From IMG/VR virus record IMGVR_UViG_3300021961_008712, positions 96,001 to 160,000 of that record: a stretch of 64,000 nt of DNA, one strand, 5' to 3'. The notes below the pieces were generated by a model. That model did not search any database, was not told where the DNA came from, and saw only the letters and a program-made list of their open reading frames with translations. How positions within the stretch are numbered: position 1 is the first letter of the stretch; every line of letters begins with the position of its first letter. A program made the translations under genes and the position numbers. Source of the DNA: a virus. Shown here in pieces: positions 1 through 64,000 of this stretch.

Positions 1-1
1 T

Positions 2-985
2 GCTTCAGCGGACCTACTAAAAGAAGGAGACTTTGATGGTATTCGTAATATGGTAGAAAAAGCCATGAAGGCCGGAATGGATAAAAATATTGGACATGAA
101 TATAATAAAGATATTGAAACTCGCTACAGAGTTGATTACCGTCCTACTATTCCTTCCCCTTGGCCTATTCTTAATGACGGTATTCAGGGAGGTTTCGGAC
201 CTGGTGACCTGGCTATTGTTTTTGGGAACCCTGGTGGCGGTAAATCGTGGACTTGTGTTGCTATTGCTGCTCATGCTGTTGCTCTCGGGTATAAAGTTAA
301 TTACTATACGCTCGAGCTCGGAGAGGACTATGTGGGTAAGAGATTTGACTGCTACTTTACAGGGCACTCTATTGATGAAGTTAATAAACATCGCGGTCAA
401 GTCCAAACGTACATCGAAGGATTAAAGGGTAAACTCATTGTTAAAGAGTACGCTCCTAAGAATGCTACAGTTGGAACTATCAGATCCCACATACAGAAGT
501 GTATAGATATGGATCATAAGCCAGATATAGTTATTATAGATTACGTAGATTACTTAAGAGCACCTTCGAAAAGTAAATATGCAGAACGAAAAGATGAAAT
601 AGATGACGTTTTTATTGCCACTAAAGGTCTTGCTAAAGAACTTAAGATACCTATTATTACACCTTCTCAAGTTAACCGTATGGGGGCTAAAGATAATGTT
701 ATTGAAGGTGATAAGGCTGCTGGTTCTTACGATAAAATGATGGTTGCAGATATCTGTCTATCATTATCTCGTCAGAAAGAAGATAAGGTACTAGGTACCG
801 GTAGAATTCACGTTATGAAAAATAGATATGGTCAAGATGGCATGACATATAATATTAAGATGGATACTAATAACGGACATATAGAGTTCATAGATAGAGC
901 ATCTGGTGCAGAATTAGAAAACAGGTCAGATAATAATTTTACCTTTGACAGACAGACAGTTAACAAAATTTTTGAAAAAATCTAA
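2..985 (+). CDS. DnaB/T4 gp41-like replicative helicase, 5'-truncated by the window edge
   Basis: Frame is open from nt 2. Walker A GNPGGGKS, TLE, IIDYVD, SQVNR and KNRYG helicase motifs. Confidence 0.92.
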   Translation, partial: ASADLLKEGDFDGIRNMVEKAMKAGMDKNIGHEYNKDIETRYRVDYRPTIPSPWPILNDGIQGGFGPGDLAIVFGNPGGGKSWTCVAIAAHAVALGYKVNYYTLELGEDYVGKRFDCYFTGHSIDEVNKHRGQVQTYIEGLKGKLIVKEYAPKNATVGTIRSHIQKCIDMDHKPDIVIIDYVDYLRAPSKSKYAERKDEIDDVFIATKGLAKELKIPIITPSQVNRMGAKDNVIEGDKAAGSYDKMMVADICLSLSRQKEDKVLGTGRIHVMKNRYGQDGMTYNIKMDTNNGHIEFIDRASGAELENRSDNNFTFDRQTVNKIFEKI

Positions 986-1031
986 GTAAAAATCGGGACG
1001 AAACTAGAATATATATTATATTTATATTCAC

Positions 1032-1062
1032 GTCCCCGAGGTCACACCAAGGGGACATTTTT
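1032..1062 (+). terminator. GC-rich hairpin with T-run in the nrdB leader (terminator or attenuator)
   Basis: GTCCCC(1032-1037)...GGGGAC(1051-1056) followed by ATTTTT. Confidence 0.5.
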
Positions 1063-1093
1063 GTCTTATCAACCACCAAATATATAAAGATAT

Positions 1094-2071
1094 ATGAGTT
1101 TATTAGAAGAACGGATTGTTTATAAGCCCTTTGAATACCCTAAAGCATACGATTACTGGTTGAAACAACAACAAGCGCATTGGCTTCACACAGAAGTACC
1201 TATGGCTCAAGATGTTACTGATTGGAAGGGTAATTTAAAAGATCACGAAAAAAATGTAGTGGGAGGAATCTTAAAAGGATTTGCTCAAACAGAAACTATC
1301 GTTAACGATTACTGGTCTACCCTTGTAACTAAGTGGTTTAGAAAACCAGAAATTATTATGATGGGAACTACTTTAGGTTCTTCTGAAACAATTCATGCCG
1401 AAGCGTATTCTTTACTTAATGAGCAGTTAGGTTTAGACAACTTTGCTGAGTTCTTAGAAGATGAGACTACAATGGCAAAGATTGAATCGTTGATGAATGT
1501 TAGAGACGGACATGACGGCACTCCTAACTGGCATGATAGAGCTAAATCTCTTGCAATTTTTTCTGCGTTTACAGAAGGAGTAAATTTATTCTCTTCTTTT
1601 GCAGTTCTTTTATCATTTAAGATGAGAAACATGCTAAAAGGAGTTGGCCAGATTGTAGAATGGTCTGTAAGAGACGAATCTTTACATTCAGAGGCCGGTT
1701 GTTGGTTATTTAGAACCTTAATGCAAGAACATCCTGAGTTTAAAACACCAGAATTAATTGCAGATATTGAAGAAGCAGCTAAAAATGCTTTACAGCTTGA
1801 ATTTGACTTTATTGATAAAGTATTTGAAATGGGTGATCTAGAAAACTTAAGTAAGGATGAGCTCAAAAACTTTATTAAACATAGAGTCAACACTAAGATG
1901 AGTGATTTAGGTTTAAAACCTATTATCCCAGCATCTGAAATCGATAAAGGTGCGTTAAAAACTATGAAATGGTTTGATGCAGTGATTGCAGGTAAACAGC
2001 AAACAGATTTCTTTGCAAACAGAGTGACTAACTATGCAAAAGGTCATATGGACTGGTCTAAGGCGTTTTAA
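1094..2071 (+). CDS. nrdB: ribonucleotide reductase class I beta subunit
   Basis: ETIHAEAY (radical Tyr), EGVNLFSSF, RDESLH, DFFANRVTNY. Confidence 0.97.
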   Translation: MSLLEERIVYKPFEYPKAYDYWLKQQQAHWLHTEVPMAQDVTDWKGNLKDHEKNVVGGILKGFAQTETIVNDYWSTLVTKWFRKPEIIMMGTTLGSSETIHAEAYSLLNEQLGLDNFAEFLEDETTMAKIESLMNVRDGHDGTPNWHDRAKSLAIFSAFTEGVNLFSSFAVLLSFKMRNMLKGVGQIVEWSVRDESLHSEAGCWLFRTLMQEHPEFKTPELIADIEEAAKNALQLEFDFIDKVFEMGDLENLSKDELKNFIKHRVNTKMSDLGLKPIIPASEIDKGALKTMKWFDAVIAGKQQTDFFANRVTNYAKGHMDWSKAF

Positions 2072-2080
2072 TTTTAATTT

Positions 2081-3796
2081 ATGACATTAATGGTAGATAC
2101 CTCAACTTGGGAGGCAGGAAAAGATTATCCAGAATGGATGAACGAAGTTTCATTAGCAACTATCTCTAAAGGATATTTGTTACCTGGAGAAACTCCCCGT
2201 ACAGCATACAGACGTGTAGCAGAAACAGTAGCAAAAAGACTTGATCGACCTGACCTAGCTAATAAATTTTGGCGTTATATGTGGAAGGGTTGGTTGAACT
2301 TAGCCTCACCCGTTTTATCAAACACCGGTACAGATAAAGGATTACCTATCTCTTGTTTCGGTATTGATACTCCTGATTCTATTAGAGGAATTGGCCTTAC
2401 TAACGCTGAGTTAATGAGGCTAACTTCCTTAGGAGGTGGTGTAGGTATTGGACTTTCCAAAATTAGAGGAAGAGGGCAGAAAATTGGCAATGGAGATATT
2501 GGTCAATCTGAAGGAGTAATTCCTTGGGCTAAGATATACGACTCTACTATTATTGCAACTAACCAAGGCGCAGTTCGTAGAGGAGCAGCATCTGTTAACC
2601 TTGATATAGAACACCCAGATATTGAGGAATTCTTACAAATCAGAAGACCTAAAGGAGATCCTAACAGACAGTGTCTCAATCTACACCAATGTGTTACAAT
2701 TGGAGATGACTTTATGCGTAGGTTAGAAATGAGAGACCCTGATGCAATGCAGTTATGGGTAGAAATACTTAAATCTAGAGTAGAGACAGGTGAACCGTAT
2801 ATTATGTATAAGGACACTGTTAATAACGCTAATCCACCTGCATATAAAAGAAATAACCTAGAAGTATCTATGACAAATATCTGTTCTGAGATTACCCTCT
2901 TTACAGATGAAGAACACTCATTTATTTGCTGCTTATCCTCAGTCAACTTAACGAAATGGCATGAATGGAAAAATACAGATCTCATTGAGACAGCGATTTA
3001 TTTTCTTGACGGAGTATTAGAAGAATTTTTAGCTAAAACATCCGGTAGAGATTCGCTAATTAGAGCTCATAGATCTGCTAAAAAAGGAAGAGCGATTGGA
3101 TTAGGTGTTTTAGGATGGCATACATTCCTGCAGAATGAAAGAATACCTTTTACTTCTATTGCTGCTACTTCCTATACTCATCAGATATTTTCTGACATTA
3201 AAAATAAAGCAGAAGCTGCTTCTAGAAAATTAGCAGAAGAATACGGAGAACCAGTATGGTGCAAAGGAACTGGTATGAGAAACTCACATTTGATTGCAGT
3301 TGCTCCTACCGTTACTAACAGTACGATTGCCGGAGGAGTATCAGCTGGTATAGAACCGCTACCCGCAAACGTCTGGACGTTTAATTCCGCTAAAGGTACG
3401 TTTATTCGTAAGAATGAAGCATTAGTTAATTACCTAGAAGAAAGAGGAGCAAATACTGAAGAGGTATGGGATCAGATTATGAAGGATAGAGGATCTATTG
3501 CTAATTTACCCGAAGATGTTATGCCAGCAGAAGATAAACCCATCTTTTTAACATTTGCAGAAATTAATCAACTAGAATTAGTAAAGCAAGCTGGTATTAG
3601 ACAGCAGTATATTGATCAAACTCAATCATTAAACTTGGCTTTTGATCCAACAGATAGTCCTAAGTTTATTAACGAGGTACATCAAGCAGCTTGGAGAGAA
3701 GGAGTAAAGACTCTATATTATTTAAGAACAGATTCTGTAATTAATGGAGATATAGGTAGTAGAACATCTACTGATTGCTTAAGTTGTGATGGATAA
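2081..3796 (+). CDS. nrdA: ribonucleotide reductase class I alpha subunit, no ATP cone
   Basis: PISCF, TNICSEI, APT, KTLYY and C-terminal CLSCDG. Confidence 0.97.
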   Translation: MTLMVDTSTWEAGKDYPEWMNEVSLATISKGYLLPGETPRTAYRRVAETVAKRLDRPDLANKFWRYMWKGWLNLASPVLSNTGTDKGLPISCFGIDTPDSIRGIGLTNAELMRLTSLGGGVGIGLSKIRGRGQKIGNGDIGQSEGVIPWAKIYDSTIIATNQGAVRRGAASVNLDIEHPDIEEFLQIRRPKGDPNRQCLNLHQCVTIGDDFMRRLEMRDPDAMQLWVEILKSRVETGEPYIMYKDTVNNANPPAYKRNNLEVSMTNICSEITLFTDEEHSFICCLSSVNLTKWHEWKNTDLIETAIYFLDGVLEEFLAKTSGRDSLIRAHRSAKKGRAIGLGVLGWHTFLQNERIPFTSIAATSYTHQIFSDIKNKAEAASRKLAEEYGEPVWCKGTGMRNSHLIAVAPTVTNSTIAGGVSAGIEPLPANVWTFNSAKGTFIRKNEALVNYLEERGANTEEVWDQIMKDRGSIANLPEDVMPAEDKPIFLTFAEINQLELVKQAGIRQQYIDQTQSLNLAFDPTDSPKFINEVHQAAWREGVKTLYYLRTDSVINGDIGSRTSTDCLSCDG

Positions 3797-3809
3797 CTAT
3801 TTATTATAA

Positions 3810-4331
3810 ATGAAAACAGTTAGAATTAAAAATACCGTCAATTCAGCAGACATGGTTACTCTGCAGATATACCATAGTAGCATTACAGGTAGTAATCTAC
3901 TAACTAGTAGTGTGTCTCAAAGCGGGGTATTTACTGGACAGGATTTATTTAATGGACTGGAGTTTCAAGTAGAAGACAGTATTGATCAATTTTTTGTTAA
4001 GAATCTAACCAGATGTACTAATGTTGGTTCAGGATCACTTTCTGAAAATAGTAATTATGTAGCATATTACACTGTAGACCCAGGTTCTAACGCATCAGTA
4101 CAAATTACAGGAGAAGATTCTAGAACTAGGTCAAGTATTTCTACTACCAGACATAATTTTAGCCTTTATCCTACTCTTACTTTAGAAAGTTTACCAACCT
4201 ACCCGTATGAGTTCGCCGGTTGGTATAATAATTCTAGCTACACTGGAACAAGATTATCCAATTCTAACCCAGTTTCTATCACTTCAGGAAGTTTTAGCGG
4301 GGAAACAAACTGGTATGCAAAAATAGAATAA
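3810..4331 (+). CDS. hypothetical Ser/Thr-rich protein with C-terminal InlB-B-like repeat, possibly virion-associated
   Basis: YEFAGWY...WYAK motif; preceded by a TATTTAT motif. Confidence 0.55.
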   Translation: MKTVRIKNTVNSADMVTLQIYHSSITGSNLLTSSVSQSGVFTGQDLFNGLEFQVEDSIDQFFVKNLTRCTNVGSGSLSENSNYVAYYTVDPGSNASVQITGEDSRTRSSISTTRHNFSLYPTLTLESLPTYPYEFAGWYNNSSYTGTRLSNSNPVSITSGSFSGETNWYAKIE

Positions 4332-4334
4332 TAG

Positions 4335-4364
4335 TTGCTATTCAGTAAATAAATTCGTATATTA
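4335..4364 (+). promoter_or_regulatory. Bacteroidota sigma70-type promoter TTG-N20-TATATTA (representative of ~18 copies)
   Basis: The same motif, mostly with a 20-nt spacer, recurs at 10271, 12795, 15438, 18382, 21231, 25008, 29969, 33349, 33867, 41176, 43684, 49475, 52045, 56058, 60790 and 63303 (TAG variant at 43020). It resembles the -33 TTG / -7 TAnnTTTG consensus. Confidence 0.85.
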
Positions 4365-4384
4365 TTAATTAATAATACAGTTAT

Positions 4385-4552
4385 ATGTCAAAAAATTCAG
4401 CTAAACAAAATGTAGAGCAATTAAAAGACTGGTTAGCATGGAGAAAAGCTACCACCAATACTAGCTCTAAATCTACTACTAATTCTGTTAGATTTTCTAA
4501 GGCAGATCATTACAACAAAACAAGAGAAAGATATGGCAACAAAAGCAATTAA
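4385..4552 (+). CDS. small hypothetical protein (55 aa, not in ORF track)
   Basis: ATG right after the promoter; MSKNSAKQNVEQLKDWLAW...; overlaps the thioredoxin start. Confidence 0.6.
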   Translation: MSKNSAKQNVEQLKDWLAWRKATTNTSSKSTTNSVRFSKADHYNKTRERYGNKSN

Positions 4553-4799
4553 GTTTTATGCAGAATGGTGTCAACCATGTAGAAACTACGCTCCTATGTG
4601 GAATAGAGTTACTGAAGAGCTTGCAGATAAAGATATTCGATTTTTAAATGTAGATATCGATAAAGATCATGCTGGATTGGCAGCTAAATATAAAGTGATG
4701 AGCATACCTACTACTATTGTAGTAAAAGAAGATGGAACTGAAAAAAGAAAAACAGGATCACTATCAGAACTAGAACTTAAAGAATTAATCTTATTTTAA
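4533..4799 (+). CDS. trxA: thioredoxin
   Basis: WCQPC active site, SIPT cis-Pro motif; near the RNR genes. Confidence 0.93.
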   Translation: MATKAIKFYAEWCQPCRNYAPMWNRVTEELADKDIRFLNVDIDKDHAGLAAKYKVMSIPTTIVVKEDGTEKRKTGSLSELELKELILF

Positions 4800-4800
4800 T

Positions 4801-5112
4801 ATGTTACGAAAACCAAACTCAATTCCTGCAAAGGATGTTATTATTAAAGATCCGGCAATGGAACCGTTTTTTATCTCTAGATCTCAAACCGGAGGTTATA
4901 CTGTATTTGAAAATGTTATTAAAGGAGAAAATAATACTGAATATATTAAAACAGTATGTTATCCTTCTAACTTTTCTAATGCATTGAAAGCTGTAGCAAG
5001 AGAGCTACTCAACTACAGTACAGGAAAAGAACAGACAGAGTATACTTTAAAAGAGTATGCAACTAGATGGGAAGAGGTAAATAACTCTATAGCATCTATT
5101 TTTGAACAATAG
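4801..5112 (+). CDS. hypothetical protein
   Basis: Tightly packed ORF. Confidence 0.7.
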   Translation: MLRKPNSIPAKDVIIKDPAMEPFFISRSQTGGYTVFENVIKGENNTEYIKTVCYPSNFSNALKAVARELLNYSTGKEQTEYTLKEYATRWEEVNNSIASIFEQ

Positions 5113-5142
5113 CGTCAGCCTATACGCTTAATAATACCTGGC
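5111..5142 (+). ncRNA. candidate H-type pseudoknot cis-regulatory RNA in the queC leader
   Basis: Stem AGCGT/ACGCT, loop CAGCCTAT, A-rich linker, then CTGGC able to pair with loop GCC or CAG. Confidence 0.45.
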
Positions 5143-5163
5143 AAATATTTAAATTATAAAATT

Positions 5164-5973
5164 ATGGCAAAAAATGTTGTTGTAAGTCTTTCTGGAGGGA
5201 TGGACTCCTCTACTTTACTACTTAGATGTTTATCTGAGTACGACAATGTAACAGCTTTATCTTTTGATTACGGTCAAAAGCATAGAGTAGAACTTGAAAG
5301 AGCTCAATCTTTAGTAGATTATCTAAATGATAATGTCTATTTTAGAAACGGTGATCAGATTAAGTATCAGGTTATTAAATTAGACGGGTTAGTAAATCTT
5401 CTTAACTCTGCTTTAGTAACCGGAGGTGCTGATGTACCAGAAGGACATTATGAGCAAGATAATATGAAAGCTACAGTAGTACCTAACAGAAACAAAATAT
5501 TTGCTTCTTTAGTTCAAGCAGTTGCTTTATCAGCAGCTAATGCTAATGGAAACAATACAGATATTGCATTAGGTATTCATGCTGGTGATCATGCTATCTA
5601 CCCTGACTGCCGTCAAGAGTTTAGAGATGCAGATGATGCTGCTTTTAGAATAGGTAACTGGGATGCTGAAAAGGTAGGTTACTTTACACCTTATTTAGAA
5701 ACTGATAAGTTTGGTATTCTACAAGATGGTGAAAAATTATGTAAGGATTTACAAATAGAATTCGATGAAGTTTACAAACGTACGAATACTTCTTACAAAC
5801 CTTACCCTTCAGGTAACTCGGATTATAAATCTGCTTCTTCCGTAGAACGTATTGAAGCGTTCATTAAGTTAGGTAGAAAAGATCCAGTTCAGTATGAAGA
5901 TGAGACAGGACCTGTGTCTTGGGAAGTAGCTAAGGCTGCAGTTGAAAAGGTATTAACCGATTACGTAGCTTAA
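5164..5973 (+). CDS. queC: 7-cyano-7-deazaguanine (preQ0) synthase
   Basis: SLSGGMDS, FDYGQKH, VPNRN, YPDCR. Confidence 0.95.
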   Translation: MAKNVVVSLSGGMDSSTLLLRCLSEYDNVTALSFDYGQKHRVELERAQSLVDYLNDNVYFRNGDQIKYQVIKLDGLVNLLNSALVTGGADVPEGHYEQDNMKATVVPNRNKIFASLVQAVALSAANANGNNTDIALGIHAGDHAIYPDCRQEFRDADDAAFRIGNWDAEKVGYFTPYLETDKFGILQDGEKLCKDLQIEFDEVYKRTNTSYKPYPSGNSDYKSASSVERIEAFIKLGRKDPVQYEDETGPVSWEVAKAAVEKVLTDYVA

Positions 5974-5979
5974 ATTATA

Positions 5980-6049
5980 GATCCAATTAGGTTGTGCATG
6001 CAATTAGCTCCTCAACCTCTTGCACTTGCAGATGTAAAGTGATTGGATC
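5980..6049 (+). ncRNA. candidate structured RNA (three-way junction with kissing loops)
   Basis: 10-bp closing stem GATCCAATTA/TGATTGGATC; two internal hairpins whose loops TGCAA and TTGCA are complementary. Confidence 0.5.
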
Positions 6050-6053
6050 AAAC

Positions 6054-6127
6054 GCCTCCGTAGCTCAGTTGGCTAGAGCAGCTGATTTGTAATCAGCAGG
6101 TCGTGGGTTCGAATCCCTCTGGAGGCT
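6054..6127 (+). tRNA. tRNA-Thr (TGT)
   Basis: Acceptor GCCTCCG/TGGAGGC, D arm GCTC/GAGC, anticodon arm GCTGA-TTTGTAA-TCAGC, T loop TTCGAAT. CCA is not encoded. Confidence 0.96.
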
Positions 6128-6142
6128 CAAAGAGTAAAATAT

Positions 6143-6736
6143 ATGGGAGTCTATATTGTTGCATTACCGAGAACAGGGTCCACCATGCTCACCAAAGCTT
6201 TTGGTGCACAGCACGGGTGGAAGATTTACGCTGAACCTTGGAATCCATCATCTTTTGAATCCTATAATACTTTTAGCTTAAAAGAGGTACATAAAGACAG
6301 TCCTATTGTAGTGAAAACAATGATTGATGCTGTACCAGAATCTCATAAAGGTCCTGCTTATACCTTTCATGTTGAGATGGCTAAATACTTTGATAAGGTA
6401 ATACTTCTAGATAGATTTAATACACAACTACAAATAGAGAGTCTGCTATATGCTAAAAAGACAGATGAATGGCATAAAAAATATACTGTTAAAACCCAAT
6501 CTGTAGAAGAACTGCAAGGACTGAGAAGTTATGTTGAAAAACAAAAAGCACAACTAGAATGTTTATCTGTTGAATTAAATAATAATATTATATACTACGA
6601 GGATTTGTACTCTGGAGACTCTAGTACTAAAGACTCAATATTAGAAAGTTGGGGTCTGGTTAGTCAGAAAGCAAGACCATTTTTTGACCCTAAGTATAAA
6701 TATAGACAACGTAATACCGAGCAGATACTGTTATGA
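6143..6736 (+). CDS. sulfotransferase-like P-loop protein
   Basis: 5'-PSB-like motif ALPRTGSTML, EPWN, YYEDL. Confidence 0.7.
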   Translation: MGVYIVALPRTGSTMLTKAFGAQHGWKIYAEPWNPSSFESYNTFSLKEVHKDSPIVVKTMIDAVPESHKGPAYTFHVEMAKYFDKVILLDRFNTQLQIESLLYAKKTDEWHKKYTVKTQSVEELQGLRSYVEKQKAQLECLSVELNNNIIYYEDLYSGDSSTKDSILESWGLVSQKARPFFDPKYKYRQRNTEQILL

Positions 6737-8391
6737 TACAATTAGGAATTTCAGCTTTTTACCATGATGCCGCAGCATGTATTGTTATAGACGGAAAGGT
6801 AGTAGCAGCAGCCGAAGAAGAAAGATTTACAGAAATAAAACACGACTTATCTTTTCCAATAAATGCAATTAATTATTGCTTGAAAGAAGCGGGAATATCT
6901 ATCAATGATGTACGTCAAGTATGTTGGTATGAAATCCCAGCAGTAAAAAAACATAGAGTTTTAAGTATATTTAAAAAAAGATGGATAAGGACTCTCTTTA
7001 CTAAAAGAAAATTTCTTAAAGAATTCGAAAACAATAATCCAGAAAAACTTCTAAAAGAAATAGGGTACGAAGGAGAAATATCGTATATTGCTCACCATTT
7101 AAGCCACGCTGCATTTTCTTATTTTACCAGCCCTTACTCAGAATCAGATATTCTAGTAATTGACGGAGTAGGAGAATGGGATACAGTAAGTCTCTGGAAA
7201 GGTAAAGATAAGAAAGTAGACCTAATAGAAAGCTTCCAGTTTCCCTATTCTTTGGGTATGTTTTACTCTACGATGACTGCTTTCCTAGGATTTAAACCTA
7301 ATGAAGGTGAGTATAAAGTAATGGGATTAGCTCCTTATGGTAAACCTGCAAAGTACTACGACAAATTAAAAAGCATCTTTAATGATTCCGGTACAGAAAT
7401 CAACCAAAAATACTTTACATGGGAGTATAGCGATAAGGGAATGTTTACAGAAAAGCTAATGATGCTTTTAGAGATTGTTCCAAGAGATCCAGGAACTGAA
7501 GTAACACAAGATCATAAAGACCTAGCAGCAGCAACTCAAGCTATTTACGAATTTTACTTTTTAAAGTTTGTAGAGATGATCAAATCTGCTAGCGGTTCAG
7601 ATAATTTATGCCTAGGAGGTGGATGTGCATATAATGGAGTAGCCAACAATAAGGCTTACAAATTTTATCAAAATATTTATATCCCCTATGCTCCATCTGA
7701 TGCAGGATCTGCTATTGGTGCATGTCTCGTAAATTACCAGGGACCTAGACGTAATAATACATCTCCATACTTAGGAGAAAAAATTAATAACGATGATTTA
7801 CCTATTTTACTAGAATCTTACAAAGATAGAGTAAACTACTTAGAATTTGCAGAAGATCAACTCTGTAACAGAGTAGCAAAACTAATACTAAACGGTAAAA
7901 TAGTTGCCTGGGTACAAGATAGAATGGAATTTGGAGCTAGAGCTTTAGGTAATAGGTCAATTTTAGCATCACCTCATGATCCTAAAATGAGAGAAAAATT
8001 AAACTATGTTATTAAGAAAAGAGAAGGGTTTAGACCTTTTGCACCTTCCGTAATAGCTACCGATGTAAACAATTACTTCATTGCCAAGGATAATGTACCT
8101 TATATGAACCAAGTAGTAAAGGTTAAAAGAAATGCACAAAGTTTATTTCCTGCTGCTACACACGTAGATAATACTGCTAGAATACAATCAGTAAATATAA
8201 AAGACAATCCAAAGTACTATTTATTATTAACTGAGCTAAGAAAGCTAACTGGTCATGGAGTTGTACTAAATACCTCATACAACTTAAAAGATCAGACTAT
8301 CACTAGAACAGCTACTCAAGCAATAGAGAGGTATTTAGATAGCGATATCGATTATTTGATTTTAAACAACTATATTATTATTAAAAAATGA
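6733..8391 (+). CDS. carbamoyltransferase, NodU/CmcH family
   Basis: HDAAAC, EEERF, HHLSHA, DGVGE, EYKVMGLAPYG, EFGARALGNRS, RPFAP, LNTSYN. Confidence 0.95.
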   Translation: MIQLGISAFYHDAAACIVIDGKVVAAAEEERFTEIKHDLSFPINAINYCLKEAGISINDVRQVCWYEIPAVKKHRVLSIFKKRWIRTLFTKRKFLKEFENNNPEKLLKEIGYEGEISYIAHHLSHAAFSYFTSPYSESDILVIDGVGEWDTVSLWKGKDKKVDLIESFQFPYSLGMFYSTMTAFLGFKPNEGEYKVMGLAPYGKPAKYYDKLKSIFNDSGTEINQKYFTWEYSDKGMFTEKLMMLLEIVPRDPGTEVTQDHKDLAAATQAIYEFYFLKFVEMIKSASGSDNLCLGGGCAYNGVANNKAYKFYQNIYIPYAPSDAGSAIGACLVNYQGPRRNNTSPYLGEKINNDDLPILLESYKDRVNYLEFAEDQLCNRVAKLILNGKIVAWVQDRMEFGARALGNRSILASPHDPKMREKLNYVIKKREGFRPFAPSVIATDVNNYFIAKDNVPYMNQVVKVKRNAQSLFPAATHVDNTARIQSVNIKDNPKYYLLLTELRKLTGHGVVLNTSYNLKDQTITRTATQAIERYLDSDIDYLILNNYIIIKK

Positions 8392-8504
8392 AATTAATTA
8401 AATTTATCAAAAATCTTATATTTAAGTGGAAGCAAAACAGAAAATATAAGAAAAAGCTTAAAGAATTGAAAAAAAGAGATCCTTTTATTTACAAAAACTT
8501 CTAG
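8388..8504 (+). CDS. small basic protein ending DPFIYKNF (DUF5989-like, not in ORF track)
   Basis: ATGA overlap with the carbamoyltransferase; PFIY tail resembles small carbamoyltransferase-associated proteins. Confidence 0.55.
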   Translation: MKLIKFIKNLIFKWKQNRKYKKKLKELKKRDPFIYKNF

Positions 8505-8519
8505 CTAGTTATACCTACC

Positions 8520-8528
8520 CTATTTATA
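8520..8528 (+). promoter_or_regulatory. second promoter-like motif (C)TATTTAT(A/T), probably phage late class (representative of 11 copies)
   Basis: Intergenic copies at about 1019, 3798, 8521, 24496, 31735, 34554, 39945, 44696, 48873, 59952 and 61826, each upstream of a gene start. Confidence 0.7.
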
Positions 8529-8544
8529 TAATATCAGTAGCAAC

Positions 8545-10266
8545 ATGGCGAATTTCACTAACACAAAAATTAATCAGACTTTTCAAAGAGTCGTTCAAGT
8601 TAACGGCAATGCCGAACTACAGGACGGTCTAGGTAGACAATTGTCTGGTTCTATGGGTGATCTAACTGTTAACGGTACATTAGGTATCACTGGATATTCT
8701 GATGTATCTGCATCTTTAGCTCAACTTCATACTTTTAGTTCGTCATTAGACAATACCTTCGCTACAGATAATGAACTAGCAGCAGTTTCTAGCTCTCTTG
8801 CTTTAGAGACAGCACAACTATTAAATTTTAGTGCTTCTTTAGATGCAACTTTTGCTACTGATGCAGAATTAAGTAGCTTATCAAGCTCGATTTCTGCTAC
8901 ATACCTTTCTAATGATGAATGGATTTTCCACTCTGCTTCTATCAGAAACGACATTTTTGCAGACAGTGTTAGAATTGCCTTCTTTGAAAATAAAACTTTA
9001 GTTTCTGGTTCTAGTCAAATTGATTTAACTCAAACAACCAACTATAGTGCGATTTCTAGTTCTATAGCAGATCTACAAAATTTTAGTGCTTCTTTAGATG
9101 CAACTTTTGCTACTGATGCTGAATTGTCCGCACTTTCTAGTTCTGTTGCTTCTACATACCTTTCTAATGATGAATGGACTTTCCACTCAGCATCTATAAG
9201 AAATGATATCTTTGCAGATAGTGTCAGAATAGCTTTCTTTGAAAATAAAACTTTAGTTTCTGGTTCTAGTCAAATAAATCTTAGCCAAGCTACAGGAATC
9301 GCAGCACAAGCTATTACCGCATCCTATGCAATTTCTGCATCTCATGAAATTACTTATGAGCTATCATCTTCATATGCTAATTTTGCAACTACTGCTTCAC
9401 ATGCATTAAATGTACCTGATATTAGTGCTGTAAATGCTTATACAAGTTCTATAGATGCTAGAGTAATAAGCTTAGAGACGTTAAGTTCTTCTTTAGACAC
9501 ACTATTTCTATCAGAAGAAGAATGGACTTTCCATTCAGCCTCTATTAGAAATGATATTGCTTTTGATAGTAGTAGAATAGCAGTTTTAGAAAATAAAACT
9601 TTAGTAAGTAGTTCAGCCCAAATTACTGATTTTGGCTTTATTTAATCGTCACATACTGATATTGCAGCATTAAATTTATTTACAGGTTCGATACAAGCAG
9701 AAGTTAATAGTTTAAATGCAGCAACAAGTTCTTTCTTAACAAGTTTAACAGCCAACACATTAGATGAACTTGCTGATGTAAATGATTACAATGCATCTAC
9801 TATTACTGACGGTTACAGGTTAGCATGGGATAGTGGTAGTCAAGAATGGGCACCAGCACCTAGTAGTACGTTTAAAGGTACAACTCGATTATTTATTTCA
9901 ACTACCAGAAGTAATAGTTCAACATTTTTCTTCAATTCAATTACCCGTACAGCAACCGATTCTCCATCACCAGTTGCAGATAGTGCTTTCTTACTTACAT
10001 CAGCTTTACTTAGTAAAGTTACTATTTACTTAAGAAATGATGCCGCATCAGCAAATGCATGTACAGTGGAGGTATTCAAGAATGCAGATGGAGCAGGTTT
10101 TGCATCTGCTTCATCAATTGCTACTGATTCAGGTACGTTAAATACCGATGTAATAACTACATTTAGTTTTACTGGATTATCTTTAGCACAATTTGATTCT
10201 ATACACATCAAAGTTACGCCTACTATAGCAGGTGGACAATACTACGGTATAGTAATTATTGAGTAA
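8545..10266 (+). pseudogene. Ser/Ala-rich repeat protein (fibre or virion-like) interrupted by one in-frame TAA at 9643-9645
   Basis: The frame stays open from 9646 to 10266 with the same composition, so ORFs 8545-9645 and 10066-10266 are one frame. Confidence 0.75.
8824..9275 (+). repeat. intragenic direct repeat, 255-bp (85-aa) period, with a third partial copy near 9480-9625
   Basis: NFSASLDATFATDAELS...YLSNDEW.FHSASIRNDIFADSVRIAFFENKTLVSGSSQI starts at 8824 and again at 9079. Confidence 0.9.
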
Positions 10267-10317
10267 AAAGTTGCATATGAAATAAAAAGTTCTTATATTA
10301 TTATAATAGAAGACAAC

Positions 10318-10345
10318 AGTGTCGTAGCACCACTTTAAAAACACA
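10318..10345 (+). ncRNA. preQ1-I-like riboswitch aptamer
   Basis: AGTG-TCGTAGCAC-CACT-TTAAAAACACA, located between the promoter and ATG 10349 at the head of the queD/queE unit. Confidence 0.78.
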
Positions 10346-10348
10346 TTT

Positions 10349-10600
10349 ATGAAAACAGAAGAACAAAGGTTATTAGACGAACTCTACGATGTAGAGACAA
10401 GAAGAGTATCTAAAATTAAAGATCTCTCCACCTCACCCACACTTGAAGATTATCCCGACGCAAAAAAACATCAAATTGTGTCGTTTATTAAATCAGGAAT
10501 TCGTATATTAGGATATATACTTATTCCTTTTGATTTATTTTGGGCAGCAGGAATATTAGTATTATCAGAAGTTGTTGGAATATTAGAAGAGTTGGTATGA
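10349..10600 (+). CDS. small membrane protein, first gene after the riboswitch
   Basis: Hydrophobic C-terminal half (ILGYILIPF...AAGILVLSEVVGIL). Confidence 0.7.
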   Translation: MKTEEQRLLDELYDVETRRVSKIKDLSTSPTLEDYPDAKKHQIVSFIKSGIRILGYILIPFDLFWAAGILVLSEVVGILEELV

Positions 10601-10761
10601 TAGAGGTAGTTAAGCACACTTTAGGAATTTGCGGAGAGCATTGGCATCCTAGTGCACTTACAGTATTAGCTAGCAGTCCATTATTTGTAGCTACAGTTAA
10701 CTACATTAAATGTAAATGCGGCGGATTGTTTAATCATAAAAAAAGTTGTAATAATGAGTAA
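10597..10761 (+). CDS. small Cys/His-containing hypothetical protein (likely start ATG 10597)
   Basis: Overlaps both neighbours; HTLGICGEHWHP. Confidence 0.6.
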   Translation: MIEVVKHTLGICGEHWHPSALTVLASSPLFVATVNYIKCKCGGLFNHKKSCNNE

Positions 10762-11224
10762 ATTTCAATCAACAAAAGTATTTGATGGATTTAGTACCTG
10801 CTTTAGACAATGGAAAGCAGAAGATACTCATTGTAGGTTTCTACATGGGTATGGAGTTTCAATTAAAATTTGGTTCGAAGGTGAATTAGATGAAAGAAAC
10901 TGGGTATGGGACTTTGGCGGTATGAAAAGAGCTAAAGGTAAAATAGACGGTTTATCTCCTAAAGAATGGTTTGAGTATATGTTTGACCATACTGTTATTG
11001 TAGCAGAAGATGATCCGCAATTAGGAAATTATTTCAGAAAAATGGACCGTAACGGTACAATCCAACTGCGTGAAGTACCTGCTACTGGAGCAGAGAAGTT
11101 TGCCGAATTTGTGTACTCAAAAGTTAATCCTTTTATTGAGGAAGAAACTAACGGTAGAGTAACTATTACTAAAGTAGAATTCAGAGAACACGATAAAAAT
11201 TCAGCTATTTATGTCCCTAGGTAG
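10754..11224 (+). CDS. queD: 6-carboxytetrahydropterin synthase
   Basis: HCRFLHGY, DFG, FDH, E near the C-terminus; PTPS/QueD fold. Confidence 0.9.
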   Translation: MSKFQSTKVFDGFSTCFRQWKAEDTHCRFLHGYGVSIKIWFEGELDERNWVWDFGGMKRAKGKIDGLSPKEWFEYMFDHTVIVAEDDPQLGNYFRKMDRNGTIQLREVPATGAEKFAEFVYSKVNPFIEEETNGRVTITKVEFREHDKNSAIYVPR

Positions 11225-11987
11225 AATAGAAGATTATAATAAAGTACTACCCATCGTTGAACTTTATACTGCAGTACAATCTGAAGGTTCTAGACAAGGT
11301 TATCCGACTATTGTCATAAGAACAACAGGATGTACTCATAGATGCTACTTTGGAGAAGGTGGCTGGTGTGATAGCTGGTATACTTCTATTCACCCAGAAA
11401 AAGGTAGATATACCTTTAATGATATCATAGATATGTACGATAAAAATCCTCATATCTCAGAAATGATGTTAACCGGTGGTTCTCCTTCAATGCACGGCAA
11501 ATTAGTAAACGAATTAACACACCTAGCACATGAAAGAGGTATTTTTATCACTATGGAGAACGAAGGTAGTCATTACCTTGAGACCGATTATCCTATTGAT
11601 CTCCTGTCTATTAGCCCTAAGTTCTCTAATAGTGTTCCTATTATTGGCGTATCCACACCTCAAGGTGGTATAGTAGATGATAGAATGGTTAAACAGCATA
11701 ATAAGTATAGATTAAATTTAGACGCTATTAGAAAGTCAATTGCGTATCATAAGGACTACCATATTAAACCGGTATTAGATAAAGACTTAACTATATACAG
11801 CGAGGTTAGGCAGTTTTTAGATAGCCTAAATATTCCTAATGAAAAAGTCTGGATGATGCCAGCTGGAGATACAAGAGTTGCATTATTTGAAACTTATCCT
11901 GTAGTTATGGATTTTTGTAGAGATGAAGGTTACAGATTTACAGGAAGAGCACACATAATGGCATTTGATACACAACGAGAAGTATGA
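11211..11987 (+). CDS. queE: 7-carboxy-7-deazaguanine synthase (radical SAM)
   Basis: VQSEG, RTTGC..C..CDS, LTGGSP, ENEGS, SISPK. Confidence 0.92.
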   Translation: MSLGRIEDYNKVLPIVELYTAVQSEGSRQGYPTIVIRTTGCTHRCYFGEGGWCDSWYTSIHPEKGRYTFNDIIDMYDKNPHISEMMLTGGSPSMHGKLVNELTHLAHERGIFITMENEGSHYLETDYPIDLLSISPKFSNSVPIIGVSTPQGGIVDDRMVKQHNKYRLNLDAIRKSIAYHKDYHIKPVLDKDLTIYSEVRQFLDSLNIPNEKVWMMPAGDTRVALFETYPVVMDFCRDEGYRFTGRAHIMAFDTQREV

Positions 11988-12238
11988 GTTTTATTATAGG
12001 ATCAAAATGTATTGGTACTAAAGATGGAGCCTGTATTGCAGTCTGTCCAGTAGACTGTATTGCAGAAGGAGAAGAATCTATGTACATTAATCCTGAAGTA
12101 TGCATTGACTGTGGTGCATGTGTCCCGGAATGCCCTGTAGAAGCTATATTTGATACAGAAGAACAAGCAATCGCAGCCGGAGAATTAGAAGCAGTAAAAA
12201 AGAATTATCAATTTTATGGTTTAACATACAAACAATGA
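11984..12238 (+). CDS. dicluster ferredoxin
   Basis: C..KDGACIAVCPVDCI and CIDCGACVPECPVEAI. Confidence 0.93.
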   Translation: MSFIIGSKCIGTKDGACIAVCPVDCIAEGEESMYINPEVCIDCGACVPECPVEAIFDTEEQAIAAGELEAVKKNYQFYGLTYKQ

Positions 12239-12426
12239 CAGCAGAAGAATTTGTTATTTGGTTTAGAGGTTTTGTCAACGGTGCTCACCACTTTAATATT
12301 ACTCCACAGCAATGGGAGTACTTAAAGGAAAAACTAGATGAAGTAGAAAGTAAAAATACTCTAGCAGATTACACTGCCGGTAATTGGTTTATTAATAACA
12401 CATGGGAGAAAACAAAATCTACTTAA
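12235..12426 (+). CDS. hypothetical protein
   Basis: Translationally coupled ORF. Confidence 0.65.
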   Translation: MTAEEFVIWFRGFVNGAHHFNITPQQWEYLKEKLDEVESKNTLADYTAGNWFINNTWEKTKST

Positions 12427-12806
12427 CTTGGGAGGATGTCTATGAGCTATTAGACAAAATTCATGAACAAACAAAAGGAGAAATCAAATATGTAACCGGT
12501 ATTCCTAGAGGAGGAATTCTTTTAGCAGTACTTTATTCACATAGATTTAATGTACAGTACTTTGAATTTAAAAGTAATCATTATCATGATTTGTTAATTA
12601 TAGACGATATAGCTGATACAGGAGATACTTTTTTAAACTTAAAAGAAGACATAAAACTACCAAAAACAGCAGCACTTCATTATAAATCCACTTCTAAATT
12701 TAAACCTGATTTCTTCGGTAAGGAAGTACCAGGAGATTTCGGTTGGATAGTCTACCCTTGGGAAAAAAAAGATTCAAAACCAATTCAAGACTATTTGGAT
12801 AATTGA
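12402..12806 (+). CDS. type I purine phosphoribosyltransferase (Gpt/XGPRT-like)
   Basis: GIPRGG, PRPP motif LIIDDIADTGDT, WIVYPWE. Confidence 0.88.
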   Translation: MGENKIYLTWEDVYELLDKIHEQTKGEIKYVTGIPRGGILLAVLYSHRFNVQYFEFKSNHYHDLLIIDDIADTGDTFLNLKEDIKLPKTAALHYKSTSKFKPDFFGKEVPGDFGWIVYPWEKKDSKPIQDYLDN

Positions 12807-12835
12807 GCAAAAATTCGTATATTAAGATATAGATA

Positions 12836-12864
12836 ATGTGTCGCAGTACCACTTTAAAAACAAA
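12836..12864 (+). ncRNA. preQ1-I-like riboswitch aptamer upstream of folE
   Basis: (AT)GTG-TCGCAGTAC-CAC(TT)-TAAAAACAAA, after promoter 12795-12824 and before ATG 12871. Confidence 0.72.
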
Positions 12865-12870
12865 AAATTA

Positions 12871-13542
12871 ATGAATAACATTGAATTAGAATTAGTAAAA
12901 GAAGGATTTGCAAATGGTGTAGCCCCTGGGTTTCCTCTTACAGAAGTACAGAAAAGTGAAATGATTGAAGAAGCAGCATATGCTTATGGAAAGTTTCTAG
13001 ATGCTTTAGGATGTGACTGGAGAAATGACCCTAACTCAGCTGATACTCCTCGTAGAGTAGCTAAAGCATATGTAAGAGATTTATGGAGAGGACGTTATGA
13101 TGCAATGACTGAAATTACAGCATTCCCTTCTGATGGGTACAACGGTATCGTACAGGAGTCAAATATACCGGTGACGTCAATGTGTAGCCACCACCACCAA
13201 ACAATAGGTGGTCGTGTGAGTATTGCCTATGTACCGTCTGAGAATGGTAAAGTAGTAGGTCTGTCTAAACTCAACCGTATCGTCGAACACTTTGGACGAA
13301 GAGGTGCTATACAAGAGCAACTTACTGTAGCCATTCATAATGCAATCGATAAGATTTGTGAAGGTAACCTTGGAGTAGCTGTAATGATTGATGCAACTCA
13401 TAACTGTGTAAGTTGTAGAGGAGTTAAGCACCAAGGAGCTTCAATGCAGACAGCTAAACTATCAGGTTGCTTTCTTAACGAAGATTCTGCAAGAGCTGAG
13501 TTTTATAAAAACATAGAATTAGCAGGTAAATGTAGATATTAG
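12871..13542 (+). CDS. folE: GTP cyclohydrolase I
   Basis: TPRRVAK, SMCSHH, VVGLSKLNR, QEQLT, HNCVSCRG. Start moved to ATG 12871. Confidence 0.96.
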   Translation: MNNIELELVKEGFANGVAPGFPLTEVQKSEMIEEAAYAYGKFLDALGCDWRNDPNSADTPRRVAKAYVRDLWRGRYDAMTEITAFPSDGYNGIVQESNIPVTSMCSHHHQTIGGRVSIAYVPSENGKVVGLSKLNRIVEHFGRRGAIQEQLTVAIHNAIDKICEGNLGVAVMIDATHNCVSCRGVKHQGASMQTAKLSGCFLNEDSARAEFYKNIELAGKCRY

Positions 13543-13551
13543 GAGTATATT

Positions 13552-14277
13552 ATGTTTGAATGGATAAAAGAAAAATATGCGCACCTTGATAAAGACACTG
13601 TTCGCTTTAGAGCCGGAAGCCCAAACCCTATTATAAGGTTTGAAAATTTTCTTCCGGAAACAGAAGCATACAAACTCTATTATGAAAGCCAAAGTATACC
13701 AAATGTATACTGGAAAACTTTTGATAGAAATGGAAGTCATATGAAGGAGTTAAATAAAGTTGAACTTATGCCTATAGCATTCAATATTATTAACTACCTG
13801 AATAGCGGACCATTTTTAACTTACTTAGAGACATTAACAGGTATCGAAAGACTTATCCCAGATCCCCATTTAATAGGAGCAGGATACAGTAAGAGCTTTA
13901 ATGGTGATACCTTAAAGATACATACAGATTTTAACTGGAATAACGAATTAAGCCTTCATCGAGCATTAAGTTTAATAATCTATATTACACCAGAATGGAA
14001 GGCTGAATATGGAGGAGCATTGAGCTTTCTCGACAGAGATAGACAGCAAGAAATTTTTAAAGCTGATTGTTTATTTAATACAGCGTTAATTTGGAGACAT
14101 GGTAAATATGCTTTTCATGGATACCCAGATCCAATTCAATGTCCATCTCATTTGTCGAGAAATACTTTGAGACTGTTTTATTTTGTAAGTACCTCAGAAC
14201 ACAACCCAGATGATCCACCACACCGTAGTTTATACTGGTATGATGAAAAATTAAATGAACCTATAGATTTAAAATAA
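13552..14277 (+). CDS. 2OG-Fe(II) oxygenase
   Basis: HTD...H...R triad (IHTDFN, FHGY, RNTLRLFY). Confidence 0.88.
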   Translation: MFEWIKEKYAHLDKDTVRFRAGSPNPIIRFENFLPETEAYKLYYESQSIPNVYWKTFDRNGSHMKELNKVELMPIAFNIINYLNSGPFLTYLETLTGIERLIPDPHLIGAGYSKSFNGDTLKIHTDFNWNNELSLHRALSLIIYITPEWKAEYGGALSFLDRDRQQEIFKADCLFNTALIWRHGKYAFHGYPDPIQCPSHLSRNTLRLFYFVSTSEHNPDDPPHRSLYWYDEKLNEPIDLK

Positions 14278-14278
14278 A

Positions 14279-15448
14279 ATGATTTACGTAAATTTTGGAA
14301 AGAACTCGAGTGAAGACCATAAATGGTATTGGGCAGATAAAGGAGCTAAAGAATATACAGAATGGACCTCTGCTGACAAAAACCCTATTTTCTATTATGA
14401 TAGACATGATTTAGCTATGAGAAATCTCGAGTTTAGAGACTTTGTTACAGAAGAAATGTGGGAACATTTTAGAACTAACGAAGAAGCTCTAATAGTAATT
14501 AATTTTGCTGATGATTATATTAACTCAGCAGACTTAGATAGATTTGCCTCTGATATCAAGCTTAGAAATGTAGATAGTTCTAGAGTTATTTTTGTATTGA
14601 TGGATCAAAATTTCATTGAGTTTGTAGTTAATGGACTAGCAGCTAGAGGAATAAATAATATTTCAGCTGATTACATTAATATTCTCATGAAAAGGGTACC
14701 TCCTAGGTATAATGATGAAGCAATAAAGACTCATAAATTCTCAATATTTAGTAGAAATTATTGGGATTGGAGGTTTGATATTTATTTAGAACTTCTTAAA
14801 AGAGGAGTATTAGCAAATACTAATTTCTCTTTTCATAATTACAATCCTTATACAAATGAATTATACGATGAGGAAAGACTAAAAGCTGATGCGATTAAAA
14901 AGGGACACGTAATAACCCAAGAAGTAGAAGAATTTATTAAAGGTGTACCCTACGATTTGGGGAGCAGAAGTAACAAATTCTCTGATGTTATTTACGAAGC
15001 ATTAAACACATCAGACTACCATATAGTTGTTGAATCTCATTTTGATCCTTTTTTAGGAATAAATTATGAGTTTGCTAAAAAAGACTATAATGAATTAACA
15101 ATCTCTCCTGGATTTATCACAGAAAAAGTATGGAAACCTATTGCGTGTAAAAGACCGTTTTTTATTGCAGCAACTCCATTTATTTTGAGAGATTTGAAAA
15201 AGTTAGGATATAAAACTTTCGGAGAATTTATTGATGAATCCTATGATGAAATCGTAGATGATAAACAAAGATTACTTGCTCTAACTTCTGAAATTGAACG
15301 CATAAATAATCTTCCAACCGAAGAGTATAATCAGCTTCTAGCTTCTTTGCAAAATATAGTAGAGTATAACCATAGTGTATATATTAACCAGTGGGAAAAT
15401 GTAAATTTTACTAAGTACCCTTTTCTACATGGAATAGTTGTACTTTAA
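14279..15448 (+). CDS. putative glycosyltransferase (GT10/GT-B-like C-terminus)
   Basis: ITEKVWKPIACKRPF...LGYKTF...DESYD motif. Confidence 0.55.
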   Translation: MIYVNFGKNSSEDHKWYWADKGAKEYTEWTSADKNPIFYYDRHDLAMRNLEFRDFVTEEMWEHFRTNEEALIVINFADDYINSADLDRFASDIKLRNVDSSRVIFVLMDQNFIEFVVNGLAARGINNISADYINILMKRVPPRYNDEAIKTHKFSIFSRNYWDWRFDIYLELLKRGVLANTNFSFHNYNPYTNELYDEERLKADAIKKGHVITQEVEEFIKGVPYDLGSRSNKFSDVIYEALNTSDYHIVVESHFDPFLGINYEFAKKDYNELTISPGFITEKVWKPIACKRPFFIAATPFILRDLKKLGYKTFGEFIDESYDEIVDDKQRLLALTSEIERINNLPTEEYNQLLASLQNIVEYNHSVYINQWENVNFTKYPFLHGIVVL

Positions 15449-15472
15449 AATTATTTTTATTATATTATAGAT

Positions 15473-15871
15473 ATGGAAATAGATATTAGACCTTGGGGTA
15501 GATATGAAGTGTTGCTAGATGCTGAATATACTAAAGTAAAGTTGATTACTGTAGAACCTCAAAAAAAACTATCGTACCAATCTCATGAAAAGAGACAGGA
15601 ATATTGGACTGTTGTTCAAGGTACCTTAACTGTAATTCTTGACGATAAAACTATTTCTGTACCTACCGGTGATTCTATTCACATTCCTTTAGGCTCTAAA
15701 CATAGAGCTTGGAATAAGACAGAAACTCCTGTTCAATTTGTAGAAGTACAAACAGGAACTTATTTTGGAGAAGATGATATCGTAAGATATGAAGATGATT
15801 TTGGAAGAGCCGAGTTAGAACATTTAAGAGATGGAAATTATATTGGCGGATTAACAATGCCTAAAAGATAA
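15473..15871 (+). CDS. mannose-6-phosphate isomerase type II cupin domain
   Basis: RPWG, LSYQSH..RQEYW, EVQTGTYFGEDDIVR. Confidence 0.9.
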   Translation: MEIDIRPWGRYEVLLDAEYTKVKLITVEPQKKLSYQSHEKRQEYWTVVQGTLTVILDDKTISVPTGDSIHIPLGSKHRAWNKTETPVQFVEVQTGTYFGEDDIVRYEDDFGRAELEHLRDGNYIGGLTMPKR

Positions 15872-15875
15872 AAAA

Positions 15876-16409
15876 ATGGGTAAACAACTAACATTATTTA
15901 CAGAAGAAGAAATGGGACCTTGTAGCAAGCATGATAACGAGTATGTACCCTTTGTTTCAGAAGTAGAAGAATTCAATGCCATATTTGGCAAACCTAATAA
16001 CTATGAACCAACAATCCCAGCAAAAGCCGAGTGGGAGTTCGTATATAACTTTATACTCGAAGAATTGGAAGAATATAGACAAGCTTGCGAAGACGGAAAC
16101 ATCGTGGAAGTTTTGGATGCTTTGTGTGATATTACTTATGTTTCCCTTGGGAACGGTGTTATGTTACACGGCCTTAAGGATAAGATATGGCCAGCGTATC
16201 AAGAGGTTCAAGCGAGTAATCTTAGTAAAGCTTGCTCTACTGAAGAAGAAGCCGCACAGACTGTCACCGTACGAGCTAAAGAACAGGGTGAGCCTTGTCA
16301 TTATGAAAAAGTTAATGGGAAGTTCATTGTCTACAGAACAAGAGATAGAAAAGTAATGAAATCAGTTAATTACTTTAGACCAGATTTAACTAAGTACTTT
16401 AATGGTTAA
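15876..16409 (+). CDS. MazG-like (PRA-PH/DR2231 type) nucleoside triphosphate pyrophosphatase
   Basis: EELEE, EVLDALCDITYV, EVQASNLSK. Confidence 0.85.
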   Translation: MGKQLTLFTEEEMGPCSKHDNEYVPFVSEVEEFNAIFGKPNNYEPTIPAKAEWEFVYNFILEELEEYRQACEDGNIVEVLDALCDITYVSLGNGVMLHGLKDKIWPAYQEVQASNLSKACSTEEEAAQTVTVRAKEQGEPCHYEKVNGKFIVYRTRDRKVMKSVNYFRPDLTKYFNG

Positions 16410-16602
16410 TTTAGAAGATCATATAGTAGTAATTGAAGGTAAAAAGTACGTACCTTATGAACTTGCTGTAGAAGCTTATACTCAAAAGCATGAGTATGAA
16501 GAAAATCAAGCTAAATTTGATGCAGCAATGAAATTAATAGAGACCTCAGTTCAAGATCTTTCACAAGCTTTAAACATCAGTAAACTAACAGGTGAAGAAT
16601 AA
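16402..16602 (+). CDS. hypothetical protein
   Basis: Coupled ORF. Confidence 0.65.
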   Translation: MVNLEDHIVVIEGKKYVPYELAVEAYTQKHEYEENQAKFDAAMKLIETSVQDLSQALNISKLTGEE

Positions 16603-17143
16603 ACCTATATTAATTTTTGGAGATAGTTTTAGTTCCAACTGGGGCAAAGATTCAAGAAGAAGTTGGGTAGATATTATTTCGAAGAAATTTGATGTTGTTA
16701 ATGTCGCGGAAGCAGGAGTAGGAGAATATAAAATTTTTTCTCAAATAAAGTCGTTAGATCTGAATAATTTTTCGTATATTATAGGTAATCATACGTCACA
16801 TTCTCGTGTGCATTCTAGACAGTCAATTCACAATACCGTAATACATGGTAATTGTGATTTACTTTATCTAGACAGTATGCACTTAAAAGAAGCAAGATGG
16901 TTTTTTGAAAATGTGTATGATGATGATTATTTTAAATTTACTTATGAACTAATAAGGGATAAGATTAATAGTAAATTACAAGGTTATAGAAGGTTTATTT
17001 TTGACCCTTTTTATTCAGAATATAAAGACTCAGTAAGTTTTGTAAATAAGTGGAAATTTGATTCTAATAATAAAAATCACTTTGATGCAAAAACGAATAT
17101 TGAGATAGCAGAATTAATAAAAAATAAAATAGTTTATGGTTAG
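16592..17143 (+). CDS. SGNH hydrolase-like protein
   Basis: FGDSFS, G in block II, NH near the C-terminus. Confidence 0.65.
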   Translation: MKNKPILIFGDSFSSNWGKDSRRSWVDIISKKFDVVNVAEAGVGEYKIFSQIKSLDLNNFSYIIGNHTSHSRVHSRQSIHNTVIHGNCDLLYLDSMHLKEARWFFENVYDDDYFKFTYELIRDKINSKLQGYRRFIFDPFYSEYKDSVSFVNKWKFDSNNKNHFDAKTNIEIAELIKNKIVYG

Positions 17144-17957
17144 AATAGCTCACGAGAGTCCTAAAAGCATCTTTGATACTGTACAGAAGTTTACAGATTA
17201 CGATTATGCATTAGTTCATCTATTTGAAGAAGATGAAGAGTACTTAAATATGTTTAAAAAAGCTGTAAGTAGAGGGAGAGAAGTAATTCTCGATAACTCT
17301 ATTTTTGAGTTAGAAGAAGCTTTTGATGCAGATAGATTTGCATACTGGATTAAAGAATTGAGACCTACTTGGTATATTGTTCCGGATGCATTAGAGGATT
17401 CTAAGCGAACTATGAATCAAATGGCTGAATGGAATATGAAATACTCAAACGTTCCAGGTAAGAAAATTGGAGTTGTTCAGGGTAAGACATATGAGCAAAT
17501 TAAAGCTTGCTACATCTTTATGGATGAAATCGCAAAGGTAGACATGATTGCTATCTCTTTTGACTATTCGTATTATACTGAATCTGTCCCTCATCCTAAC
17601 AAATACGTAAGTTGGATGCTTGGGAGAGTTAAACTACTCGGAGACTTAATGAGAGACGGTGTGATAAACGAGAAGAAGCCTCATCACCTATTAGGATGTG
17701 GATTACCTCAAGAATTCCAATACTATAAACACTCAGACTATAATTGGCTGTATTCCTTAGATACCTCTAATCCGGTAGTACACGGTATTAAGGGTATAGA
17801 GTATAAAGACCAAGGACTTTGGAGTAAAGAATCGCAGAAACTATTTGAGATGATTAATAGTGAAGTAAGTATGGATCAACTTCATCTCATTAAGTATAAT
17901 ATTCAAAAATTTAGATGGTTTACAAATGGGCAGACGGACGTGGATAGCATTTTTTAG
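17136..17957 (+). CDS. dpdA: TGT-fold 7-deazaguanine insertion protein (DpdA-like, probably DpdA3 type)
   Basis: ILDNS, VPD, GVVQG, HHLLG and SLDTS follow the TGT motif order; located in the que cluster. Confidence 0.72.
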   Translation: MVRIAHESPKSIFDTVQKFTDYDYALVHLFEEDEEYLNMFKKAVSRGREVILDNSIFELEEAFDADRFAYWIKELRPTWYIVPDALEDSKRTMNQMAEWNMKYSNVPGKKIGVVQGKTYEQIKACYIFMDEIAKVDMIAISFDYSYYTESVPHPNKYVSWMLGRVKLLGDLMRDGVINEKKPHHLLGCGLPQEFQYYKHSDYNWLYSLDTSNPVVHGIKGIEYKDQGLWSKESQKLFEMINSEVSMDQLHLIKYNIQKFRWFTNGQTDVDSIF

Positions 17958-18468
17958 TCAGACAGGCGGAGAAATTGCTGACCTATCAGAAAAGCTTGGA
18001 TTTTGGCCTGATAGAATTATTACAAATGAAAGACCAGATCATCTCAGAACTGTAGATCCTAGAATTGAGAAAAGAGGGTACTTTACTTTTAGTAATAAAC
18101 CAGACCTAGAAGAATATGAAGATCTTCTGGTTTACTTTCCTGGAGCATTAATAACTCTTCACGGTTGGTTGAGAATTATGCCTTCTGAAATCTGTGAGAA
18201 ATTTAGCGTGTTTAATGGGCATCCTGGCTTAATAACATTATATCCAGAACTTAAAGGTAAGGATCCTCAAATTAGAGCGTATGAAGGAAAGTATGAAAAA
18301 ATAGGAGCTGTTTTACATAAAGTTACAGCAGGTGTAGATGAAGGTCCTATAATTGCGGAAGATTATTTTCTTAACGAAGGGTTGGAGCTTAACGATATTT
18401 TTCGTAAATTAAAAGATATCAGTTTATTTATGTGGTTTGTATACTTAACAACGGTTTTAAATGATTAA
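17926..18468 (+). CDS. PurN-like formyltransferase (DpdN-like, putative preQ1 formyltransferase)
   Basis: GWLRIM, NGHPG, HKVTAGVDEGPII formyl-THF motifs; overlaps the dpdA-like gene. Confidence 0.8.
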   Translation: MGRRTWIAFFSQTGGEIADLSEKLGFWPDRIITNERPDHLRTVDPRIEKRGYFTFSNKPDLEEYEDLLVYFPGALITLHGWLRIMPSEICEKFSVFNGHPGLITLYPELKGKDPQIRAYEGKYEKIGAVLHKVTAGVDEGPIIAEDYFLNEGLELNDIFRKLKDISLFMWFVYLTTVLND

Positions 18469-18643
18469 ATGTATGGATAAAGAATTTTATTTAGTAAGAA
18501 AAAACGAAAGCAATGCATTTCAAAGATTAATGACGTTCTTTTTAGAACAAAATAAAAAATATGGTGCTGATTTCGGAGTAGCAGGAATGTACAATACTTT
18601 AAATAGGTTTTATGATAAAAAGAATAGCATTAGTAGGGGCTAG
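18461..18643 (+). CDS. hypothetical protein
   Basis: Coupled ORF downstream of an internal promoter at 18382. Confidence 0.5.
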   Translation: MIKCMDKEFYLVRKNESNAFQRLMTFFLEQNKKYGADFGVAGMYNTLNRFYDKKNSISRG

Positions 18644-19133
18644 TAGTACAGGTAAGACTACTGTCTATGAACTACTTAAAAATAAATTACCTAAATATGA
18701 ATTCGTAAACGAATCTACTAGAACTGTAGGTAGTTACGGATTTCCTATTAATGAAGAAGGTACTGATGCTACTCAACTGGCTATAAGTAGTTTTCATTTA
18801 GAAGCTTTACTGCAACCTTATAATCTAGTATTGGATAGGTGTTATATGGATTTACTCGTATATTCTAAGTTTATGGATAAATTATCTGTAAAGACATATA
18901 ACTATATTGAAGATATTTGGAATAGAGTTAAAGGTGAATATACTCACTATATCTACTTTCCTATTGAGTTCGAATCAGTAGATGACGGAGTAAGAAGTGT
19001 TAACGAAGAATGGAGAACTAAAATTGATGATGAATTTAAAGCTGTACTAGAAGGAGTTAGACAGCCTTACTTAACCGTTACTGGTTCTCCTATGCAAAGA
19101 GTTGAACAAATATTAAAATTTATAAATGTATAG
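18612..19133 (+). CDS. P-loop nucleotide kinase (NadR/AAA_28 or dNMP-kinase-like)
   Basis: GASSTGKTT, LDRC, DDGVR. Confidence 0.8.
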   Translation: MIKRIALVGASSTGKTTVYELLKNKLPKYEFVNESTRTVGSYGFPINEEGTDATQLAISSFHLEALLQPYNLVLDRCYMDLLVYSKFMDKLSVKTYNYIEDIWNRVKGEYTHYIYFPIEFESVDDGVRSVNEEWRTKIDDEFKAVLEGVRQPYLTVTGSPMQRVEQILKFINV

Positions 19134-19491
19134 ATACGAAGCAAAACTAGTCAGAGTAGTAGATGGAGATACTGCCGACGTAATGATCGATCTTGGCTTT
19201 GACGTTTGGACTAAAGCTAGATTAAGATTTAATGGAGTAGATACTTGGGAAAGTAGAACCCGAAATTTAGAAGAAAAAGAAAAAGGTTTACTTGCTAAAG
19301 AATTTACTGAATCCTACCTAACACGTAATGATGGAAAATTTCAGATTCAATCATTTGGAGTAGGTAAGTACGGTAGAGTGTTAGCAGATATATACATTAA
19401 GGGTGAGGAAAAATCTCTAAATCAACTACTAATAGAAAATGGTCATGCGTATTTTTACGATGGCGGTACAAAACAAATTTTTAAAGGTTAA
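19126..19491 (+). CDS. staphylococcal nuclease (SNase)-like protein
   Basis: RVVDGDT, RFNGVDT.E, KYGRVLA, LIENGHA. Confidence 0.9.
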   Translation: MYRYEAKLVRVVDGDTADVMIDLGFDVWTKARLRFNGVDTWESRTRNLEEKEKGLLAKEFTESYLTRNDGKFQIQSFGVGKYGRVLADIYIKGEEKSLNQLLIENGHAYFYDGGTKQIFKG

Positions 19492-19493
19492 TT

Positions 19494-20402
19494 ATGGAAG
19501 AAGTAAAGAATTATCAAGACGTTGTAGCAATTGCATCTAAACACTTAGGTAAGGTAGGCGGTGATGGGTATAAGGATACTTATGATCCTTCACTACTAGT
19601 TAAAATTCCTCGTATCTTAAATAGAGAAGGATATGGTCTTTCCGGAAAAGAATTTGTAGGAGTTGATGTATGGAATGCTTACGAAGTATCAGCTATTACT
19701 ACTAAAGGTCAACCTGTTGCTGGTATGCTTAAAATCGTATGTCCCGCGAATTCGGAATTTCACGTAGAATCTAAGTCTATAAAATTGTATTTAAACTCTT
19801 TTAATATGACGCAGATTGGTAGTACTGCTGCTGACTGTATTACCGGTATTGAAGCTAGAGTAGAGAGAGACTTAAGAGAACTTTTAGAAGCAGACGTTAC
19901 AGCAAGATTCTTTACCTCAGAAATGGAATTTGAAAGTCTAACTTTCCAGGGATACGATCCTTTAGATCAAATAACTAACTTAGATGCTATAGACTTTACA
20001 GCCTTTAAATCTGATGCTTCTCAACTAGATGTTGAAGAGCATTCATCTAGTACCGAAATAAAGTACTCCTCTAATTTACTTAGATCAAATTGTAGAGTTA
20101 CTAATCAACCGGATTGGGGTGATGTGTTTATTCGAATGGAGGGTAAAAATATTCCCACACCAGAATCAGTAGCTAAGTATATTGTTTCTCATAGAACAGT
20201 TAGTCACTTCCATGAGGAGATATGTGAAATGATTTTTAAACATTTGATGGATGCTTGTAACCCTGATCAGTTAATGGTGGCTTGTTTATATACTCGAAGA
20301 GGAGGTATTGATATTAATCCTATTAGAGCTACACACTCATTATATATACCGGACTTCTTTACTGAGCCTCTATTTACTATTAAGAAGACCCTTAGACAAT
20401 AA
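19494..20402 (+). CDS. queF: NADPH-dependent preQ0 reductase, bimodular type
   Basis: ESKSIKLYLNS, SNCRVTNQPDWG, FHEEICE, YTRRGGIDINP. Confidence 0.95.
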   Translation: MEEVKNYQDVVAIASKHLGKVGGDGYKDTYDPSLLVKIPRILNREGYGLSGKEFVGVDVWNAYEVSAITTKGQPVAGMLKIVCPANSEFHVESKSIKLYLNSFNMTQIGSTAADCITGIEARVERDLRELLEADVTARFFTSEMEFESLTFQGYDPLDQITNLDAIDFTAFKSDASQLDVEEHSSSTEIKYSSNLLRSNCRVTNQPDWGDVFIRMEGKNIPTPESVAKYIVSHRTVSHFHEEICEMIFKHLMDACNPDQLMVACLYTRRGGIDINPIRATHSLYIPDFFTEPLFTIKKTLRQ

Positions 20403-20412
20403 ATTTAACAGT

Positions 20413-20673
20413 ATGCCAGAAGTACTTATAGAAGAAGAAAAGCAACTAATTGCAACTAGAGTACCACCCGGTGATAACTGGGAATTAGTAATCGATCCAG
20501 GAACTACTATTGAGGGTTTGGTTATGGCTTTAACTATGTACATGCGTAAAACTAAGTTTAAAGGTCATTATAGATTAGAACCCTTAGAAGGTAAACTCTA
20601 CATAATCAAACAAGAAGAAATCATAGTAGAAGAACCAGAACCAATGCTATTCGACTTATATGGTGAATTCTAA
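20413..20673 (+). CDS. hypothetical protein (likely start ATG 20413)
   Basis: In-frame ATG after the queF stop. Confidence 0.65.
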   Translation: MPEVLIEEEKQLIATRVPPGDNWELVIDPGTTIEGLVMALTMYMRKTKFKGHYRLEPLEGKLYIIKQEEIIVEEPEPMLFDLYGEF

Positions 20674-21242
20674 TGTCCAGACTTTTAAAAAAATATTCTC
20701 TCAAGTATCAGTATCTCAAATTAGAGCATGAGGATACAAAAGAATACTTTTCTACATTAGAAGTTAAGTGGAAAGAAATCTTTGGAAAATATTTTAGTCA
20801 AATAAAAACTGAGATCTGGATTAATGAAGAAACAGGTGAAATAAGAGATACCCCTCCAGGAGAGGAAGAACCAAAAGTAGCTAAACCAGATAAACTGAAA
20901 AAACTATATAGAAAAGCATCTACAAAAGCACACCCAGATAAAGGAGGAACAGAAGAGGAATTTGACCGTATAAAATCTTGTTACGAAAATAATGACTTTT
21001 TAGGATTACTTTCCTATGCTTCTGAAAAAAATATCAATGTAGAAGTAGATGATGAAGATGAAGAGCTTCTCAAAGCCAGTGTATTTGGATTAGAAAAAAG
21101 AATACAGACAATTGAAGCATCGCTCATTTGGAATTTTTTTAAAGGTAATAACCGTATGAAGGTTAGAGTTATTAGACAGCTCGAACACCAGCACAATATA
21201 AAAATAGACGAAAAAGAAATACTAAATCAGTTGGAATCTTGA
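20673..21242 (+). CDS. J-domain (DnaJ-like) protein
   Basis: LKKLYRKASTKAHPDKGG...EF. Confidence 0.8.
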   Translation: MSRLLKKYSLKYQYLKLEHEDTKEYFSTLEVKWKEIFGKYFSQIKTEIWINEETGEIRDTPPGEEEPKVAKPDKLKKLYRKASTKAHPDKGGTEEEFDRIKSCYENNDFLGLLSYASEKNINVEVDDEDEELLKASVFGLEKRIQTIEASLIWNFFKGNNRMKVRVIRQLEHQHNIKIDEKEILNQLES

Positions 21243-21280
21243 ATAAAAGTTCGTATATTTAAGTATTAATTAGAAAGGTT

Positions 21281-21649
21281 ATGTGTAAAGTTACATGGTG
21301 TAACACCCCTATAGAAGAAGAAGCTCATTTTGCCACCAAATACTGTAAAGTTCATAGACAGTATCAAACTTACGGTAAAAATGCTCCAGTCCGTCCTTGG
21401 TTATTTTATAAAACGGAAAAAATAGTGGCAGGTAACTTAAAATGTGAGTGTTGCGGTTACGATCCAACTCAATTTTACGATAGAGATTTAAAAGAATTAA
21501 GTGGCTTATTTGATGTAGATCACATAAATTCTAATATTAAACATACTGATGAAGGAGAACAACCTTCTAACTATCAGCTTGTTTGTAAACATTGTCATAT
21601 ACTCAAATCATATGACGAAGGAGATTTTATAAGAAAAGATTTTAGATAA
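21281..21649 (+). CDS. HNH endonuclease-like zinc protein
   Basis: CECCG, DVDHI, NYQLVCKHCHILKS. Confidence 0.8.
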   Translation: MCKVTWCNTPIEEEAHFATKYCKVHRQYQTYGKNAPVRPWLFYKTEKIVAGNLKCECCGYDPTQFYDRDLKELSGLFDVDHINSNIKHTDEGEQPSNYQLVCKHCHILKSYDEGDFIRKDFR

Positions 21650-23974
21650 ATGCAATTAGAAAAAAAGTACTACACAGTCCAAGATAGCGAAACTTTAAAG
21701 CTACTATTCCAGCATATTCAAGATTCAGATGTTATAGCAGTCGATACGGAGACTACCGGACTTAATCCTAGGAAAGATAAAATTGTAGGTTGGTCTGTAT
21801 CTGGAGAAGAAGGTATAGGTTTCTATCTTCCTACCTTAGTCTGGAACTTTCAGAAAGATGAATTAGAACTGCAGACTATTGATGATACTTCTACTGAAGT
21901 AATTTCTAAAAATTTACTAAAAGCACTGATTGGAAAAAAGCTAGTATTTCACAACGCTTCTTTCGACGTTCAGTTTATTAATAACTATTTTGGTATTAAC
22001 TTACTACCTAGTGTTTGGGTTGATACTGGATTACTTGTTCATACAGTCTATGAAGAAGGAGCCTTCGGGTTTGGTAGTCCTTTCGGACTAAAATCTATTG
22101 CTATCATGAATCAGGAAGCTCTTGGCCTGAATGTGCAAGAAGCAGCTAACCAAGAGCAGTTGGAACTGAAAGAAAGTATTAAGAAAAATGGTGGTTCTGT
22201 CACTAAAGAAAGTTTTGAAATTTATAAAGCTGATCTGGATATTCTTAGCAAGTATGCTTCAGCTGATACTGATCTTACCCTTCGTATTTGTAATCTTTAT
22301 TTGGGTAAGCTTAGAGACGAAGGTTTGGAAGAATTCTTCTTCAACGAGGAAGTAATGCCAATCTACCGTGAGGTAACTGTACCTATGGAAGCTTACGGTG
22401 TAGATCTTGATATGGAGTTATTAGCTAAAACTTATGCTGAGATTACCGAGGATCAAGAAAAGAATAAAGAGATTGTAATGAAGTCTCTATTAGCTCTTCC
22501 GGAAGTTAAACAGTGGGTAGTAGATACTGCTATGACTAACTACCCTGTATCCCATAAAGGTAATTGGGCTCAAAAATTAGTTGAGAGATACTCTCTACCT
22601 TTACCTAAATCAGAGAAAACAGGCAAGTATACCCTTACTCAAAAAGCTATAGAAGAGTTAGAAGACTCTCCTCAAAAACAGTTTCTTCTTACCGGTGAAA
22701 ACCATTATATTAGTGAAGTAGAGCAAGCTAGAATTTCTATGAGTCTATGGAAAGAGCAAAATGATGGAGAATATCTCAATATTCAATCTAAAGCTCACTT
22801 AGGTGAAATAGTATTTAAATACATGGGTATTAAACCTAAAGTATCTGGTGCTAATACCAAGTCTGGTAGAGATAAGTTTGATATGGATATGGTAGAAGAG
22901 CTAGCTAAAGAGTATCCTTGGGCAGAAAATCTTCGTATCTACAATAAGCTCTTAAAAATAAAGTCTACTTATATTGAACGTTTTGTTAACGGTAATGAGG
23001 ACGGTAAATACTACTTCTACTTTAAGCAGAACGGTACTGTATCAGGTCGATATGGATCAGATGCACAACAGCTTCCTAAACCACTTGAACCAGGTGAAGA
23101 TGCTCCTGTAATAGAGAAGTATGTTAATATTGTTAGAGCATTCCTGATTGCAGGTAAGGGTAGAAAAGTAATTGATTGTGATTATGAATCTCTAGAACCT
23201 CACTGCTTTGCCTCAGTATCCGGTGATGAAAAACTACAAGAGATTTTTAACAATAATTACGACTTCTATTCGTATGTAGCAATACAGACTGAAAAACTTG
23301 AAGGTGTCTCTGCTGATAAATCTGCTCCTAACTACTTAAAGAAGCTAGACCCAGTTAAAAGAAATAAAGCTAAAGCTTATTCGTTAGGGGTTGCATACGG
23401 TATGGAAGCTTATGCTCTCAAAATGACGTTAGATGTTGATCAGAAAACTGCTGAAGGATTAATTAAAGGTTACTTGGATGGGTTTCCTGGTCTTGCTAAA
23501 TGGAGAGAAAATTCTAGACGCCAAGTTAAGGATGAAGGATATATTAAAAACTATGTAGGACGCGTTCGACACTTACCTAGAGTGAAGCAAATTTACTCTA
23601 AGTTTGGTGATAGAATGATGGACTGGAGATTTAGAAAAGAACTAGAGCTACAATACGGTAAAGATCAAGTAATGCAAGCATATCGAGACTATCGAAACGG
23701 ACTTAATAACTGCTTAAACTTTCAGTTGCAGTCTCTTGCCGCTGCGGTTGTTAACCGTGCTGCTCTTGCTATAAACAGAAAAGCAAAAGAACTAGGAGTA
23801 GATGCTTGTGTACAAGCTCAGGTACATGACCAGTTGGTTATTAACGTTAGAGAAGATCAAGCAGAAATGTTTGCTCCTTATGTTAAAGATCTAATGGAAA
23901 GTACCACACAGCTTCCTGGAGTTACTTTGAAAGCACCACCTGAAATTTCAATTAACTGGAGAGATGGACACTAA
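21650..23974 (+). CDS. polA: DNA polymerase family A with 3'-5' exonuclease
   Basis: DTETTG, HNASFD, YASAD exonuclease motifs; DYESLE (motif A), RNKAKAYSLGVAYG (B), QVHDQ (C). Confidence 0.95.
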   Translation: MQLEKKYYTVQDSETLKLLFQHIQDSDVIAVDTETTGLNPRKDKIVGWSVSGEEGIGFYLPTLVWNFQKDELELQTIDDTSTEVISKNLLKALIGKKLVFHNASFDVQFINNYFGINLLPSVWVDTGLLVHTVYEEGAFGFGSPFGLKSIAIMNQEALGLNVQEAANQEQLELKESIKKNGGSVTKESFEIYKADLDILSKYASADTDLTLRICNLYLGKLRDEGLEEFFFNEEVMPIYREVTVPMEAYGVDLDMELLAKTYAEITEDQEKNKEIVMKSLLALPEVKQWVVDTAMTNYPVSHKGNWAQKLVERYSLPLPKSEKTGKYTLTQKAIEELEDSPQKQFLLTGENHYISEVEQARISMSLWKEQNDGEYLNIQSKAHLGEIVFKYMGIKPKVSGANTKSGRDKFDMDMVEELAKEYPWAENLRIYNKLLKIKSTYIERFVNGNEDGKYYFYFKQNGTVSGRYGSDAQQLPKPLEPGEDAPVIEKYVNIVRAFLIAGKGRKVIDCDYESLEPHCFASVSGDEKLQEIFNNNYDFYSYVAIQTEKLEGVSADKSAPNYLKKLDPVKRNKAKAYSLGVAYGMEAYALKMTLDVDQKTAEGLIKGYLDGFPGLAKWRENSRRQVKDEGYIKNYVGRVRHLPRVKQIYSKFGDRMMDWRFRKELELQYGKDQVMQAYRDYRNGLNNCLNFQLQSLAAAVVNRAALAINRKAKELGVDACVQAQVHDQLVINVREDQAEMFAPYVKDLMESTTQLPGVTLKAPPEISINWRDGH

Positions 23975-24470
23975 TAAAATATTGATCATAGCAAATATAA
24001 GATGTGGAGGAACTACTCTCTTAAGATCACTTGCTTCAAATTATAAATGTCCTGCAATTTTTGAACCTACTAAGTTAGAAGATTTTGGTAATCATGTAGT
24101 AGTTAAAGCAAACGCAGCACAGCATAAAGTCGAAGACCTACTAACCTATTCAGAGAAGTTTGATAGTGTAATTCTTCTTGATCGAAAAAATAAAGAAGAA
24201 CAAATTCAATCTGCTACTTGGATGTTTCATCATAATACTTCTAATGTTAAATGGAAGTGGAATAAGAAATTAGAAGGAACTCCTGCTAATGAAAAAGCAA
24301 TTTATGAAGTAGGAGTACATACAGAAAATTTAGGAATCATTAGCGAGAAGCTAGGTATTGAAATTACATATTATGAGGACATCTATTTTGGAGAAGTATT
24401 AGTTAATGGATTTATTCCTCAAATAAGTAAGAAATTGAGACAAGAAGATACAAAAAAAATAATAATATAG
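23964..24470 (+). CDS. sulfotransferase-like P-loop protein (paralog 2)
   Basis: ANIRCGGTTL, FEP, VILLDR, YYEDI; resembles ORF 6143. Confidence 0.65.
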   Translation: MDTNKILIIANIRCGGTTLLRSLASNYKCPAIFEPTKLEDFGNHVVVKANAAQHKVEDLLTYSEKFDSVILLDRKNKEEQIQSATWMFHHNTSNVKWKWNKKLEGTPANEKAIYEVGVHTENLGIISEKLGIEITYYEDIYFGEVLVNGFIPQISKKLRQEDTKKIII

Positions 24471-24507
24471 TTGGATAAAATAGTTAAAAACCCTATATTT
24501 ATTAATA

Positions 24508-25017
24508 TAGAAATCGACCCCAGAGCGCTTTCTTATGTTTAACCCGACGATCTTAGGACGTCACAAATTTTAAATGATATGAGTACATTATTTTATGAAC
24601 GTAATCCGTTCGACATTTTAGTTAGGAATTTTTTCCAAGAAGCCGGGGCTTACAGACCTCTGGCAGAATCCAAATTACCCCACCCAGTAGATATTTACGA
24701 GAGAGACAACGGTCTAGGACTAGATATAGCTTGTACAGGGATCTCAAAAGAAGATATCGAAATTCTAATTGAGGGTAATATAATCAGAGTAAATTACGAT
24801 AAACCGAAAGACGAAGATCAAGGCGAATTTATACATAAAGGTATCGCTAAAAGATCTTTTAATTTAGGTTGGAAGATTGATAGTAGGTTTGACTTAAATA
24901 AAGCAACAGCTGAGTTTAAGAATGGCTTACTTCAAATTATTATTCCTTTTGCTAAAGGATCAGAGCCAAAAACTTTGAAAATTAGCTAAATTTTATTGCT
25001 CTGGGGTTTGATTTCTA
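24508..25017. repeat. imperfect inverted repeat pair flanking hsp20
   Basis: TAGAAATCGACCCCAGAGC (24508-24526) is complementary to GCTCTGGGGTTTGATTTCTA (24998-25017). Confidence 0.85.
24579..24989 (+). CDS. small heat shock protein Hsp20/IbpA
   Basis: PVDIYE, HKGIAKRSF, AEFKNGLLQI alpha-crystallin motifs. Confidence 0.93.
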   Translation: MSTLFYERNPFDILVRNFFQEAGAYRPLAESKLPHPVDIYERDNGLGLDIACTGISKEDIEILIEGNIIRVNYDKPKDEDQGEFIHKGIAKRSFNLGWKIDSRFDLNKATAEFKNGLLQIIIPFAKGSEPKTLKIS

Positions 25018-25054
25018 AATTAAAGTTCTTATATTAATATAAATAAAAAGTTTT

Positions 25055-25363
25055 ATGGATAAAAAGTTATTACCGTCAAATGACAGATTGTTAATTCGCC
25101 CTATAGATGAAGGCGAAAAAACGTACGGAAATATTGTAATTCCCGATATGGGAAAAGAAAAGCCGGAGATGGGAGAGGTCCTCGCCACAGGCAAAGGCAG
25201 ACTATCAGAGTTTGGCCATTTTATTCCAGTTAATCATAAAGTAGGTGATATTGTACTAATACCTAAAATTGGTACTCTAAGAATCGATTTTGAGGGAGAG
25301 GAATACTTTATAGCACAAGATAGAGAAATTTTAGCAGTTGTAAGAACCACAGAAGATGAATAA
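25055..25363 (+). CDS. groES: co-chaperonin GroES
   Basis: PSNDRLLI, KEKPEMGEVLATG, KVGD. Confidence 0.95.
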   Translation: MDKKLLPSNDRLLIRPIDEGEKTYGNIVIPDMGKEKPEMGEVLATGKGRLSEFGHFIPVNHKVGDIVLIPKIGTLRIDFEGEEYFIAQDREILAVVRTTEDE

Positions 25364-27011
25364 AGAATTAGTTTTTAATCACGAAGCAAGACAGCAACTC
25401 TCACAAGGAGTAGAAAAATTAGCAAAGACTGTCGTTTGCACACTTGGACCTGCCGGTAGAAATGTAATTATTGAGCAGGAAGCAGGTAACCCTACTTCTA
25501 CTAAAGACGGTGTTACTGTAGCTAAATCTATTAACTTAAAACATCCAGTAGAAGATATCGGAGCTCAGTTAGTAAAGCAGGCATCTATTAAGACAGGTGA
25601 TCAAGCTGGAGACGGTACTACTACCTCTACCTTACTAGCAAGAGAAATTTTTCAAAAAGGTTTAGGTACCATTGGAAATAATAATGCAGTAGAAGTAAAA
25701 AAAGGAATTGAATTTGCTACTAAAACAGCAGTAGAATATTTACAAAAGACATCTAAAGATATAACGGACGAAGAGCAGCTAAAACAAGTCGCTACTATTT
25801 CAGCTAATAACGATAATGAAGTTGGTGAGTTAATTTCCGCTGCCATGGATAAAGTAGGGCAAGATGGAGTCGTTACTATTGAGGAATCAAAAACAGGAGA
25901 GACCTACCTTGAAACGGTAGAAGGAATGCAATTTAGCAGAGGTTATAAGTCTCCTTATTTTGTTACTGACAATGGCTCTATGACAGCTGTTCTTCGTGAT
26001 CCGTTAATCTTAATTACAGATAAAAGATTAAACGCAGTAAAAGAATTACTTCCTATCCTAGAAGCAGTCTCTCAACAGAACAAGTCACTATTAGTTATTG
26101 CAGATGATATTGATGGAGAGGCATTATCTACTATGGTAGTTAATAAGATGAGAGGTATTTTACCTGTAGTAGCAGTAAAAGCTCCTGACTTTGGAGATAG
26201 AAAAAAAGCTTCTTTAGAAGATATTGCAATCTTGACCGGAGGAACAGTAGTATCGGATCAAAAAGGTATGAGACTAGATAAGTTTCAACCCGAATGGTTA
26301 GGTAAAGCCGGTAAGGTTACTGTAACTAAAGATAAGACTACTATTATTGATGCTAAAGGAAAAGATGTTGATATTGAAGAAAGAATTATTGATATCAAAA
26401 ATCAAATCGATGATTCTAATTCCCCTTTTGAAAAAGAAAATTTACAAGATAGATTAGGCAAGCTTGTAGGTGGTGTGGCCGTAGTACATGTCGGTGGTTA
26501 TACAGAAGTAGAGTTAAAAGAGAAAAAAGATAGAGTAGATGATGCTCTCCACGCCACCAGAGCTGCTTTAGAAGAAGGTATTCTTCCTGGAGGAGGAGTA
26601 GCGTTACTAAATGCAAGTACCTACCTACTTAATTTAAAAAAGAAAGGTGAATTCAAAACAAAGACAGCTAGTGAGCAAGTAGGTATTCAAATACTTACAG
26701 AGGCTATTCAAGCTCCCTTTACTCAGATTTTGTACAATGCCGGTAAACAGAGAGAAGAAGTAGAAGATATTCAGAAACTAATTAACTCTAAAACAAAAGA
26801 TGATTGGTACGGTTATAATTCGAGAAAAGAAGAGTATGCTGATATGTTTAAAGAAGGTATTATAGACCCAACTAAGGTTACGCGTCTAGCTTTGGAGAAT
26901 GCAGTTTCTGTTGCTGGTACAATGTTAATTACTGAAGCAGTAGTATCAGTTGAGAGAGATGAAGAAAATACTAAGAAACAACCAGACGCACAACAAATGC
27001 TATTAGGATAA
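25356..27011 (+). CDS. groEL: chaperonin GroEL
   Basis: TLGPAGRNV, TKDGVTVAK, GDGTTT, GIIDPTKV. Confidence 0.98.
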   Translation: MNKELVFNHEARQQLSQGVEKLAKTVVCTLGPAGRNVIIEQEAGNPTSTKDGVTVAKSINLKHPVEDIGAQLVKQASIKTGDQAGDGTTTSTLLAREIFQKGLGTIGNNNAVEVKKGIEFATKTAVEYLQKTSKDITDEEQLKQVATISANNDNEVGELISAAMDKVGQDGVVTIEESKTGETYLETVEGMQFSRGYKSPYFVTDNGSMTAVLRDPLILITDKRLNAVKELLPILEAVSQQNKSLLVIADDIDGEALSTMVVNKMRGILPVVAVKAPDFGDRKKASLEDIAILTGGTVVSDQKGMRLDKFQPEWLGKAGKVTVTKDKTTIIDAKGKDVDIEERIIDIKNQIDDSNSPFEKENLQDRLGKLVGGVAVVHVGGYTEVELKEKKDRVDDALHATRAALEEGILPGGGVALLNASTYLLNLKKKGEFKTKTASEQVGIQILTEAIQAPFTQILYNAGKQREEVEDIQKLINSKTKDDWYGYNSRKEEYADMFKEGIIDPTKVTRLALENAVSVAGTMLITEAVVSVERDEENTKKQPDAQQMLLG

Positions 27012-27763
27012 TGAAATACAGTTTTATAGTAGATTGGCTTAAGGAGTATAGTACTTCTAATAATGATAGAAACTTTGTAGTAGGTGTATCGGGCGGTATT
27101 GACTCCGCCCTTACTTCTACCCTCTGCGCTGAAACCGGTATTACAACTTATGTTGTTTCAATGCCAATTAAACAAGGACATAGAGAAGTTCAACTAGCGG
27201 AGGACCATATTGAATGGTTAGTAAACAAATATCCAAATGTTATTCCGTTAAAATACGAATTAGACAAAGTGTATGAGCAATTTACATCTCTATTCGAAAA
27301 CGTAAATGATTTAGCAAACGCTAATTCTAGATCAAGAATTCGAATGACCACACTTTACCATATTGCTCAAGTTACCCATTCACTAGTAGTAGGAACTGGT
27401 AATAAAGTAGAAGACTTTGGAATTGGATTTTTTACCAAATATGGCGATGGCGGCGTAGATATCTCACCCATAGCTGATCTAATGAAATCAGAAGTTAAAG
27501 AAGCAGCTTGTGAGTATCAATTACTATTAGATATTATAGATGCTAAGCCTACTGATGGTTTATGGGATGATAGCCGAACCGATGAAGATCAAATTGGTGC
27601 TACTTATGATGAATTAGAATGGGCTATGACATTTGGAGGTAAAAAAACAGGACTAAAAAAAAGACAAAAAGAAGTACTTAATATCTTCTACGGACTCCAG
27701 ATTCAAAATAAACATAAAATGAATCCTATTCCTATCTGTCTAAAACCACAAGATGTTAAGTAA
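27011..27763 (+). CDS. nadE: NH3-dependent NAD+ synthetase
   Basis: GVSGGIDS, SRIRM, GTGNK, FFTKYGDG, PTDGLW, TDEDQIG. Confidence 0.95.
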   Translation: MKYSFIVDWLKEYSTSNNDRNFVVGVSGGIDSALTSTLCAETGITTYVVSMPIKQGHREVQLAEDHIEWLVNKYPNVIPLKYELDKVYEQFTSLFENVNDLANANSRSRIRMTTLYHIAQVTHSLVVGTGNKVEDFGIGFFTKYGDGGVDISPIADLMKSEVKEAACEYQLLLDIIDAKPTDGLWDDSRTDEDQIGATYDELEWAMTFGGKKTGLKKRQKEVLNIFYGLQIQNKHKMNPIPICLKPQDVK

Positions 27764-28244
27764 GAGAGAATTAATACTTATTCTTTTTGTTGCAGTAGCA
27801 GTCTTAGTTAGACTACTACCCCATCCGCCTAATTTTACACCCGTTACTGCACTTGCTATTTTTGGTGCAACAACGTTTAATAATAAAGCTTTAGGAACTA
27901 TATTACCATTAATAGCATTAGGTATATCCGATATATTTCTAGGGTTTAGTACAATTACATTTTGGGTCTACGGATCTTTTATTCTTATTAGTTTGCTATC
28001 TATATACTGGAAAGAGGTTAAATTACAATATGTTTTACTAAGTTCCTCAGTATTTTTTATAGTAACAAATTTTGGAGTATGGATTTTAGGTTACCCTAAA
28101 TCATTAGAAGGATTGGTCTTATGTTATACATTAGCAATACCATTTTTTCTAAATTCGGTACTAGGAGATTTATTTTTCACCTACGTACTTAAATACAGTT
28201 TCAAAACAGTAGAATCTAAATTAAAATTAAAATTATGTCATTAA
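27753..28244 (+). CDS. multi-pass membrane protein, DUF6580/ECF S-component-like
   Basis: RLLPHPPNFTP, FFIVTNFGVW, CYTLAIPF; several TM segments. Confidence 0.75.
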   Translation: MLSKRELILILFVAVAVLVRLLPHPPNFTPVTALAIFGATTFNNKALGTILPLIALGISDIFLGFSTITFWVYGSFILISLLSIYWKEVKLQYVLLSSSVFFIVTNFGVWILGYPKSLEGLVLCYTLAIPFFLNSVLGDLFFTYVLKYSFKTVESKLKLKLCH

Positions 28245-28408
28245 AACAAGAATTATTTGAACAAATTGCAACACAGTTTGCAATCCTAGAGGAAAACAAC
28301 AACGGTAGTACTAAAGCTTCTCAAGCAAGAGCTAGAAAAGCAGCAGGCGAACTTAAAAAATTAATTACTCCTTACAAAAAAGCCAATATGGACGAAGCCA
28401 AAGGCTAA
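28235..28408 (+). CDS. histone H1-like Hc1 family protein (57 aa, not in ORF track)
   Basis: KASQARARKAAGELKKLITPYKK resembles Bacteroidota Hc1-like proteins. Confidence 0.75.
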   Translation: MSLKQELFEQIATQFAILEENNNGSTKASQARARKAAGELKKLITPYKKANMDEAKG

Positions 28409-28410
28409 GA

Positions 28411-29373
28411 ATGAAAACCGTATTATTACATAAGATGTGTGCCGGCCTTGGAGAAGTTTTCCATAGTTGGTACACTCTTATTAATATAGCAAGAGTCCAA
28501 AAGCAAAAAGGACACCATATTGAATTAATTATAGATTACTCACACCAGCTTGATAGATACTTTCCTCCCGGAACGTTAGATCTATTCTTTGATCTTGATA
28601 AACTTCAGAGAGATTACTTTGATGAAATTATAATTTCCGAAACACCAGTTGAGTTAGATAACCCTACTATGAATTGGGGGAATAATTGGATGTTAAAAAC
28701 AGAAGATGAAACAGGTCTATCAGAATTTTATTTACTTAGTGCTGAAGCTTTAGTTAGAGAAGGTAGACGTACAGCTGTATTTCCTGAAATTACTACTGAG
28801 TTTGCTAGGAACTATGTAGATAATATCATTAAGGTACATAATTTAGAAATTAACCAAGCTCACCATATTAGATTAATAGACGGATATGAAAGAGAACAAG
28901 AAGTTTCTAAAATCGTAGACTTAGTTCTTCCTAACCTAGAAGATAACGACATAGTATTAAGTAATAGCTCTATAGTTAAAAAAGCTGTTAAAGAAAGAAG
29001 CGATAAAAAATTACTCTCTATACACAACCCTGTAGAAGGAATACTCAGTAATCATTTTACAATACTCCCTAGAGAAGTGCCTAAAGACCTTCAATTTGTT
29101 AAAACTCTTTATACCTACTTGGATATGATAGTTCTTACAAAAGGAAAACATTTTCATAAGTATACAATTTATGATGACAATTTCTGGTCTTCATTCTTAT
29201 TTTATACAGCATTAAAACAACCTAACTATACAGAACACCAAATCTCTAAGGATCTCATACAAGGTACTTGGATTAATAGTCATCTTGCAGATAGTAGTTA
29301 TTTAGGTGCTTTAGAGAAAGAGCTGCAGGGGCGCTTTTCTCTCTCTCGACGAAGTCGCCACGCGCGAATTTAA
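28411..29373 (+). CDS. putative O-fucosyltransferase-like glycosyltransferase
   Basis: AGLGE, HIRLID, SSF motif order as in GT11/GT23-like proteins. Confidence 0.5.
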   Translation: MKTVLLHKMCAGLGEVFHSWYTLINIARVQKQKGHHIELIIDYSHQLDRYFPPGTLDLFFDLDKLQRDYFDEIIISETPVELDNPTMNWGNNWMLKTEDETGLSEFYLLSAEALVREGRRTAVFPEITTEFARNYVDNIIKVHNLEINQAHHIRLIDGYEREQEVSKIVDLVLPNLEDNDIVLSNSSIVKKAVKERSDKKLLSIHNPVEGILSNHFTILPREVPKDLQFVKTLYTYLDMIVLTKGKHFHKYTIYDDNFWSSFLFYTALKQPNYTEHQISKDLIQGTWINSHLADSSYLGALEKELQGRFSLSRRSRHARI

Positions 29374-29381
29374 TAAAAGTT

Positions 29382-29963
29382 ATGAATAGATTACTTACTT
29401 TTGGATGTAGTTTAACAGAGGGTATTGGACTTGCCAATAAAGACACTCAGGTATGGGGTCGATTAGTTAGTGATCAACTTAATCTTGATCACGAAAATCA
29501 AGGTGAAGGTGGTAGTAGTAACAAGTATATTGCACATAAGATTCTAAACTTTAATTTTGATCCTAGCGATACTGTCATAGTGTTATGGTCATACCTCCAT
29601 AGATATTGCGTAATTCAAGATGATTTAACAACAGTTGATTTTCTACCAGTAAATAAAGATGCTCGGTCAAAGAGGTTTTACAGAGAGTACTTCAGTGAAT
29701 ATGATTCGACCTTTATGAATATGGTATTCATCAACTACACATACAATTACTTGAATAGCAAGAACATTAACTTTTACTTTGGATTTACCACTACACCATT
29801 AATTAGTCTAGTAGAAAATAGTAAGAGAGTCTTCCCGTTTGTTTACGATGCATATTACAACAAGTACCCAAAAGGACTTGATAACTTACACATGGGGGAA
29901 GAAGGCAATAAAGCATTCGCCAATAAAGTCACAACTTACCTCTTACCAAAACAAATTATTTAA
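29382..29963 (+). CDS. SGNH hydrolase-like protein
   Basis: FGCSLTEG, GGSSN, DNLH. Confidence 0.75.
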   Translation: MNRLLTFGCSLTEGIGLANKDTQVWGRLVSDQLNLDHENQGEGGSSNKYIAHKILNFNFDPSDTVIVLWSYLHRYCVIQDDLTTVDFLPVNKDARSKRFYREYFSEYDSTFMNMVFINYTYNYLNSKNINFYFGFTTTPLISLVENSKRVFPFVYDAYYNKYPKGLDNLHMGEEGNKAFANKVTTYLLPKQII

Positions 29964-30065
29964 AATAGTTGTTTATGAACAGAATATTTCGTATATTGAA
30001 ATAATAAATGGATAACCTCAAAAAAATCAAGTTCATATTTTTCGAAGAAAGTTGGAATCACGACA

Positions 30066-30254
30066 ATGGGAAAGAGCAAGAAGAACAAGCGAGACCTAAT
30101 CGGAGACGAGAAGTACACAATGGGGGAGCTAAGCCAATTAGCCCGCCGCAAGATGATGCAAAAGAATCACGGAGATGATTCAAAATATAACCGTAAACAA
30201 ACTAAACGTAATGTTTGGAAAACCTACGACGACGAGGAGGACGATGACTATTAG
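30066..30254 (+). CDS. small basic hypothetical protein
   Basis: Downstream of promoter 29969. Confidence 0.55.
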   Translation: MGKSKKNKRDLIGDEKYTMGELSQLARRKMMQKNHGDDSKYNRKQTKRNVWKTYDDEEDDDY

Positions 30255-30337
30255 ATGAAAGCTTTTGAGAGAGATACAAGGTTAGTACATGCACATAACC
30301 CTACAGGAATATTAGTTAAACTTTTAACAAAACAATT

Positions 30338-30538
30338 ATGTCAGACACAGTCAAAAAATGGCACGAAATGCAGGAGGACTTACAAGAAAATGCTAGTGCG
30401 TTTGCGTACCAATTGCAGAAGAGCCAACCTACTAAAGAGGAAGTAGTTAGAAAAAAAGCGTTTACCCTTCTTTGTAACTACGATGAAGAGGTAATAAGAC
30501 TTGCCGTTAAAATTCTAGACGGTATAGGAGCAGAGTAA
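30338..30538 (+). CDS. hypothetical protein
   Basis: A-rich leader and ATG; abuts the next gene. Confidence 0.6.
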   Translation: MSDTVKKWHEMQEDLQENASAFAYQLQKSQPTKEEVVRKKAFTLLCNYDEEVIRLAVKILDGIGAE

Positions 30539-30539
30539 T

Positions 30540-31061
30540 ATGAATAAAGAGGAAGTCGTACAATTAAGACTACTTGCGGAAGAGCATAGGAGGCTTCCTA
30601 GGAAGGACCACTACGATATGAAGTGGGTGACCGAAGAAAACTTTCCGGAATATCGCGAGGATCTTGAGACAGTCATACAACTGTTACACGCACAATTAGA
30701 CTGGGATGGAATCCCGGACTGGGAAGATTTAACGCAAAGGTTTGCCGCAAAGTCATTCTGTCTTCTTTTCTACTATAATAATAAATGTATAGGATGGAAT
30801 TGGATTAATGAAAGCCTAACATATGATTGGAAGACTACCGTTCAACCTTTAGAAGAAGGAGCATTTTACGGCGGTGGTTTCTTTGTATCAAATCTTGTAG
30901 ACAGACCTGCTGATGCTGGACTAAGTAACTATAATATGGTCTTTGCAGAATTATTTGACGCAGGGTACAAAGTAGCTTACGGATACTGTGATGCTTGGAA
31001 CCGTGTTGCATTAAAAGTAAATTATGCAAACGGAGTCAAAAAATTTGACTTTATAAAATAG
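30540..31061 (+). CDS. GNAT-fold acetyltransferase-like protein
   Basis: IGWNW, FFVS..., YCDAWNRVA (N..A motif). Confidence 0.55.
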   Translation: MNKEEVVQLRLLAEEHRRLPRKDHYDMKWVTEENFPEYREDLETVIQLLHAQLDWDGIPDWEDLTQRFAAKSFCLLFYYNNKCIGWNWINESLTYDWKTTVQPLEEGAFYGGGFFVSNLVDRPADAGLSNYNMVFAELFDAGYKVAYGYCDAWNRVALKVNYANGVKKFDFIK

Positions 31062-31712
31062 ATGATATACTGTACATTGATCTACGGAAAACAATGGCAT
31101 GAAAAATTTGCGTCAAATATAGTTAGAGAGGCACAAACTCACGATATTTATATTTTGACAGACCATCCAGAATATTTTTCCGAATGTTCAAATGTCACAG
31201 AATACACAAGACCTGTTTTTAGTTATTATGAGAAGTTAAACTGGGTTTTAGCTTTAACTAAACAACTAAAACAGAGAGTTACATACGTAGATGCTAATTG
31301 GATTTTCAACTTAACAGATTCTATTAATATAGAGGAAGACCTAATTTATACACATAGATTCTCAGAGATATCTAGACTCAGGATTACACCTAAAGATAGA
31401 GATAAATTAAGAGACCTTTTTGTAGAAGCAGAGTATCCTTGGCAAGATAATGAGTATATATCAGAAAAGGTAATATCTATTCCTTATCTTCCTAAATTAA
31501 TAGACAAAATAATTGAGGATATAAAATATCTTCAACCTTCTTTTGAAAATGTCTTTGATGACAAATCAAACGTTGGTAAAAAAATTAAAAGATATACTGA
31601 ATTCGGTATTGGGTTTTTGGAAGGAGCAGCATTAACTGCGGTTGCAAATCGATACAATATAAAGTACAATTGCAAAAAAAATTTAATTAGAAGAAAGGAC
31701 CTACTAATGTAG
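31062..31712 (+). CDS. GT-A-like hypothetical protein
   Basis: YILTDHP, FSYYEKL, YVDAN (DxD-like). Confidence 0.5.
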   Translation: MIYCTLIYGKQWHEKFASNIVREAQTHDIYILTDHPEYFSECSNVTEYTRPVFSYYEKLNWVLALTKQLKQRVTYVDANWIFNLTDSINIEEDLIYTHRFSEISRLRITPKDRDKLRDLFVEAEYPWQDNEYISEKVISIPYLPKLIDKIIEDIKYLQPSFENVFDDKSNVGKKIKRYTEFGIGFLEGAALTAVANRYNIKYNCKKNLIRRKDLLM

Positions 31713-31770
31713 GGCCGTAAAGGATAAACGTAGATATTTATTAACATAAGACAATTTAATAAACTTAATT

Positions 31771-33180
31771 ATGAAAGGAACACTAATATCTTTCGATTTT
31801 GTAAAGGACTCAAACGGGGATTTAAAGTTCCTGGAAATGAATACTGACACAACCATTTCCCAGCCGGACTTGGATAATCACATTTCCTGGACTTCTCTAA
31901 TAGACGTTATGTCCAGTTCTAACAGCACGACATTAGATATAATTTACAAACCCGAGATTCACAACCATATTGTGGCAAGTTTAGAAGCAGCTGTTCAAGC
32001 ATCTGCTCCGTTTATTACTACAGTTAATAAACACCAAGAAGATCTTCACTCAAATTTCCCTACAGCTGTTGAAGATTCAGCTGAGAAGTTTATTTTGAGA
32101 ATGGCTTATGATGATAACGCTATCATCGACTCGTACTACTGTAAAGAAGCAGATAAAGCTGTTAGACTTTTTACAGAATATAATTCTGCTAGCTTAGCAG
32201 TAAATTACTTCTACAGCGGTAGTGACGCTGAAATTAACAATCTTCTAGAAGTTAACAACCCAGCTTGGTACCCAGATGTAGTAATAAAAAAGAAACAAGG
32301 TGTTCTTGATAACCTAGAGTTTATTAAAGTCTTAGATGCTGCAGGATGGGAAGAAGTTAAAACTACTTATAAAGAAGACTATATAATCGAAAATTACCAC
32401 GTTTCACCAGAAGCTGAAGCAGATGGAGTTGTTCAATCTTTCCGTCACTTATGTGTTGCATTTGGAGGAGGATTAGAACAGGCTCACCTAGGTACATTTA
32501 TTCAATGTGCTCAATTTAGTACTCCTGATAATTTAACAACTGAAGGAGCAACTTCTTATTTGCTTCCTAAGAAACATTACTACGAATATTCTACTAGTAC
32601 ACCAAAAGAGAAAAGCAGATTACATGGTGTATACTTTACAGATAGATTTATGTCAGGCTCAGGAGAGCCAATCGAAAGTGAAGACATTACTGCAGGTACT
32701 GTAATGAAGTCTTACTATATTCCAACTATTCCAGATACAGATGATCCTACTAAGTATTCTTCTTGGTCTCATAGTGGAAAAGTACTTCCTGCAGGATCAC
32801 AAGCTACTTCATCTTTAGCTGCATCTCAGCCTTTATTCTTCCAAGATAAGCAAGGTGTGGTATTCGAATTGAAGCCATCAGGTAGTACAAGTCCTGTATA
32901 TTTAGGAATGAATGCTGCTGTTATTACATATAACACAGGATCAGATTCTTATGCTTTCAGAAGCGTTGTTAACTTAAATTCTGACAAAGATTTCTTATTT
33001 GACTTAAATGGAAGTTTAGTTCCTATTGAGTATAATAACTTTGTAGTACTTAATCAGCCTACAGGTAGCTTCATCGTAGCAGATACTGAACCTTTCGATT
33101 TGCTTGTTGTTGATACAGATGCTGATCCAGATATCATTGCAGTAGCAATCCACAACGCAAAAATTGAACCACCTAAATAA
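31771..33180 (+). CDS. ATP-grasp-like protein with C-terminal Hint (intein-like) domain
   Basis: N-terminal DFVKDSNGDLKFLEMNT, PDVVIKK; C-terminal EDITAGTVMKS...IHN. Confidence 0.6.
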   Translation: MKGTLISFDFVKDSNGDLKFLEMNTDTTISQPDLDNHISWTSLIDVMSSSNSTTLDIIYKPEIHNHIVASLEAAVQASAPFITTVNKHQEDLHSNFPTAVEDSAEKFILRMAYDDNAIIDSYYCKEADKAVRLFTEYNSASLAVNYFYSGSDAEINNLLEVNNPAWYPDVVIKKKQGVLDNLEFIKVLDAAGWEEVKTTYKEDYIIENYHVSPEAEADGVVQSFRHLCVAFGGGLEQAHLGTFIQCAQFSTPDNLTTEGATSYLLPKKHYYEYSTSTPKEKSRLHGVYFTDRFMSGSGEPIESEDITAGTVMKSYYIPTIPDTDDPTKYSSWSHSGKVLPAGSQATSSLAASQPLFFQDKQGVVFELKPSGSTSPVYLGMNAAVITYNTGSDSYAFRSVVNLNSDKDFLFDLNGSLVPIEYNNFVVLNQPTGSFIVADTEPFDLLVVDTDADPDIIAVAIHNAKIEPPK

Positions 33181-33188
33181 TAGTAGAT

Positions 33189-33347
33189 ATGAATAAGCCA
33201 ATTGCACCAGAATTAATTTATAGAAAAAAGTCTACTGCAGCTCCATTGACTTCTAATCCTCGTACTCCTATTTACGGCGAAGTAGAGAAGATTAAAGAGA
33301 CAGTGAACTTCATGCTTAAATCTATTGTACAGAAACACGCTGGATAA
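33189..33347 (+). CDS. small hypothetical protein (52 aa, not in ORF track)
   Basis: ATG...TAA directly after the Hint-domain gene. Confidence 0.6.
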   Translation: MNKPIAPELIYRKKSTAAPLTSNPRTPIYGEVEKIKETVNFMLKSIVQKHAG

Positions 33348-33383
33348 GTTGTAATTCTGATCTTTATTTCGTATATTTAATGT

Positions 33384-33878
33384 ATGGAAAAAGGTCAGAA
33401 ACTATACAACCCAGTTCATTCTGAAGAGTGGTTAACTTCCTTTTTAAAGAAGCACTACTACAAAAAGCCTTATGATAGGTTTATGTGGTGGCGAAGTTAT
33501 TCACCTAAAACTAAACCTCTACATAAGAGACAGCCTCTAGTAGATAAGATTAAAAATGGGGACTACGACATGGGACCTTTTTCTTATGAACTTCAACTTG
33601 TAGAACATAAGCTAAACAAAACATATCAAGAGGTACATCCTGACATGGGAATGTTTTTAGAAAAGGAATCCGTAAATCTTGCCAGACGTAAACGACTCTT
33701 TGATGACTTTACGAAAGATGAGAAGACAAAATTAGAAGCTATCTTTCACGATTTTAAAATTGAATTCGGCATTTCTAGAGAACAAATTGAAAATGACTTT
33801 GACGATGGAAATTTCGATGACCTAATCGACTACTATTATTATTGTGAAAAAAAATATAATAAAAAGTTGTTTCGTTAA
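33384..33878 (+). CDS. hypothetical protein
   Basis: Has its own promoter at 33349. Confidence 0.75.
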   Translation: MEKGQKLYNPVHSEEWLTSFLKKHYYKKPYDRFMWWRSYSPKTKPLHKRQPLVDKIKNGDYDMGPFSYELQLVEHKLNKTYQEVHPDMGMFLEKESVNLARRKRLFDDFTKDEKTKLEAIFHDFKIEFGISREQIENDFDDGNFDDLIDYYYYCEKKYNKKLFR

Positions 33879-33935
33879 AAAAACATTCGTACATTATATT
33901 TATTAATAACAATATTGTTAACTTAAAATTAAATT

Positions 33936-34223
33936 ATGAAAACAATTGCAATTATTTTACTTCTCACTGCAGTAGCTGGTGCCGTAGTATATTTCGGTAC
34001 TAAATACTTCGGTTTAGCTAAGGATGAAGACAAAGACGGAATTCCAGACAAACTAGAAGACACTGCAAAGAAAGTAAATCAAGCAGCCCAAAGGGTGAAG
34101 AAAGAGTTTAATGATGCGAAAGCTCAAGCTCAAGGTAACCGTAAAAGAGGAAGAAAGCCAAGTCAGAAACCTAATCAAGGTGGAACAACAGCTCCAAAAA
34201 ATAAAAACTATTACGGATCTTAA
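33936..34223 (+). CDS. membrane-anchored small protein with DxDxDG Ca-binding-like loop
   Basis: N-terminal TM; DEDKDGIPD. Confidence 0.7.
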   Translation: MKTIAIILLLTAVAGAVVYFGTKYFGLAKDEDKDGIPDKLEDTAKKVNQAAQRVKKEFNDAKAQAQGNRKRGRKPSQKPNQGGTTAPKNKNYYGS

Positions 34224-34237
34224 TTAATCGTAAGATT

Positions 34238-34459
34238 ATGAATCAAAACATAAACGTAGATTTCAACCAAACCGTTCCAGTAACTTGTGAAGAATGTAGT
34301 TCGCCGTACTTTAAGCAGACTCTTGTTATTAGACAAATACCAGGGATCCTTGTTGGTCAAAAAGAAACTTCATACATCCCCATTCCCGTCTTCTCGTGTG
34401 ATAAATGCGGACATGTCAATGAAGCATTCCAACCAAAGCAAGGAGCCTCCTTGGACTAA
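34238..34459 (+). CDS. zinc-ribbon protein
   Basis: CEEC...CDKCG. Confidence 0.75.
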   Translation: MNQNINVDFNQTVPVTCEECSSPYFKQTLVIRQIPGILVGQKETSYIPIPVFSCDKCGHVNEAFQPKQGASLD

Positions 34460-34507
34460 GTATAATTACGCAGGTCTTCAAGACGAAATTTATGATTGAA
34501 ACAAATT

Positions 34508-34531
34508 AAGGGACTTTATGTCCCTTTTTTT
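34508..34531 (+). terminator. rho-independent terminator
   Basis: AAGGGAC-TTTAT-GTCCCTT followed by a T-run. Confidence 0.85.
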
Positions 34532-34678
34532 GTGTGCTTTACGATACTAAGTATATTTATAAGTATACCCGAAAAGTGCGATAAACCGGCTGATTTCTAC
34601 GGTAAAAGTACACACTAGTTATTCCCAACTTTTATACTAAAGAGTTTTAAAGTGTTTTAAACAAACTAGAATAACTAT

Positions 34679-35146
34679 ATGAGAAAATTACTAGTGTTAC
34701 TATGTTTAGTTTTTAGTTCTAATAGTTTTGCTCAAGAACTAAACGTAGTAGACGTACAGAATCGAATACAAATAGGAGACCTGGCAGGTAATCGTGATCT
34801 GTCTTTTGGTGTTAAAAACGTATTGGAAGAAGTCATTCAGGATAAAGGCTACGACCTCAATCCAAAATCCCCCAACACTCTAGAAGTAGAACTACTTTAT
34901 TTTGATGTTCAAAAAGGATCATTGCAATTAGGTGCATATGGTAAGAACATAGATGTATATCAAATCATAGCTAGAGGAACAGCAATTATAGACGGTAAAT
35001 CAAAAACAGCTGTAGCTAAAGGCACAGCTAAATCTATATCTACATCTACCCTTATTTTAGATCAGGGAGGAAATTTCTCACAAGCTAACGTTTCCACAGC
35101 TATAAAAAAATTATGTGAAGACTTAATAAAAAATCTTAAACTATGA
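34679..35146 (+). CDS. secreted protein, short CsgG/TolB-N-like alpha/beta domain
   Basis: Signal peptide (SFA-Q); VQNR...GVKNVLEEVI; terminal helix. Confidence 0.55.
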   Translation: MRKLLVLLCLVFSSNSFAQELNVVDVQNRIQIGDLAGNRDLSFGVKNVLEEVIQDKGYDLNPKSPNTLEVELLYFDVQKGSLQLGAYGKNIDVYQIIARGTAIIDGKSKTAVAKGTAKSISTSTLILDQGGNFSQANVSTAIKKLCEDLIKNLKL

Positions 35147-36819
35147 AAACACTTTTGTATCTACTTTATTTTTTATTTCCTATATCTGTTTTAGCACAGC
35201 AGGGATATGTAAGCCATAGCTATACTAATGCAGTACCGGAAGGAGGGTTTGTTGTAGGAGATACGCTTACAGTAAAAATAGAAATAATAGATAACAGTAG
35301 TAACATTACACCAGACCATACTATGTTGGACTTCCAGTGGAATAATAAACTATTACAGTTTGTTGATATAACCTGGAATACTACTGAACTGCCCTCAGAT
35401 GTTCAAAAGAACTGGTCTAATTGGACAGGGTACTCTTTTAATGAACTAACTACTCACGAAGGCGTAGCAGTAGCATCAAGCGAATTATCCATTCAGTATG
35501 AACATGGATGGTTAAACAGAGGTGGTTCTTATTCTGATGCTAGCGACTGGACAGTAGGTAGAATAACACTTCAATCTGCTAGTGATTTACCCCTTTCAAC
35601 TCCACTTGCTGAATTTAGATTTATACTTAAAGATAGACAAGGTACTAACTACGGAGATTATACTAATATTACGAACTTAAACTGGGCCAAAGTAGAGGAT
35701 ATAGCAGGGGGATCTGGACTATATGTAATTCATGCAGGTACTGAAAAGATTAGTGTAAATAATGTAGGAGGAGTAGGCGCAGGAAATATAACAATAAACT
35801 TAAATTCTGCAGCAGCAGCATCACATGCTACAGACTTTACATATAAGATATACCAGACAGATGCAAATAATAATGAAACAGTAGCAGCATCTGGAGACTT
35901 TGATGCAAACGGACAAATAATTACCAATACTTTAGTATTAGGAGAGACCTATAATATTGACATTAAAGTAGATGATAATGCAACCTGGTTAAATGATGTT
36001 ATGACAGTAACAGATGCATATCTAATATTTCAAGAAGCACTTTCTGTTGGAACAACACCAGGAGGTCAACAAAATGCATTTACAAAGAGTATTCAATACC
36101 TACTAGGAGAATTAAATAATTCTGGAAATGTAACATTTGAGGATTCTTACATTGCTTTAGCTCATATTAGCGGTGTAGAAACTAATAGCACTTGGTATAC
36201 TTCTACTACTAATGGAGCTAAAAATATTTGGGGAGACACAGGACAATACGGTGTAAGTACAAATGAATACTACTTTGGTCAAAAGAAAGTATTTACTTTA
36301 GACGGTACTACTACTTTTAATTTTGGCCACGGTCTCGTAGGTGATGTGGATTTTTCACATGGATTTGAACCAACAGCTGACGTACAAACTAACTCATCTG
36401 CTAAAAACTATGCTCCACAGACAATGCTATCTAGAGCTCAGAATCCTGTAACAGCTAATTTAGATATAGTCTCTGAATTAGTAAACGGTAAAGTAGTTTT
36501 GACTATTAATTTAGCAGAAGCGGGAATAGTAGGTACACAGTTTGATATAAGATACGACAATACAGTTTTAACTTTCGAATCTGCTAATTTTGATACAGGA
36601 AATGAAATGACTAATTTTAGTAACCATAATGCTAATCTGTCTAAAATTTTCGTAGGCTCTTTGGATGGCACAGGAGAAAGTACTATTAAAACAGGTGCAC
36701 CGTATAAGTTAGTTTTTGTACCTAATCAAGCATTACAGAATACTGCAGGATTAGTAAGCTTCTTTTTCACAGAAGGAGTAAAAGGAGATGGAACAAAAGT
36801 AAAATTTAACATGCAATAA
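35143..36819 (+). CDS. secreted cohesin-domain protein with dockerin-like loops
   Basis: Signal peptide; VGDTLTV...DFQWNNKLLQF and GTQFDIRYDNTVLTF cohesin-like strands; GELNNSGNVTFED. Confidence 0.65.
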   Translation: MKTLLYLLYFLFPISVLAQQGYVSHSYTNAVPEGGFVVGDTLTVKIEIIDNSSNITPDHTMLDFQWNNKLLQFVDITWNTTELPSDVQKNWSNWTGYSFNELTTHEGVAVASSELSIQYEHGWLNRGGSYSDASDWTVGRITLQSASDLPLSTPLAEFRFILKDRQGTNYGDYTNITNLNWAKVEDIAGGSGLYVIHAGTEKISVNNVGGVGAGNITINLNSAAAASHATDFTYKIYQTDANNNETVAASGDFDANGQIITNTLVLGETYNIDIKVDDNATWLNDVMTVTDAYLIFQEALSVGTTPGGQQNAFTKSIQYLLGELNNSGNVTFEDSYIALAHISGVETNSTWYTSTTNGAKNIWGDTGQYGVSTNEYYFGQKKVFTLDGTTTFNFGHGLVGDVDFSHGFEPTADVQTNSSAKNYAPQTMLSRAQNPVTANLDIVSELVNGKVVLTINLAEAGIVGTQFDIRYDNTVLTFESANFDTGNEMTNFSNHNANLSKIFVGSLDGTGESTIKTGAPYKLVFVPNQALQNTAGLVSFFFTEGVKGDGTKVKFNMQ

Positions 36820-36820
36820 T

Positions 36821-37189
36821 ATGAAAAAATTATCAATACTATTATTAATATTAGTAGCAGGCTGTATAACAGATCCTATTGAAGACTTTAAGTACACTAT
36901 TGAAACTCCCGAATCACTAATGATAGAAGATTTCAAAGGTATAAAATTAGAGTCCTATATAGTTACTGAAGAAGTTAGAATAAATGCTAAGCTACCCACG
37001 GCTGGTAAATATAGAATTAAGATAAGAAATTTTACTAGTACAGTAGTAAGTCAAGAAATCATAAACGGAGATGCAGGAGACAATATTCTGAATGTTTATG
37101 TTAGAACTTTAGAGCCAAGCTCTTATACAATAGAACTATTAACTGAAGACAATCTTCTAGTTGGAAGATCTGCTTTCGCAATTAATTAA
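36821..37189 (+). CDS. lipoprotein with Ig-like C-terminus
   Basis: Lipobox VAGC; L..SSYTIEL resembles T9SS CTD-like Ig folds. Confidence 0.6.
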   Translation: MKKLSILLLILVAGCITDPIEDFKYTIETPESLMIEDFKGIKLESYIVTEEVRINAKLPTAGKYRIKIRNFTSTVVSQEIINGDAGDNILNVYVRTLEPSSYTIELLTEDNLLVGRSAFAIN

Positions 37190-37193
37190 AAAG

Positions 37194-37472
37194 ATGGAAG
37201 AAAAATCAGAAGGCGGCTTTTTTAGCCAAATTAAAAACCAGGTAATAACTACGGTTGGCGTTATTATAACTGCCGCTGGAGGATTGGTTGTTACTAACAT
37301 GGAAACTATCTTTGGTGTTCAATCAGAACCAGAGAAAGTAGAAGTGGTAAACGATAGTAAAAGCCCTATAAAGGAAAGCAGCAAAGATACTATCGTAGTT
37401 ATTCAAAAAACAGAGAAGCCAGTTCTAGTGAAACCGGCTCCTCAGAAAAAAGAAAGAGAACTTGATTGGTAA
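37194..37472 (+). CDS. single-TM membrane protein
   Basis: VITTVGVIITAAGGLVV; likely start ATG 37194. Confidence 0.65.
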   Translation: MEEKSEGGFFSQIKNQVITTVGVIITAAGGLVVTNMETIFGVQSEPEKVEVVNDSKSPIKESSKDTIVVIQKTEKPVLVKPAPQKKERELDW

Positions 37473-37489
37473 CCTTTAATTTAACAACT

Positions 37490-37714
37490 ATGACACAAGC
37501 TATTAAATTCGTCACAACCCCTTTCATTGAAATATATGAAGAAATTTTCAAACAGCCAACTTTAGGCTTAAAAATCTTACAAAGTCTTATATTCCTCTGG
37601 GTAACAGGATTATTTTTACTCTTTGTTGTCGGATGGACAACATTAGTAGTCGCTATGATTATTGGTAAAGCTGATTTTAGTAACGCTACGTTTGGGGTAT
37701 TTGATTACCTGTGA
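37490..37714 (+). CDS. small membrane protein
   Basis: Long hydrophobic segment. Confidence 0.65.
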   Translation: MTQAIKFVTTPFIEIYEEIFKQPTLGLKILQSLIFLWVTGLFLLFVVGWTTLVVAMIIGKADFSNATFGVFDYL

Positions 37715-38433
37715 TTAAATACATTACTACAGTACTGCTTGCGGTATTATCCTGTAGTAGTACTTTTGCCCAAGTTGTCGGGAAAACAACAACGGAGTCT
37801 TATCAATCTGACTTTGAAAAAAAAGCCTCAATATATTCAATACCAGAATACAATGGTGAACCCGTTCCTGTTGCTCTCCTAGACATAGGTGTATCAGAAG
37901 AAGTTTTAAATCAGTACCCAGAACTTAGAGACGGTAGAGTAGGTCTTGGACTTACTAATATTACTGTTGCATTCTTAGATGAAACCTTTAGATTCGAATT
38001 TGTAGAAACTAGAGAAGAAATCAAAGATAGAATGGTAACGCAGTATAAGGCATCTCAAAAAGGGTTTACTGCAAACCAAACTAATATAGTTGGTAAAATT
38101 ACATTAGCTAAATACTTCTGCTATGTAGAGGTATATGACTACTCTGTATCTGAAGATGAAACTGTAAACTTAAAAGACGGTATAGAAAATACTTTAGTAA
38201 CAAGATTAGGACTACAAGTTCGTATGGTTGATGCTGAAACAGGATTATATATGACTGGTTCAGGATTAGGAGATGCGATTACTAAGAGAGAACTGACATT
38301 CTTAAACGATTCCAATTTAGATGAAGTACAATTTAACTCTTCATCAGTAGGTGTTGCTACTAGAAAAGCTCTAGAAACAGCAGTAGCTAAAATTGTAAAA
38401 AGAATGATTCAGAAGAAAGTCTTTGATCATTAA
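37711..38433 (+). CDS. CsgG/HfaB-family protein
   Basis: Signal peptide; RFEFVETRE; GLQVRMVDAETG; ATRKALETAV. Confidence 0.72.
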   Translation: MIKYITTVLLAVLSCSSTFAQVVGKTTTESYQSDFEKKASIYSIPEYNGEPVPVALLDIGVSEEVLNQYPELRDGRVGLGLTNITVAFLDETFRFEFVETREEIKDRMVTQYKASQKGFTANQTNIVGKITLAKYFCYVEVYDYSVSEDETVNLKDGIENTLVTRLGLQVRMVDAETGLYMTGSGLGDAITKRELTFLNDSNLDEVQFNSSSVGVATRKALETAVAKIVKRMIQKKVFDH

Positions 38434-38438
38434 TTGTT

Positions 38439-39941
38439 ATGAGAAGGTTACTACTCGTTTTATTATTTGCTGCAATAGGTACGGGCAAGAGCTATTCACA
38501 GGCTCTTGTCCAAACCTACGTAGATAGATGTACAGGACAAGTACACGTTTTTTCTGTACCTATGACCGGTCAAACAGTAGTAGCTTTTTATAATAAATCC
38601 AGAACTTTTACTGCTCAAGAATTTACTGACGGTACCTTACAGGCATGGTTAGAACAAACCTATCAGTGGTGGTCTGCATTATCTCCTTGTTCTACAAATC
38701 AAGCTAACACTACAACAACTCAACAAACCACAACACAGGCAACTAGTCAAGCAACAACCGCAGCAACTAATGCTACTCAAAATACTACAACAAATGCAAC
38801 AACAGGATCAACAAACACAAACAGTACAGCAACCACTGGAGGAACTTCCTCAGGGGACACCAGTTCCGGAAGTACAGGAAGCGGAACTGAAAGTGGGTCT
38901 TCTAACTCGAATTCGGGTTCAAGCTCTTCAGATACAGGTGGTACTTCTGGAGATGGTAATAGCGGGGATGGAGGTTCATCCGGAGACGGAGGAGGCTCTA
39001 GCGGAGAAGAAGGCTCTGGTGGAGGAGAAGAAACTAAAAATGAAGAATCTAATGAACAAAAGTCTGAAGAAAGCTCTGAAGAAAGCTCTGAAGAAAAAGA
39101 AGAAGTAGAAAAAGAAGAGAGTTCAGAAGAAGAAGAAGAAAAGAAAGAAGAATCATCGGAAGACTCCTCAGAAGAAGAAGAAAAGAAAGAAGAAAAGAAA
39201 AAGAAATTAGCTCCTCCAGTCATAGCTGCTAACTTAGTAACAATGTCCATGCTTGATGGTACTTTATCTCAAGCAGCATCTTTTGGGTATTCTCAATCAT
39301 CTCTTACAGGTCTAGATACCTATAACGTAAATGGAATGTTATGGTCAAACCTTCAACAATACAGTATCAACCTATCTAAAAGCCATGTATTTTTCAACTA
39401 TGATAAACCGAGAGAAGTTAAAATTAAAAATGCTTTTGGAGAAGAAGAAATTTTAGGAACAGTACTTGAAAGAGGTTCTATTCTCAAGGTTCAATCTATA
39501 TCTGCAGGATACATGAAAATGTTTACTACTGATATCATAACAGTAGGAATTAGTGATGTATTCTTAGGACAAAAAGATAACTTCTGGAAAGGTTTTGCAG
39601 GAGGATGGGCATTTACTGGAATGGTAATGTTCATGGATGAAGTTAACCCCTTATTTACATCAGCTATAACAGTGTTTGGTACTAAACCATTCATTGTACC
39701 TTTCTACAAAAGACTAACCGTAGCACCAATGTTAGCATATTCAGCTACGCCCTTAACGGTGGATCTTAAAACTAGACAGGGATATTATGATATCAATGGC
39801 TCATATGTAATTGGTAGCAATTTTGACTTTAACCTTACTCAGAGATTTAAAGCTAATATAGGGTTTACTACAATTGGTTCAACTATTAAGGACGTTCCAC
39901 TGAGCTGGGCTATTACGGTTGGCTCTAGATTCGCTTTTTAG
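38439..39941 (+). CDS. secreted protein with T/S/G/E-rich linker and C-terminal outer-membrane beta-barrel
   Basis: Signal peptide, long low-complexity stalk, amphipathic strands ending GSRFAF (beta-signal-like). Confidence 0.7.
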   Translation: MRRLLLVLLFAAIGTGKSYSQALVQTYVDRCTGQVHVFSVPMTGQTVVAFYNKSRTFTAQEFTDGTLQAWLEQTYQWWSALSPCSTNQANTTTTQQTTTQATSQATTAATNATQNTTTNATTGSTNTNSTATTGGTSSGDTSSGSTGSGTESGSSNSNSGSSSSDTGGTSGDGNSGDGGSSGDGGGSSGEEGSGGGEETKNEESNEQKSEESSEESSEEKEEVEKEESSEEEEEKKEESSEDSSEEEEKKEEKKKKLAPPVIAANLVTMSMLDGTLSQAASFGYSQSSLTGLDTYNVNGMLWSNLQQYSINLSKSHVFFNYDKPREVKIKNAFGEEEILGTVLERGSILKVQSISAGYMKMFTTDIITVGISDVFLGQKDNFWKGFAGGWAFTGMVMFMDEVNPLFTSAITVFGTKPFIVPFYKRLTVAPMLAYSATPLTVDLKTRQGYYDINGSYVIGSNFDFNLTQRFKANIGFTTIGSTIKDVPLSWAITVGSRFAF

Positions 39942-39986
39942 AACTATTTATATTAAAGTAAGTTTCACTAATTAAATTCGTTACAT

Positions 39987-40250
39987 ATGTTAAAACGTAT
40001 AAAAACTTCAATTAGAAACATTATGGCATTTAAAGAAATTTTTAAAGACAATAACGACTACAACGAAAAAACCGTAATCGGTTTTATGTCGTTCGCAATA
40101 ATGGTAATTTTTGCCTTTGCAGATATTATCACAGGTTTTGTTGGTAAAGATTTAGTAGTACAAGAATTTATTTATAATTCCTTTACTATTATTACTTTAG
40201 GTAGCTTTGGTATTGCTGGATTAGAAAAATTTGCAGGTAAAAAAGAATAA
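39987..40250 (+). CDS. putative holin (2 TM)
   Basis: Two TM helices, basic C-terminus, directly before the endolysin. Confidence 0.55.
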   Translation: MLKRIKTSIRNIMAFKEIFKDNNDYNEKTVIGFMSFAIMVIFAFADIITGFVGKDLVVQEFIYNSFTIITLGSFGIAGLEKFAGKKE

Positions 40251-40262
40251 ACTAAACTAACT

Positions 40263-41186
40263 ATGTTGTTAAAAATTGGCTCAAAAGGAGAACTTGTAAA
40301 GGACGTACAAGAGGTAGTTGGTGTTACAGCCGATGGTCACTTTGGTCCTGGTACGGAAGCTGCAGTAAAAAAATGGCAAGCAGCTAATGGATTGACTGCC
40401 GATGGATTAGTAGGAAGGGGAACGTTAGGTAAAATGGGCTTAGCCGATACTGATGCCTCATTAGCCGTAGAAGCTTCAACTAAACCTACTGGAAACTATA
40501 CTAAAAATAAGTACACTACATCAAACGGATTAGAAGTAGTAGAGTATTTTATGCCTAGTGATGAATATTTACCTGGCCCAGTAAAACCTGAGTGGGTATT
40601 TTTACACCATACTGCCGGATGGCATAACCCTTACCAGACAGTTAAAGCTTGGGATGCTGATACTATTGGAAAAATAGCTACTGAGTTTGTAATGGGTGGA
40701 CCGTCAGTTAAAGGAAATGATGATCAATACGACGGAGAAATGGTACAAGCATTTCCGGCTGGCAATTGGGGCTACCATTTAGGTAAAAACGGTTCTCAAA
40801 CTATGCATAAAAATTCTGTAGGTATAGAAGTATGTAACTTTGGATACGTAGTTAATGGAAAGACATATGCTGGAGCATCTGTTGATTCTTCACAGATAGT
40901 TAAATTAGCTAAACCTTTCCGCGGACATACAGATTGGCATAGATACTCAGATAAGCAAATAGAGGTATTGCAAAAATGGATACTTTGGATTGCAGAAAGA
41001 GACAGCATAGATGTACGAGCAGGACTTCCTGCTTTGATTAAAAAGAATGGAGCAGACGCTTTTGAATTCAACGAAGATGCTTATTATGGAAAAGTAAAAG
41101 GTCTGTGGACTCATACTAATACACGTAAAGATAAAGTAGACATGTTCCCTCAACAGGAATTAATGGACATGTTAGTTGGATTGTAA
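40263..41186 (+). CDS. endolysin: PG-binding domain plus Zn N-acetylmuramoyl-L-alanine amidase
   Basis: ADGHFGPGT/ADGLVG repeats; LHHTAG, SVGIEV, H...KVD. Confidence 0.9.
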   Translation: MLLKIGSKGELVKDVQEVVGVTADGHFGPGTEAAVKKWQAANGLTADGLVGRGTLGKMGLADTDASLAVEASTKPTGNYTKNKYTTSNGLEVVEYFMPSDEYLPGPVKPEWVFLHHTAGWHNPYQTVKAWDADTIGKIATEFVMGGPSVKGNDDQYDGEMVQAFPAGNWGYHLGKNGSQTMHKNSVGIEVCNFGYVVNGKTYAGASVDSSQIVKLAKPFRGHTDWHRYSDKQIEVLQKWILWIAERDSIDVRAGLPALIKKNGADAFEFNEDAYYGKVKGLWTHTNTRKDKVDMFPQQELMDMLVGL

Positions 41187-41210
41187 AAGATTTATTACTA
41201 TATTAATTAT

Positions 41211-41579
41211 ATGAAGAACAAAGGTATATTAGGATACATGCTGTTCATGGTACTTGGTATCGTGGTAGCATGGTTGTATTTTAACCAAACTAAGATAGAT
41301 ATTGATATTGAGTCTTATGAAACTCAAATTAATATACTCCGAGAAGAGGTTGACTCCCTATCCGCTAAGAATGATAGCTTACAAATAGAAGCTGTATCGT
41401 TAAAAGGAAAACTAAACGAATACGATACGAAAATTAAAACTCTTAATACTAGAATATATGTTATCAAACAAGAAACTCAAGTTAAGCTTGATGCTATTGA
41501 TCAGTTTGGTGATGACGAGCTCGAGCGCTTTTTCGCAGAACGCTACGCTGCCGACTCAATCGCTAACGGACAGCAGTAA
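41211..41579 (+). CDS. TM plus coiled-coil protein (i-spanin-like)
   Basis: N-terminal TM, heptad coil, follows the endolysin. Confidence 0.55.
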   Translation: MKNKGILGYMLFMVLGIVVAWLYFNQTKIDIDIESYETQINILREEVDSLSAKNDSLQIEAVSLKGKLNEYDTKIKTLNTRIYVIKQETQVKLDAIDQFGDDELERFFAERYAADSIANGQQ

Positions 41580-41907
41580 AATACAGCTCACAAAGCCTAT
41601 TGCTAGATTAGTGATAAAGGACTTGGTGAAGTATGACGGTACATTATTGCAGCTACAAACATTGCAGCAAATTATAGAAGAAACTAATAGTAAGTTACTT
41701 ACTCAATCTGATTTAGTTACAAATCTAGAGTTTCAAATTGTAAATTACAATTCGCAAATCAGAGCATTAGACGATCAAATTAGATTAGAAGTTCAATTGA
41801 GACAAGAGTTTGAAAAAGTACTTAAGCGGGAGAAAAGGAAGTCAGCTATTTATAAAGTAACATCTATCGTAGGTGCTACAGCTACTCTCTTACTTCTAGT
41901 AAAATGA
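41458..41907 (+). CDS. overlapping coiled-coil protein with signal peptide and C-terminal TM (spanin-like partner)
   Basis: Overlaps the previous gene out of frame; SAFSQ cleavage-like site. Confidence 0.5.
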   Translation: MLSNKKLKLSLMLLISLVMTSSSAFSQNATLPTQSLTDSSKIQLTKPIARLVIKDLVKYDGTLLQLQTLQQIIEETNSKLLTQSDLVTNLEFQIVNYNSQIRALDDQIRLEVQLRQEFEKVLKREKRKSAIYKVTSIVGATATLLLLVK

Positions 41908-43019
41908 TTAAAAGATTAAAAGCAAACATTTTTCCATCGATAATAGCTCTTTCAGCATTATCGGTCTCTTTATCTGCAGCATTTTATTCTGTTAGTGGAC
42001 TATCAAAACTATTTGCCGGAGCTAGCTTTGAAGTAATAATAATGGCTGCCTCTTTAGAAGTAGCTAAATTAGTTATTGCATCCCTACTATACCAGTATTG
42101 GGACACGTTGAATAAACTTCTCAGAACGTATCTTACTGTATCTGCTGCAGTATTAGTATTGATTACTAGTATGGGTATATATGGATTTTTGAGTGCGGCA
42201 TATCAAGAATCATACTCTAAACTTAATGTCAGTTTAAACGAAATTTCGTTTCTTGAAAGTAAAGCTAAATTCTATGAGGATGATGTTATAAGATACGATG
42301 CTGAGCTTGAAAGAATATCTAACAATATAGGTACTTTATCATCTGCTAAATCTCAACAAATTCAATATACTGATGCAGATGGAACAGTTAGAAACACTGT
42401 ATCAACTGCAGAACTAAGACTAGCACAGTCTCGTATTGCAACTGAAGAGGTAAACAGACAAGAAGTAAACAAAAAGCGAACGATTGCTGCTGATAGTCTA
42501 CAGAAGTATAGAGTTGAAATATTAGAACTTCAAAACAATTCAGAACTTGCCGCAGAGTTAGGCCCACTGCAATACCTTTCCGGACTTACCGGAGCTCCAA
42601 TGGATAAAATTATTAATATTTTACTGTTGGTTATAATATTTGTATTTGATCCTTTAGCTATATCATTGGTAGTAGCAGCAAACTTTGCATTTGATCAAGC
42701 CAATAAAAAGAACCTCTATAATGAGTATGAAGATGAAATAGAGCCTGATTTATGGGATGATGAGCCATGGGAAGATGATTTACCAGATGAAGCTAACGGT
42801 AACGAAGGAGAACATTATGATATAGATATTAATGATGTAGAACTTAAAGTTAGCGATGATTGGCAAATTCGTAATGAAGATGATACAGAAATTACTGAAA
42901 AAAAAGTAAAAAGAGTTTTACAGAAGACACCTACTAGAAAAAGAGTTGAATTTACTGACGGCTCAGAAGGGTGGGTTAATAAAGCAGATGAAAATGACAA
43001 CAAAATTACTTACTTCTAG
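41904..43019 (+). CDS. multi-TM coiled-coil membrane protein
   Basis: Three N-terminal TMs, long coil, IIFVFDPLAI TM, acidic tail. Confidence 0.75.
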   Translation: MIKRLKANIFPSIIALSALSVSLSAAFYSVSGLSKLFAGASFEVIIMAASLEVAKLVIASLLYQYWDTLNKLLRTYLTVSAAVLVLITSMGIYGFLSAAYQESYSKLNVSLNEISFLESKAKFYEDDVIRYDAELERISNNIGTLSSAKSQQIQYTDADGTVRNTVSTAELRLAQSRIATEEVNRQEVNKKRTIAADSLQKYRVEILELQNNSELAAELGPLQYLSGLTGAPMDKIINILLLVIIFVFDPLAISLVVAANFAFDQANKKNLYNEYEDEIEPDLWDDEPWEDDLPDEANGNEGEHYDIDINDVELKVSDDWQIRNEDDTEITEKKVKRVLQKTPTRKRVEFTDGSEGWVNKADENDNKITYF

Positions 43020-43078
43020 TAGGTTTATAACAAGTTTGTTCGTATATTAAATTTTAAGTTATAATAAAAAGGTAAATA

Positions 43079-43297
43079 ATGGCACAGTTTAGAGTTATTC
43101 GTATGCTCGAAAAGACCTTCGAAGCACAGAAAGAAAGGGCGCTACTCACTTTAGAACTTCTTACCGAACATCCCGCAGGTATAGGAGATCACTCTACTCA
43201 AGATTTTTATAATAATGCAGAAGAAGCAATTAAAGCGTTGGCAGAAGCCGATGACGTTTTACAAGCAATTTCTAATTACTTCGGAGACAATGTCTGA
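43079..43297 (+). CDS. hypothetical phage protein
   Basis: PAGIGDHS motif; has its own promoter. Confidence 0.7.
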   Translation: MAQFRVIRMLEKTFEAQKERALLTLELLTEHPAGIGDHSTQDFYNNAEEAIKALAEADDVLQAISNYFGDNV

Positions 43298-43676
43298 TAG
43301 AGAAATTATGAATGCAAAGAGGGGCATACCAGGTAAGTACCCTACAGCAGTAGAAACGTTAAAAAACGAATATCCAACAATCTATAATGGATATAAACAG
43401 ATTATTGATGAACAGTTTGAACTGTTTGCTAAAAAGCATTTAGACTACGGTATGGGAAATATCTCAGCTGGTACTGAGCTATCTAACGCTCAAGAAAAAG
43501 AGTTTGCTATGACAGGTTTATGGTATAGACTTTCAGATAAGATCAATAGATGGAAGAATATGATCATAACGAATAGAGGTCCACAAAACGAATCTCTTTT
43601 AGATACTTTTCAAGACATTACAAACTACGGAATTATTGCTCAATTAGTACATAAGGGCATGTGGAAGAAAGACTAA
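43290..43676 (+). CDS. nucleotide-modification-associated domain 1 (DUF1599-like) protein
   Basis: KKHLDYG, RLSDKINR, ESLLDTFQDITNYGII; likely start ATG 43290. Confidence 0.75.
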   Translation: MSDREIMNAKRGIPGKYPTAVETLKNEYPTIYNGYKQIIDEQFELFAKKHLDYGMGNISAGTELSNAQEKEFAMTGLWYRLSDKINRWKNMIITNRGPQNESLLDTFQDITNYGIIAQLVHKGMWKKD

Positions 43677-43770
43677 GTTCTGGTTGGAATTCTGCTAAAA
43701 ATTTCGTATCTTATGTGTAAGATTAAGTGCTAGGGCTATATCAAGCGTTGGCTAGTATAAACTAATATTA

Positions 43771-44691
43771 ATGGTTATGGCCAAAAAATTATCGGGTAAA
43801 GTAAAAGAAGTTTGGGAAAGTAAGATTAAACAAACTCCTTCTCAATACACCCATATTTCATATAGCTCTCTTAGTACATATAGTAAATGTCCTAAACTAT
43901 GGGAACTTCAATACCTTCGCAATGTTGTTCCCTTCACTCAGTCTATCTATACCTGTTTTGGTACTGCAATGCATGAAACTATTCAAGAATGGTTAACTGT
44001 AATGTACCACGAATCAGTTAAAGCCGCTAATGCTATAGATTTAGATAAGTTACTATATGCTAATATGGTCAAAGCATATAAGATTGGAAAAGCTCAAATG
44101 GGACACGAACACTTTTCGTCAGCAGATGAGCTTAATCAATTCTTTATAGACGGTAAACATATACTTGACTTCTTAAAAAAGAAACGCTCAGCATACTTCA
44201 GTAGTAAAACTATGATGCTTGCAGGTGTAGAGACCTTACTATATCAAGAGTTACGTCCTGGTGTAGCATTCAAAGGACTTGTAGATTTAGTATTCTATAA
44301 TCCTAATAGTGATTCATGGACTATTATGGATATTAAAACCTCTACAATGGGCTGGCGTGATAATCAGAAGAAAAATCCTAATGTAACAGCACAAGTTATT
44401 CTTTATAAGGAGTTCTTTTCTAAGCAATTCGATATAGATAAATCTAAGATAGACGTTCAGTACTTTATAGTAAAACGTAGAGTTCCTGCAGAAGCTGATT
44501 TCCCTGCCATGACCAAACGTGTACAGGAATTCTCTCCTGCTGCAGGTCCTAGAAAGTCTAAGCAAGTACTAGACTTACTGAATAAGTTTATTGATGACGT
44601 AGTTGCTGATGATGGTTCCTTTATAGATAAAGAATATAAATGTAATAATCCATTAGGAAAATGTTCTGATTGTAGCCCTTTTTTAAATTAA
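43771..44691 (+). CDS. PD-(D/E)XK exonuclease (RecB/Cas4-like)
   Basis: SYSSL..YSKCP, FGTAMH, E...GLVD...IMDIKT, C-terminal Cys. Confidence 0.85.
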   Translation: MVMAKKLSGKVKEVWESKIKQTPSQYTHISYSSLSTYSKCPKLWELQYLRNVVPFTQSIYTCFGTAMHETIQEWLTVMYHESVKAANAIDLDKLLYANMVKAYKIGKAQMGHEHFSSADELNQFFIDGKHILDFLKKKRSAYFSSKTMMLAGVETLLYQELRPGVAFKGLVDLVFYNPNSDSWTIMDIKTSTMGWRDNQKKNPNVTAQVILYKEFFSKQFDIDKSKIDVQYFIVKRRVPAEADFPAMTKRVQEFSPAAGPRKSKQVLDLLNKFIDDVVADDGSFIDKEYKCNNPLGKCSDCSPFLN

Positions 44692-44728
44692 AGACTATTT
44701 ATATATAAATATATAAGTATATATAGTT

Positions 44729-44926
44729 ATGAAAGAAGAGAAACTTACATCAGTAAAAATTACACAGCCATTATTTGACGAGTTTAAAATGGCATCCTTA
44801 CAGAACAACTTTTCGTTTAAAAAGCTTGCAGATAGAGCAATTTTTCTTTATCTTACTAATAAGGAATTCCGTGAATTAATTCATAAACAAACAAATTTAA
44901 AATTAAAAGTTACGAATGAAAGATAA
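44729..44926 (+). CDS. small ribbon-helix-helix-like protein
   Basis: LTSVKI strand followed by two helices. Confidence 0.55.
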   Translation: MKEEKLTSVKITQPLFDEFKMASLQNNFSFKKLADRAIFLYLTNKEFRELIHKQTNLKLKVTNER

Positions 44927-46358
44927 GTTTTTACCTTTACCGAAAAACGAGCGTAAAAAAATCTTACTGCTGTGTGATGATATAAGAATGCATTCTGGTA
45001 TCGGTACAATGGCAAGAGAATTTGTGCTTGGTACAGCACACCATTTCAACTGGTTTAATGTTGGAGCAGCAATTAAACACGGAGATAAAGGTAAAGTATT
45101 AGACCTTTCAGAAGACATTAACAAGACATTAGGAATGACTGATGCAGATGTTAGGGTTCTTCCTTATGATGGGTATGGTGATCCAATGCTTATACGTACG
45201 CTTCTTAAGCAGGAAAAACCAGATGCTATTTTTATCTTTACAGATCCTAGATACTGGGTATGGTTATTTGAAATAGAAAGAGAAGTTCGAACTCAAGTAC
45301 CTATTATATGGTTAAATATTTGGGATGATTATCCCGCTCCTAATTACAATAAACATTATTACGATTCAGTTGATGCTTTATTAGCAATCTCTCAACAAAC
45401 TCAAGTAATTAATGAATTAGTATTAAAAGAAAAAATAGATACAAAAATCTCAGAATATATTCCTCACGGTATTAATCATGAACTTTTCAAACCTATTGAG
45501 GATAAGAATTCAAAAGAGTTTTTAGATTTTAAGAATGGAGTACTACATAATAAAGATTATGATTTTATAGTATTCTTCAATTCTAGAAACATTCATAGAA
45601 AAAGACCAGGAGACGTAATACTATCTTATAGAATGTTCTGTGATATGATAGGCAAAGAGAAAGCAGCTAAGTGTGCTCTTATAATGCATACGGCTTCTGT
45701 GGATCCTAACGGTACAGACTTAAATGCAGTCAAAGCAGCTATATGCCCTCCAGATTACGTAAACGTATATTTTTCTCAGAGCAAGATTAACCCTGCTCAA
45801 ATGAATGGCCTATATAACTTAGCTGATTTAACTCTTCTCATTTCCTCTAACGAAGGTTGGGGGCTATCATTAACTGAATCAATGATGGCAGGTACTATGA
45901 TTGCAGCTAATGTAACAGGAGGAATGCAAGATCAAATGAGATTCGAAGATGATAATGGTAACTGGGTTAAGCTATCTAAAGACTTTCCTTCTAACCATAG
46001 AGGTACGTATAAGAAGTGTGGTGCTTGGGCTGAGCCTATTTTTCCTAATAACATTTCATTAGCAGGTTCTCCTCCTACACCGTATATTTTTGATGATAGA
46101 TGCTCACCAGAAGACACTGCTAAAGCTATTTTAAATGTTTATGTATTATCTCCTGAAGAGAGAAACGAAAGAGGATTAAAAGGTAGAGAGTGGGCTATGT
46201 CTGAAGAAGCAGGCTTCACAGGAGAGAAAATGAGTAATAGAATTATTAATGCTGTGGATAAAAGTATTGAATCGTTTGTACCTAGGTCTAATTTTGATTT
46301 AGTTATTGCCGATGAAAGACCCTCAGTAATGGTTGAACATAAATTAGCAGGTTATTGA
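44916..46358 (+). CDS. glycosyltransferase family 4
   Basis: PHGI, RNIHRKR, NEGWGLSLTESM. Confidence 0.88.
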   Translation: MKDKFLPLPKNERKKILLLCDDIRMHSGIGTMAREFVLGTAHHFNWFNVGAAIKHGDKGKVLDLSEDINKTLGMTDADVRVLPYDGYGDPMLIRTLLKQEKPDAIFIFTDPRYWVWLFEIEREVRTQVPIIWLNIWDDYPAPNYNKHYYDSVDALLAISQQTQVINELVLKEKIDTKISEYIPHGINHELFKPIEDKNSKEFLDFKNGVLHNKDYDFIVFFNSRNIHRKRPGDVILSYRMFCDMIGKEKAAKCALIMHTASVDPNGTDLNAVKAAICPPDYVNVYFSQSKINPAQMNGLYNLADLTLLISSNEGWGLSLTESMMAGTMIAANVTGGMQDQMRFEDDNGNWVKLSKDFPSNHRGTYKKCGAWAEPIFPNNISLAGSPPTPYIFDDRCSPEDTAKAILNVYVLSPEERNERGLKGREWAMSEEAGFTGEKMSNRIINAVDKSIESFVPRSNFDLVIADERPSVMVEHKLAGY

Positions 46359-46359
46359 T

Positions 46360-47652
46360 ATGAATAAAACAAGAATAACAGTCAGTTGTCCAATAGATAC
46401 ATATTCTGGATATGGAGCAAGATCAAGAGACCTAGTTAAAGCTATTCTTGCTACAGGCAAGTATGATGTTACGATTTTAAGCCAACGTTGGGGTAATACT
46501 AGATTTGGATATCTAAAAGACCATAATGAACAAGAATTACAGAGTTTAATTATACCAAACCTATCCGCTCAACCTGAAGTATGGATCCAGATTACTGTTC
46601 CAAACGAGTTTCAGCCTGTTGGTAAATATAATATTGGTGTAACTGCAGGCATAGAAACAACCTTATGTCATCATACATGGATTGAAGGATGTAATAGAAT
46701 GAATCTAATTTTAACATCTTCTAATCACTCTATGAAGGTATTCCAAGAAGCTAAGATAGATATTTTAGACCCTAAAACAAATCAGAAAATTAAGGAACTT
46801 ACATTAGAAAAACCTATTGAAGTATTATTAGAAGGAGTTGATACAACTAAATATTTTCCAACTAAAGATTCCTCAACATCTGAAGTTGCTACTGCATTGG
46901 GTTCTATTAAAGAACAGTTCTGTTATTTAGCTGTAGGTCATTGGATGCAAGGAGACTTTGGACACGATAGAAAGAATATCGGCTATACAGTTAAATCGTT
47001 CCTAGAATCATTTAAAAATAAACAAGTTAAACCAGCATTAATTCTTAAAACTAGCCAGGCTAACTCTTCAATATTAGATAGAGAAAGAATTTTAGACAAG
47101 ATAGATGCAATTAAAAAAACAGTTAAAGGTACTTTACCTAATGTGTACTTACTTCACGGAGAGATATCTGATGAAGATATGAATACTCTCTATAATCATC
47201 CTAAAGTAAAAGTGATGGTAAGCCACACTAAAGGTGAAGGGTATGGCAGGCCTTTAGCTGAATTTGCTGCAGTAGGGAAACCTATCATAGCATCAGGTTG
47301 GTCAGGACAAACAGACTTTTTACATAGAGAAGAGAGTATACTAATAGGAGGTCAATTAGAAAAACTGCACCCATCCTCAGTACAAAAAGATATACTACTA
47401 GCAGAGTCTATGTGGTTTACTCCTAGTGATGTAGATGTTAATAAGGCCTATAAGCAGACGTATAAACACTATAAAGATTGTATAGCAGGTGCTAGAAAAC
47501 AGAAAAGAAGAATTCTTGATGGATTTACTTTCGAAAAAATGCAACAAATTCTTGATGAGATTCTAGATAAAAATATTCCTGAATTTCCTAAAGAGATTAA
47601 GTTGACATTACCAAAATTAGATTTACCTAAATTAGAAAAAATAGATGGATAA
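46360..47652 (+). CDS. glycosyltransferase family 4
   Basis: SGYG, RKN, GEGYGRPLAE. Confidence 0.88.
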   Translation: MNKTRITVSCPIDTYSGYGARSRDLVKAILATGKYDVTILSQRWGNTRFGYLKDHNEQELQSLIIPNLSAQPEVWIQITVPNEFQPVGKYNIGVTAGIETTLCHHTWIEGCNRMNLILTSSNHSMKVFQEAKIDILDPKTNQKIKELTLEKPIEVLLEGVDTTKYFPTKDSSTSEVATALGSIKEQFCYLAVGHWMQGDFGHDRKNIGYTVKSFLESFKNKQVKPALILKTSQANSSILDRERILDKIDAIKKTVKGTLPNVYLLHGEISDEDMNTLYNHPKVKVMVSHTKGEGYGRPLAEFAAVGKPIIASGWSGQTDFLHREESILIGGQLEKLHPSSVQKDILLAESMWFTPSDVDVNKAYKQTYKHYKDCIAGARKQKRRILDGFTFEKMQQILDEILDKNIPEFPKEIKLTLPKLDLPKLEKIDG

Positions 47653-48094
47653 ATTAGTTGACTGTACTAGATGTGGCGGCAATGCTTGCTATGAACAGGT
47701 TATTAATGAAGAAGTAACTACATGGATGTGTATGGGATGTGGATTTACCACTTCTACAATACTTACAGAAGGAAGTGCCTTACATAATAACTTAATAGAA
47801 ACCGCTCCAGAATTATATAAAGACCTATTAGTTGTAGATAAGAATAATAGAGTTTGGGCCCCTTCTACTATCACTATTCCAAAAAAAGGAATGGTATTTG
47901 CTGATGGTACCGAAAAAAGAAACTGGACTTGGACTGCTGTAAAAGCTGTAAAATTAACCAAAGAAGAGATTGATTCTAAAAAATACCCAGAAGGTAATGA
48001 ATGGAGAATGGATATGCAAAATAAAAAATCCTTTAACTCTAATGACTTTATGGACGCTATGGATCATATTGGATTCTTTCAAGTAGAGCTATGA
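47645..48094 (+). CDS. zinc-finger hypothetical protein
   Basis: CTRC...CMGC. Confidence 0.7.
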   Translation: MDKLVDCTRCGGNACYEQVINEEVTTWMCMGCGFTTSTILTEGSALHNNLIETAPELYKDLLVVDKNNRVWAPSTITIPKKGMVFADGTEKRNWTWTAVKAVKLTKEEIDSKKYPEGNEWRMDMQNKKSFNSNDFMDAMDHIGFFQVEL

Positions 48095-48714
48095 AAATAA
48101 GTTATGCAATAACTGTTTGTAATGAAAAGAAGGAAGTAAAGCGATTGGTGGACTTTCTTTTATTCTATAAACGTCCAATAGACGAAATAGTTGTATTGTA
48201 TGACCAGAAAAACGGAGATGATGCAGTCATCAGAATGCTCACTAAGATGAATAAGCTGCCTAACTTCCAAGTATGGAGAGGATTTTTTGATAATGACTTT
48301 GCTGCTTGGAAGAATAAGCTTAAAGATTACTGCAAAGGAGATTACATATTTCAGATAGATGCTGATGAAATACCTAACAAAGCTCTTATTAAAAATCTTC
48401 CTACTATATTGACATCAAACCCAGATAATGAAGTATACTTAGTACCTAGAGTAAATACAGTCAAAGGTCTAACACAAGAACATGTTGATCGATGGAGATG
48501 GAACGTAAGCGATAAAGGTTGGATAAATTGGCCAGACTATCAGTGGCGCATTTGGAAAAATAAATCTGAGATAATTTGGAAGAATAGGGTACATGAAAAA
48601 CTTGATGGTTTTAAAACATACTCCCTTTTTCCTGCTCAAGAAGAGTTAGCTTTATATCATCCAAAAGATATAGAACGTCAAGAAAAACAGAACGCTTATT
48701 ACGATACATTATGA
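48091..48714 (+). CDS. glycosyltransferase family 2
   Basis: ITVCNE, QIDADE, WPDYQWR, VHE. Confidence 0.88.
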   Translation: MKISYAITVCNEKKEVKRLVDFLLFYKRPIDEIVVLYDQKNGDDAVIRMLTKMNKLPNFQVWRGFFDNDFAAWKNKLKDYCKGDYIFQIDADEIPNKALIKNLPTILTSNPDNEVYLVPRVNTVKGLTQEHVDRWRWNVSDKGWINWPDYQWRIWKNKSEIIWKNRVHEKLDGFKTYSLFPAQEELALYHPKDIERQEKQNAYYDTL

Positions 48715-48869
48715 TTAAAATAGATGTTAAAATCGGCGATACTATTATGACTGGTCGATTTAAAAATAAAAGAGTAAAAGTTAAAACTATTGAATACGAT
48801 GAATTTGGTATGCCTATTATAAATGGTAGACCTGCATGTACTTTTAGATTAGTTCCAAACCCAAGATAG
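48711..48869 (+). CDS. small hypothetical protein (52 aa, not in ORF track)
   Basis: ATGA overlap; MIKIDVKIGDTIMTGRFKNK. Confidence 0.65.
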   Translation: MIKIDVKIGDTIMTGRFKNKRVKVKTIEYDEFGMPIINGRPACTFRLVPNPR

Positions 48870-48883
48870 CCATATTTATTATT

Positions 48884-49474
48884 ATGGAATATAAAGAAGC
48901 ACTATCATTAGCAGACGGAGTAAAAGGTTCCTTGATCGAATTAGGATTCGGTAAAGGTAACAGCTTGAAAGAGTTCATAGGATATATGAATAATTTAGAT
49001 ATTAGTAAACGTAATATTTGGATATATGAATCTTTCGATGGATATAATACTCCAACTGTAGAAGACAAGGGTGCATTTAAAAAAGGAGAATTTAAAAGAC
49101 CTCCTCATCCTGCTTACGATATTCAGCATACAATCAATACAGAAGTAAAACTAGTAAAAGGGTATATAGAAGAAACACTTCCAAAGAATTACGATAAAAG
49201 TCAAGTAGCTATTATACATTCACATTTGATTAGTTACTCAAGTACTTTGCATGGATTAAATAGTTTCTCTAAGTACTTGATTCCTGGCGGCATTATTGTA
49301 GTTACTGACTATGAAGCTTTTCCTGGGACTAAACAAGCAGTTGATGAATTTATTGCCCAACATAACCCTCACTATAGATTAGTAGAAGCTAATAGTAATT
49401 TTGCACTAATTAAAAGGGTACCTGTTAAAGATTTTAAAACTAAAGTACAAAGATCGAGATCGTCTATGACTTAG
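48884..49474 (+). CDS. TylF/MycF-like O-methyltransferase (divergent)
   Basis: ELGFGKG, ESFDG, KGYIEETL, GGIIVVTDY, AVDEF. Confidence 0.75.
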   Translation: MEYKEALSLADGVKGSLIELGFGKGNSLKEFIGYMNNLDISKRNIWIYESFDGYNTPTVEDKGAFKKGEFKRPPHPAYDIQHTINTEVKLVKGYIEETLPKNYDKSQVAIIHSHLISYSSTLHGLNSFSKYLIPGGIIVVTDYEAFPGTKQAVDEFIAQHNPHYRLVEANSNFALIKRVPVKDFKTKVQRSRSSMT

Positions 49475-49508
49475 TTGGTTATGACATAAATTTTTCGTAT
49501 ATTGTAAT

Positions 49509-49811
49509 ATGGTTATATATGTAGACATCGATGAAACTATTGCTGATTATTTACCAGATCAGGATAGAAGAGCTTATGATAAAGCTACACCAATTCATAT
49601 CAATATAGACAAGATAAACAAGCTCTATGACGAAGGTCATGAGATCACTTACTGGACTGCAAGAGGTACTCTTTCCGGAATAGACTGGTATGATGTTACT
49701 AAAAAGCAGCTTGATGAGTGGGGATGTAAATATCATAATTTGATCACAGGTCAAAAGCCTGCATACGATTTATTAATTTGTGATAAAAGTAAACGAATAG
49801 AAGAGCTATAA
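49509..49811 (+). CDS. HAD-family phosphatase (capsule-biosynthesis type)
   Basis: DIDET, WTAR, KP..D...DK. Confidence 0.8.
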   Translation: MVIYVDIDETIADYLPDQDRRAYDKATPIHINIDKINKLYDEGHEITYWTARGTLSGIDWYDVTKKQLDEWGCKYHNLITGQKPAYDLLICDKSKRIEEL

Positions 49812-50128
49812 TGAGTCAGATTTATATTACTAAAAAGAAAAGATTTGATTCTTTAGCTGAGGGTCATATTAAGAATATAGATATACAGTACGTAACTAAA
49901 GGAGTAGAAGTAGTTGAAGTATATACAAAAGATCAAGTAGAGTTAGTACAGGAATACGATGAAGAGAAGGACTATGCTCTATATAAACCGATTGCTCCAG
50001 GACGAAAAGTTATCCTACGACCATATGAAATTTTAGTTCTATACCCAGAAGATTTACACATCCCAGGTTTAGCTCTAGACGAAGAAGAAGAAGTAGAAAA
50101 AGTAGTTATTAAAATACCATACAAATGA
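49811..50128 (+). CDS. YhcH/NanQ-like (sialic acid anomerase family) protein
   Basis: EGHIKNIDIQY, YPEDLHIPG, KVVIKI. Confidence 0.75.
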   Translation: MSQIYITKKKRFDSLAEGHIKNIDIQYVTKGVEVVEVYTKDQVELVQEYDEEKDYALYKPIAPGRKVILRPYEILVLYPEDLHIPGLALDEEEEVEKVVIKIPYK

Positions 50129-50976
50129 AAAGAACCTACATTATAGGCGAGATTGGAATTAATCATCAAGGAGATATTAATATAGCAAAGAGGCTTATTG
50201 ATATTGCCGCAGCATCTGGATGTGATGCTGTAAAATTTCAGAAAAGGAACCCGGACGTTTGTGTGCCAGAGGCACAAAAGAACAAACCGAGAAGCTGGCA
50301 AGGAGTGGATATGACATATCTTGAGTACAAATACAAAGTCGAATTCGGCAAGGAAGAGTATGATGAGATTGATCGTTACTGCAAGCAACAAGGCATTGCC
50401 TGGTCAGCTTCTCCCTGGGATCTTGATTCTGTAGACTTTCTAGAACAGTACAACTTACCATTCATCAAAATTCCCTCAGCTTCCTTAACCGACGATGCAC
50501 TACTAACTGCATGTGTTAAAAGGTTTCCTAGAGTAATTTTCTCTACAGGTATGTCGACTGAGGAGGAAATTGATCATGCAGTAGACACATTGAGAAAAGC
50601 TAAGTTCTACTTTAAAAAGACAGAACCAATAGGGCTACTTCATTGTAATTCTACTTACCCTGCCCCTATAAATGAATTGAATCTATCTGCTATTAAAACA
50701 CTAGCTGATAAGTATCCTGATTTTGAAATAGGATACTCAGGTCATGAGTTTAGGTTAGGTACTTCCGTTGCTGCAGTTTACTTAGGAGCTTCAATTATAG
50801 AAAGACATATCACTTTAGATAGAACAATGGAAGGCTCAGATCACATGGCATCTGTTGAACCTCAAGGATTATTTAAACTTGTATCTGGTATTAGAGAACT
50901 AGAACAAGCTTATGGTGATGGTATAATTAAAGTAACTGAATCAGAAAAACCTGTAAGGGAAAAACTTAGAGGATAA
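50125..50976 (+). CDS. neuB: nonulosonic acid synthase, NeuB family
   Basis: EIGINHQG, AVKFQ, KIPS, STGM, HCNSTYP, GYSGHE, ERHITLD. Confidence 0.93.
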   Translation: MKRTYIIGEIGINHQGDINIAKRLIDIAAASGCDAVKFQKRNPDVCVPEAQKNKPRSWQGVDMTYLEYKYKVEFGKEEYDEIDRYCKQQGIAWSASPWDLDSVDFLEQYNLPFIKIPSASLTDDALLTACVKRFPRVIFSTGMSTEEEIDHAVDTLRKAKFYFKKTEPIGLLHCNSTYPAPINELNLSAIKTLADKYPDFEIGYSGHEFRLGTSVAAVYLGASIIERHITLDRTMEGSDHMASVEPQGLFKLVSGIRELEQAYGDGIIKVTESEKPVREKLRG

Positions 50977-52061
50977 TGAATATTCTACATTTAGGAGTAT
51001 TTGACAGGAACATTGGAGATAATATTGCTCTAGCTCATGTAGAATACTCTTTAAATAAGTACATAGGAGAGGTAGGAGTATATAAAGTTAATTTAGAATC
51101 ATTCTGGAGACATGATAACTCTTTAGAATATACTAGAAGCGTCTATAACCAGTTTGTAGGTAAGATAGATGCTATACTAGTTGGAGGCGGAGGCCTGATA
51201 GAATACAGTGGTTATGAAAATAAGAAGAGCGGTTGGAAGTTGCCTTTTTGGCATGAGACTTTAAAGTTTATAAAAGTACCTATATACTACTATGGCTTGG
51301 GAGTCAATACCTTTAGAGGAGGAGAGGAATACTCTGAAGAGGCAAAAAAAGCATTAACAGACACTATAAATCATGCCACAGCTTTCTCAGTAAGAAACGA
51401 TGGATCATATGAAAAGTTAGCTAACTGGATTAAACTAGATAAAAAAACTCTTTCTAAAGTTGAAGTCGTACCAGACCCAGGACTACTACATTTAGATGGA
51501 TTTGGAATAGAAAGAAAGCAAACAGTTACTAACTTAGGCTTTCAACCAGCGATAAATGTTAACTCTGGTATTAATATACATCGTTTTGGAGAGAATGGAT
51601 TATCTCAACTAATAAAGAGGTTTGAGAATACTCCTTCTTATCCTCATACTGCTAATGATTTTCTATTTGGTAAACCAGTAGTGCAGAGGTATGAATTTTT
51701 AAGACATTATAAATACTTTGACAAGTTTCATGAATTTTTATATCAATATCCTAAATCAGATTACGTAGTCTCTATGAGAGGTCACGGACAGATGATAACT
51801 ATGGGAATGAACATACCTGGGATTTATTTGAGTTCACAAGATAAAGTTAGAGACTTCTCCTTACTTAATGGTTTTAAAGACTATGATGTAGATATGAGAG
51901 AGGAACATTGGCCTGAAATCCTTGAGGAATGTATTGCTAAAATGACAGAACCTAATTCTAAATACCTAGAAAATTGGTACGATATTAGAGATGAATTTAT
52001 TAATGATTGTCATAAAATAGATGAAAATTGGATTAAAAAACATTTTGATTCTATTGGATAA
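50976..52061 (+). CDS. polysaccharide pyruvyl transferase family
   Basis: NIGD, VGGGGL, SVRN, PDP, MRGHG. Confidence 0.8.
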   Translation: MNILHLGVFDRNIGDNIALAHVEYSLNKYIGEVGVYKVNLESFWRHDNSLEYTRSVYNQFVGKIDAILVGGGGLIEYSGYENKKSGWKLPFWHETLKFIKVPIYYYGLGVNTFRGGEEYSEEAKKALTDTINHATAFSVRNDGSYEKLANWIKLDKKTLSKVEVVPDPGLLHLDGFGIERKQTVTNLGFQPAINVNSGINIHRFGENGLSQLIKRFENTPSYPHTANDFLFGKPVVQRYEFLRHYKYFDKFHEFLYQYPKSDYVVSMRGHGQMITMGMNIPGIYLSSQDKVRDFSLLNGFKDYDVDMREEHWPEILEECIAKMTEPNSKYLENWYDIRDEFINDCHKIDENWIKKHFDSIG

Positions 52062-52080
52062 TTTACTATATTAAGATAAT

Positions 52081-52785
52081 ATGAACTTTCAAAAAAAATA
52101 TACAGACAGAGACATTTTAATCATCGGAGGTGGAACATCTACGTTAGATAGAAAATGGGAAAATATAATTGACGATAAGACTTTTATATGGACCTGTAAT
52201 GATTTCTATTTGAATGATAGAGTATGTAAGCAGAACATTGACTTATATCAGCTTGCCTATACTACTGAGTTAGATAATCCAAAACTAATTAAAAAGTTAA
52301 AAGATAATAAACCGTTTGTATACTATGAGTTTGATCACTATAGACAAAAATACAAAGAACCGGAATTCAAACAATTTGAATCAAATATTGGTTTTGGCGT
52401 ACCAGGAATGAATATAGATATGGGAGAATGGTTTTATCGACCTGCACAGAAATCAGGAGCGGTTCTTAGATTAATTTTACTAGCACAAGTTACTAATGCT
52501 AAAAATATCTATTTTGTAGGCTATGACGGGTTTAATAAAAGTTTTTCTAATAAGCATGCTTTTACTGGGCATGTAGGTCTGAAAGATACAGATCATAGAA
52601 GAGATTACGATGGTAATGAATTATCATATGTTAATGTTTTTGAAGATGCTTACAAACTATTAGCACATAATAAAGCATGTAAGAAATTACAAAACTTAGG
52701 AGAGGGATTAGATTATAATTTAGGTACAAGAATAAGTCAGCAATATTTTCCATTAAGACCAGAAGTATATGAAGCCATTAGATAG
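52081..52785 (+). CDS. Maf/DUF115 or sialyltransferase-like protein
   Basis: IIGGGTS, TCN, SG, IYFVGYDG. Confidence 0.6.
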   Translation: MNFQKKYTDRDILIIGGGTSTLDRKWENIIDDKTFIWTCNDFYLNDRVCKQNIDLYQLAYTTELDNPKLIKKLKDNKPFVYYEFDHYRQKYKEPEFKQFESNIGFGVPGMNIDMGEWFYRPAQKSGAVLRLILLAQVTNAKNIYFVGYDGFNKSFSNKHAFTGHVGLKDTDHRRDYDGNELSYVNVFEDAYKLLAHNKACKKLQNLGEGLDYNLGTRISQQYFPLRPEVYEAIR

Positions 52786-53458
52786 CATAGCAATTATAGT
52801 ACAATCAAGACTTAACAGTCAAAGAGTACCTCAGAAGATGATTAGACCTTTTGCAGGTACTACTTTATTTGATTTAGTTTTGTCAAAAGTTAAACAAGCT
52901 CTTCCTAGTAAACAAGAGCATATATGGGCTTCTGTTTATGAACCTGAGTTAGTAGATATTGCTAAAAGACAAGGAGTAAATGTATTTGGTAGAAGCAGGG
53001 CATCAGCCAACAACGATAATTCTCTACAGATGATTTACGAATGGCATGATAAACTTCCTAGTGAATACAAATATGTAATGCTCGTTTCAGGATGTAACCC
53101 TCTTCTTAAACCAGAAACAATTAGAGATTTTTATAATAAGTTTAATGCTCAAGAGGAAGAGAACTTATTTGCAGTAATAGAAAAGAAACAATACTATTGG
53201 AATAAAGAAGGTGCTTTAGTTACTCCATGGCCAGAAGATCAGACGATTATGAACACTAAAGCAGTAGAGCCAACATATGAAGCAGCTCATGTACTCTATG
53301 CATCTAGATTAGATATTATTAAGGATAATAGATTTATGGGTGACTTTCAAGCACCAGGTGGAATAAAGTTATTTACTATGCCAGAATTAGAAGCTTTTGA
53401 TATTGACTATGAATGGCAATTTACAGTTGGAGAAAAACTATTTAAAGAGGGATTATGA
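52769..53458 (+). CDS. neuA: CMP-nonulosonate synthetase, NeuA family
   Basis: SRLNSQRVPQKM, CNPLL, AFDIDYEWQF. Confidence 0.88.
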   Translation: MKPLDSIAIIVQSRLNSQRVPQKMIRPFAGTTLFDLVLSKVKQALPSKQEHIWASVYEPELVDIAKRQGVNVFGRSRASANNDNSLQMIYEWHDKLPSEYKYVMLVSGCNPLLKPETIRDFYNKFNAQEEENLFAVIEKKQYYWNKEGALVTPWPEDQTIMNTKAVEPTYEAAHVLYASRLDIIKDNRFMGDFQAPGGIKLFTMPELEAFDIDYEWQFTVGEKLFKEGL

Positions 53459-53916
53459 TTTATTGGTTTACAGGACAACCGGGAGCAGGTAAAAGCGTTT
53501 TAGCTAAGATGTTACATAAAATTAAACCTGATGCCTTTATGATAGATGGAGATGATATGAGAGCATTATTCTCTAATAAAGACTATTCTATTAAAGGAAG
53601 AGTAGAAAATGTCAGCACAGCTCAACGAATTGCACACTACCTTAATAATCAAGGTAAAGATGTAATTGTAGCGCTAGTTGCTCCTTACATAGATCAAAGA
53701 GAAGATTTCAAGATTCTAATGAATGATGAAATTATAGAAATATATGTACATACTTCTGAAGCTAGAGAAAGAGACCATTTTAAAGCTATTGCATATATAG
53801 CTCCAGAAGGAAATTATATCGACATTGATACAACAGTCGATGAACCTGAAGAGAGTTTTAATAAATTATTATCCTTAATAGCAGCAAGATGGAAAAAAAG
53901 AATACCTACTTCGTAG
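53455..53916 (+). CDS. cysC: adenylylsulfate kinase
   Basis: WFTGQPGAGKS, IDGDDMR, VAPY. Confidence 0.88.
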   Translation: MIYWFTGQPGAGKSVLAKMLHKIKPDAFMIDGDDMRALFSNKDYSIKGRVENVSTAQRIAHYLNNQGKDVIVALVAPYIDQREDFKILMNDEIIEIYVHTSEARERDHFKAIAYIAPEGNYIDIDTTVDEPEESFNKLLSLIAARWKKRIPTS

Positions 53917-54272
53917 ATATAGATGGCACTATATTCTTCTACAGACAGTTTGATACATATCTAACTTCTGATGCTCAAGTTATCAAGAAGTCTAAATTAT
54001 TTTTACAACAAGTAAGAGATGAAGGGCACACAATTGTACTAACAACAGCACGGCCAAACGATTTAAGAATACACACAGAATACGAATTACAAATAAATAA
54101 TATTCCGTACGACCATTTAGTAATGGGAATCGGAAGAGGAACCCGCTACTTAATTAACGACATAGACCCAAATACACCTAACCTAAAGAGAGCAATTGGA
54201 GTTAATATACTCAGAGACTCAGGCATAGCTCCAATCTCTCTCAAAGAACACTATTATGAAGAAGAAATTTAG
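53889..54272 (+). CDS. HAD-family hydrolase
   Basis: DIDGT, TTAR, IND. Confidence 0.8.
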   Translation: MEKKNTYFVDIDGTIFFYRQFDTYLTSDAQVIKKSKLFLQQVRDEGHTIVLTTARPNDLRIHTEYELQINNIPYDHLVMGIGRGTRYLINDIDPNTPNLKRAIGVNILRDSGIAPISLKEHYYEEEI

Positions 54273-54612
54273 CCTTTATATCGGTAGATGGCAACCCTGG
54301 CATCCAGGACATAGATGGTTGATAGACCAAAGACTCAAAGAAGGAAAAAATGTATGGATTGCAATTAGGGATGTTGAACCAAGTGAGAACCAACCATGGA
54401 CTGCTCATGAAGTACTGATGAATTTAGAAAAAGAACTTATTGACCTAATTCAAGAAGGTAAAATATTTATTAGCATAGTACCTGATATAGAATCGGTTAA
54501 CTATGGAAGAGGAGTAGGTTATGAAGTTATCGAACACATTCCTCCAGATAATATTAAAGAAATCTCTGCCACTAAAATTAGAGAGCAGATGAGAAATGAT
54601 GGAAAATTATGA
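54256..54612 (+). CDS. HxGH nucleotidyltransferase (cytidylyltransferase-like)
   Basis: GRWQPWHPGH, ISATKIR. Confidence 0.85.
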   Translation: MKKKFSLYIGRWQPWHPGHRWLIDQRLKEGKNVWIAIRDVEPSENQPWTAHEVLMNLEKELIDLIQEGKIFISIVPDIESVNYGRGVGYEVIEHIPPDNIKEISATKIREQMRNDGKL

Positions 54613-55163
54613 AAACATTAATTCTTGCTTTACCTAGAACTGGTTCTACTTCCTTGTTTAAGCAAATGGTCCACGAGACTAAGGCTTTAGGTATATTTAA
54701 CCCTTATCAGAATAGTAATGATATTCAAACGGAAATTCCTTGGGATACTAATATGCCGTTAATTGTAAAGCAGAATATTATTTACCCTCCTGAATTGGAT
54801 ATTAATGAGAAAGTAAAATTTTATATTGAATTTGCTTCCAAGTTTGACAAAGTAAGATATCTTTATAGAGAAGATATAGTAGCTCATGCAGAGAGTTTTG
54901 CATGGATGAACCAAGGCAACGAATACCATAGGTTCATGTCCGATAGGGAAGGCTTTACATCCGATGAAAAGTATATAATAAAGCGAGAGCAAATTTCTGA
55001 AGAACAAATGAATTGGGCTATAGGCCAGATCTATGCTAATGACTTAGTTTTAAGAAGGGTATGTGCTAATCTAGGAGGTAAGTTAGAAGCATATGAAGAT
55101 TTATTTGACATTTGGGGCCCTGGTAGATATAGACAACTAAAAGAAGAGAGTAGATTAATTTAA
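54609..55163 (+). CDS. sulfotransferase-like P-loop protein (paralog 3)
   Basis: ALPRTGSTSL, YEDL. Confidence 0.7.
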   Translation: MKTLILALPRTGSTSLFKQMVHETKALGIFNPYQNSNDIQTEIPWDTNMPLIVKQNIIYPPELDINEKVKFYIEFASKFDKVRYLYREDIVAHAESFAWMNQGNEYHRFMSDREGFTSDEKYIIKREQISEEQMNWAIGQIYANDLVLRRVCANLGGKLEAYEDLFDIWGPGRYRQLKEESRLI

Positions 55164-55390
55164 TGGTTTCAGTTAAACGACACATACTTAAAACTATTAC
55201 TTGGAGAATTATCGGTACAATAGATACGATGATTCTTTCCTGGATTATTACAGGTTCACTTAAAATTGGAATGGCAATAGGAGGAGTAGAAGTAATAACA
55301 AAAATGGTTTTATATTATTTCCATGAAAGAGCATGGTACAGATTTAGCAGTTATGGAGTTGAAAAAAATAATACAGAAAACTCAAGATAG
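55163..55390 (+). CDS. DUF2061 membrane protein
   Basis: KTITWRIIGTIDT, KMVLYYFHERAW. Confidence 0.88.
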   Translation: MVSVKRHILKTITWRIIGTIDTMILSWIITGSLKIGMAIGGVEVITKMVLYYFHERAWYRFSSYGVEKNNTENSR

Positions 55391-56144
55391 TTACGAGAGA
55401 ATAAACTTACTCAAAGATGTATTTAAAGGTGAGACTGTTTATATAGTTACCCCTGGTCCTTCTCTCACTACTTTAGATAGAAATAAGTTAGTTGAAAAAC
55501 TTAAAGGTAAACCTGTCTTGGCTTGTAAACAAGCCTATGATTATGTTAAAGAAGTAGCTACATTTCATTTAATGTCCTGCTACTCTTATCAACCATACGA
55601 ATACTATTCAGATGATACGATTGTACATTGGCAGCTGACAGCAATGAATATGCCTCACGAAATCAATCGAATTAATAATGAGTGGAAATCTCCTGCTGAT
55701 ATACTAATACCTTGTTATTCTACTCCTTGGGTAGATATGTACAATACTACAGCATATAGTAGAAGATTTTCTCAGTTTGAAACTTACTCAACAGGAAAAA
55801 TAATATGGGGTCCAGGTATAATGTATGAGTCTGGTTTTCCGCTAGCTATGCATCTAGGAGCTAAAGAAATAGTAACGATTGGTTGGGATATAGGAGATTT
55901 GTCTAAATTTGAAAATAACCCTAGACATAAGTTAGGAGATGATTTATGGATCAAAGAACATGCTCAAAGTCTATATAAAACCCATGCCGGATCAGGACCC
56001 GATTATGAAGAATTGAAAGAGACTATAGACTCTACAAAAGAAATGTATGATTACTTCTTGGAAAAACAAATTAAAGTTCGTATATTATCTAATACAAGCC
56101 CAGCAGATAGCAGATTTGAACGTGTTACTTTAGATGAATTATAA
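55353..56144 (+). CDS. Maf/DUF115-like protein
   Basis: FKGETVYIVTPGPSL, HLGAKEIVTIGWD; likely start ATG 55353. Confidence 0.65.
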   Translation: MELKKIIQKTQDSYERINLLKDVFKGETVYIVTPGPSLTTLDRNKLVEKLKGKPVLACKQAYDYVKEVATFHLMSCYSYQPYEYYSDDTIVHWQLTAMNMPHEINRINNEWKSPADILIPCYSTPWVDMYNTTAYSRRFSQFETYSTGKIIWGPGIMYESGFPLAMHLGAKEIVTIGWDIGDLSKFENNPRHKLGDDLWIKEHAQSLYKTHAGSGPDYEELKETIDSTKEMYDYFLEKQIKVRILSNTSPADSRFERVTLDEL

Positions 56145-56949
56145 ACTAGCAATATACATAAAGACTTTTAGTAGAGACTTTAATCGTCTTGAAGTACTTG
56201 TTCAATCTATTCACAAATACAACAAGAGTAACATACCAGTATTTATCTCCTGCCCCAGAGACCAATCGGGTTCTTTATTTTCATTTATCGGTAAGGAAAA
56301 TTATACCTATATACCTGATGAATATATTTTTACTCCATTACATAACCTTTCTGGATGGGAAGACCAGATGCTAATAAAGCTTTATGCTCATAAAGCAATA
56401 CCTGCATCTAATATTTTAATTCTAGATTCTGATTGTTATTTTATCAAAGATTTTTATGAATCAGATTTTATAGCATATGACGATGTACCTTATACTATCA
56501 TACACGAAAATAAACAAGTAGCAGAATATGAATCAGTATTAAAGAATGGAGTTTATAATGAGACTGGTTATGCTAAGGCTGTAAGAGCTTATAGACAAAT
56601 ATTTGGAGGTAAGTCAAATAAAATATACGACTACGGACCTAATCCTCACTTATGGTCTGCAAAAGTATTAAATCATTTTGAAGAGCATTACCTTAAAGCA
56701 AATAATTTAACTCTAGAAAACTTTTGCTTAGCAATGAAAGGTCAATTTAATATTCATTTTAGAGAAACCTTAACATACGGAGAGTATTTGCTAGCTGCTA
56801 AACCTATCGATATTATTCCTTGCGGACCTTTCTTTAAAGTTTACCACTGGAAAGAGATGTGGAATTTCGAAAACGGAACAGGTTTAGAATTAGAAGAGAA
56901 TATTAAACAAAATTACTTAGGAGTAATTAAACAGTCAAATTGGTCATGA
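56134..56949 (+). CDS. GT-A-like protein (DUF6492-like)
   Basis: GWEDQMLIKL, ILDSD. Confidence 0.65.
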   Translation: MNYKLAIYIKTFSRDFNRLEVLVQSIHKYNKSNIPVFISCPRDQSGSLFSFIGKENYTYIPDEYIFTPLHNLSGWEDQMLIKLYAHKAIPASNILILDSDCYFIKDFYESDFIAYDDVPYTIIHENKQVAEYESVLKNGVYNETGYAKAVRAYRQIFGGKSNKIYDYGPNPHLWSAKVLNHFEEHYLKANNLTLENFCLAMKGQFNIHFRETLTYGEYLLAAKPIDIIPCGPFFKVYHWKEMWNFENGTGLELEENIKQNYLGVIKQSNWS

Positions 56950-57830
56950 TATTAATTCAAGTACATCATATGTGGTATGAAACTAACATGATACAGGAGT
57001 GTTGGGATTCAATTTTAGCAGCAAAGAAAGCAGCTCCAAAAGTAGATGTTAGAGTTAAGATTTGTCTAAATAAACAAACTTATATAGAAAAGCCTCAAGC
57101 AGGTTTTGATGTTGATGGTTTTTTTAGCAGACATTTAAATCATCCTCTGTTTAAGGATGCTAGTACTGAAATTACAATTAAGACAGATAAGCATCCATTC
57201 TATAACATAGCTGACTGGAGAAGAGAAGTATATGACCCAGAGGCTAAATATACAGTTTGGGGTGAAACTGATACAATTGTACCTAGAGACTTATTTGCAA
57301 TCCTAGATATGGTTGATATTAAAACCAGACACATATTAACTTTTGCCTCTAGGCCGATGTGGGACAACAGTTGGGATATAGTTACTCATGAAAGACTTCA
57401 AGGTTATTCTAAACCTTGTCAGTGTAAGGGGGAACATAAAGCTGATTGTATTGAATTACTTGATGCTCCTCTAAAATATAAGGACCACATTACTCAAAAA
57501 GAGTTAGATAAGTTTAATGACGAATCAGGCGATATTAAAATACAACAAGTACCTCATAAGATTGACGGAAGCTTAGTCTGTATTTCAGGTAATATGCAAA
57601 CACCATTCATAGCTCCCGGTATGCACTTTGTTAGAGAGGATACTTGCTTAGAGCATTTCTGTAGAATTAATAATATACCTCAGTGCTGTATTACCTCTAG
57701 ACTAAAAGGACATAACTACAAGCATCCAAACAAGAGAGTAGGAACAGATGCTACAAGAAATGATGAAGTATTTAGACAATATGCAGACGCTAGTATAGCT
57801 GCAATGAATAACTTTTTAACAGCATTATGA
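56946..57830 (+). CDS. putative glycosyltransferase
   Basis: WGETD, RED; located in the glycan island. Confidence 0.55.
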   Translation: MILIQVHHMWYETNMIQECWDSILAAKKAAPKVDVRVKICLNKQTYIEKPQAGFDVDGFFSRHLNHPLFKDASTEITIKTDKHPFYNIADWRREVYDPEAKYTVWGETDTIVPRDLFAILDMVDIKTRHILTFASRPMWDNSWDIVTHERLQGYSKPCQCKGEHKADCIELLDAPLKYKDHITQKELDKFNDESGDIKIQQVPHKIDGSLVCISGNMQTPFIAPGMHFVREDTCLEHFCRINNIPQCCITSRLKGHNYKHPNKRVGTDATRNDEVFRQYADASIAAMNNFLTAL

Positions 57831-58663
57831 TAACACACTGTATTAGTACATATAGAAACTTAAATTACCTAAAACTAGCTGTAGAATCGGTTAGAAAACA
57901 TTCTTATTATAAAGATGCACCATTTATAATACACTCAGATGAATCTAATGATGACGGGACTAACGAATGGCTGATAGAAAATAAAGATAAGTTTAACTTA
58001 ACTCCTATCATTAAAGATCTTAACCCATCAGGGATAGGACCAGGAATGAATATTTGTGCTGAACATGTAGAGACAGAATACATTAACTTTCTTCACTCAG
58101 ACTTTTATGTCACTGAAAATTGGGACTTAGAACTAATGAAAATACATGAGCAGTTTCCAGATAAAAAACTTTGGGTTAATTCGTTTCGTATAGAACCGAA
58201 TATGTTTGGTGACCGAGACAGGTGGGGTACTCACTTTGTTCCTAAAGAAGCTTTTGGAGCATATTATAATGATTTTCAAGCTGAGCTTCTATTAGGTTAT
58301 GCCAAAGTAATAATAGACCTTAATAGAGATGTTACTATACCCAAAGGTGAAGGAGTATCTGGTCTGGTGAAGAAAAGCGTATGGGATGAGACAGGAGGAA
58401 ATGATGATAGGTTTGCTCCTACTAGTTGGGACGACTACGACCTCTTTTGGAGAATGCTTCAGAATGGAGTAGAATTCATTATGCCAGTTAATTCTATTGT
58501 ATGGCACTTTGGAGCTAGAGGTTCACATAGACTTGAAGAAAATAAAGGAAAGACTTCTGCAAGGCAAAAAAAGCATGAACAAATTAATGCTAGAAAGTTT
58601 TATGATAAATGGGGAGGATTCCCTGAGTTTGATACATACGGAATGATATGCGGCATACAGTAA
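57827..58663 (+). CDS. glycosyltransferase family 2
   Basis: DDGT, LHSD, GGNDDRF, WDDYD, VWHF. Confidence 0.88.
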   Translation: MITHCISTYRNLNYLKLAVESVRKHSYYKDAPFIIHSDESNDDGTNEWLIENKDKFNLTPIIKDLNPSGIGPGMNICAEHVETEYINFLHSDFYVTENWDLELMKIHEQFPDKKLWVNSFRIEPNMFGDRDRWGTHFVPKEAFGAYYNDFQAELLLGYAKVIIDLNRDVTIPKGEGVSGLVKKSVWDETGGNDDRFAPTSWDDYDLFWRMLQNGVEFIMPVNSIVWHFGARGSHRLEENKGKTSARQKKHEQINARKFYDKWGGFPEFDTYGMICGIQ

Positions 58664-59796
58664 TAATACCTTCTCATAATACATTAGAGCACTTGAAGAA
58701 TACTTACAAGAGCGTAATAAAGTATGGAAATGGAGCAAAGATGATCATCATAGATGATGCTTCCACAGACGGTACTAAAGAGTGGCTAACAGAATACTTT
58801 CTCAATGATGTATACAATGATGTAGAAGTAATTATCTCAAAGCAGAGACGAGGACACACGTACTGGTACGATGAAGGAATGAGGAGAGCAGATACAGAAA
58901 TAGTATCCATTCTACACTCAGACATGATAATTGGACCTAATTACTTTGACAACATGCTCAAGCATCTTAAAAGAGGAAAAGTAGTTTGTGCTACCAGAAT
59001 AGAACCGCCGATTCATCCTGCAGGTAGAGAGAAAATAGTTAGAAATTTTGGTGATGAAGCTAAAGATTTCTTGTGGGATACTTTTGAAAAATTTGTACTA
59101 AAAGAAAAAGAAGAGCAGAAAGATGTCACAACTCAAGGCATGTTTGCTCCATGGATGCTTTATAAAGAAGATCATTTATCGATAGGAGGACATGATCAAA
59201 GATTTGCCCCTTATGGATACGAAGACTCAGATATATTCAATAGATGGATTTTAGCTGGATACGAAATGGTACAATCCAGAGATGCTCTTTGTTATCATAT
59301 GACTTGCAGAGGTCATAGATGGAATGCAGGAGTAGGAATAGAGAATTCTGATTATAGGTCTACGATGGATAGATGTAGAAGAGAATATATTCGTAAGTGG
59401 GGCGATTGGATTCATAATGATGAATATCAAATGCCTATAATTTATCCTAGATATAACAGAGGTATAGTTCTTAAAAATGGAAATATAAACCTAGTCACTG
59501 AGCTTGAACCTTGGGCTGATACCCTATATACTGATTTTGCATTCGAAGAGTACATCGTATCAGAACAGGCAAAAACAGTAGTTAATTTAAAAGAAAAGGT
59601 ATTACCGTTGGAGCATTCAAAAAATAACCATATATTTATAGAAGTAGACGGTAATAATATAACCCAACAGGATTTTATTTACATTCAACAGCTATCAGCA
59701 ATACTCTCTAACAGTAAGCCAGCAGCTGGAGAGTTTAAGTTAGGCAATTTAAAGTTATTAATTATTAAATACCATGAAGAAAAAATACACAGTTGA
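58648..59796 (+). CDS. glycosyltransferase family 2
   Basis: IIPSHN, DDASTDGT, LHSD, GGHDQRF, YEDSD. Confidence 0.9.
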   Translation: MRHTVIIPSHNTLEHLKNTYKSVIKYGNGAKMIIIDDASTDGTKEWLTEYFLNDVYNDVEVIISKQRRGHTYWYDEGMRRADTEIVSILHSDMIIGPNYFDNMLKHLKRGKVVCATRIEPPIHPAGREKIVRNFGDEAKDFLWDTFEKFVLKEKEEQKDVTTQGMFAPWMLYKEDHLSIGGHDQRFAPYGYEDSDIFNRWILAGYEMVQSRDALCYHMTCRGHRWNAGVGIENSDYRSTMDRCRREYIRKWGDWIHNDEYQMPIIYPRYNRGIVLKNGNINLVTELEPWADTLYTDFAFEEYIVSEQAKTVVNLKEKVLPLEHSKNNHIFIEVDGNNITQQDFIYIQQLSAILSNSKPAAGEFKLGNLKLLIIKYHEEKIHS

Positions 59797-59950
59797 GTTC
59801 ACTTACTCCAATGGACAGAAAGAAGAAGTAGTTTTTGAAACAGACAATATTAAGTGGAGTATGGATCAGTGGATCAGAAATAGAAGTATTGCTAAAAGAA
59901 AAATTATAGACGAAAACGCAACAGATAGTAAGCAGATGCTTTTCGGCTAG
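59774..59950 (+). CDS. small hypothetical protein (58 aa, not in ORF track)
   Basis: MKKKYTVEF...KQMLFG. Confidence 0.65.
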   Translation: MKKKYTVEFTYSNGQKEEVVFETDNIKWSMDQWIRNRSIAKRKIIDENATDSKQMLFG

Positions 59951-59974
59951 CTATTTATTATAAATCAGTATTCG

Positions 59975-60346
59975 ATGAAAAAATTAGAAAATTATATTAA
60001 AAGTGTCATTTCAGAAGCAGCAAAAATTAATTTTGCCGGACACTCTTTCATTTTGAAAGTAGATACGAATGAGGACCCTCAGAAAAAAGGAGTTAAGGTT
60101 CAATTTCTTCCTACTGAGTTTGGTTCTATCACGCCCACAGAACAGAATGATATTGCTATTGAATTAGAAACTCGATTAGAAAAAGGCTTAGGTGAGTTTG
60201 ATATGAGAGTTGAAAGAGATAGAAACTTAAAAGATAAGACAATTATAGGATTCTTTATTTATATAGAATACTTCGATAGAATTATTAGAAAAGCTCTATC
60301 AGGTCAAAACCCAGGTCAGGTTGAAGCTGAACCAGAGGCAGTGTAG
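59975..60346 (+). CDS. hypothetical protein
   Basis: Follows a TATTTAT motif. Confidence 0.75.
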   Translation: MKKLENYIKSVISEAAKINFAGHSFILKVDTNEDPQKKGVKVQFLPTEFGSITPTEQNDIAIELETRLEKGLGEFDMRVERDRNLKDKTIIGFFIYIEYFDRIIRKALSGQNPGQVEAEPEAV

Positions 60347-60374
60347 ATATTTTACAACCTAAACGTAGAACATA

Positions 60375-60785
60375 ATGGCACCAAGAAAACCAATCCAGGC
60401 TTTGAGACAAGTTCTACATTCGATTCATAAAGTAGGTTATAGAATTAGAAGTGTTTCACCTGATAAAGAGAGTATGAACAAAGCGTCTTTTATTAGAATA
60501 CTTACTAATCTTAAGAAGATTGAAGATAGGAGAGATTTCATGCAGGATGAAATCGGAATGGATATGACAATGTACGAAGAGACTTTCTTCCAAGTTATAG
60601 AAGATTTATTTAAAATAACATTTGGTAAAGAGCAATGCGCATTAATTCAAATGTACCTTTACCAATTAGTACCTGATAAAGAATGGGACGGTACTATCAC
60701 AATAGAAAAAGATAAAAAAGAACTTCAAGTTAACTTTAGAACACCAGAAGATGTTTGGAAAGTTCTCAAAGAAATATCTTCATAA
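60375..60785 (+). CDS. hypothetical protein
   Basis: ORF with coding-like composition. Confidence 0.75.
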   Translation: MAPRKPIQALRQVLHSIHKVGYRIRSVSPDKESMNKASFIRILTNLKKIEDRRDFMQDEIGMDMTMYEETFFQVIEDLFKITFGKEQCALIQMYLYQLVPDKEWDGTITIEKDKKELQVNFRTPEDVWKVLKEISS

Positions 60786-60842
60786 ACAGTTGGAATTCTG
60801 ATTCTTTTTTCTTATCTTTATGTTTAAATCAATAAAAGTTAT

Positions 60843-61190
60843 ATGAAGACACCTCTTACTATGATTCCTTGTCCCAAATGCGGTGAGGACTTTCCAGAAC
60901 TTAGAAAAACTCAATACGGATACAATTTCTGTGTAAATTGTTCAGGTGTAGAGAAAAAAGTTGGAATTACCACAGTTGAAGGAACTGGAGATCATACTTA
61001 CAACGATCTTATTATTATGGATGCTTCTAAAGCTAGACGAATAGCTGAACTGGAAGCATACTATAAGGGCGACAAAAAAACCTTACTAGAAATGCAAAAT
61101 TGGGATGAGGAAGATGATACAGCAGTATCACAATCCCTAAAAGAAAGTATCAATAGAGTTCTTGATGATGAACTCGAAGATTACGATTAA
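60843..61190 (+). CDS. zinc-finger protein (DksA/TraR-like C4 pattern)
   Basis: CPKCG...R...CVNCS. Confidence 0.65.
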   Translation: MKTPLTMIPCPKCGEDFPELRKTQYGYNFCVNCSGVEKKVGITTVEGTGDHTYNDLIIMDASKARRIAELEAYYKGDKKTLLEMQNWDEEDDTAVSQSLKESINRVLDDELEDYD

Positions 61191-61822
61191 TGGCTAGACC
61201 CTCAAAAATTATACTGAAAGAAGATATAGAACGAGCTATGAAAAGAACCCGTTCTAATATGGCAGCAGCCAGATATCTTCGTGTGTCTTATGATCATTAT
61301 AAGAAGTACGCTAAGATGTATAAGAACGATGAGGGAGTTAGTTTATTAGAAGCTCATAAAAATCAAGAAGGAAAAGGTATTCCTAAATTTGCTCTAAAAG
61401 GTAAAGATAAGATTCCTTTAATGGACCTATTGGAAGGTAGAGTTCCGATAGAACATTTCGATGCTCAGGATATCAAAAGAAGACTAATATTCGAAGGCAT
61501 GATTGAAGAGAGATGTGCTTCCTGTGACTTTTCAGAAAGAAGAGTTACTGATGCTAAAGTACCTGTTATTCTTAGCTTTAAAGATGGTAACAAAAAAAAT
61601 TGGCATTTAGACAACCTTGAGTTTCTCTGCTATAATTGTTCATTTCTGTATGCAGCATCGCCTATTGAAGAGAAACAAGCAGAGGCAATGGAAGACTACG
61701 TTAAAACACGTAATGATGAGCCTGATTGGGAGTTAGATGAGCATCATATAGCTCATTTAAAAGAATTAGGACTATACGACGAAGAAGATAACTCCGGTGA
61801 GGAGTATATTTCTAGATTGTAA
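61190..61822 (+). CDS. HTH plus degenerate HNH-domain protein
   Basis: SNMAAARYLRVS helix-turn-helix; CASC...DGNKKNW.LDNLEFLCYNC. Confidence 0.7.
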   Translation: MARPSKIILKEDIERAMKRTRSNMAAARYLRVSYDHYKKYAKMYKNDEGVSLLEAHKNQEGKGIPKFALKGKDKIPLMDLLEGRVPIEHFDAQDIKRRLIFEGMIEERCASCDFSERRVTDAKVPVILSFKDGNKKNWHLDNLEFLCYNCSFLYAASPIEEKQAEAMEDYVKTRNDEPDWELDEHHIAHLKELGLYDEEDNSGEEYISRL

Positions 61823-61836
61823 AACTATTTATTTAT

Positions 61837-61989
61837 ATGGCAAAGAAGAAAACTAACAAGCTTTCAACTTTCAAAAAACAAAAACCTCTTGAAAGAAAAG
61901 TGGCTGACCAGCTGGTTAAGACACATGAACGTAATGAAAAGTTACGTGAAAAGTCAATCTCTACAGACTTTTTAAAATTCTTTAATTAA
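61837..61989 (+). CDS. small basic hypothetical protein (50 aa, not in ORF track)
   Basis: ATG after a TATTTAT motif. Confidence 0.55.
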   Translation: MAKKKTNKLSTFKKQKPLERKVADQLVKTHERNEKLREKSISTDFLKFFN

Positions 61990-62000
61990 AAACAACTATT

Positions 62001-62588
62001 ATGAAAAACTTATCCGTATTAGGAGGAGGAATGATTATCTTTGGATTAATCGTCGCCTTTACACCAATATCAAGAAGTTTCAATAAAGTCGAAATACTTT
62101 CTTTTTTAGAACCAAGACCCGTTGAATTAATAGATATTGAAATAGAAGCACCAGACATACTTGAAGACTACAGAAGTCATGATGCATTTCTAGAAGCAAT
62201 AGGATTTAGAGAATCTGGCAATAGCTATACAGCTGTAAATAGATTTGGATACATGGGAAGATACCAGTTTGGTATGAAAACCCTCAGAGCATTAGGATAT
62301 GAAGGAACTAGAGACGAATTTTTAGTTTCTCCTCACATTCAAGAGCATGCAATGCGAGAATTACTGTTGCATAATCAAAATAAACTTCGTAAATTAATAG
62401 AAGAGTATGATGGTGAAATAGTTCATGGAATAGAAATAACAGAATCAGGAATATTAGCAGCAGCACATCTAGCCGGTGTTAGTAATGTTAAAAAGTTTTT
62501 TAACAAAGGAAAAGAATTCAGAGACGGTTTTGGAACTTCAATGACTTCTTACATGGTTAAGTTTTCTGGTTATAACTTAGATTTATAA
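62001..62588 (+). CDS. membrane-anchored lysozyme or lytic transglycosylase-like protein
   Basis: N-terminal TM; AIGFRESG, MGRYQFG, LAAAHLAG. Confidence 0.8.
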   Translation: MKNLSVLGGGMIIFGLIVAFTPISRSFNKVEILSFLEPRPVELIDIEIEAPDILEDYRSHDAFLEAIGFRESGNSYTAVNRFGYMGRYQFGMKTLRALGYEGTRDEFLVSPHIQEHAMRELLLHNQNKLRKLIEEYDGEIVHGIEITESGILAAAHLAGVSNVKKFFNKGKEFRDGFGTSMTSYMVKFSGYNLDL

Positions 62589-63338
62589 ATGGCAGTAAAA
62601 AAGATTATCTTCTTAGGGGATACATTTACAAGAGGTGATGGAGCTGAATGGCCCGGAATGTTTCCTAAATTAGGAGCATTACCAAATGATTTTAAACAGA
62701 ACAATTGGCAGCTTAGACTTAGAAAAGAAGTAAATGACTTTAGTCAGCTAGCTAGAGATTTTAACGAATTTTATGGACCTAGGCTTGTTAAGAATAGTGA
62801 GTACGTAATAGAGACTAGAAAGGAAAACGGATGGACTAAAAGAGTAGCAGAACACTTTAAGGTTCCATTTAAAAACTATTCTAATAACTTTAAGTCTATA
62901 GGAGAATATCTTCCATTTTTAAATTACCACAGCGACGATGATTTAAAAGATTGTTTAGTTGTAGGAGGTATTTTACCTATTTTCTCTGATCTAACGTTTA
63001 ACCACTCTAATAAAAGTCAGTTAAAAAATATCACAATACCTTATTTTGCTTCACAGCTTCTTCTTATAAAAGAGTTTGTAGAAAATAGAGGAGGAATCTT
63101 TATTTACTTTCATACATTTGACTTTCCAGAAGAGCTATATAATCCAGAATATAATCCTTATTTACTTGAGCTTAGACCGTTATTATTACTAGACGGCCTT
63201 TTAGAGAATAATATTGGACAGTCTTTCAGGTATAGGAAATTTGATGGTATTCATTACGACCTAGGTGGTCAAAAAGAAATAGCAAAAATTATTATAGATC
63301 AGTTGGAATCCTCAGAGTTTATTCATATATTTAGGTAA
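62589..63338 (+). CDS. SGNH hydrolase-like protein
   Basis: FLGDTFTRG...DGIHY. Confidence 0.6.
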   Translation: MAVKKIIFLGDTFTRGDGAEWPGMFPKLGALPNDFKQNNWQLRLRKEVNDFSQLARDFNEFYGPRLVKNSEYVIETRKENGWTKRVAEHFKVPFKNYSNNFKSIGEYLPFLNYHSDDDLKDCLVVGGILPIFSDLTFNHSNKSQLKNITIPYFASQLLLIKEFVENRGGIFIYFHTFDFPEELYNPEYNPYLLELRPLLLLDGLLENNIGQSFRYRKFDGIHYDLGGQKEIAKIIIDQLESSEFIHIFR

Positions 63339-63354
63339 GTTAAAATTAAAGGTT

Positions 63355-63678
63355 ATGGCAGAAAAAAGAGGACTAGAGCAACTTAATCTGATCAATGATT
63401 ATAATATGGCTGGTTGCTTAGAGATTTATAACTCTGAGTTAGGAGGATGGTACAGGGTAACTTGTAAGGATTTTAGATCATTTAATGGGCCTAGACGAAT
63501 TACCGAACCTGAATATGTAGAGCACGGTAATGTAAATGTTCCTATGGTAACTTACGAATACTACGGTCCAGTCTTTGCTTGGGGTACTAATACAGTCGTA
63601 GAGTATTCCGACACAGGTTCATTAGAGAAGAGTGCAATTTGGGAACAAGCAAGAAAGATATCTAACCAAAGAGGTTAA
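63355..63678 (+). CDS. hypothetical protein
   Basis: Has its own promoter at 63303. Confidence 0.7.
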   Translation: MAEKRGLEQLNLINDYNMAGCLEIYNSELGGWYRVTCKDFRSFNGPRRITEPEYVEHGNVNVPMVTYEYYGPVFAWGTNTVVEYSDTGSLEKSAIWEQARKISNQRG

Positions 63679-63974
63679 TGAAAAAACTAAATTTTAATAC
63701 TACAGAGGAATTTGAACAGCTATTCAATAAGAAAAATGAAGCAGTTACAGATGCTATTGTTCAAGCAATAGAACTAGCTATTACGGAACGTAAAAGTACT
63801 GCTAAGGTATTTAGTATCACATTTGCTGATTATGACCTATGTTATGAGATTTCACTTCCAAAAGTTGAATGGGTCGGATCTCTTGATTCTTGTTTAAATT
63901 TTTACCATGATAATAATTGTGTTGATAAAGCTATCGATACTTGGAAATTAAGAGAAGCAGCAAAAACATTATGA
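63678..63974 (+). CDS. hypothetical protein
   Basis: Coupled ORF. Confidence 0.7.
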   Translation: MKKLNFNTTEEFEQLFNKKNEAVTDAIVQAIELAITERKSTAKVFSITFADYDLCYEISLPKVEWVGSLDSCLNFYHDNNCVDKAIDTWKLREAAKTL

Positions 63975-64000
63975 AAGTAGTTCAGAGTTATATTCCATTT

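Follow-up and report, generated by a model that had tools for sequence, protein, structure and literature searches.

The window analysed here, a stretch of 64,000 nucleotides covering positions 96,001 to 160,000 of the 169,750-bp IMG/VR virus record IMGVR_UViG_3300021961_008712, belongs to a phage whose nearest cultured relative is Flavobacterium phage vB_FspM_immuto (in the following, immuto; queC 72% identical). A small open reading frame and a queC gene succeed each other on its + strand, and at their junction lies an H-type pseudoknot of 32 nt (5111-5142, + strand), which ends 21 nt 5' of the queC ATG. The features are the following, with positions given in the window:

4801-5112, + strand: upstream ORF of 103 amino acids, belonging to no Pfam family; its stop codon, TAG at 5110-5112, runs into the first bases of P1
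5111-5115, + strand: 5' strand of helix P1, AGCGU, forming 5 bp with ACGCU at 5124-5128; at least 10 covarying helix sequences among phages
5116-5117, + strand: loop 1, CA; in relatives, 1-4 nt of varying sequence
5118-5120, + strand: 5' strand of helix P2, GCC, within the hairpin loop; partner GGC at 5140-5142
5121-5123, + strand: loop 2, UAU; its final U is invariant and adjoins the 3' strand of P1
5124-5128, + strand: 3' strand of P1, ACGCU; partner of 5111-5115
5129-5139, + strand: loop 3, A-rich, UAAUAAUACCU (as DNA, TAATAATACCT); AUAC at 5134-5137 is invariant and followed by a spacer of 0-2 nt
5140-5142, + strand: 3' strand of P2, GGC; pairs with 5118-5120
5143-5163, + strand: spacer of 21 nt consisting of A and U only, without Shine-Dalgarno sequence and without terminator; presumed ribosome loading zone
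5164-5166, + strand: queC start codon ATG, as read in the sequence
5164-5973, + strand: queC, 7-cyano-7-deazaguanine synthase family (PF06508, E 1e-38; PDB 2pg3 QueC, E 4e-18)

Written as DNA, the order is TAG/CGT, CA, GCC, TAT, ACGCT, TAATAATACCT and GGC, then 21 A/U bases and ATG; loop 1, the 5' strand of P2 and loop 2 together make up the hairpin loop CAGCCTAT (5116-5123), and the U-A pair closing P1 (U5115-A5124) is invariant. A preliminary description of this leader had pointed out the AGCGT and ACGCT strands, the 8-nt loop between them, the linker and the 21-nt gap to the queC ATG, all of which lie exactly where it had placed them. For the second helix it had left two registers side by side, and one of them survives: GCC:GGC covaries, whereas CAG:CTG is unsupported and was discarded because the sequence of loop 1 varies among relatives (U, UA, CC, UC, AA, CA, UUA, UGAA and others in the parsed queC leaders). 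The QueC clade concerned is without the C-terminal cysteine cluster (cysteines are found only at residues 22, 148 and 192), carries a C-terminal extension and retains the ATP-binding SGGMDS and YPDCR motifs.

In the window, the closest promoter-like TTCGTATATT box upstream of queC is found at 4354, ahead of three small ORFs, and queC therefore seems to be without a promoter of its own, the pseudoknot being a leader internal to a polycistronic unit. The idea that three deazaguanine transcription units each carry an RNA element needs correcting on this point, as queC would not form a separate unit. Allowing one mismatch, the decamer TTCGTATATT occurs at 30 sites in the window against 9 expected, a number reached in none of 100 shuffles (for example, at 4354, 10290, 10500, 12814, 16771, 21250, 29988, 33368, 43039, 49494 and 56077); the copies lie mostly on the + strand, 5' of genes, and probably represent a phage promoter element. 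In many relatives such a box is located 8-12 nt 5' of the queC pseudoknot. Two further genes of the neighbourhood, a carbamoyltransferase near the deazaguanine cluster (PF02543/PF16861, 6733-8391) and a 2OG-Fe(II) oxygenase inside it (PF13640, 13552-14277), have no obvious role in the pathway.

Folded as a single sequence, the stretch 5100-5180 reaches a minimum free energy of -6.2 kcal/mol (z = +1.5), and 195 of 200 shuffled sequences fold at least as well; the folding energy is thus unremarkable, and it is because of comparative evidence that the element can be considered real. The queC loci were gathered from IMG/VR with three QueC queries and one DNA pattern, and among the 187 distinct queC leaders obtained from related phage contigs of IMG/VR and from immuto, 157 have the motif. 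The immuto leader, at about 18556-18610 of MW353175, shows it with G-C replaced by A-U in P1. When 66 distinct cores were aligned with MAFFT, pairing in P1 amounted to 95.7%, and in four of the five pairs both partners had changed; the score for covariation was 0.355 compared with 0.144 after shuffling (0 of 500 shuffles reach the observed value), and partners slid by 1-3 columns score at most 0.07. At least ten forms of P1 occur, namely AGCGU/ACGCU, AACGU/ACGUU, AGGAU/AUCCU, CGGAU/AUCCG, UGGAU/AUCCA, AGGUU/AACCU, AGGGU/ACCCU, AGUGU/ACACU, CGGUU/AACCG and others. MAFFT cannot register the variable-length P2, which was analysed by a purpose-built parser. The common form of this helix is GCC/GGC, lengthened to UGCC/GGCA in half of these leaders, and the rarer ones are GACCC/GGGUC, GGCCC/GGGUC, GUUCC/GGAAC, ACUCC/GGAGU, GAGAC/GUCUC, ACCCUC/GAGGGU, GCUAC/GUAGC and UGUGAAU/AUUCACA, so that P2 comprises nine unrelated sequences in all, each still complementary, and can reach 7 bp in relatives compared with 3 bp here. 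When the loops were shuffled with their composition kept, the probability of an equal or longer helix was 0.005-0.07 per type and about 1e-12 jointly. G-U pairs fit the + strand only, and the RNA is therefore read from the queC strand.

The unpaired positions are conserved in a different manner. All 157 parsed leaders have UAU, U, AU or GU as loop 2, the final U, like the U-A closing pair, being a filter of the parser; this U (column T27) is invariant in the MAFFT alignment too, and 63 of the 66 aligned cores have U-A as the closing pair, the remaining three rows being misaligned by MAFFT. Loop 3 is A-rich and 8-15 nt long in the parsed leaders, and the AUAC at its end (A27 T28 A29 C30), which takes the form (A/C)AUAC plus 0-2 bases, does not vary in the MAFFT alignment. 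The distance from the end of P2 to the AUG amounts to 17-25 nt in 153 of the 157 leaders. Covariation among the queC leaders of related phages, on which the preliminary description had staked its proposal, is thus displayed by both P1 and P2, and on comparative sequence evidence the queC-leader pseudoknot is a real, conserved and uncatalogued cis-regulatory element. A promoter or operator acting at the DNA level was ruled out, as compensating changes in two crossing helices, together with G-U pairs on the + strand only, speak for RNA and not DNA. Two other candidates were likewise rejected: a pairing of the loop GCC with the GGC of an AUG-GCA start, given that leaders with AUG-UCU, AUG-AAA and AUG-UUA keep the motif, and a frameshift stimulator, given that the element is intergenic and located upstream, not downstream, of the UUUAAAU-like box.

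Scanning the 169,750-bp phage genome with a covariance model of the motif gave one match (54.9 bits, E 1.6e-13), the next one scoring 14 bits, and a general promoter, terminator or repeat can therefore be ruled out. A pattern for the common form has 120 matches in IMG/VR, 112 of them with P1 pairing; 108 of these 112 clearly precede a QueC-type ORF (two at contig ends, one with a mutated start codon) and four precede a truncated or broken reading frame, while the eight matches without P1 pairing lie in unrelated DNA and are due to chance. Only a single QueC clade of a single phage group, with QueC proteins 68-100% identical, has the motif, and about 16% of the related queC genes are without it; these are packed against an upstream hypothetical ORF, and the hypothetical proteins encoded there give no clue to the regulatory logic. 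Covariance-model scans did not find the motif in 151 Flavobacteriaceae and 151 Bacteroidia genomes, the matches in these 302 genomes being of 24-29 bits only and without the context of a pseudoknot plus queC, and up to now it has been found only in phages. One such weak match (28.6 bits) in a Flavobacteriaceae genome (L372, 1501-1544; G089:C199:6914-6957) reads GGCU UG ACC CAU AGCU AUAAUAAUACAU GGU AAA, with ACC/GGU in place of GCC/GGC; it is situated in an intergenic gap of 570 nt, is followed directly by no ORF and is probably due to chance, but may be a relic. A pattern scan of bacterial contigs was dismissed, the pattern being too loose: its matches, at least 121, are attributable to chance, with neither a U-A-closed P1 nor a queC context among those listed.

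Rfam 15 was compared at three sensitivities, namely with the gathering score, over 20 kb with E<=10 and over the 91-nt stretch 5090-5180 with E<=10; none revealed a relevant match, the preQ1-I model (RF00522) failing each time, and no paper describing this queC-leader element was found in the literature searched. The element nevertheless resembles the preQ1-I riboswitches (for example, those of B. subtilis queC, T. tengcongensis and E. coli) in being an H-type pseudoknot of 30-35 nt with a 5-bp P1, a short P2 and an A-rich loop 3, and in its placement near the start codon, in the 5' leader of queuosine/7-deazaguanine genes including queC; in bacteria, preQ1-I controls queC operons (PMC11625349). 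The preQ1-I family comprises three types with different consensus models, which all have a specificity cytosine adjoining the 3' strand of P1 (as UC in type I and AC in types II and III), a G in the closing pair of P1 (G5), which contacts the 7-aminomethyl group, and U6 in loop 1 and A30 in loop 3, reading the ligand edge (PMC11625349). The phage element, in contrast, has U at the site of the specificity cytosine (66 of 66 cores, and 157 of 157 parsed leaders, in which it was a filter), its closing pair is U-A instead of G-C, and its loop 1 is variable, the first base being mostly U, but also C, A or G. In loop 3, invariant A's are found within AUAC, the invariant motif of the phage tail, where preQ1-I has AAAAAACUA; furthermore, some 20 nt lie between the end of the phage P2 and the AUG, no Shine-Dalgarno sequence is sequestered by this helix, and the element is confined so far to phages. 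Because the specificity cytosine and the closing G-C are absent and loop 1 is variable, the queC element, as far as can be judged from sequence, is built on the preQ1-I architecture but is not a member of that family. The size and H-type topology of preQ1-I combined with a different sequence had been noticed in the preliminary description, and this view is upheld by the covarying P1 and P2, the missing Rfam match and the specificity for queC leaders. The HLout pseudoknots of preQ1-II and preQ1-III (RF01054, RF02680) are more distant, as they span about 80-100 nt, contain P1-P4/P5 and lie upstream of queT transporters, whereas the phage element has 32 nt and two helices, occurs before queC only and matches neither model.

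Two mini preQ1-I-like leaders are present in the same window, at about 10316-10348 (GUGUCGUAGCACCACUUUAAAAACA) and 12837-12870 (GUGUCGCAGUACCACUUUAAAAACA), just 5' of ORF 10349, which heads the queD/queE unit, and of folE, respectively. Both stay below the Rfam thresholds; their P1 covaries (GUG/CAC here, GGAG/CUCC in immuto), and they keep the type II rule of AC before the 3' strand of P1 (GUGUCGCAGUACCAC UUUAAAAACA; consensus GUGUCGYAGYACCAC UUUAAAAACA), whereas the queC element has AU there. Genome, pathway and the layout of a small hairpin with an A-rich tail near the start codon are common to both kinds of leader. In 51 phage records with this QueC clade, we tabulated QueF (by Pfam), the mini leader (scored with two patterns and, in immuto and one relative, by visual inspection) and the queC pseudoknot. 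All three occur in 23 records; one record, a 46-kb fragment, has the mini leader and the pseudoknot without QueF; 16 records have the pseudoknot only; and 11 records, two of which are at least 96% complete, have none of the three. The mini leaders hence track QueF, being found in 23 of 23 QueF-positive records and in 1 of 28 without QueF. In 12 of the 16 pseudoknot-only records folE lies 3-6 kb from queC on the same contig and is without the leader that it has in QueF-positive phages, and in one of these relatives (L027) a cluster in the order pseudoknot-queC-tRNA-ORF-queD-queE-ORF-folE is without any further RNA element.

Within the QueC clade, three groups of gene content can be distinguished: phages with QueF and mini leaders (and, in the 16 records checked, a PurN-like formyltransferase), phages without QueF whose compact queC-queD-queE-folE cluster is headed by the pseudoknot, and phages with neither QueF nor an RNA element, in which queC is translationally coupled to the upstream ORF. 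The PurN-like formyltransferase occurs in exactly the nine QueF-positive of the first 16 records tested, and this variety suggests that sister phages differ in their final DNA modification; DpdA is absent from the table, as a six-frame search with the Pfam TGT family does not detect DpdA3, even in immuto. The 16 records with the pseudoknot, but with neither QueF nor mini leader, argue against phage-made preQ1 as the signal and suggest that the pseudoknot also serves phages not expected to make preQ1, with the reservation that every QueF-negative record with the pseudoknot is at most 73% complete and QueF could lie off-contig. The distribution favours a signal common to both groups of phages, most simply preQ0, the product of QueC, but another intermediate that both have or, equally well, a protein would fit.

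The explanation we consider best, and to which we would assign an even balance of probability, is that of a cis-acting, metabolite-sensing RNA switch in the 5' leader of queC. The queC mRNA would fold into the 32-nt H-type pseudoknot, with the A-rich loop 3 lying along P1; a small molecule would bind at the P1/P2 junction and stabilise the otherwise weak P2; and the folded knot, 17-25 nt away from the AUG, would hinder 30S loading on the A/U-rich leader devoid of a Shine-Dalgarno sequence and so lower QueC synthesis. The signal may be a 7-deazaguanine compound that every one of these phages makes, in the first place preQ0 rather than preQ1, a preQ0-type signal appearing most likely because the pocket differs from the preQ1-I one and the motif also occurs in records without QueF; the replaced contact bases and these records also lend indirect support to the sensing of something other than preQ1. 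The freely varying helices and invariant junction nucleotides are suggestive of a riboswitch-like anatomy, as the U of loop 2, the AUAC and the closing U-A all lie at the P1/P2 junction, where preQ1-I holds its ligand, and the general traits of riboswitches, a structured 5' leader of a gene of one pathway with covarying helices and invariant junction bases, are present. A P2 of 3 bp and a marginal fold are what would be expected if a ligand has to stabilise the knot. Control is most likely translational, because only 17-25 A/U nucleotides lead to the AUG, neither a terminator nor an extra helix is found, and the element is situated inside a polycistronic unit; the host group is not known to rely on Shine-Dalgarno pairing. 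When the leader and the first 30 nt of coding sequence were folded with RNAalifold, no conserved alternative (anti-pseudoknot) helix appeared, and between knot and AUG no terminator, anti-Shine-Dalgarno sequence or other expression platform was found. It should also be noted that several observations speak against a switch: the narrow distribution, in a single QueC clade of a single phage group, could be explained equally well by vertical inheritance or by co-evolution with a protein, a U at the specificity position is not obviously suited to a guanine-like ligand such as preQ0, and the 16% of related queC genes mentioned above manage without the element.

Co-evolution with a protein leads to a reading which we regard as less likely, though as the strongest of the alternatives, and for which the preliminary description had left room, that of a translational operator, in which the knot would be recognised by QueC itself (autogenously) or by a dedicated repressor, and the bound protein would cover the A/U-rich leader and block initiation. 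The model for such an arrangement is the gene 32 operator of phage T4, where a pseudoknot is followed by an unstructured A/U-rich tract up to the initiation site and is bound cooperatively by the single-strand-binding protein which gene 32 encodes. By analogy, an H-type pseudoknot in a phage mRNA leader, followed by about 20 nt of A/U-only single strand up to the AUG, would fit this layout. The restriction to one phage group and one QueC clade, together with the failure to find the motif in the 302 sampled bacterial genomes, would suit co-evolution with a phage protein, and the QueC clade itself is atypical, without the C-terminal cysteine cluster and with a C-terminal extension. The queC knot is, however, smaller and closer to the AUG, and the gene encodes a metabolic enzyme with no known RNA binding; neither QueC nor the neighbouring ORFs have an evident RNA-binding domain, and no candidate partner gene stands out. 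Moreover, the grouping of the invariant bases around the helix junction resembles that of ligand pockets, and a preQ1-I-shaped, pathway-specific element before a single gene is more simply a metabolite sensor.

Improbable, in our opinion, is a structure working without any ligand, be it in 5'-end protection, as a processing site, as insulation of the loading zone or in tuned re-initiation after the upstream ORF. The stop codon overlapping P1 in the window would suit this reading, the knot would come close to the transcript's 5' end in many relatives if the TTCGTATATT box is a promoter, and the lack of an expression platform points in the same direction; but a stabiliser or insulator needs neither an invariant unpaired U and AUAC nor a fixed distance of 17-25 nt to the AUG of one gene, dozens of other genes share the promoter box without a knot while the element occurs once per genome, at queC only, and a P2 of 3 bp would be too weak for a constitutive structure. 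Still less probable appears a very divergent preQ1-I riboswitch, which would continue to sense preQ1 like the two other leaders of the phage. Topology, size, A-rich loop 3 and gene association are all alike, and the family spans three types with different consensus already (PMC11625349), but RF00522 remains silent even at E<=10 on 91 nt, the specificity cytosine and the closing G-C are replaced and loop 1 is variable, the two mini leaders of the very same genome keep the AC rule, and 16 records have the motif where neither QueF nor mini leaders were found.

Returning to the metabolite-sensing switch, a further step, which we put forward only tentatively and as something short of probable, would be to see in it the first riboswitch class known only from viruses, with the shape of preQ1-I and a rebuilt pocket for preQ0 or another 7-deazapurine intermediate instead of preQ1. 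If true, phages that replace all their guanine would exert RNA control by two signals, folE and queD/queE being governed by preQ1-type leaders and queC by a second sensor. Riboswitches have rarely been reported in phages, and in the papers that could be searched we found no phage pathway of DNA hypermodification reported to be controlled at the RNA level. Immuto replaces essentially all guanine with formyl-preQ1 (PMC10516641), and the paper on its DNA modification makes no mention of a riboswitch; from such near-total replacement it follows that the flux through QueC should be very large and carefully matched to replication. As a metabolite-binding RNA, the element would be among the smallest natural aptamers and would represent a natural experiment in re-tuning the preQ1-I scaffold via three pocket positions, of interest for riboswitch evolution, for the engineering of ligand specificity and for small synthetic switches. 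Immuto is in culture and bears the motif, which makes the question directly testable.

Two minor observations concern the surroundings of the element. A tRNA-Thr (anticodon UGU, 6054-6128) is located directly 3' of queC in the window, and a tRNA-like sequence is also found 3' of queC in the relative L027 (about 3800-3890). In the spacer 5143-5163 and its counterparts, UUUAA(A)U recurs 5-8 nt 3' of P2, in the common as well as the divergent types, and could be a ribosome loading signal.

Follow-up and report, generated by a model that had tools for sequence, protein, structure and literature searches.

Is guanine exchanged in the finished DNA of this phage, or on free nucleotides before the genome is copied? 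The question is raised by a window of 64,000 nucleotides (the whole stretch analysed here) from a 169.75-kb uncultivated phage genome in IMG/VR, in which genes for the synthesis of a formylated deazaguanine are interleaved with those of candidate nucleotide enzymes. A first-pass annotation had outlined a complete formyl-preQ1 guanine-replacement pathway at this locus and had proposed that it operates before replication.

Identification of the gene cluster

ORF calls and Pfam place all named genes on the plus strand, at or near the coordinates first given, and together with PHROG profiles and homology to immuto they confirm the presence of every one of them (Table 1). One correction concerns the phage ribonucleotide reductase (RNR), which is present according to Pfam but lies at 1094-3796, just upstream of the region 5164-23974 to which it had been assigned. 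The cluster is syntenic with that of immuto_2-6A, both having QueD, QueE, PRTase, FolE, NTP-PPase, DpdA3, DpdN, kinase, QueF, PolA and GroES/GroEL in the same order, with protein identities of 47-78%, while similarity at the nucleotide level is detectable only across ~600 bp of dpdA. Judged by its sequence, the window phage is an immuto-like relative of a known Flavobacterium phage. The DNA of immuto lacks a dG peak and contains fdPreQ1 at 345,000 per 10^6 nucleotides, and fdPreQ1 substitutes for all G in immuto_2-6A DNA (Cui 2023, NAR 51:9214). Synteny with a phage of this DNA chemistry supports the identification of the window locus as a formyl-preQ1 guanine-replacement system, and the cluster is very probably of the DpdA3/DpdN fdPreQ1 kind. 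As the pathway is homologous to that of a chemically analysed phage, the virion DNA is predicted to contain fdPreQ1 instead of G. The Flavobacterium phage with DpdA3, DpdN and formylated dPreQ1 for G, which the annotation had cited, is indeed on record (Cui et al. 2023). The DpdA3/DpdN gene set is itself already known, and the window locus is a further example of it. It differs from immuto in that dpdA3 and dpdN overlap (by 32 nt), without a small gene between them, and it has additional genes, encoding a 2OG oxygenase and two proteins of 389 and 183 aa, that are not present in 80 relatives.

Table 1. Predicted genes of the guanine-replacement locus and its upstream flank (window coordinates)
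Feature	Position	Strand	Evidence
Class I RNR small subunit	1094-2071	+	Pfam Ribonuc_red_sm 5.8e-64
Class I RNR large subunit	2081-3796	+	Pfam Ribonuc_red_lgC 2.7e-100
Thioredoxin	4533-4799	+	Pfam Thioredoxin 2.2e-17
QueC (preQ0 synthase)	5164-5973	+	Pfam QueC 1e-38
QueD (CPH4 synthase)	10754-11224	+	Pfam PTPS 6.6e-14; 70% identity to immuto QueD
QueE (radical-SAM CDG synthase)	11211-11987	+	Radical_SAM 1.6e-4, under Pfam cut-off
2x[4Fe-4S] ferredoxin	11984-12238	+	Pfam Fer4 5.9e-11
Gpt-like 6-oxopurine phosphoribosyltransferase (PRTase), short, 134 aa	12402-12806	+	Pribosyltran 2.8e-7
FolE (GTP cyclohydrolase I)	12838-13542	+	Pfam GTP_cyclohydroI 1.1e-43
MazG-superfamily all-alpha nucleoside-triphosphate pyrophosphohydrolase	15876-16409	+	PRA-PH 3.6e-9; phrog_671 2.5e-27
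DpdA3, minimal TGT-fold transglycosylase, 273 aa	17136-17957	+	Immuto homology, predicted structure; no Pfam match
DpdN, PurN-like formyltransferase	17926-18468	+	Formyl_trans_N 1.9e-8; NCBIfam PurN 7e-9
AAA_28 P-loop kinase	18612-19133	+	AAA_28 1.2e-17; phrog_2107 1.2e-23
QueF (bimodular preQ0 reductase)	19494-20402	+	QueF_N 3.3e-29; QueF 2e-18
Family A DNA polymerase (PolA) with 3'-5' exonuclease	21650-23974	+	DNA_pol_A 2e-55; DNA_pol_A_exo1 3.6e-13

Among the synthesis genes, the window QueE shares 72% identity with the annotated immuto QueE, and the adjacent ferredoxin, whose gene is found in only some relatives, is the probable electron donor for QueE. The reading frame of FolE more likely begins at an in-frame ATG at 12871 than at 12838. 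The thioredoxin is a likely reductant for RNR.

DpdA3 and DpdN

The window DpdA3 shares 75.6% identity with immuto DpdA; for the CP220 and phiST proteins the values are 42% and 24.6%, respectively. Its AF2 model (pLDDT 89) finds tRNA-guanine transglycosylases as top Foldseek matches (E 3e-8, TMq 0.65), and the protein is a stripped-down TGT barrel with two Cys and no zinc motif, in which the motifs LDN[SG], QG and SxD[ST] are conserved in 10 of 13 compared sequences. The TGT-superfamily fold is common to bacterial DpdA/DpdB and phage DpdA1/DpdA2 (9g, CAjan, phi-Grn1), all of which, like DpdA3, are accompanied by preQ0/preQ1 synthesis genes. A conserved H-x-x-G ... S-x-D-S/T segment can be aligned with 9g-type DpdA, but overall profile-profile similarity is negligible (0.75% probability), and DpdA3 is ~45 residues shorter than 9g DpdA and lacks its Cys cluster. 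DpdN shares 52% identity with its immuto counterpart. Among other phages, DpdA3 is fused either to DpdN, as in P0177 and P0231, or to a GNAT-like domain. DpdA3 is the sole type with which complete replacement is seen, the level for DpdA1/DpdA2 being 0.1-30%; in CP220-infected cells the ADG nucleoside was detected in the cytoplasm (Cui 2023, NAR 51:9214).

Neighbours of DpdA3 in other phages

The AF2 model of the AAA_28 kinase (pLDDT 89.5) matches NadR-RNK, dNKs and TMPKs in Foldseek, and its P-loop, DRxxxD and DDGVR motifs are conserved. The predicted fold is that of a small-molecule nucleoside/nucleotide kinase (TMPK/dNK/NadR-RNK-like), which makes the earlier 'NMP kinase' a reasonable putative label. 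In an HMM tally, all 57 DpdA3 loci with sufficient flank have the kinase at a distance of no more than 2.7 kb, and none of the 19 controls (9g-like loci of the DpdA1 type and phi-Grn1) has a kinase-HMM match; because one clade supplies most of the 57, the independent lineages number about 10. The AAA_28 kinase gene stands zero to four genes from DpdA3 in the window, immuto, CP220, L073, L078, L083, L084, L103, L105, L107 and L108, and an AAA_18 P-loop protein takes its place in phiST. The DpdA3 proteins of L103, L105, L107, L108 and CP220 share only 35-49% identity with one another, and each has the kinase nearby. Kinase homologues are also encoded in 89 records of Streptomyces phages without a DpdA3 match.

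A dNTP pyrophosphatase is usually encoded directly upstream of DpdA3, of the MazG type in the window, immuto and phiST and of the dUTPase fold in L107 and L103, a case of non-orthologous replacement at a single position. The window protein has the acidic EExxE...D motifs and is 77.8% identical to the immuto NTP-PPase. Neither the MazG nor the dUTPase family is seen among the tallied or annotated neighbours of the 9g-like and phi-Grn1 control loci. MazG homologues are nonetheless not specific to DpdA3 phages, since 218 phage records contain them and they are frequent in phages without deazaguanine.

The best PDB matches of the PRTase are archaeal GpT-1/GpT-2 and E. coli XGPRT; the PRPP motif, RGG loop and C-terminal W-I-x-x-P-W-E are conserved, while the match to NCBIfam xanthine PRTase (6e-9) is under the curated cut-off. 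Its family was found in 28 of 50,697 phage records, 26 of which are DpdA3 or DpdA3-like phages (immuto, phiST, the CP220 group, Brevundimonas). DpdA3 itself is present in 21 of the 28 (Fisher 2e-71, from only 3-4 lineages); a DpdA3 phage contributes two more records through its other contigs, another comes from Campylobacter phage CC_R7, a CP220-group relative absent from the DpdA3 match list, and Brevundimonas phages, whose DpdA3-like gene is divergent, account for two. A weak match to the PRTase profile occurs in one of the 19 control loci (9g-like, phi-Grn1). In the window, immuto, L073, L051, L103 and StAshley, the PRTase gene adjoins that of FolE or lies close to it.

Co-occurrence with dpdA3/dpdN, which the first-pass annotation had suggested as a check, is thus positive for the PRTase, nearly limited to DpdA3 phages, and for the kinase, near DpdA3 in every sampled lineage; for MazG it is not specific, and what holds is the usual position of a pyrophosphatase of some fold. 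The positive outcome for PRTase and kinase makes a nucleotide-level route plausible. The Z-genome-like pre-replicative route of that annotation gains real comparative-genomic support, is still unproven and conflicts with the published post-replicative proposal.

Possible routes of guanine exchange

We tentatively prefer an exchange in the nucleotide pool before replication (probability about 0.4), suggested by the gene neighbourhoods. FolE, QueD, QueE with the ferredoxin, QueC and QueF would convert GTP to free preQ1, DpdN would add a formyl group to its aminomethyl group, and DpdA3 would swap guanine for the deazaguanine, assignments that are well supported by homology. The MazG-type pyrophosphatase may turn dGTP into dGMP, both removing the competitor and supplying the substrate; DpdA3 would then exchange the base of the mononucleotide (or of the nucleoside). 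Its product would be rephosphorylated by the AAA_28 kinase, host NDK would form the triphosphate, and phage PolA would insert it into DNA. The Gpt-like PRTase could return the freed guanine via GMP to GTP, on which FolE acts in the first step of deazaguanine synthesis. If true, guanine would be swapped on free nucleotides before replication, and not on finished DNA as published. Besides the gene neighbourhoods, this reading draws on the small-molecule fold of the kinase, the observation of complete replacement with DpdA3 only, the failure of DpdA3 in the E. coli DNA-modification assay, the cytoplasmic ADG nucleoside of CP220 infection and the reduced TGT barrel of DpdA3.

A similar logic is known from the T4 hydroxymethylcytosine pathway (gp56 dCTPase, gp42 dCMP hydroxymethylase, gp1 dNMP kinase) and the Z-genome pathway (MazZ, PurZ, DatZ). 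In these, as in the proposal, a pyrophosphatase both depletes the canonical dNTP and supplies a dNMP, which is altered by a second enzyme, rephosphorylated by a kinase and then incorporated by the polymerase, and replacement is complete. The proposed dNMP-altering enzyme is, however, a TGT-fold base exchanger, where T4 and the Z-genome phages use thymidylate-synthase-like and PurA-like enzymes, respectively; the new base is made apart, as a free base from GTP, and all three activities are predicted. Several points count against the preferred mechanism: all characterised TGT-fold enzymes act on polymers (tRNA or DNA), and to our knowledge none acts on a mononucleotide; the substrate specificities of MazG, kinase and PRTase are not readable from their sequences; MazG homologues abound in phages that lack deazaguanine, and kinase homologues occur in the Streptomyces phages mentioned above; the P-loop protein may instead be an ATPase helper of a reaction on DNA; and the 57 loci represent about ten independent lineages.

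Only slightly less probable in our view is that the genome is copied with normal dGTP and that DpdA3 then replaces every DNA guanine with preQ1 or formyl-preQ1, as argued by Cui 2023 (NAR 51:9214). A DNA transglycosylase role is the simplest homology inference from the TGT/DpdA fold, 9g DpdA and its relatives act on DNA, with partial replacement, and the DpdA3 fusions, whether with DpdN or with a GNAT-like domain, suit tailoring on DNA as much as on the base. MazG would be a house-cleaning or dUTPase-type enzyme, the other neighbours would be accessory, and the PRTase is explained equally well, as recycling guanine freed from DNA. The kinase would phosphorylate dNMPs in general or, like DpdB with bacterial DpdA, would assist the reaction on DNA as an ATPase. 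This leaves unexplained why DpdA3 is flanked by a small-molecule kinase fold and a dNTP pyrophosphatase in such different lineages (T4-like myoviruses, immuto-like phages and phiST), when both are missing beside DpdA1 and DpdA2. It also demands an error-free, sequence-independent swap at each G, and the E. coli DNA-modification assay of the authors showed no activity for DpdA3 (Cui 2023, NAR 51:9214).

The version favoured by the first-pass annotation, in which the PRTase condenses PRPP with preQ0, preQ1 or formyl-preQ1, the kinase forms the diphosphate, phage RNR reduces it, host NDK completes the dNTP and PolA incorporates it, appears unlikely. Its chemistry has a precedent, since TubE of tubercidin biosynthesis is proven to join CDG to PRPP in vitro (Liu et al. 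2018, PMC6112128). The near restriction of the PRTase to DpdA3 phages, its position adjoining a T4-gp1-like dNMP kinase and RNR in phiST and Brevundimonas StAshley, and the RNR genes of the window are in its favour. However, the PRTase was not found (E <= 0.01) in three DpdA3 phage genomes that are 94-100% complete (G002-G004), whereas DpdA3 and the kinase are never missing, and the adjacency of PRTase and FolE in several lineages fits guanine recycling into GTP at least as well; this variant is weaker for these reasons. Moreover, the universal DpdA3 would be left without a necessary role, merely clearing residual G or serving some other purpose, in most lineages the kinase adjoins DpdA3 and not the PRTase, RNA would take up the ribonucleotide product as well, and the window PRTase, besides falling under curated cut-offs, is ~25 residues short of its phiST and L103 homologues. 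TubE/ToyH of tubercidin and toyocamycin biosynthesis are, like the phage protein, type I PRTases found alongside FolE, QueD and QueE homologues; the phage protein is much shorter, with 134 aa as against 194 aa, is nearest to Gpt/XGPRT-type enzymes and may simply use guanine.

Organization of the locus and its relation to immuto_2-6A

The 169,750-bp IMG/VR virus record that contains the window (bases 96001-160000) is rated complete by CheckV. Searches with Pfam, PHROGs and NCBIfam identify co-oriented genes at 5164-23974, among them all the pathway, DpdA3 (transglycosylase), DpdN (formyltransferase), phosphoribosyltransferase (PRTase), MazG, kinase and DNA polymerase A (PolA) genes named in the first-pass annotation; the phage ribonucleotide reductase (RNR) genes that it had listed with them are real but lie just upstream, at 1094-3796. 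All five enzyme families of the preQ1 pathway (FolE, QueD, QueE, QueC, QueF) are present and intact, as judged by Pfam and, for QueE, by identity to the annotated protein of the Flavobacterium phage immuto_2-6A.

Features of the window
Feature	Position	Strand	Remark
RNR small subunit	1094-2071		
RNR large subunit	2081-3796		
Thioredoxin	4533-4799		
QueC	5164-5973	+	
tRNA-Thr (anticodon UGU)	6054-6128		Rfam tRNA, 67.8 bits
197-aa protein and carbamoyltransferase pair	6143-8391		
NodU/CmcH-type carbamoyltransferase	6733-8391		Carbam_trans_N and _C, ~1e-60
Candidate riboswitch element	10314-10348		
QueD	10754-11224	+	
QueE	11211-11987	+	Below Pfam cut-off; 72% identity to annotated immuto_2-6A QueE
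2x[4Fe-4S] ferredoxin	11984-12238	+	Directly after QueE
Gpt-like PRTase, 134 aa	12402-12806	+	
Candidate riboswitch element	12835-12868		
FolE	12838-13542	+	Start more likely 12871
2OG-Fe(II) oxygenase	13552-14277		
389-aa protein	14279-15448		
MazG-superfamily pyrophosphatase	15876-16409	+	
183-aa protein	16592-17143		
DpdA3, 273 aa	17136-17957	+	No Pfam match
PurN-like formyltransferase (DpdN)	17926-18468	+	32-nt overlap with the DpdA3 gene
AAA_28 P-loop kinase	18612-19133	+	
Staphylococcal-nuclease homologue	19126-19491	+	Overlaps kinase gene end
Bimodular QueF	19494-20402	+	
Family A DNA polymerase (PolA)	21650-23974	+	
Chaperone set (DnaJ-domain protein, Hsp20, GroES, GroEL) and NadE	20673-21242, 24579-27011, 27011-27763		Flank the polymerase

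The window and immuto_2-6A share the gene order QueD, QueE, PRTase, FolE, NTP-PPase, DpdA, formyltransferase, 'thymidylate kinase', QueF, PolA, GroES, GroEL, with protein identities of 47-78%. The DNA of immuto_2-6A has no detectable dG and contains the formyl-preQ1 deoxynucleoside (fdPreQ1) at 345,000 per 10^6 nucleotides, and complete replacement of a canonical base in virion DNA has been described for immuto_2-6A, phiST and CP220 by the same authors, who coined the names DpdA3 and DpdN (Cui et al. 2023). The statement in the first-pass annotation that a Flavobacterium phage with DpdA3 and DpdN has formylated dPreQ1 for G is borne out by that report. By homology to this chemically analysed phage, the cluster would make preQ1, formylate it and put the product in place of G, and the locus is a new uncultivated member of an already known system. 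The DpdA3 family is abundant: clustering at 90% leaves 3,970 proteins, and clustering at 50% gives 2,841 clusters (E <= 1e-3).

DpdA3, DpdN and the variable slot

The window DpdA3 belongs to the DpdA3 subfamily by homology to the proteins of the complete-replacement phages (tblastn identities of 75.6% to immuto_2-6A, E 6e-134; 42% to CP220, 4e-46; 24.6% to phiST, 2e-4). Sequence searches of the PDB with DpdA3, a DpdA3 profile, the MazG-like protein and the kinase found no significant match, and fold searches were therefore needed. A Foldseek search of the PDB with the AlphaFold2 model of DpdA3, built with ten homologues as input (pLDDT 89.2), gave tRNA-guanine transglycosylases (TGTs) and the non-catalytic QTRT2 subunit as the 50 highest-ranking matches, at best with E 3.3e-8 and TMq 0.65; the predicted structure confirms a TGT-like (beta/alpha)8 barrel and bears out the earlier 'TGT-fold' call, which sequence methods were unable to make. 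DpdA3 is a stripped barrel with only two cysteines and therefore has no TGT-type zinc site.

Thirteen DpdA3 or DpdA3-like sequences were compared, and ten of them retain all three motifs LDN[SG], QG and SxD[ST]. Individually, LDN[SG] is found in 12 of the 13 (the Brevundimonas phage StAshley has MDNS), QG in 12 (absent from contig L103) and SxD[ST] in 11 (absent from L103 and StAshley, with a second match in contig L083). By comparison with known TGT motifs, the conserved acidic motifs may hold counterparts of TGT Asp102 and Asp280, as candidate general acid/base and nucleophile. Comparison of the DpdA3 profile with that of 9g-type DpdA using hhalign gave a probability of 0.75%, the catalytic segment alone being aligned, with the SxD segment of DpdA3 placed on the S-C-D-S-S segment of 9g DpdA. 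DpdA3 and 9g-type DpdA do not differ in isoelectric point (both pI 5-6.3) or net charge, which were compared as a rough indicator of DNA binding and are uninformative.

DpdN has a PurN-type formyltransferase domain (Formyl_trans_N, 1.9e-8; PurN TIGR00639, 7e-9) with FNGHPG and VDEGPII sequences, which correspond to the N-x-H and downstream Asp catalytic motifs of PurN. It is 52% identical to the immuto_2-6A DpdN at the same position and shares its cluster with DpdA and with every pathway gene from FolE to QueF. Natural DpdA3-DpdN fusions from metagenomes, P0177 and P0231 (447 aa), with 41-43% identity to the window in the DpdA3 part and 39-40% in the DpdN part, agree with the overlap of the two genes in the window. 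Another homologue, P0225, carries a GNAT-like C-terminal extension, and relatives without DpdN have a GNAT or amidoligase-like protein between DpdA3 and the kinase (contigs L073:6918-8444; L084:2905-3918, 4414-4857; L083:9028-9510). A slot occupied by a formyltransferase, GNAT or amidoligase predicts that phage DNA contains further preQ1 bases, N-acyl or N-aminoacyl, that are as yet undescribed.

Genes associated with DpdA3

The first-pass annotation had looked to co-occurrence with DpdA3 for the roles of the kinase, the PRTase and the MazG-like protein; the association holds for the kinase, in every lineage examined, and for the PRTase, which is nearly restricted to DpdA3 phages, but MazG homologues are not specific.

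The window kinase scores 65 bits against AAA_28 (cut-off 27), contains P-loop, DRxxxD and DDGVR motifs, and shows the P-loop, DR-type motif, LID arginine and fold of TMPK/dNK-like P-loop kinases. Its model (pLDDT 89.5) is matched in Foldseek by NadR-RNK (TMq 0.79), dAK, dNK, dCK and TMPK, and on this predicted structure it is a small-molecule nucleoside or nucleotide kinase. A true Tmk is ruled out by the dTMP-kinase model TIGR00041 (24 bits against a cut-off of 83).

Gene order around DpdA3 in the phages and contigs compared
Phage or contig	Order or distance
Window and immuto_2-6A	DpdA3, DpdN, kinase
CP220	DpdA3, kinase
phiST	MazG, DpdL, AAA_18 P-loop protein, DpdA3
L073, L078, L083, L084	Kinase within 0-4 genes of DpdA3
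L103	QueE, DpdA3, QueC, kinase, HAD phosphatase
L105	DpdA3, DpdN, kinase, QueF
L107	dUTPase, DpdA3, kinase
L108	DpdA3, kinase

A P-loop kinase lies 0-4 genes from DpdA3 throughout, and the DpdA3 proteins of L103, L105, L107, L108 and CP220 share only 35-49% identity with one another. AAA_28 is the commonest Pfam family among DpdA3 neighbours (7 of 8 loci). With our own HMMs, the kinase was found within 2.7 kb of DpdA3 (median gap 647 bp) in 57 of 57 loci flanked by 3 kb or more on each side, which come mostly from one clade and represent roughly ten independent lineages, and in none of 19 control loci (9g and relatives, phi-Grn1). Among seven DpdA1-type loci, AAA_28 occurs once, as does an NMN-transporter family; a pairing of the two would suggest a NadR-type kinase, the tally not resolving whether both genes share a locus. 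Because of the NAD synthase gene (NadE) near the polymerase of the window, a ribosylnicotinamide kinase is still a rival reading of the AAA_28 protein. Streptomyces phage Jay2Jay (L002) and a further 88 Streptomyces phage records also encode homologues of this kinase, ~30% identical and annotated as thymidylate kinase; in these phages of ~130 kb they belong to the replication module, a few genes after MazG. The 89 records have no DpdA3 match.

The MazG-like protein has intact acidic EExxE...D motifs, and its homologues are widespread (218 phage records) and therefore not specific to DpdA3 phages; what recurs is a dNTP pyrophosphatase, usually just upstream of DpdA3. This slot holds a MazG-type enzyme in the window, immuto_2-6A and phiST and a dUTPase-fold enzyme in contig L107, with one encoded nearby in L103, which amounts to a non-orthologous replacement of one function. 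In L107, a T4-like contig, the dUTPase-fold gene adjoining DpdA3 (4230-5987) is interrupted by an intein/homing element (Intein_splicing and MTES_1575 matches).

The PRTase has the three hallmarks of 6-oxopurine PRTases, namely a PRPP acidic motif (LLIIDDIADTGDT), a pyrophosphate-binding RGG loop (GIPRGG) and a C-terminal aromatic base-stacking motif (GWIVYPWE), which are conserved in the family alignment and align with GpT-1, GpT-2 and XGPRT; in the PDB, it matches GpT-1/GpT-2 of archaea and XGPRT of E. coli best. It has neither a curated-level score (35.6 bits against a cut-off of 138 for the NCBIfam xanthine PRTase profile) nor a full-length catalytic flexible loop, and ~25 residues found in the phiST and L103 homologues are missing. 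On sequence comparison it is Gpt-like and not an equivalog.

With the window PRTase as query, 13 of 50,697 phage records were matched, nine of them DpdA3 phages. A profile search found the CP220 homologue, which in turn matches all Firehammervirus records, and the union amounts to 28 records, of which 21 are also DpdA3 records (Fisher 2e-71, record level). The other seven are two further contigs of a DpdA3 phage, two Brevundimonas phages, Campylobacter phage CC_R7, which had no match in the DpdA3 search, a weak Synechococcus phage match and a 4-kb fecal fragment. The distribution of homologues puts the PRTase close to a signature of DpdA3 phages, but it is not universal, being absent from three relatives that are 94-100% complete.

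One Brevundimonas phage, the cultured alphaproteobacterial siphophage vB_BpoS-StAshley (ON529865, record 4468-15775; L113/L114), has the order QueC, QueD, QueE, x, 266-aa protein, DNA polymerase, x, RNR, dNMP kinase, FolE, PRTase. The protein of 266 aa, annotated as hypothetical, is a divergent DpdA3-like protein (hhalign against the DpdA3 profile, 87%, E 4e-6; blastp to CP220, 1e-5). There is no QueF in StAshley, and the phage is thus a candidate for high-level G replacement of the dPreQ0/dADG type, which as far as we have seen is unreported.

Where the base might be exchanged

Whether the exchange takes place in the nucleotide pool or in DNA can only be inferred, as sequence cannot decide among three routes. 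The reading we favour, at a probability of roughly 0.4, is a nucleotide-level route from MazG through DpdA3 and the kinase to PolA, with guanine recycled by the PRTase. MazG would convert dGTP to dGMP, DpdA3 would swap the base on the nucleotide, the kinase and then the host NDK would rebuild the triphosphate, and PolA would incorporate the deazaguanine triphosphate. The released guanine, one per substitution, would be returned by the PRTase to GMP and then GTP, the substrate of its frequent neighbour FolE. Every lineage sampled has genes for the candidate enzymes, DpdA3 or the PRTase together with the AAA_28 kinase, and these genes are linked in the genome. Neither NDK nor guanylate kinase nor HD was matched in the phage's own genome, a weak negative given that the same search, with PF00156, missed the known PRTase.

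The conserved trio of dNTP pyrophosphatase, DpdA3 and kinase resembles the architecture of T4 gp56/gp42/gp1 and of Z-genome MazZ/PurZ, which are pre-replicative pathways. We prefer the nucleotide-level route because of this architecture and because complete replacement is seen only with DpdA3, DpdA3 failed in the authors' E. coli DNA-modification tests, and the ADG nucleoside was observed in the cytoplasm of infected cells (Cui et al. 2023). Only slightly less probable is exchange after replication, the P-loop protein then being a generic kinase or DpdB-like helper; this is the published view, and DNA-level exchange by DpdA3 is the only mechanism proposed (Cui et al. 2023). A PRTase-first pre-replicative route, put forward in the first-pass annotation, has a precedent in TubE, the CDG:PRPP phosphoribosyltransferase of tubercidin biosynthesis (Liu et al. 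2018, PMC6112128), but is improbable, as DpdA3 would have no explanation under it and some genomes do without the PRTase.

Somewhat more tentatively than the nucleotide-level route as such, we suggest that DpdA3 may be the first TGT-fold enzyme to exchange a base on a free deoxynucleotide or deoxynucleoside, and not a DNA transglycosylase. It would then act with a dGTP pyrophosphatase and a dedicated kinase in a pre-replicative pathway to 7-deazaguanine dNTPs, and this pathway would explain why G is completely replaced in immuto-like, phiST-like, Firehammervirus and Brevundimonas phages, with the PRTase closing a guanine-to-GTP-to-deazaguanine loop.

A modified-dGTP route was floated earlier for Campylobacter phages, and for the sister genus Fletchervirus the use of dITP has been suggested. 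CP220 gp055 (HD + AAA_33), which adjoins DpdA3, was not counted as a dGTPase, as we take it to be more like an HD-Pnk end-healing enzyme. In the literature that we searched, a nucleotide-level route in DpdA3 phages is neither established nor tested by any paper, and none reports or tests these gene associations; a 2026 preprint on deazapurine genome mining does not treat phages.

Complete substitution of a 7-deazaguanine for guanine is known from three phage groups. A kinase always beside DpdA3, a pyrophosphatase usually upstream and a near-exclusive PRTase reopen the question of complete G replacement and narrow its mechanism to a short list of enzyme assays on the cultured phages immuto_2-6A, phiST and CP220. 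The nucleotide-level route, if true, would extend the pre-replicative genome substitutions (hmC, hmU/dU, Z) by a fourth base, give the TGT fold a new activity and offer an enzymatic route to 7-substituted 7-deaza-dGTPs.

Other features of the window

Two near-identical elements of ~30 nt, GUGUCG(U/C)AG..CCACUUUAAAAAC, each preceded by a TATA-like box and with an ATG just after its end, lie one upstream of the small ORF (at 10349) with which the queD-queE-PRTase block begins, the other upstream of folE. They may be preQ1-I riboswitches, which if real would place the PRTase under preQ1 control; Rfam returned for them only an 11-bit match to DUF805 RNA (E 5-8).

Three genes inside the cluster appear specific to the window or nearly so. 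The oxygenase and the 183-aa protein between MazG and DpdA3 are absent from 80 of 80 IMG/VR relatives, and the 389-aa protein has one 36% match among them. In the ESM Atlas, the two unassigned proteins match viral hypothetical clusters only, with a weak glycosyltransferase-10 lead for the 389-aa protein. All three may be moron or sugar-related inserts, or provide a further tailoring step. Directly after QueC, beyond the tRNA gene, the carbamoyltransferase follows a 197-aa protein that faintly matches a sulfotransferase; this pair, found in some relatives only, may have a glycan or DNA tailoring role. The staphylococcal-nuclease homologue is conserved in many relatives and could degrade G-containing host nucleic acid.

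Follow-up and report, generated by a model that had tools for sequence, protein, structure and literature searches.

The class I riboswitches for preQ1 are the closest described counterparts of the elements analysed here. The preQ1-I riboswitch of Thermoanaerobacter tengcongensis (Tte; PDB 3Q50; PMC7641330, PMC11625349) is an H-type pseudoknot of class I type II that acts on translation, its P2 3' strand being part of an AAGG Shine-Dalgarno (SD) sequence, and its type controls tRNA-modification genes. Its ligand pocket consists of a G5-C16 floor, U6, a C7-G11-C30 ceiling and the last A of L3, and a specificity C preceded by A defines the type II pocket (PMC11625349), while the upper stem of the crystal structure comprises G11-C30, G8-A31, A10-A32 and C9-G33 (PMC7641330). 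The transcriptional type II riboswitch of B. subtilis queCDEF has the same pocket class and controls the queCDE(F) operon; it has a canonical 4-bp P2 (CUAG/CUAA), a 6-nt L2 and a terminator platform. Type III members combine a UU motif with a pyrimidine-rich loop and an AAGG that is occluded. In the type I riboswitch of Carnobacterium antarcticum, 'UC' stands in front of the P1 3' strand, there is a UU motif and two ligands stack on each other; it regulates via a ligand-driven pseudoknot and not via SD pairing (PMC8752633, PMC10018353).

Among phages, glutamine riboswitches and prophage c-di-GMP-I riboswitches have been described, and a 2017 survey found them rare, with two c-di-GMP-I and two glutamine examples (PMC5473149, PMC9004378). 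These belong to other classes with other ligands, and none sits on a DNA-modification pathway. In Flavobacterium phage immuto, a relative of the phage studied here, formyl-preQ1 substitutes for all G (PMC10516641).

Two leader elements and their gene units

The window, a 64-kb stretch (positions 96,001-160,000) of the 169,750-bp virus genome IMGVR_UViG_3300021961_008712, had been noted to carry two near-identical elements, each behind a TTG-N20-TATATTA box and a few nucleotides ahead of an ATG, and sequence, coordinates and uniqueness all bear this out (Table 1). With up to three mismatches allowed, the 25-mer common to both, GTGTCGYAGYACCACTTTAAAAACA, matches only 10319-10343 and 12838-12862 in the window and has no match across 100 shuffles of it. 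A covariance model built from relatives (R1, filters off) gives 51.2 bits for element 1 and 40.9 bits for element 2, the next-best window site reaching 10.4 bits, and a loose regular expression finds no third copy in the whole genome. The 3' edge of the knot lies 6 nt (element 1) and 9 nt (element 2) from the ATG.

Table 1. Leader elements, promoter-like boxes and genes in the window (window coordinates)
Feature	Position	Strand	Details
QueC	5176-5868 (Pfam match range)	+	PF06508, 133 bits; G000:101176-101868
Promoter-like box TTG-N20-TATATTA ahead of aptamer 1	10271-10300	+	sequence motif
Aptamer 1	10318-10345	+	intergenic, ORF end 10266 to ATG 10349
Aptamer 1 P1	AGTG 10318-10321 with CACT 10331-10334	+	
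Aptamer 1 loop (L1/P2 5'/L2)	10322-10330	+	TCGTAGCAC; specificity C = 10330
Aptamer 1 L3	10335-10341	+	TTAAAAA
Aptamer 1 P2 3' side	C10342 to A10345		C10342 pairs G10327, A10345 pairs U10325; ACA 10343-10345
83-aa ORF	10349-10600	+	first gene after aptamer 1; C-terminal half hydrophobic
QueD	10754-11224	+	Pfam, PHROGs, NCBIfam
QueE	11211-11987	+	Pfam, PHROGs, NCBIfam
4Fe-4S ferredoxin	11984-12238	+	Pfam, PHROGs, NCBIfam
63-aa ORF	12235-12426	+	
Xanthine/guanine-type PRTase	12402-12806	+	Pfam, PHROGs, NCBIfam
Promoter-like box TTG-N20-TATATTA ahead of aptamer 2	12795-12824	+	overlaps PRTase gene end
Aptamer 2	12837-12864	+	intergenic, PRTase stop 12806 to folE ATG 12871
Aptamer 2 P1	12838-12840 with 12850-12852	+	(T)GTG 12837-12840, CAC(T) 12850-12853
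Aptamer 2 loop	12841-12849	+	TCGCAGTAC; specificity C = 12849
Aptamer 2 L3	12854-12860	+	TTAAAAA; C at 12861, then AAA
FolE	12871-13542	+	Pfam; first gene of unit 2 (12871-15448)
2OG-Fe(II) oxygenase	13552-14277	+	Pfam; unit 2
389-aa protein	14279-15448	+	unit 2; no family or PDB match
DpdA	17136-17933	+	tblastn with immuto protein, 75.6% identity; not detected with Pfam TGT
PurN-like formyltransferase	17935-18447	+	tblastn with immuto protein, 52% identity
QueF	19755-20336	+	PF14489, 52.4 + 19 bits; two domain matches, one 305-aa frame

The promoter-like motif occurs seven times in the window, always on the + strand, against 0.63 expected, and the next such box after unit 2 is at 15438-15467. 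From box to ATG the distance is +49 and +47 at the two que leaders as against 6-24 nt at the other window promoters of this class; the aptamer is therefore an inserted module.

Element 1 does head the queD/queE/ferredoxin/PRTase unit, as proposed in the initial annotation, although the first gene is the 83-aa ORF and not queD; element 2 directly heads folE. The 83-aa ORF has more than 1000 metagenomic homologues, none of them named, and no match in Pfam, PHROG or NCBIfam; from its sequence it looks like a small membrane protein, and it is the first gene past the aptamer in most phage loci. The unit 1 proteins (10754-12806) are 47-72% identical to their immuto counterparts. All genes of the deazaguanine pathway attributed to the phage could be located, and the full preQ1 route is phage-encoded (FolE, QueD, QueE, QueC, QueF), together with DpdA and the PurN-like formyltransferase.

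Pseudoknot architecture and class assignment

The elements had been described as preQ1-I-like, and comparative analysis upholds this architecture. Among 94 distinct sequences the outer P1 pair is AU in 49, CG in 26, GC in 11 and UA in 6, the second is GC in 68 and CG in 26, and the third is UA in 83 and AU in 11, so that three of the four pairs show double changes; 99.4-99.5% of P1 cells pair, and the closing G-C is invariant both in these 94 and in a set of 83 distinct sequences. The covariation score of 0.485 compares with 0.084 in shuffles and is attained by 0 of 500 of them, and pairing collapses in slid registers, and P1 is a real 4-bp helix closed by G-C. These sets were gathered with patterns fixing either loop or tail and were filtered for at least three of four stem pairs, and the invariance of the fixed columns is therefore partly by construction. 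A search with stem and tail fixed but the loop free recovered just six loops repeatedly, namely UCGUAGCAC, UCACAGCAC, UCGGAGCAC, UCGUAGUAC, UCACAGUAC and UCGUAGAAC; here, too, there was no variation in the U after P1, C7, A10, G11, the A-C preceding the 3' strand, the final A of the A-tail or the C next to it.

The 9-nt loop supplies U6, C7, G8, Y9, A10, G11, N12, A13 and the specificity C, and P1 is followed by an A-rich L3 (among 85 unique elements it spans 6-9 nt, and in 75 it has 7 nt) and by C30-A31-N32-R33. G11 and C30 never vary, hence the pair yields no covariation signal, and A10 and A31 are likewise invariant in the phage elements. Pair 9-33 is UA in 38, UG in 13, CG in 9 and GC in 3 of the 83 distinct sequences and unpaired in 20 (24%), and all 12 sequences with C-G or G-C there are double changes. 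The U-A that element 1 was noted to carry at the position of Tte C9-G33 belongs to this covarying pair (PMC7641330). The first-loop U, the specificity C and the last A of L3 (U10322/U12841, C10330/C12849 and A10341/A12860 in the window) are invariant in the covariance-model hits too, and all pocket nucleotides defined in PMC11625349 are present in the element.

Among the phage elements, element 1 is of the standard kind, and its core is identical in at least 67 IMG/VR loci. Element 2 is a divergent, weaker singleton copy that keeps all pocket nucleotides: its loop, UCGCAGUAC, occurs once among 105 unique elements, a U12837-U12853 mismatch lies at the base of P1, and C12861 pairs with G12846, and C12844 and A12864 (C9-A33) are unpaired.

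Neither window leader is predicted to form P1 by thermodynamic folding, and all z-scores are unremarkable; when just the 30-nt cores are folded, a GUGU/GCAC hairpin competes with P1 in element 1 and is preferred there, and element 2 yields no more than a 3-bp P1 core (-0.1 kcal/mol). Such poor folding is expected for a ligand-dependent pseudoknot, yet it lends no support.

Invariance of loop and tail as extreme as this would also fit sequence-specific recognition by a protein, the hairpin and A-rich tail then being the site of a translational repressor or RNA chaperone, of phage or host, with no metabolite sensing, and the first downstream gene does encode a conserved protein without assigned function. 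However, that small ORF looks like a membrane protein and does not come first at loci where queD, queE or folE follows straight after the aptamer, the same element stands in bacterial queCDE leaders that have no phage ORF, the invariant positions match the preQ1 pocket of solved structures one for one, and the pseudoknot pair 9-33 covaries, U-G wobbles included. We consider a protein site very improbable, the least probable of the readings weighed here.

Within class I, the elements share with Tte the G-C floor, U6, C7, G8, A10, G11, the 'AC' in front of the P1 3' strand, an A-rich L3 whose final A adjoins C30 and the register 11-30, 8-31, 10-32 and 9-33, the 9-33 pair that flanks 10-32 and 8-31 being absent in element 2. 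The G-C-closed P1, specificity C, first-loop U and last A of L3 are those of class I, the 'AC' and the C7 plus G11-C30 ceiling those of type II, and a que-gene context, as for preQ1-I, is found at every phage locus examined and in que leaders of Thalassospira, Vibrionaceae and Marinomonas. The dimensions are not canonical when the Tte and B. subtilis sequences serve as yardstick: P1 has 4 bp (5 in both), L2 3 nt (4 in Tte, 6 in B. subtilis) and L3 7 nt (9 in Tte). The shorter loop reported for the elements agrees with this, the loop of element 2 being the Tte loop UCGCAGUAAC minus one A (Tte sequence: PMC10639078). The P2 3' strand reads A-C/A-N where that of Tte belongs to the AAGG, and unlike in Tte the start codon follows within 2-12 nt. 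With B. subtilis the phage elements share the loop UAG, the AC before the P1 3' strand and a AUAAAAAAC-type tail, whereas they lack a terminator and a Watson-Crick P2 beyond two pairs.

The Infernal comparison with RF00522 that had been suggested as a check came out negative, in contrast to what holds for Tte. The model (gathering 39 bits) found no PreQ1 match on the window at the gathering threshold, none at E<=10 on 201- and 221-nt window slices, nothing at either element in whole-genome runs (best elsewhere 12.5 bits) and none when given 71 nt around the Thalassospira copy; in a control only 1 of 14 reference genomes passed its cut-off, and the model is therefore narrow. Types I and III of preQ1-I were rejected, as the loop begins with U-C and contains purines (UCGUAGCAC), AC precedes the P1 3' strand and there is no AAGG. 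PreQ1-II (RF01054) and preQ1-III (RF02680) gave no match in scans of all 4227 families, and these HLout pseudoknots of ~80-100 nt are ruled out because the leader has 47-49 nt from promoter box to ATG. We take the elements to be a new, compact form of type II preQ1-I.

The same pseudoknot might instead bind another 7-deazapurine or purine of the pathway, such as CDG, the 7-formamidomethyl-7-deazaguanine base or a nucleotide form, and so be a specificity variant. A P1 shorter by 1 bp, L2 by 1 nt and L3 by 2 nt than in Tte could reshape the pocket, the Rfam model fails on the elements, a PRTase lies inside the regulated operon and immuto carries formyl-preQ1 for all G (PMC10516641). Against this, every preQ1-contacting nucleotide of the solved class I structures is unchanged, and identical loops and tails occur at queCDE or queDE of Thalassospira, Vibrionaceae and Marinomonas, where preQ1 is the expected product, so that another ligand seems unlikely.

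Occurrence in phages and bacteria

More than 100 distinct forms of the element were found among IMG/VR phage contigs, at the loci examined always on the coding strand and directly before queD/queE/folE operons. The exact core occurs at 68 IMG/VR loci, and at every one of them it stands immediately ahead of sORF-queD-queE..., queD, queE or folE, although their proteins are just 35-90% identical to those of the window and their flanks variable; in 80 FolE-centred loci, 68 of 68 covariance-model matches lie on the FolE strand, before folE or heading the queD operon. Among 104 unique leaders, the ATG lies 2-12 nt past C30 (most commonly 6), and a TATATT-like box is found upstream in 101, with TTG 15-27 nt further up in 92 of these. 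The conservation and covariation anticipated in relatives are thus present, but not in the nearest ones: the element is missing from 39 of the 80 nearest FolE loci, among them the two closest (89% FolE identity), where the promoter stands without the aptamer, and the nearest relative, L199, has a promoter homologous to the aptamer-2 box and no aptamer. The module is therefore dispensable.

Cellular copies also exist. In ~30 Thalassospira genomes, queC-queD-queE is preceded by the loop and tail of the phage elements on a CCUG/CAGG P1, and these copies also carry an upstream hairpin resembling P0 of B. subtilis. In Vibrionaceae and Marinomonas the same aptamer stands ahead of queD-queE with an extra hairpin or sequestor platform; one aptamer with different expression platforms is a pattern typical of riboswitches. 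A low-sensitivity search of 151 sampled Bacteroidota genomes gave no match.

Proposed regulation of the pathway

Taken with the pocket and the gene context, the elements are probably translational riboswitch aptamers with a class I type II preQ1 fold in an unusually compact form, and they would most likely switch translation off as the pathway product accumulates. Free preQ1, or its precursor preQ0, made by phage FolE-QueD-QueE-QueC-QueF, would pair with the specificity C and be recognised by U6 together with the final A of L3; binding would lock the A-rich tail in the P1 minor groove and close P2. The folded knot would then leave no unstructured, A-rich region for initiation and prevent 30S loading, and translation of the first cistron would fall, in unit 1 (the 83-aa ORF, then queD-queE-ferredoxin-PRTase) as in unit 2 (folE, then the oxygenase and the 389-aa protein), whenever free base exceeds consumption by DpdA and replication.

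The SD-less context presumed earlier is evident in the window, with an SD-like 4-mer upstream of just 6.6% of long ORFs and an A content of 40-54% in ORF upstream regions. With only 2-12 nt between the AUG and the knot's 3' edge, and no use of SD pairing, folding would block initiation, and the C. antarcticum precedent makes an SD-free mechanism plausible. Since A-rich leaders promote initiation in SD-less systems, the element could also be a constitutive mRNA stabiliser or translation enhancer, or an ON switch, with no feedback repression. A generic enhancer needs neither que-gene association nor a conserved ligand pocket, though, and a knot edge inside the ribosome footprint at the AUG favours occlusion on folding. 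Moreover, the aptamer loop in Vibrionaceae has a downstream complement, GUGCUGC, whose UGC also belongs to a sequestor hairpin by the AUG; on our reading, aptamer folding would thus allow the sequestor to form. We therefore hold such a structural leader to be quite improbable and retain feedback repression.

We see an even chance that the elements represent an uncatalogued minimal class I preQ1 subtype, ~28 nt long with 4 bp in P1 and two Watson-Crick pairs in P2, which serves SD-less phages as a product sensor, is frequent among marine and freshwater phages and is present in a few proteobacterial lineages. Such a sensor would throttle synthesis of the 7-deazaguanine that replaces guanine in DNA, thus acting on DNA-modification genes where the Tte type acts on tRNA-modification genes, and would offer a natural model of riboswitch control over SD-less translation. 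It would also be the first case of DNA hypermodification with a riboswitch on its pathway; no paper in the literature searched links a riboswitch to the phage 7-deazaguanine pathway, in line with the novelty claimed in the initial annotation. Of the two copies, element 2 would probably be the leakier switch, because its P1 is weaker and it has no 9-33 pair.

Two preQ1-I-like elements behind promoter-like boxes of one class

The initial annotation had placed two preQ1-I-like riboswitches ahead of the phage's own deazaguanine genes, and direct reading of the sequence recovered both elements at those positions. Both are intergenic, and a 25-mer common to them matches twice in the window even at three mismatches, with no match in shuffles. 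Upstream of each lies a TTG-N20-TATATTA box, a motif found seven times in the window, always on the plus strand, against 0.63 occurrences expected. The ATG follows the box by 49 and 47 nt at the two que leaders, compared with 6-24 nt at the other promoters of this class in the window that have a close start codon; given these longer leaders, the aptamer looks like a module inserted behind the promoter. At two of the five further boxes the ATG (15473 and 41211) stands just 6 nt past the box, a spacing that suggests leaderless or near-leaderless mRNAs.

The variant seen in element 2 is a singleton, and given the U-U mismatch at the base of its P1 stem and its unpaired C9-A33, this element may be the weaker of the two. 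An 11-codon frame also runs through aptamer 2, its UAA overlapping the folE AUG (UAAUG), and it shows no conservation in related folE leaders.

Coordinates of the elements, promoter boxes and neighboring features in the window
Feature	Position	Strand	Remark
Element 1	10318-10345	+	A-GUG / UCGUAGCAC / CAC-U / UUAAAAA / C-A-C-A; start ATG 10349
Element 2	12837-12864	+	(U)GUG / UCGCAGUAC / CAC(U) / UUAAAAA / C-A-A-A; start ATG 12871
TTG-N20-TATATTA box	3691-3720	+	motif match
TTG-N20-TATATTA box	4335-4364	+	motif match
TTG-N20-TATATTA box	15438-15467	+	motif match
TTG-N20-TATATTA box	41176-41205	+	motif match
TTG-N20-TATATTA box	56058-56087	+	motif match
11-codon frame	12836-12871		opens at AUG 12836
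83-aa ORF	10349-10600	+	first cistron under aptamer 1
PRTase	12402-12806		unit 1
2OG-Fe(II) oxygenase and 389-aa protein	13552-15448		unit 2, downstream of folE
MazG-like pyrophosphohydrolase	15876-16409		
tRNA gene	6054-6127		just 3' of QueC; 67.8 bits

Fold and ligand pocket

Across related phages, three of the four P1 pairs covary, as do loop position 9 and its partner 33 in the tail, and this bears out the fold first proposed. Among 94 distinct sequences P1 is 99.5% paired, with double substitutions at three of its four pairs and an invariant closing G-C, and no shuffle or slid register comes close to this pairing. The 9-33 pair is found as U-A in 38 sequences, U-G in 13, C-G in nine and G-C in three, while 20 leave it unpaired; it adjoins an invariant G11-C30, and its covariation supports the predicted pseudoknot. 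This register is that of the upper stem of the Thermoanaerobacter tengcongensis (Tte) preQ1-I type II riboswitch, whose numbering is used here and in which the non-canonical G8-A31 and A10-A32 lie between G11-C30 and C9-G33 (PMC7641330). A10 and A31 are invariant in the phage class and G8 nearly so. Since patterns and a pairing filter were used to collect the sequences, invariance in the columns fixed by a pattern is not a fair test, whereas covariation in the stem and at 9-33 is; a covariance model (CM) survey centered on FolE and a search with the loop left free partly correct for the fixed columns. Loop-tail coupling apart from 9-33 was confined to positions 12 and 32, which vary like with like (C with C, A with A). 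We rejected this as pairing, because the correlation tracks the queD-type and folE-type lineages.

Class I structures all read preQ1 with the same set of features: a G5-C16 pair as floor, C7-G11-C30 as ceiling, U6, the final A of L3, and a specificity C, preceded in type II by an A, that stands before the 3' strand of P1 (PMC11625349). All the preQ1-reading features of class I structures are present in the phage elements. The loop of element 2 is the Tte loop (PMC10639078) minus one A. P1, L2 and L3 all fall short of their Tte lengths, L2 is also shorter than in the Bacillus subtilis riboswitch, and the 3' strand of the pseudoknot stem P2 carries no SD. We class the element as a putative new variant of preQ1-I type II, compact in build and found in a biological setting new to the type, and not as a new class.

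The Infernal search with the Rfam PreQ1 model (RF00522), named in the initial annotation as a check, gave the elements no score. Run on the phage genome and five proteobacterial genomes, RF00522 produced weak matches elsewhere only, and Rfam scans of the window, its slices and the cellular copies returned nothing relevant except one tRNA. Since this model misses the motif, current annotation pipelines overlook it. Minimum free energy folding found no significant structure at the elements, and it is uninformative for a ligand-dependent pseudoknot.

Distribution among phages and cellular genomes

An exact scan of IMG/VR with the core returned 68 loci. In all 66 of the 70 occurrences that had enough downstream sequence, the core lies a few nt 5' of an ATG heading sORF-queD-queE, queD, queE or folE; the encoded proteins are 35-90% identical to those of the window and the flanks differ. 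Freeing the stem in the pattern disclosed further classes, namely AGUG/CACU (78 loci), GGAG/CUCC (18 loci), UGAG/CUCA, GGUG/CACC and UGUG/CACA, the second of which includes the cultured Flavobacterium phage vB_FspM_immuto, where the element precedes folE only. In the immuto record MW353175 it spans about 32,362-32,391 (L075:4852-4881). A CM built from 35 core variants gave 68 matches in 80 FolE-centered loci, all on the FolE strand and either directly 5' of folE or leading the queD operon. With stem and tail fixed and the loop freed, just six loops recur, each of them with U6, C7, A10, G11, A13 and the final C unchanged. In total, 105 distinct element sequences were gathered. Loop and tail matches that had no pairing stem (L072-L074, L103, L107, L149, L155, L163, L178 and L185) were set aside as chance, as they had either no A-rich spacer with ATG or no que genes.

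The element is absent from 39 of the 80 nearest FolE loci, including the two closest, where a homologous promoter is followed by a short plain leader. These nearest relatives, L199 (3906-4000 and 1000-1045) and L200, have FolE proteins 89% identical to that of the window and retain the homologous promoters while both aptamers are missing, so the putative riboswitch module has been gained or lost among close phages; the aptamer is optional. Nor was an element found in the que leaders of Cellulophaga phage phi13:1 and Chryseobacterium phage MA9V-3. The folE leader at another locus (L242:3920-4000) contains a variant of another kind, GGUG UCGUAGUUC CACC with a long tail, GUCAUAAAUAAAUUAAAAC, behind it and the type I signature 'UC' 5' of the P1 3' strand; R1, the model built from relatives, gives it no score. 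Both phage-type elements, the AGUG form before a queD-type leader and the UGAG form before folE, also occur on a 5.9-kb contig labelled as a Verrucomicrobiales MAG (L167, NYWG01000135.1), which is probably phage DNA that was binned with a bacterium.

Among prokaryotes, scanned at one genome per species, the same loop and tail, here joined to P1 CCUG/CAGG, recur in some 30 genomes of Thalassospira, four of Vibrio and two of Marinomonas, with a single match in each genome. The Thalassospira element lies 12-18 nt 5' of queC-queD-queE, downstream of a hairpin. This GC-rich hairpin (GGAAGGAUGUUCCUUCC; L145:3032-3048 and other Thalassospira loci) is immediately 5' of P1 and is similar to P0, the optional stem of B. 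subtilis preQ1-I. In Vibrionaceae and Marinomonas the element precedes queD-queE with an intervening hairpin, and a conserved sequestor-like hairpin, GUGCUGCAUUGUU ... AACAAUGCA, abuts the queD AUG (L296, L300-L303). The GUGCUGC that forms the 5' part of this second hairpin is complementary to GUAGCAC of the aptamer loop, and the arrangement looks like an anti-sequestor/sequestor expression platform. The occurrence of one aptamer with different expression platforms in unrelated lineages argues that the element would be a metabolite sensor rather than the binding site of a phage protein. A weak CM survey of 151 Bacteroidota genomes, with 48 candidates scored per genome, found none.

Proposed control of the deazaguanine pathway

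The virus record containing the window is 169,750 bp long, and its nearest cultured relatives are immuto, in whose DNA every G is replaced by formyl-preQ1 (PMC10516641), and Cellulophaga phages. Aptamer 1 heads an 83-aa ORF with no assigned function, QueD, QueE, a 4Fe-4S ferredoxin, a 63-aa ORF and a xanthine/guanine-type PRTase (unit 1), and aptamer 2 heads FolE, a 2OG-Fe(II) oxygenase and a 389-aa protein (unit 2). QueC, QueF, DpdA and a PurN-like formyltransferase are encoded elsewhere in the phage; its DpdA escaped the Pfam TGT model and was found by tblastn with the immuto protein, to which it is 75.6% identical.

The phage genome is SD-poor, with an SD-like 4-mer at 6.6% of long ORFs, and the regions upstream of its ORFs are 40-54% A. 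The ATG of 104 unique phage leaders stands 2-12 nt past C30, 6 nt being the commonest distance, which puts the whole knot inside or at the margin of the mRNA stretch that the ribosome covers. We infer translational repression by the ligand-bound pseudoknot: the ligand would stabilize docking of the A-tail into P1 and closure of P2, and the folded knot would remove the single-stranded A-rich initiation region. The sensed ligand is likely the surplus of free preQ1 or preQ0 that DpdA and replication leave unused, and control would fall on FolE, the entry step that consumes GTP, and on QueD and QueE, the two steps after it. A type I preQ1 riboswitch is described as regulating via pseudoknot formation, with SD pairing not needed (PMC10018353, as summarized in PMC11625349).

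A survey in 2017 found riboswitches rarely in phages, with two c-di-GMP-I and two glutamine examples (PMC5473149), whereas here one small aptamer recurs in more than 100 distinct phage leaders. In the literature searched we found no mention of a preQ1 riboswitch in a phage deazaguanine cluster, and work on phage 7-deazaguanine DNA, including the immuto paper, does not discuss regulation of the pathway (PMC10516641). A product-sensing RNA, if true, would be the first known control point of this pathway in phages and would tell which free base the phage monitors. Riboswitches in SD-less mRNAs were named an open challenge in a 2024 review of the preQ1 family (PMC11625349); the phage leaders offer natural candidates, with a cultured relative at hand.

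Family and PDB searches gave no match for the 83-aa ORF or the 389-aa protein. In the 83-aa protein the N-terminus varies and the C-terminal half, from about YPDAKK on, is conserved and hydrophobic. It has more than 1000 metagenomic homologues and no family assignment, and in phages it almost always lies between aptamer and queD. The 2OG-Fe(II) oxygenase and the 389-aa protein may be further modification enzymes. With the PRTase inside an operon under the putative riboswitch and a MazG-like pyrophosphohydrolase nearby, the deazaguanine base may take a route at the nucleotide level.
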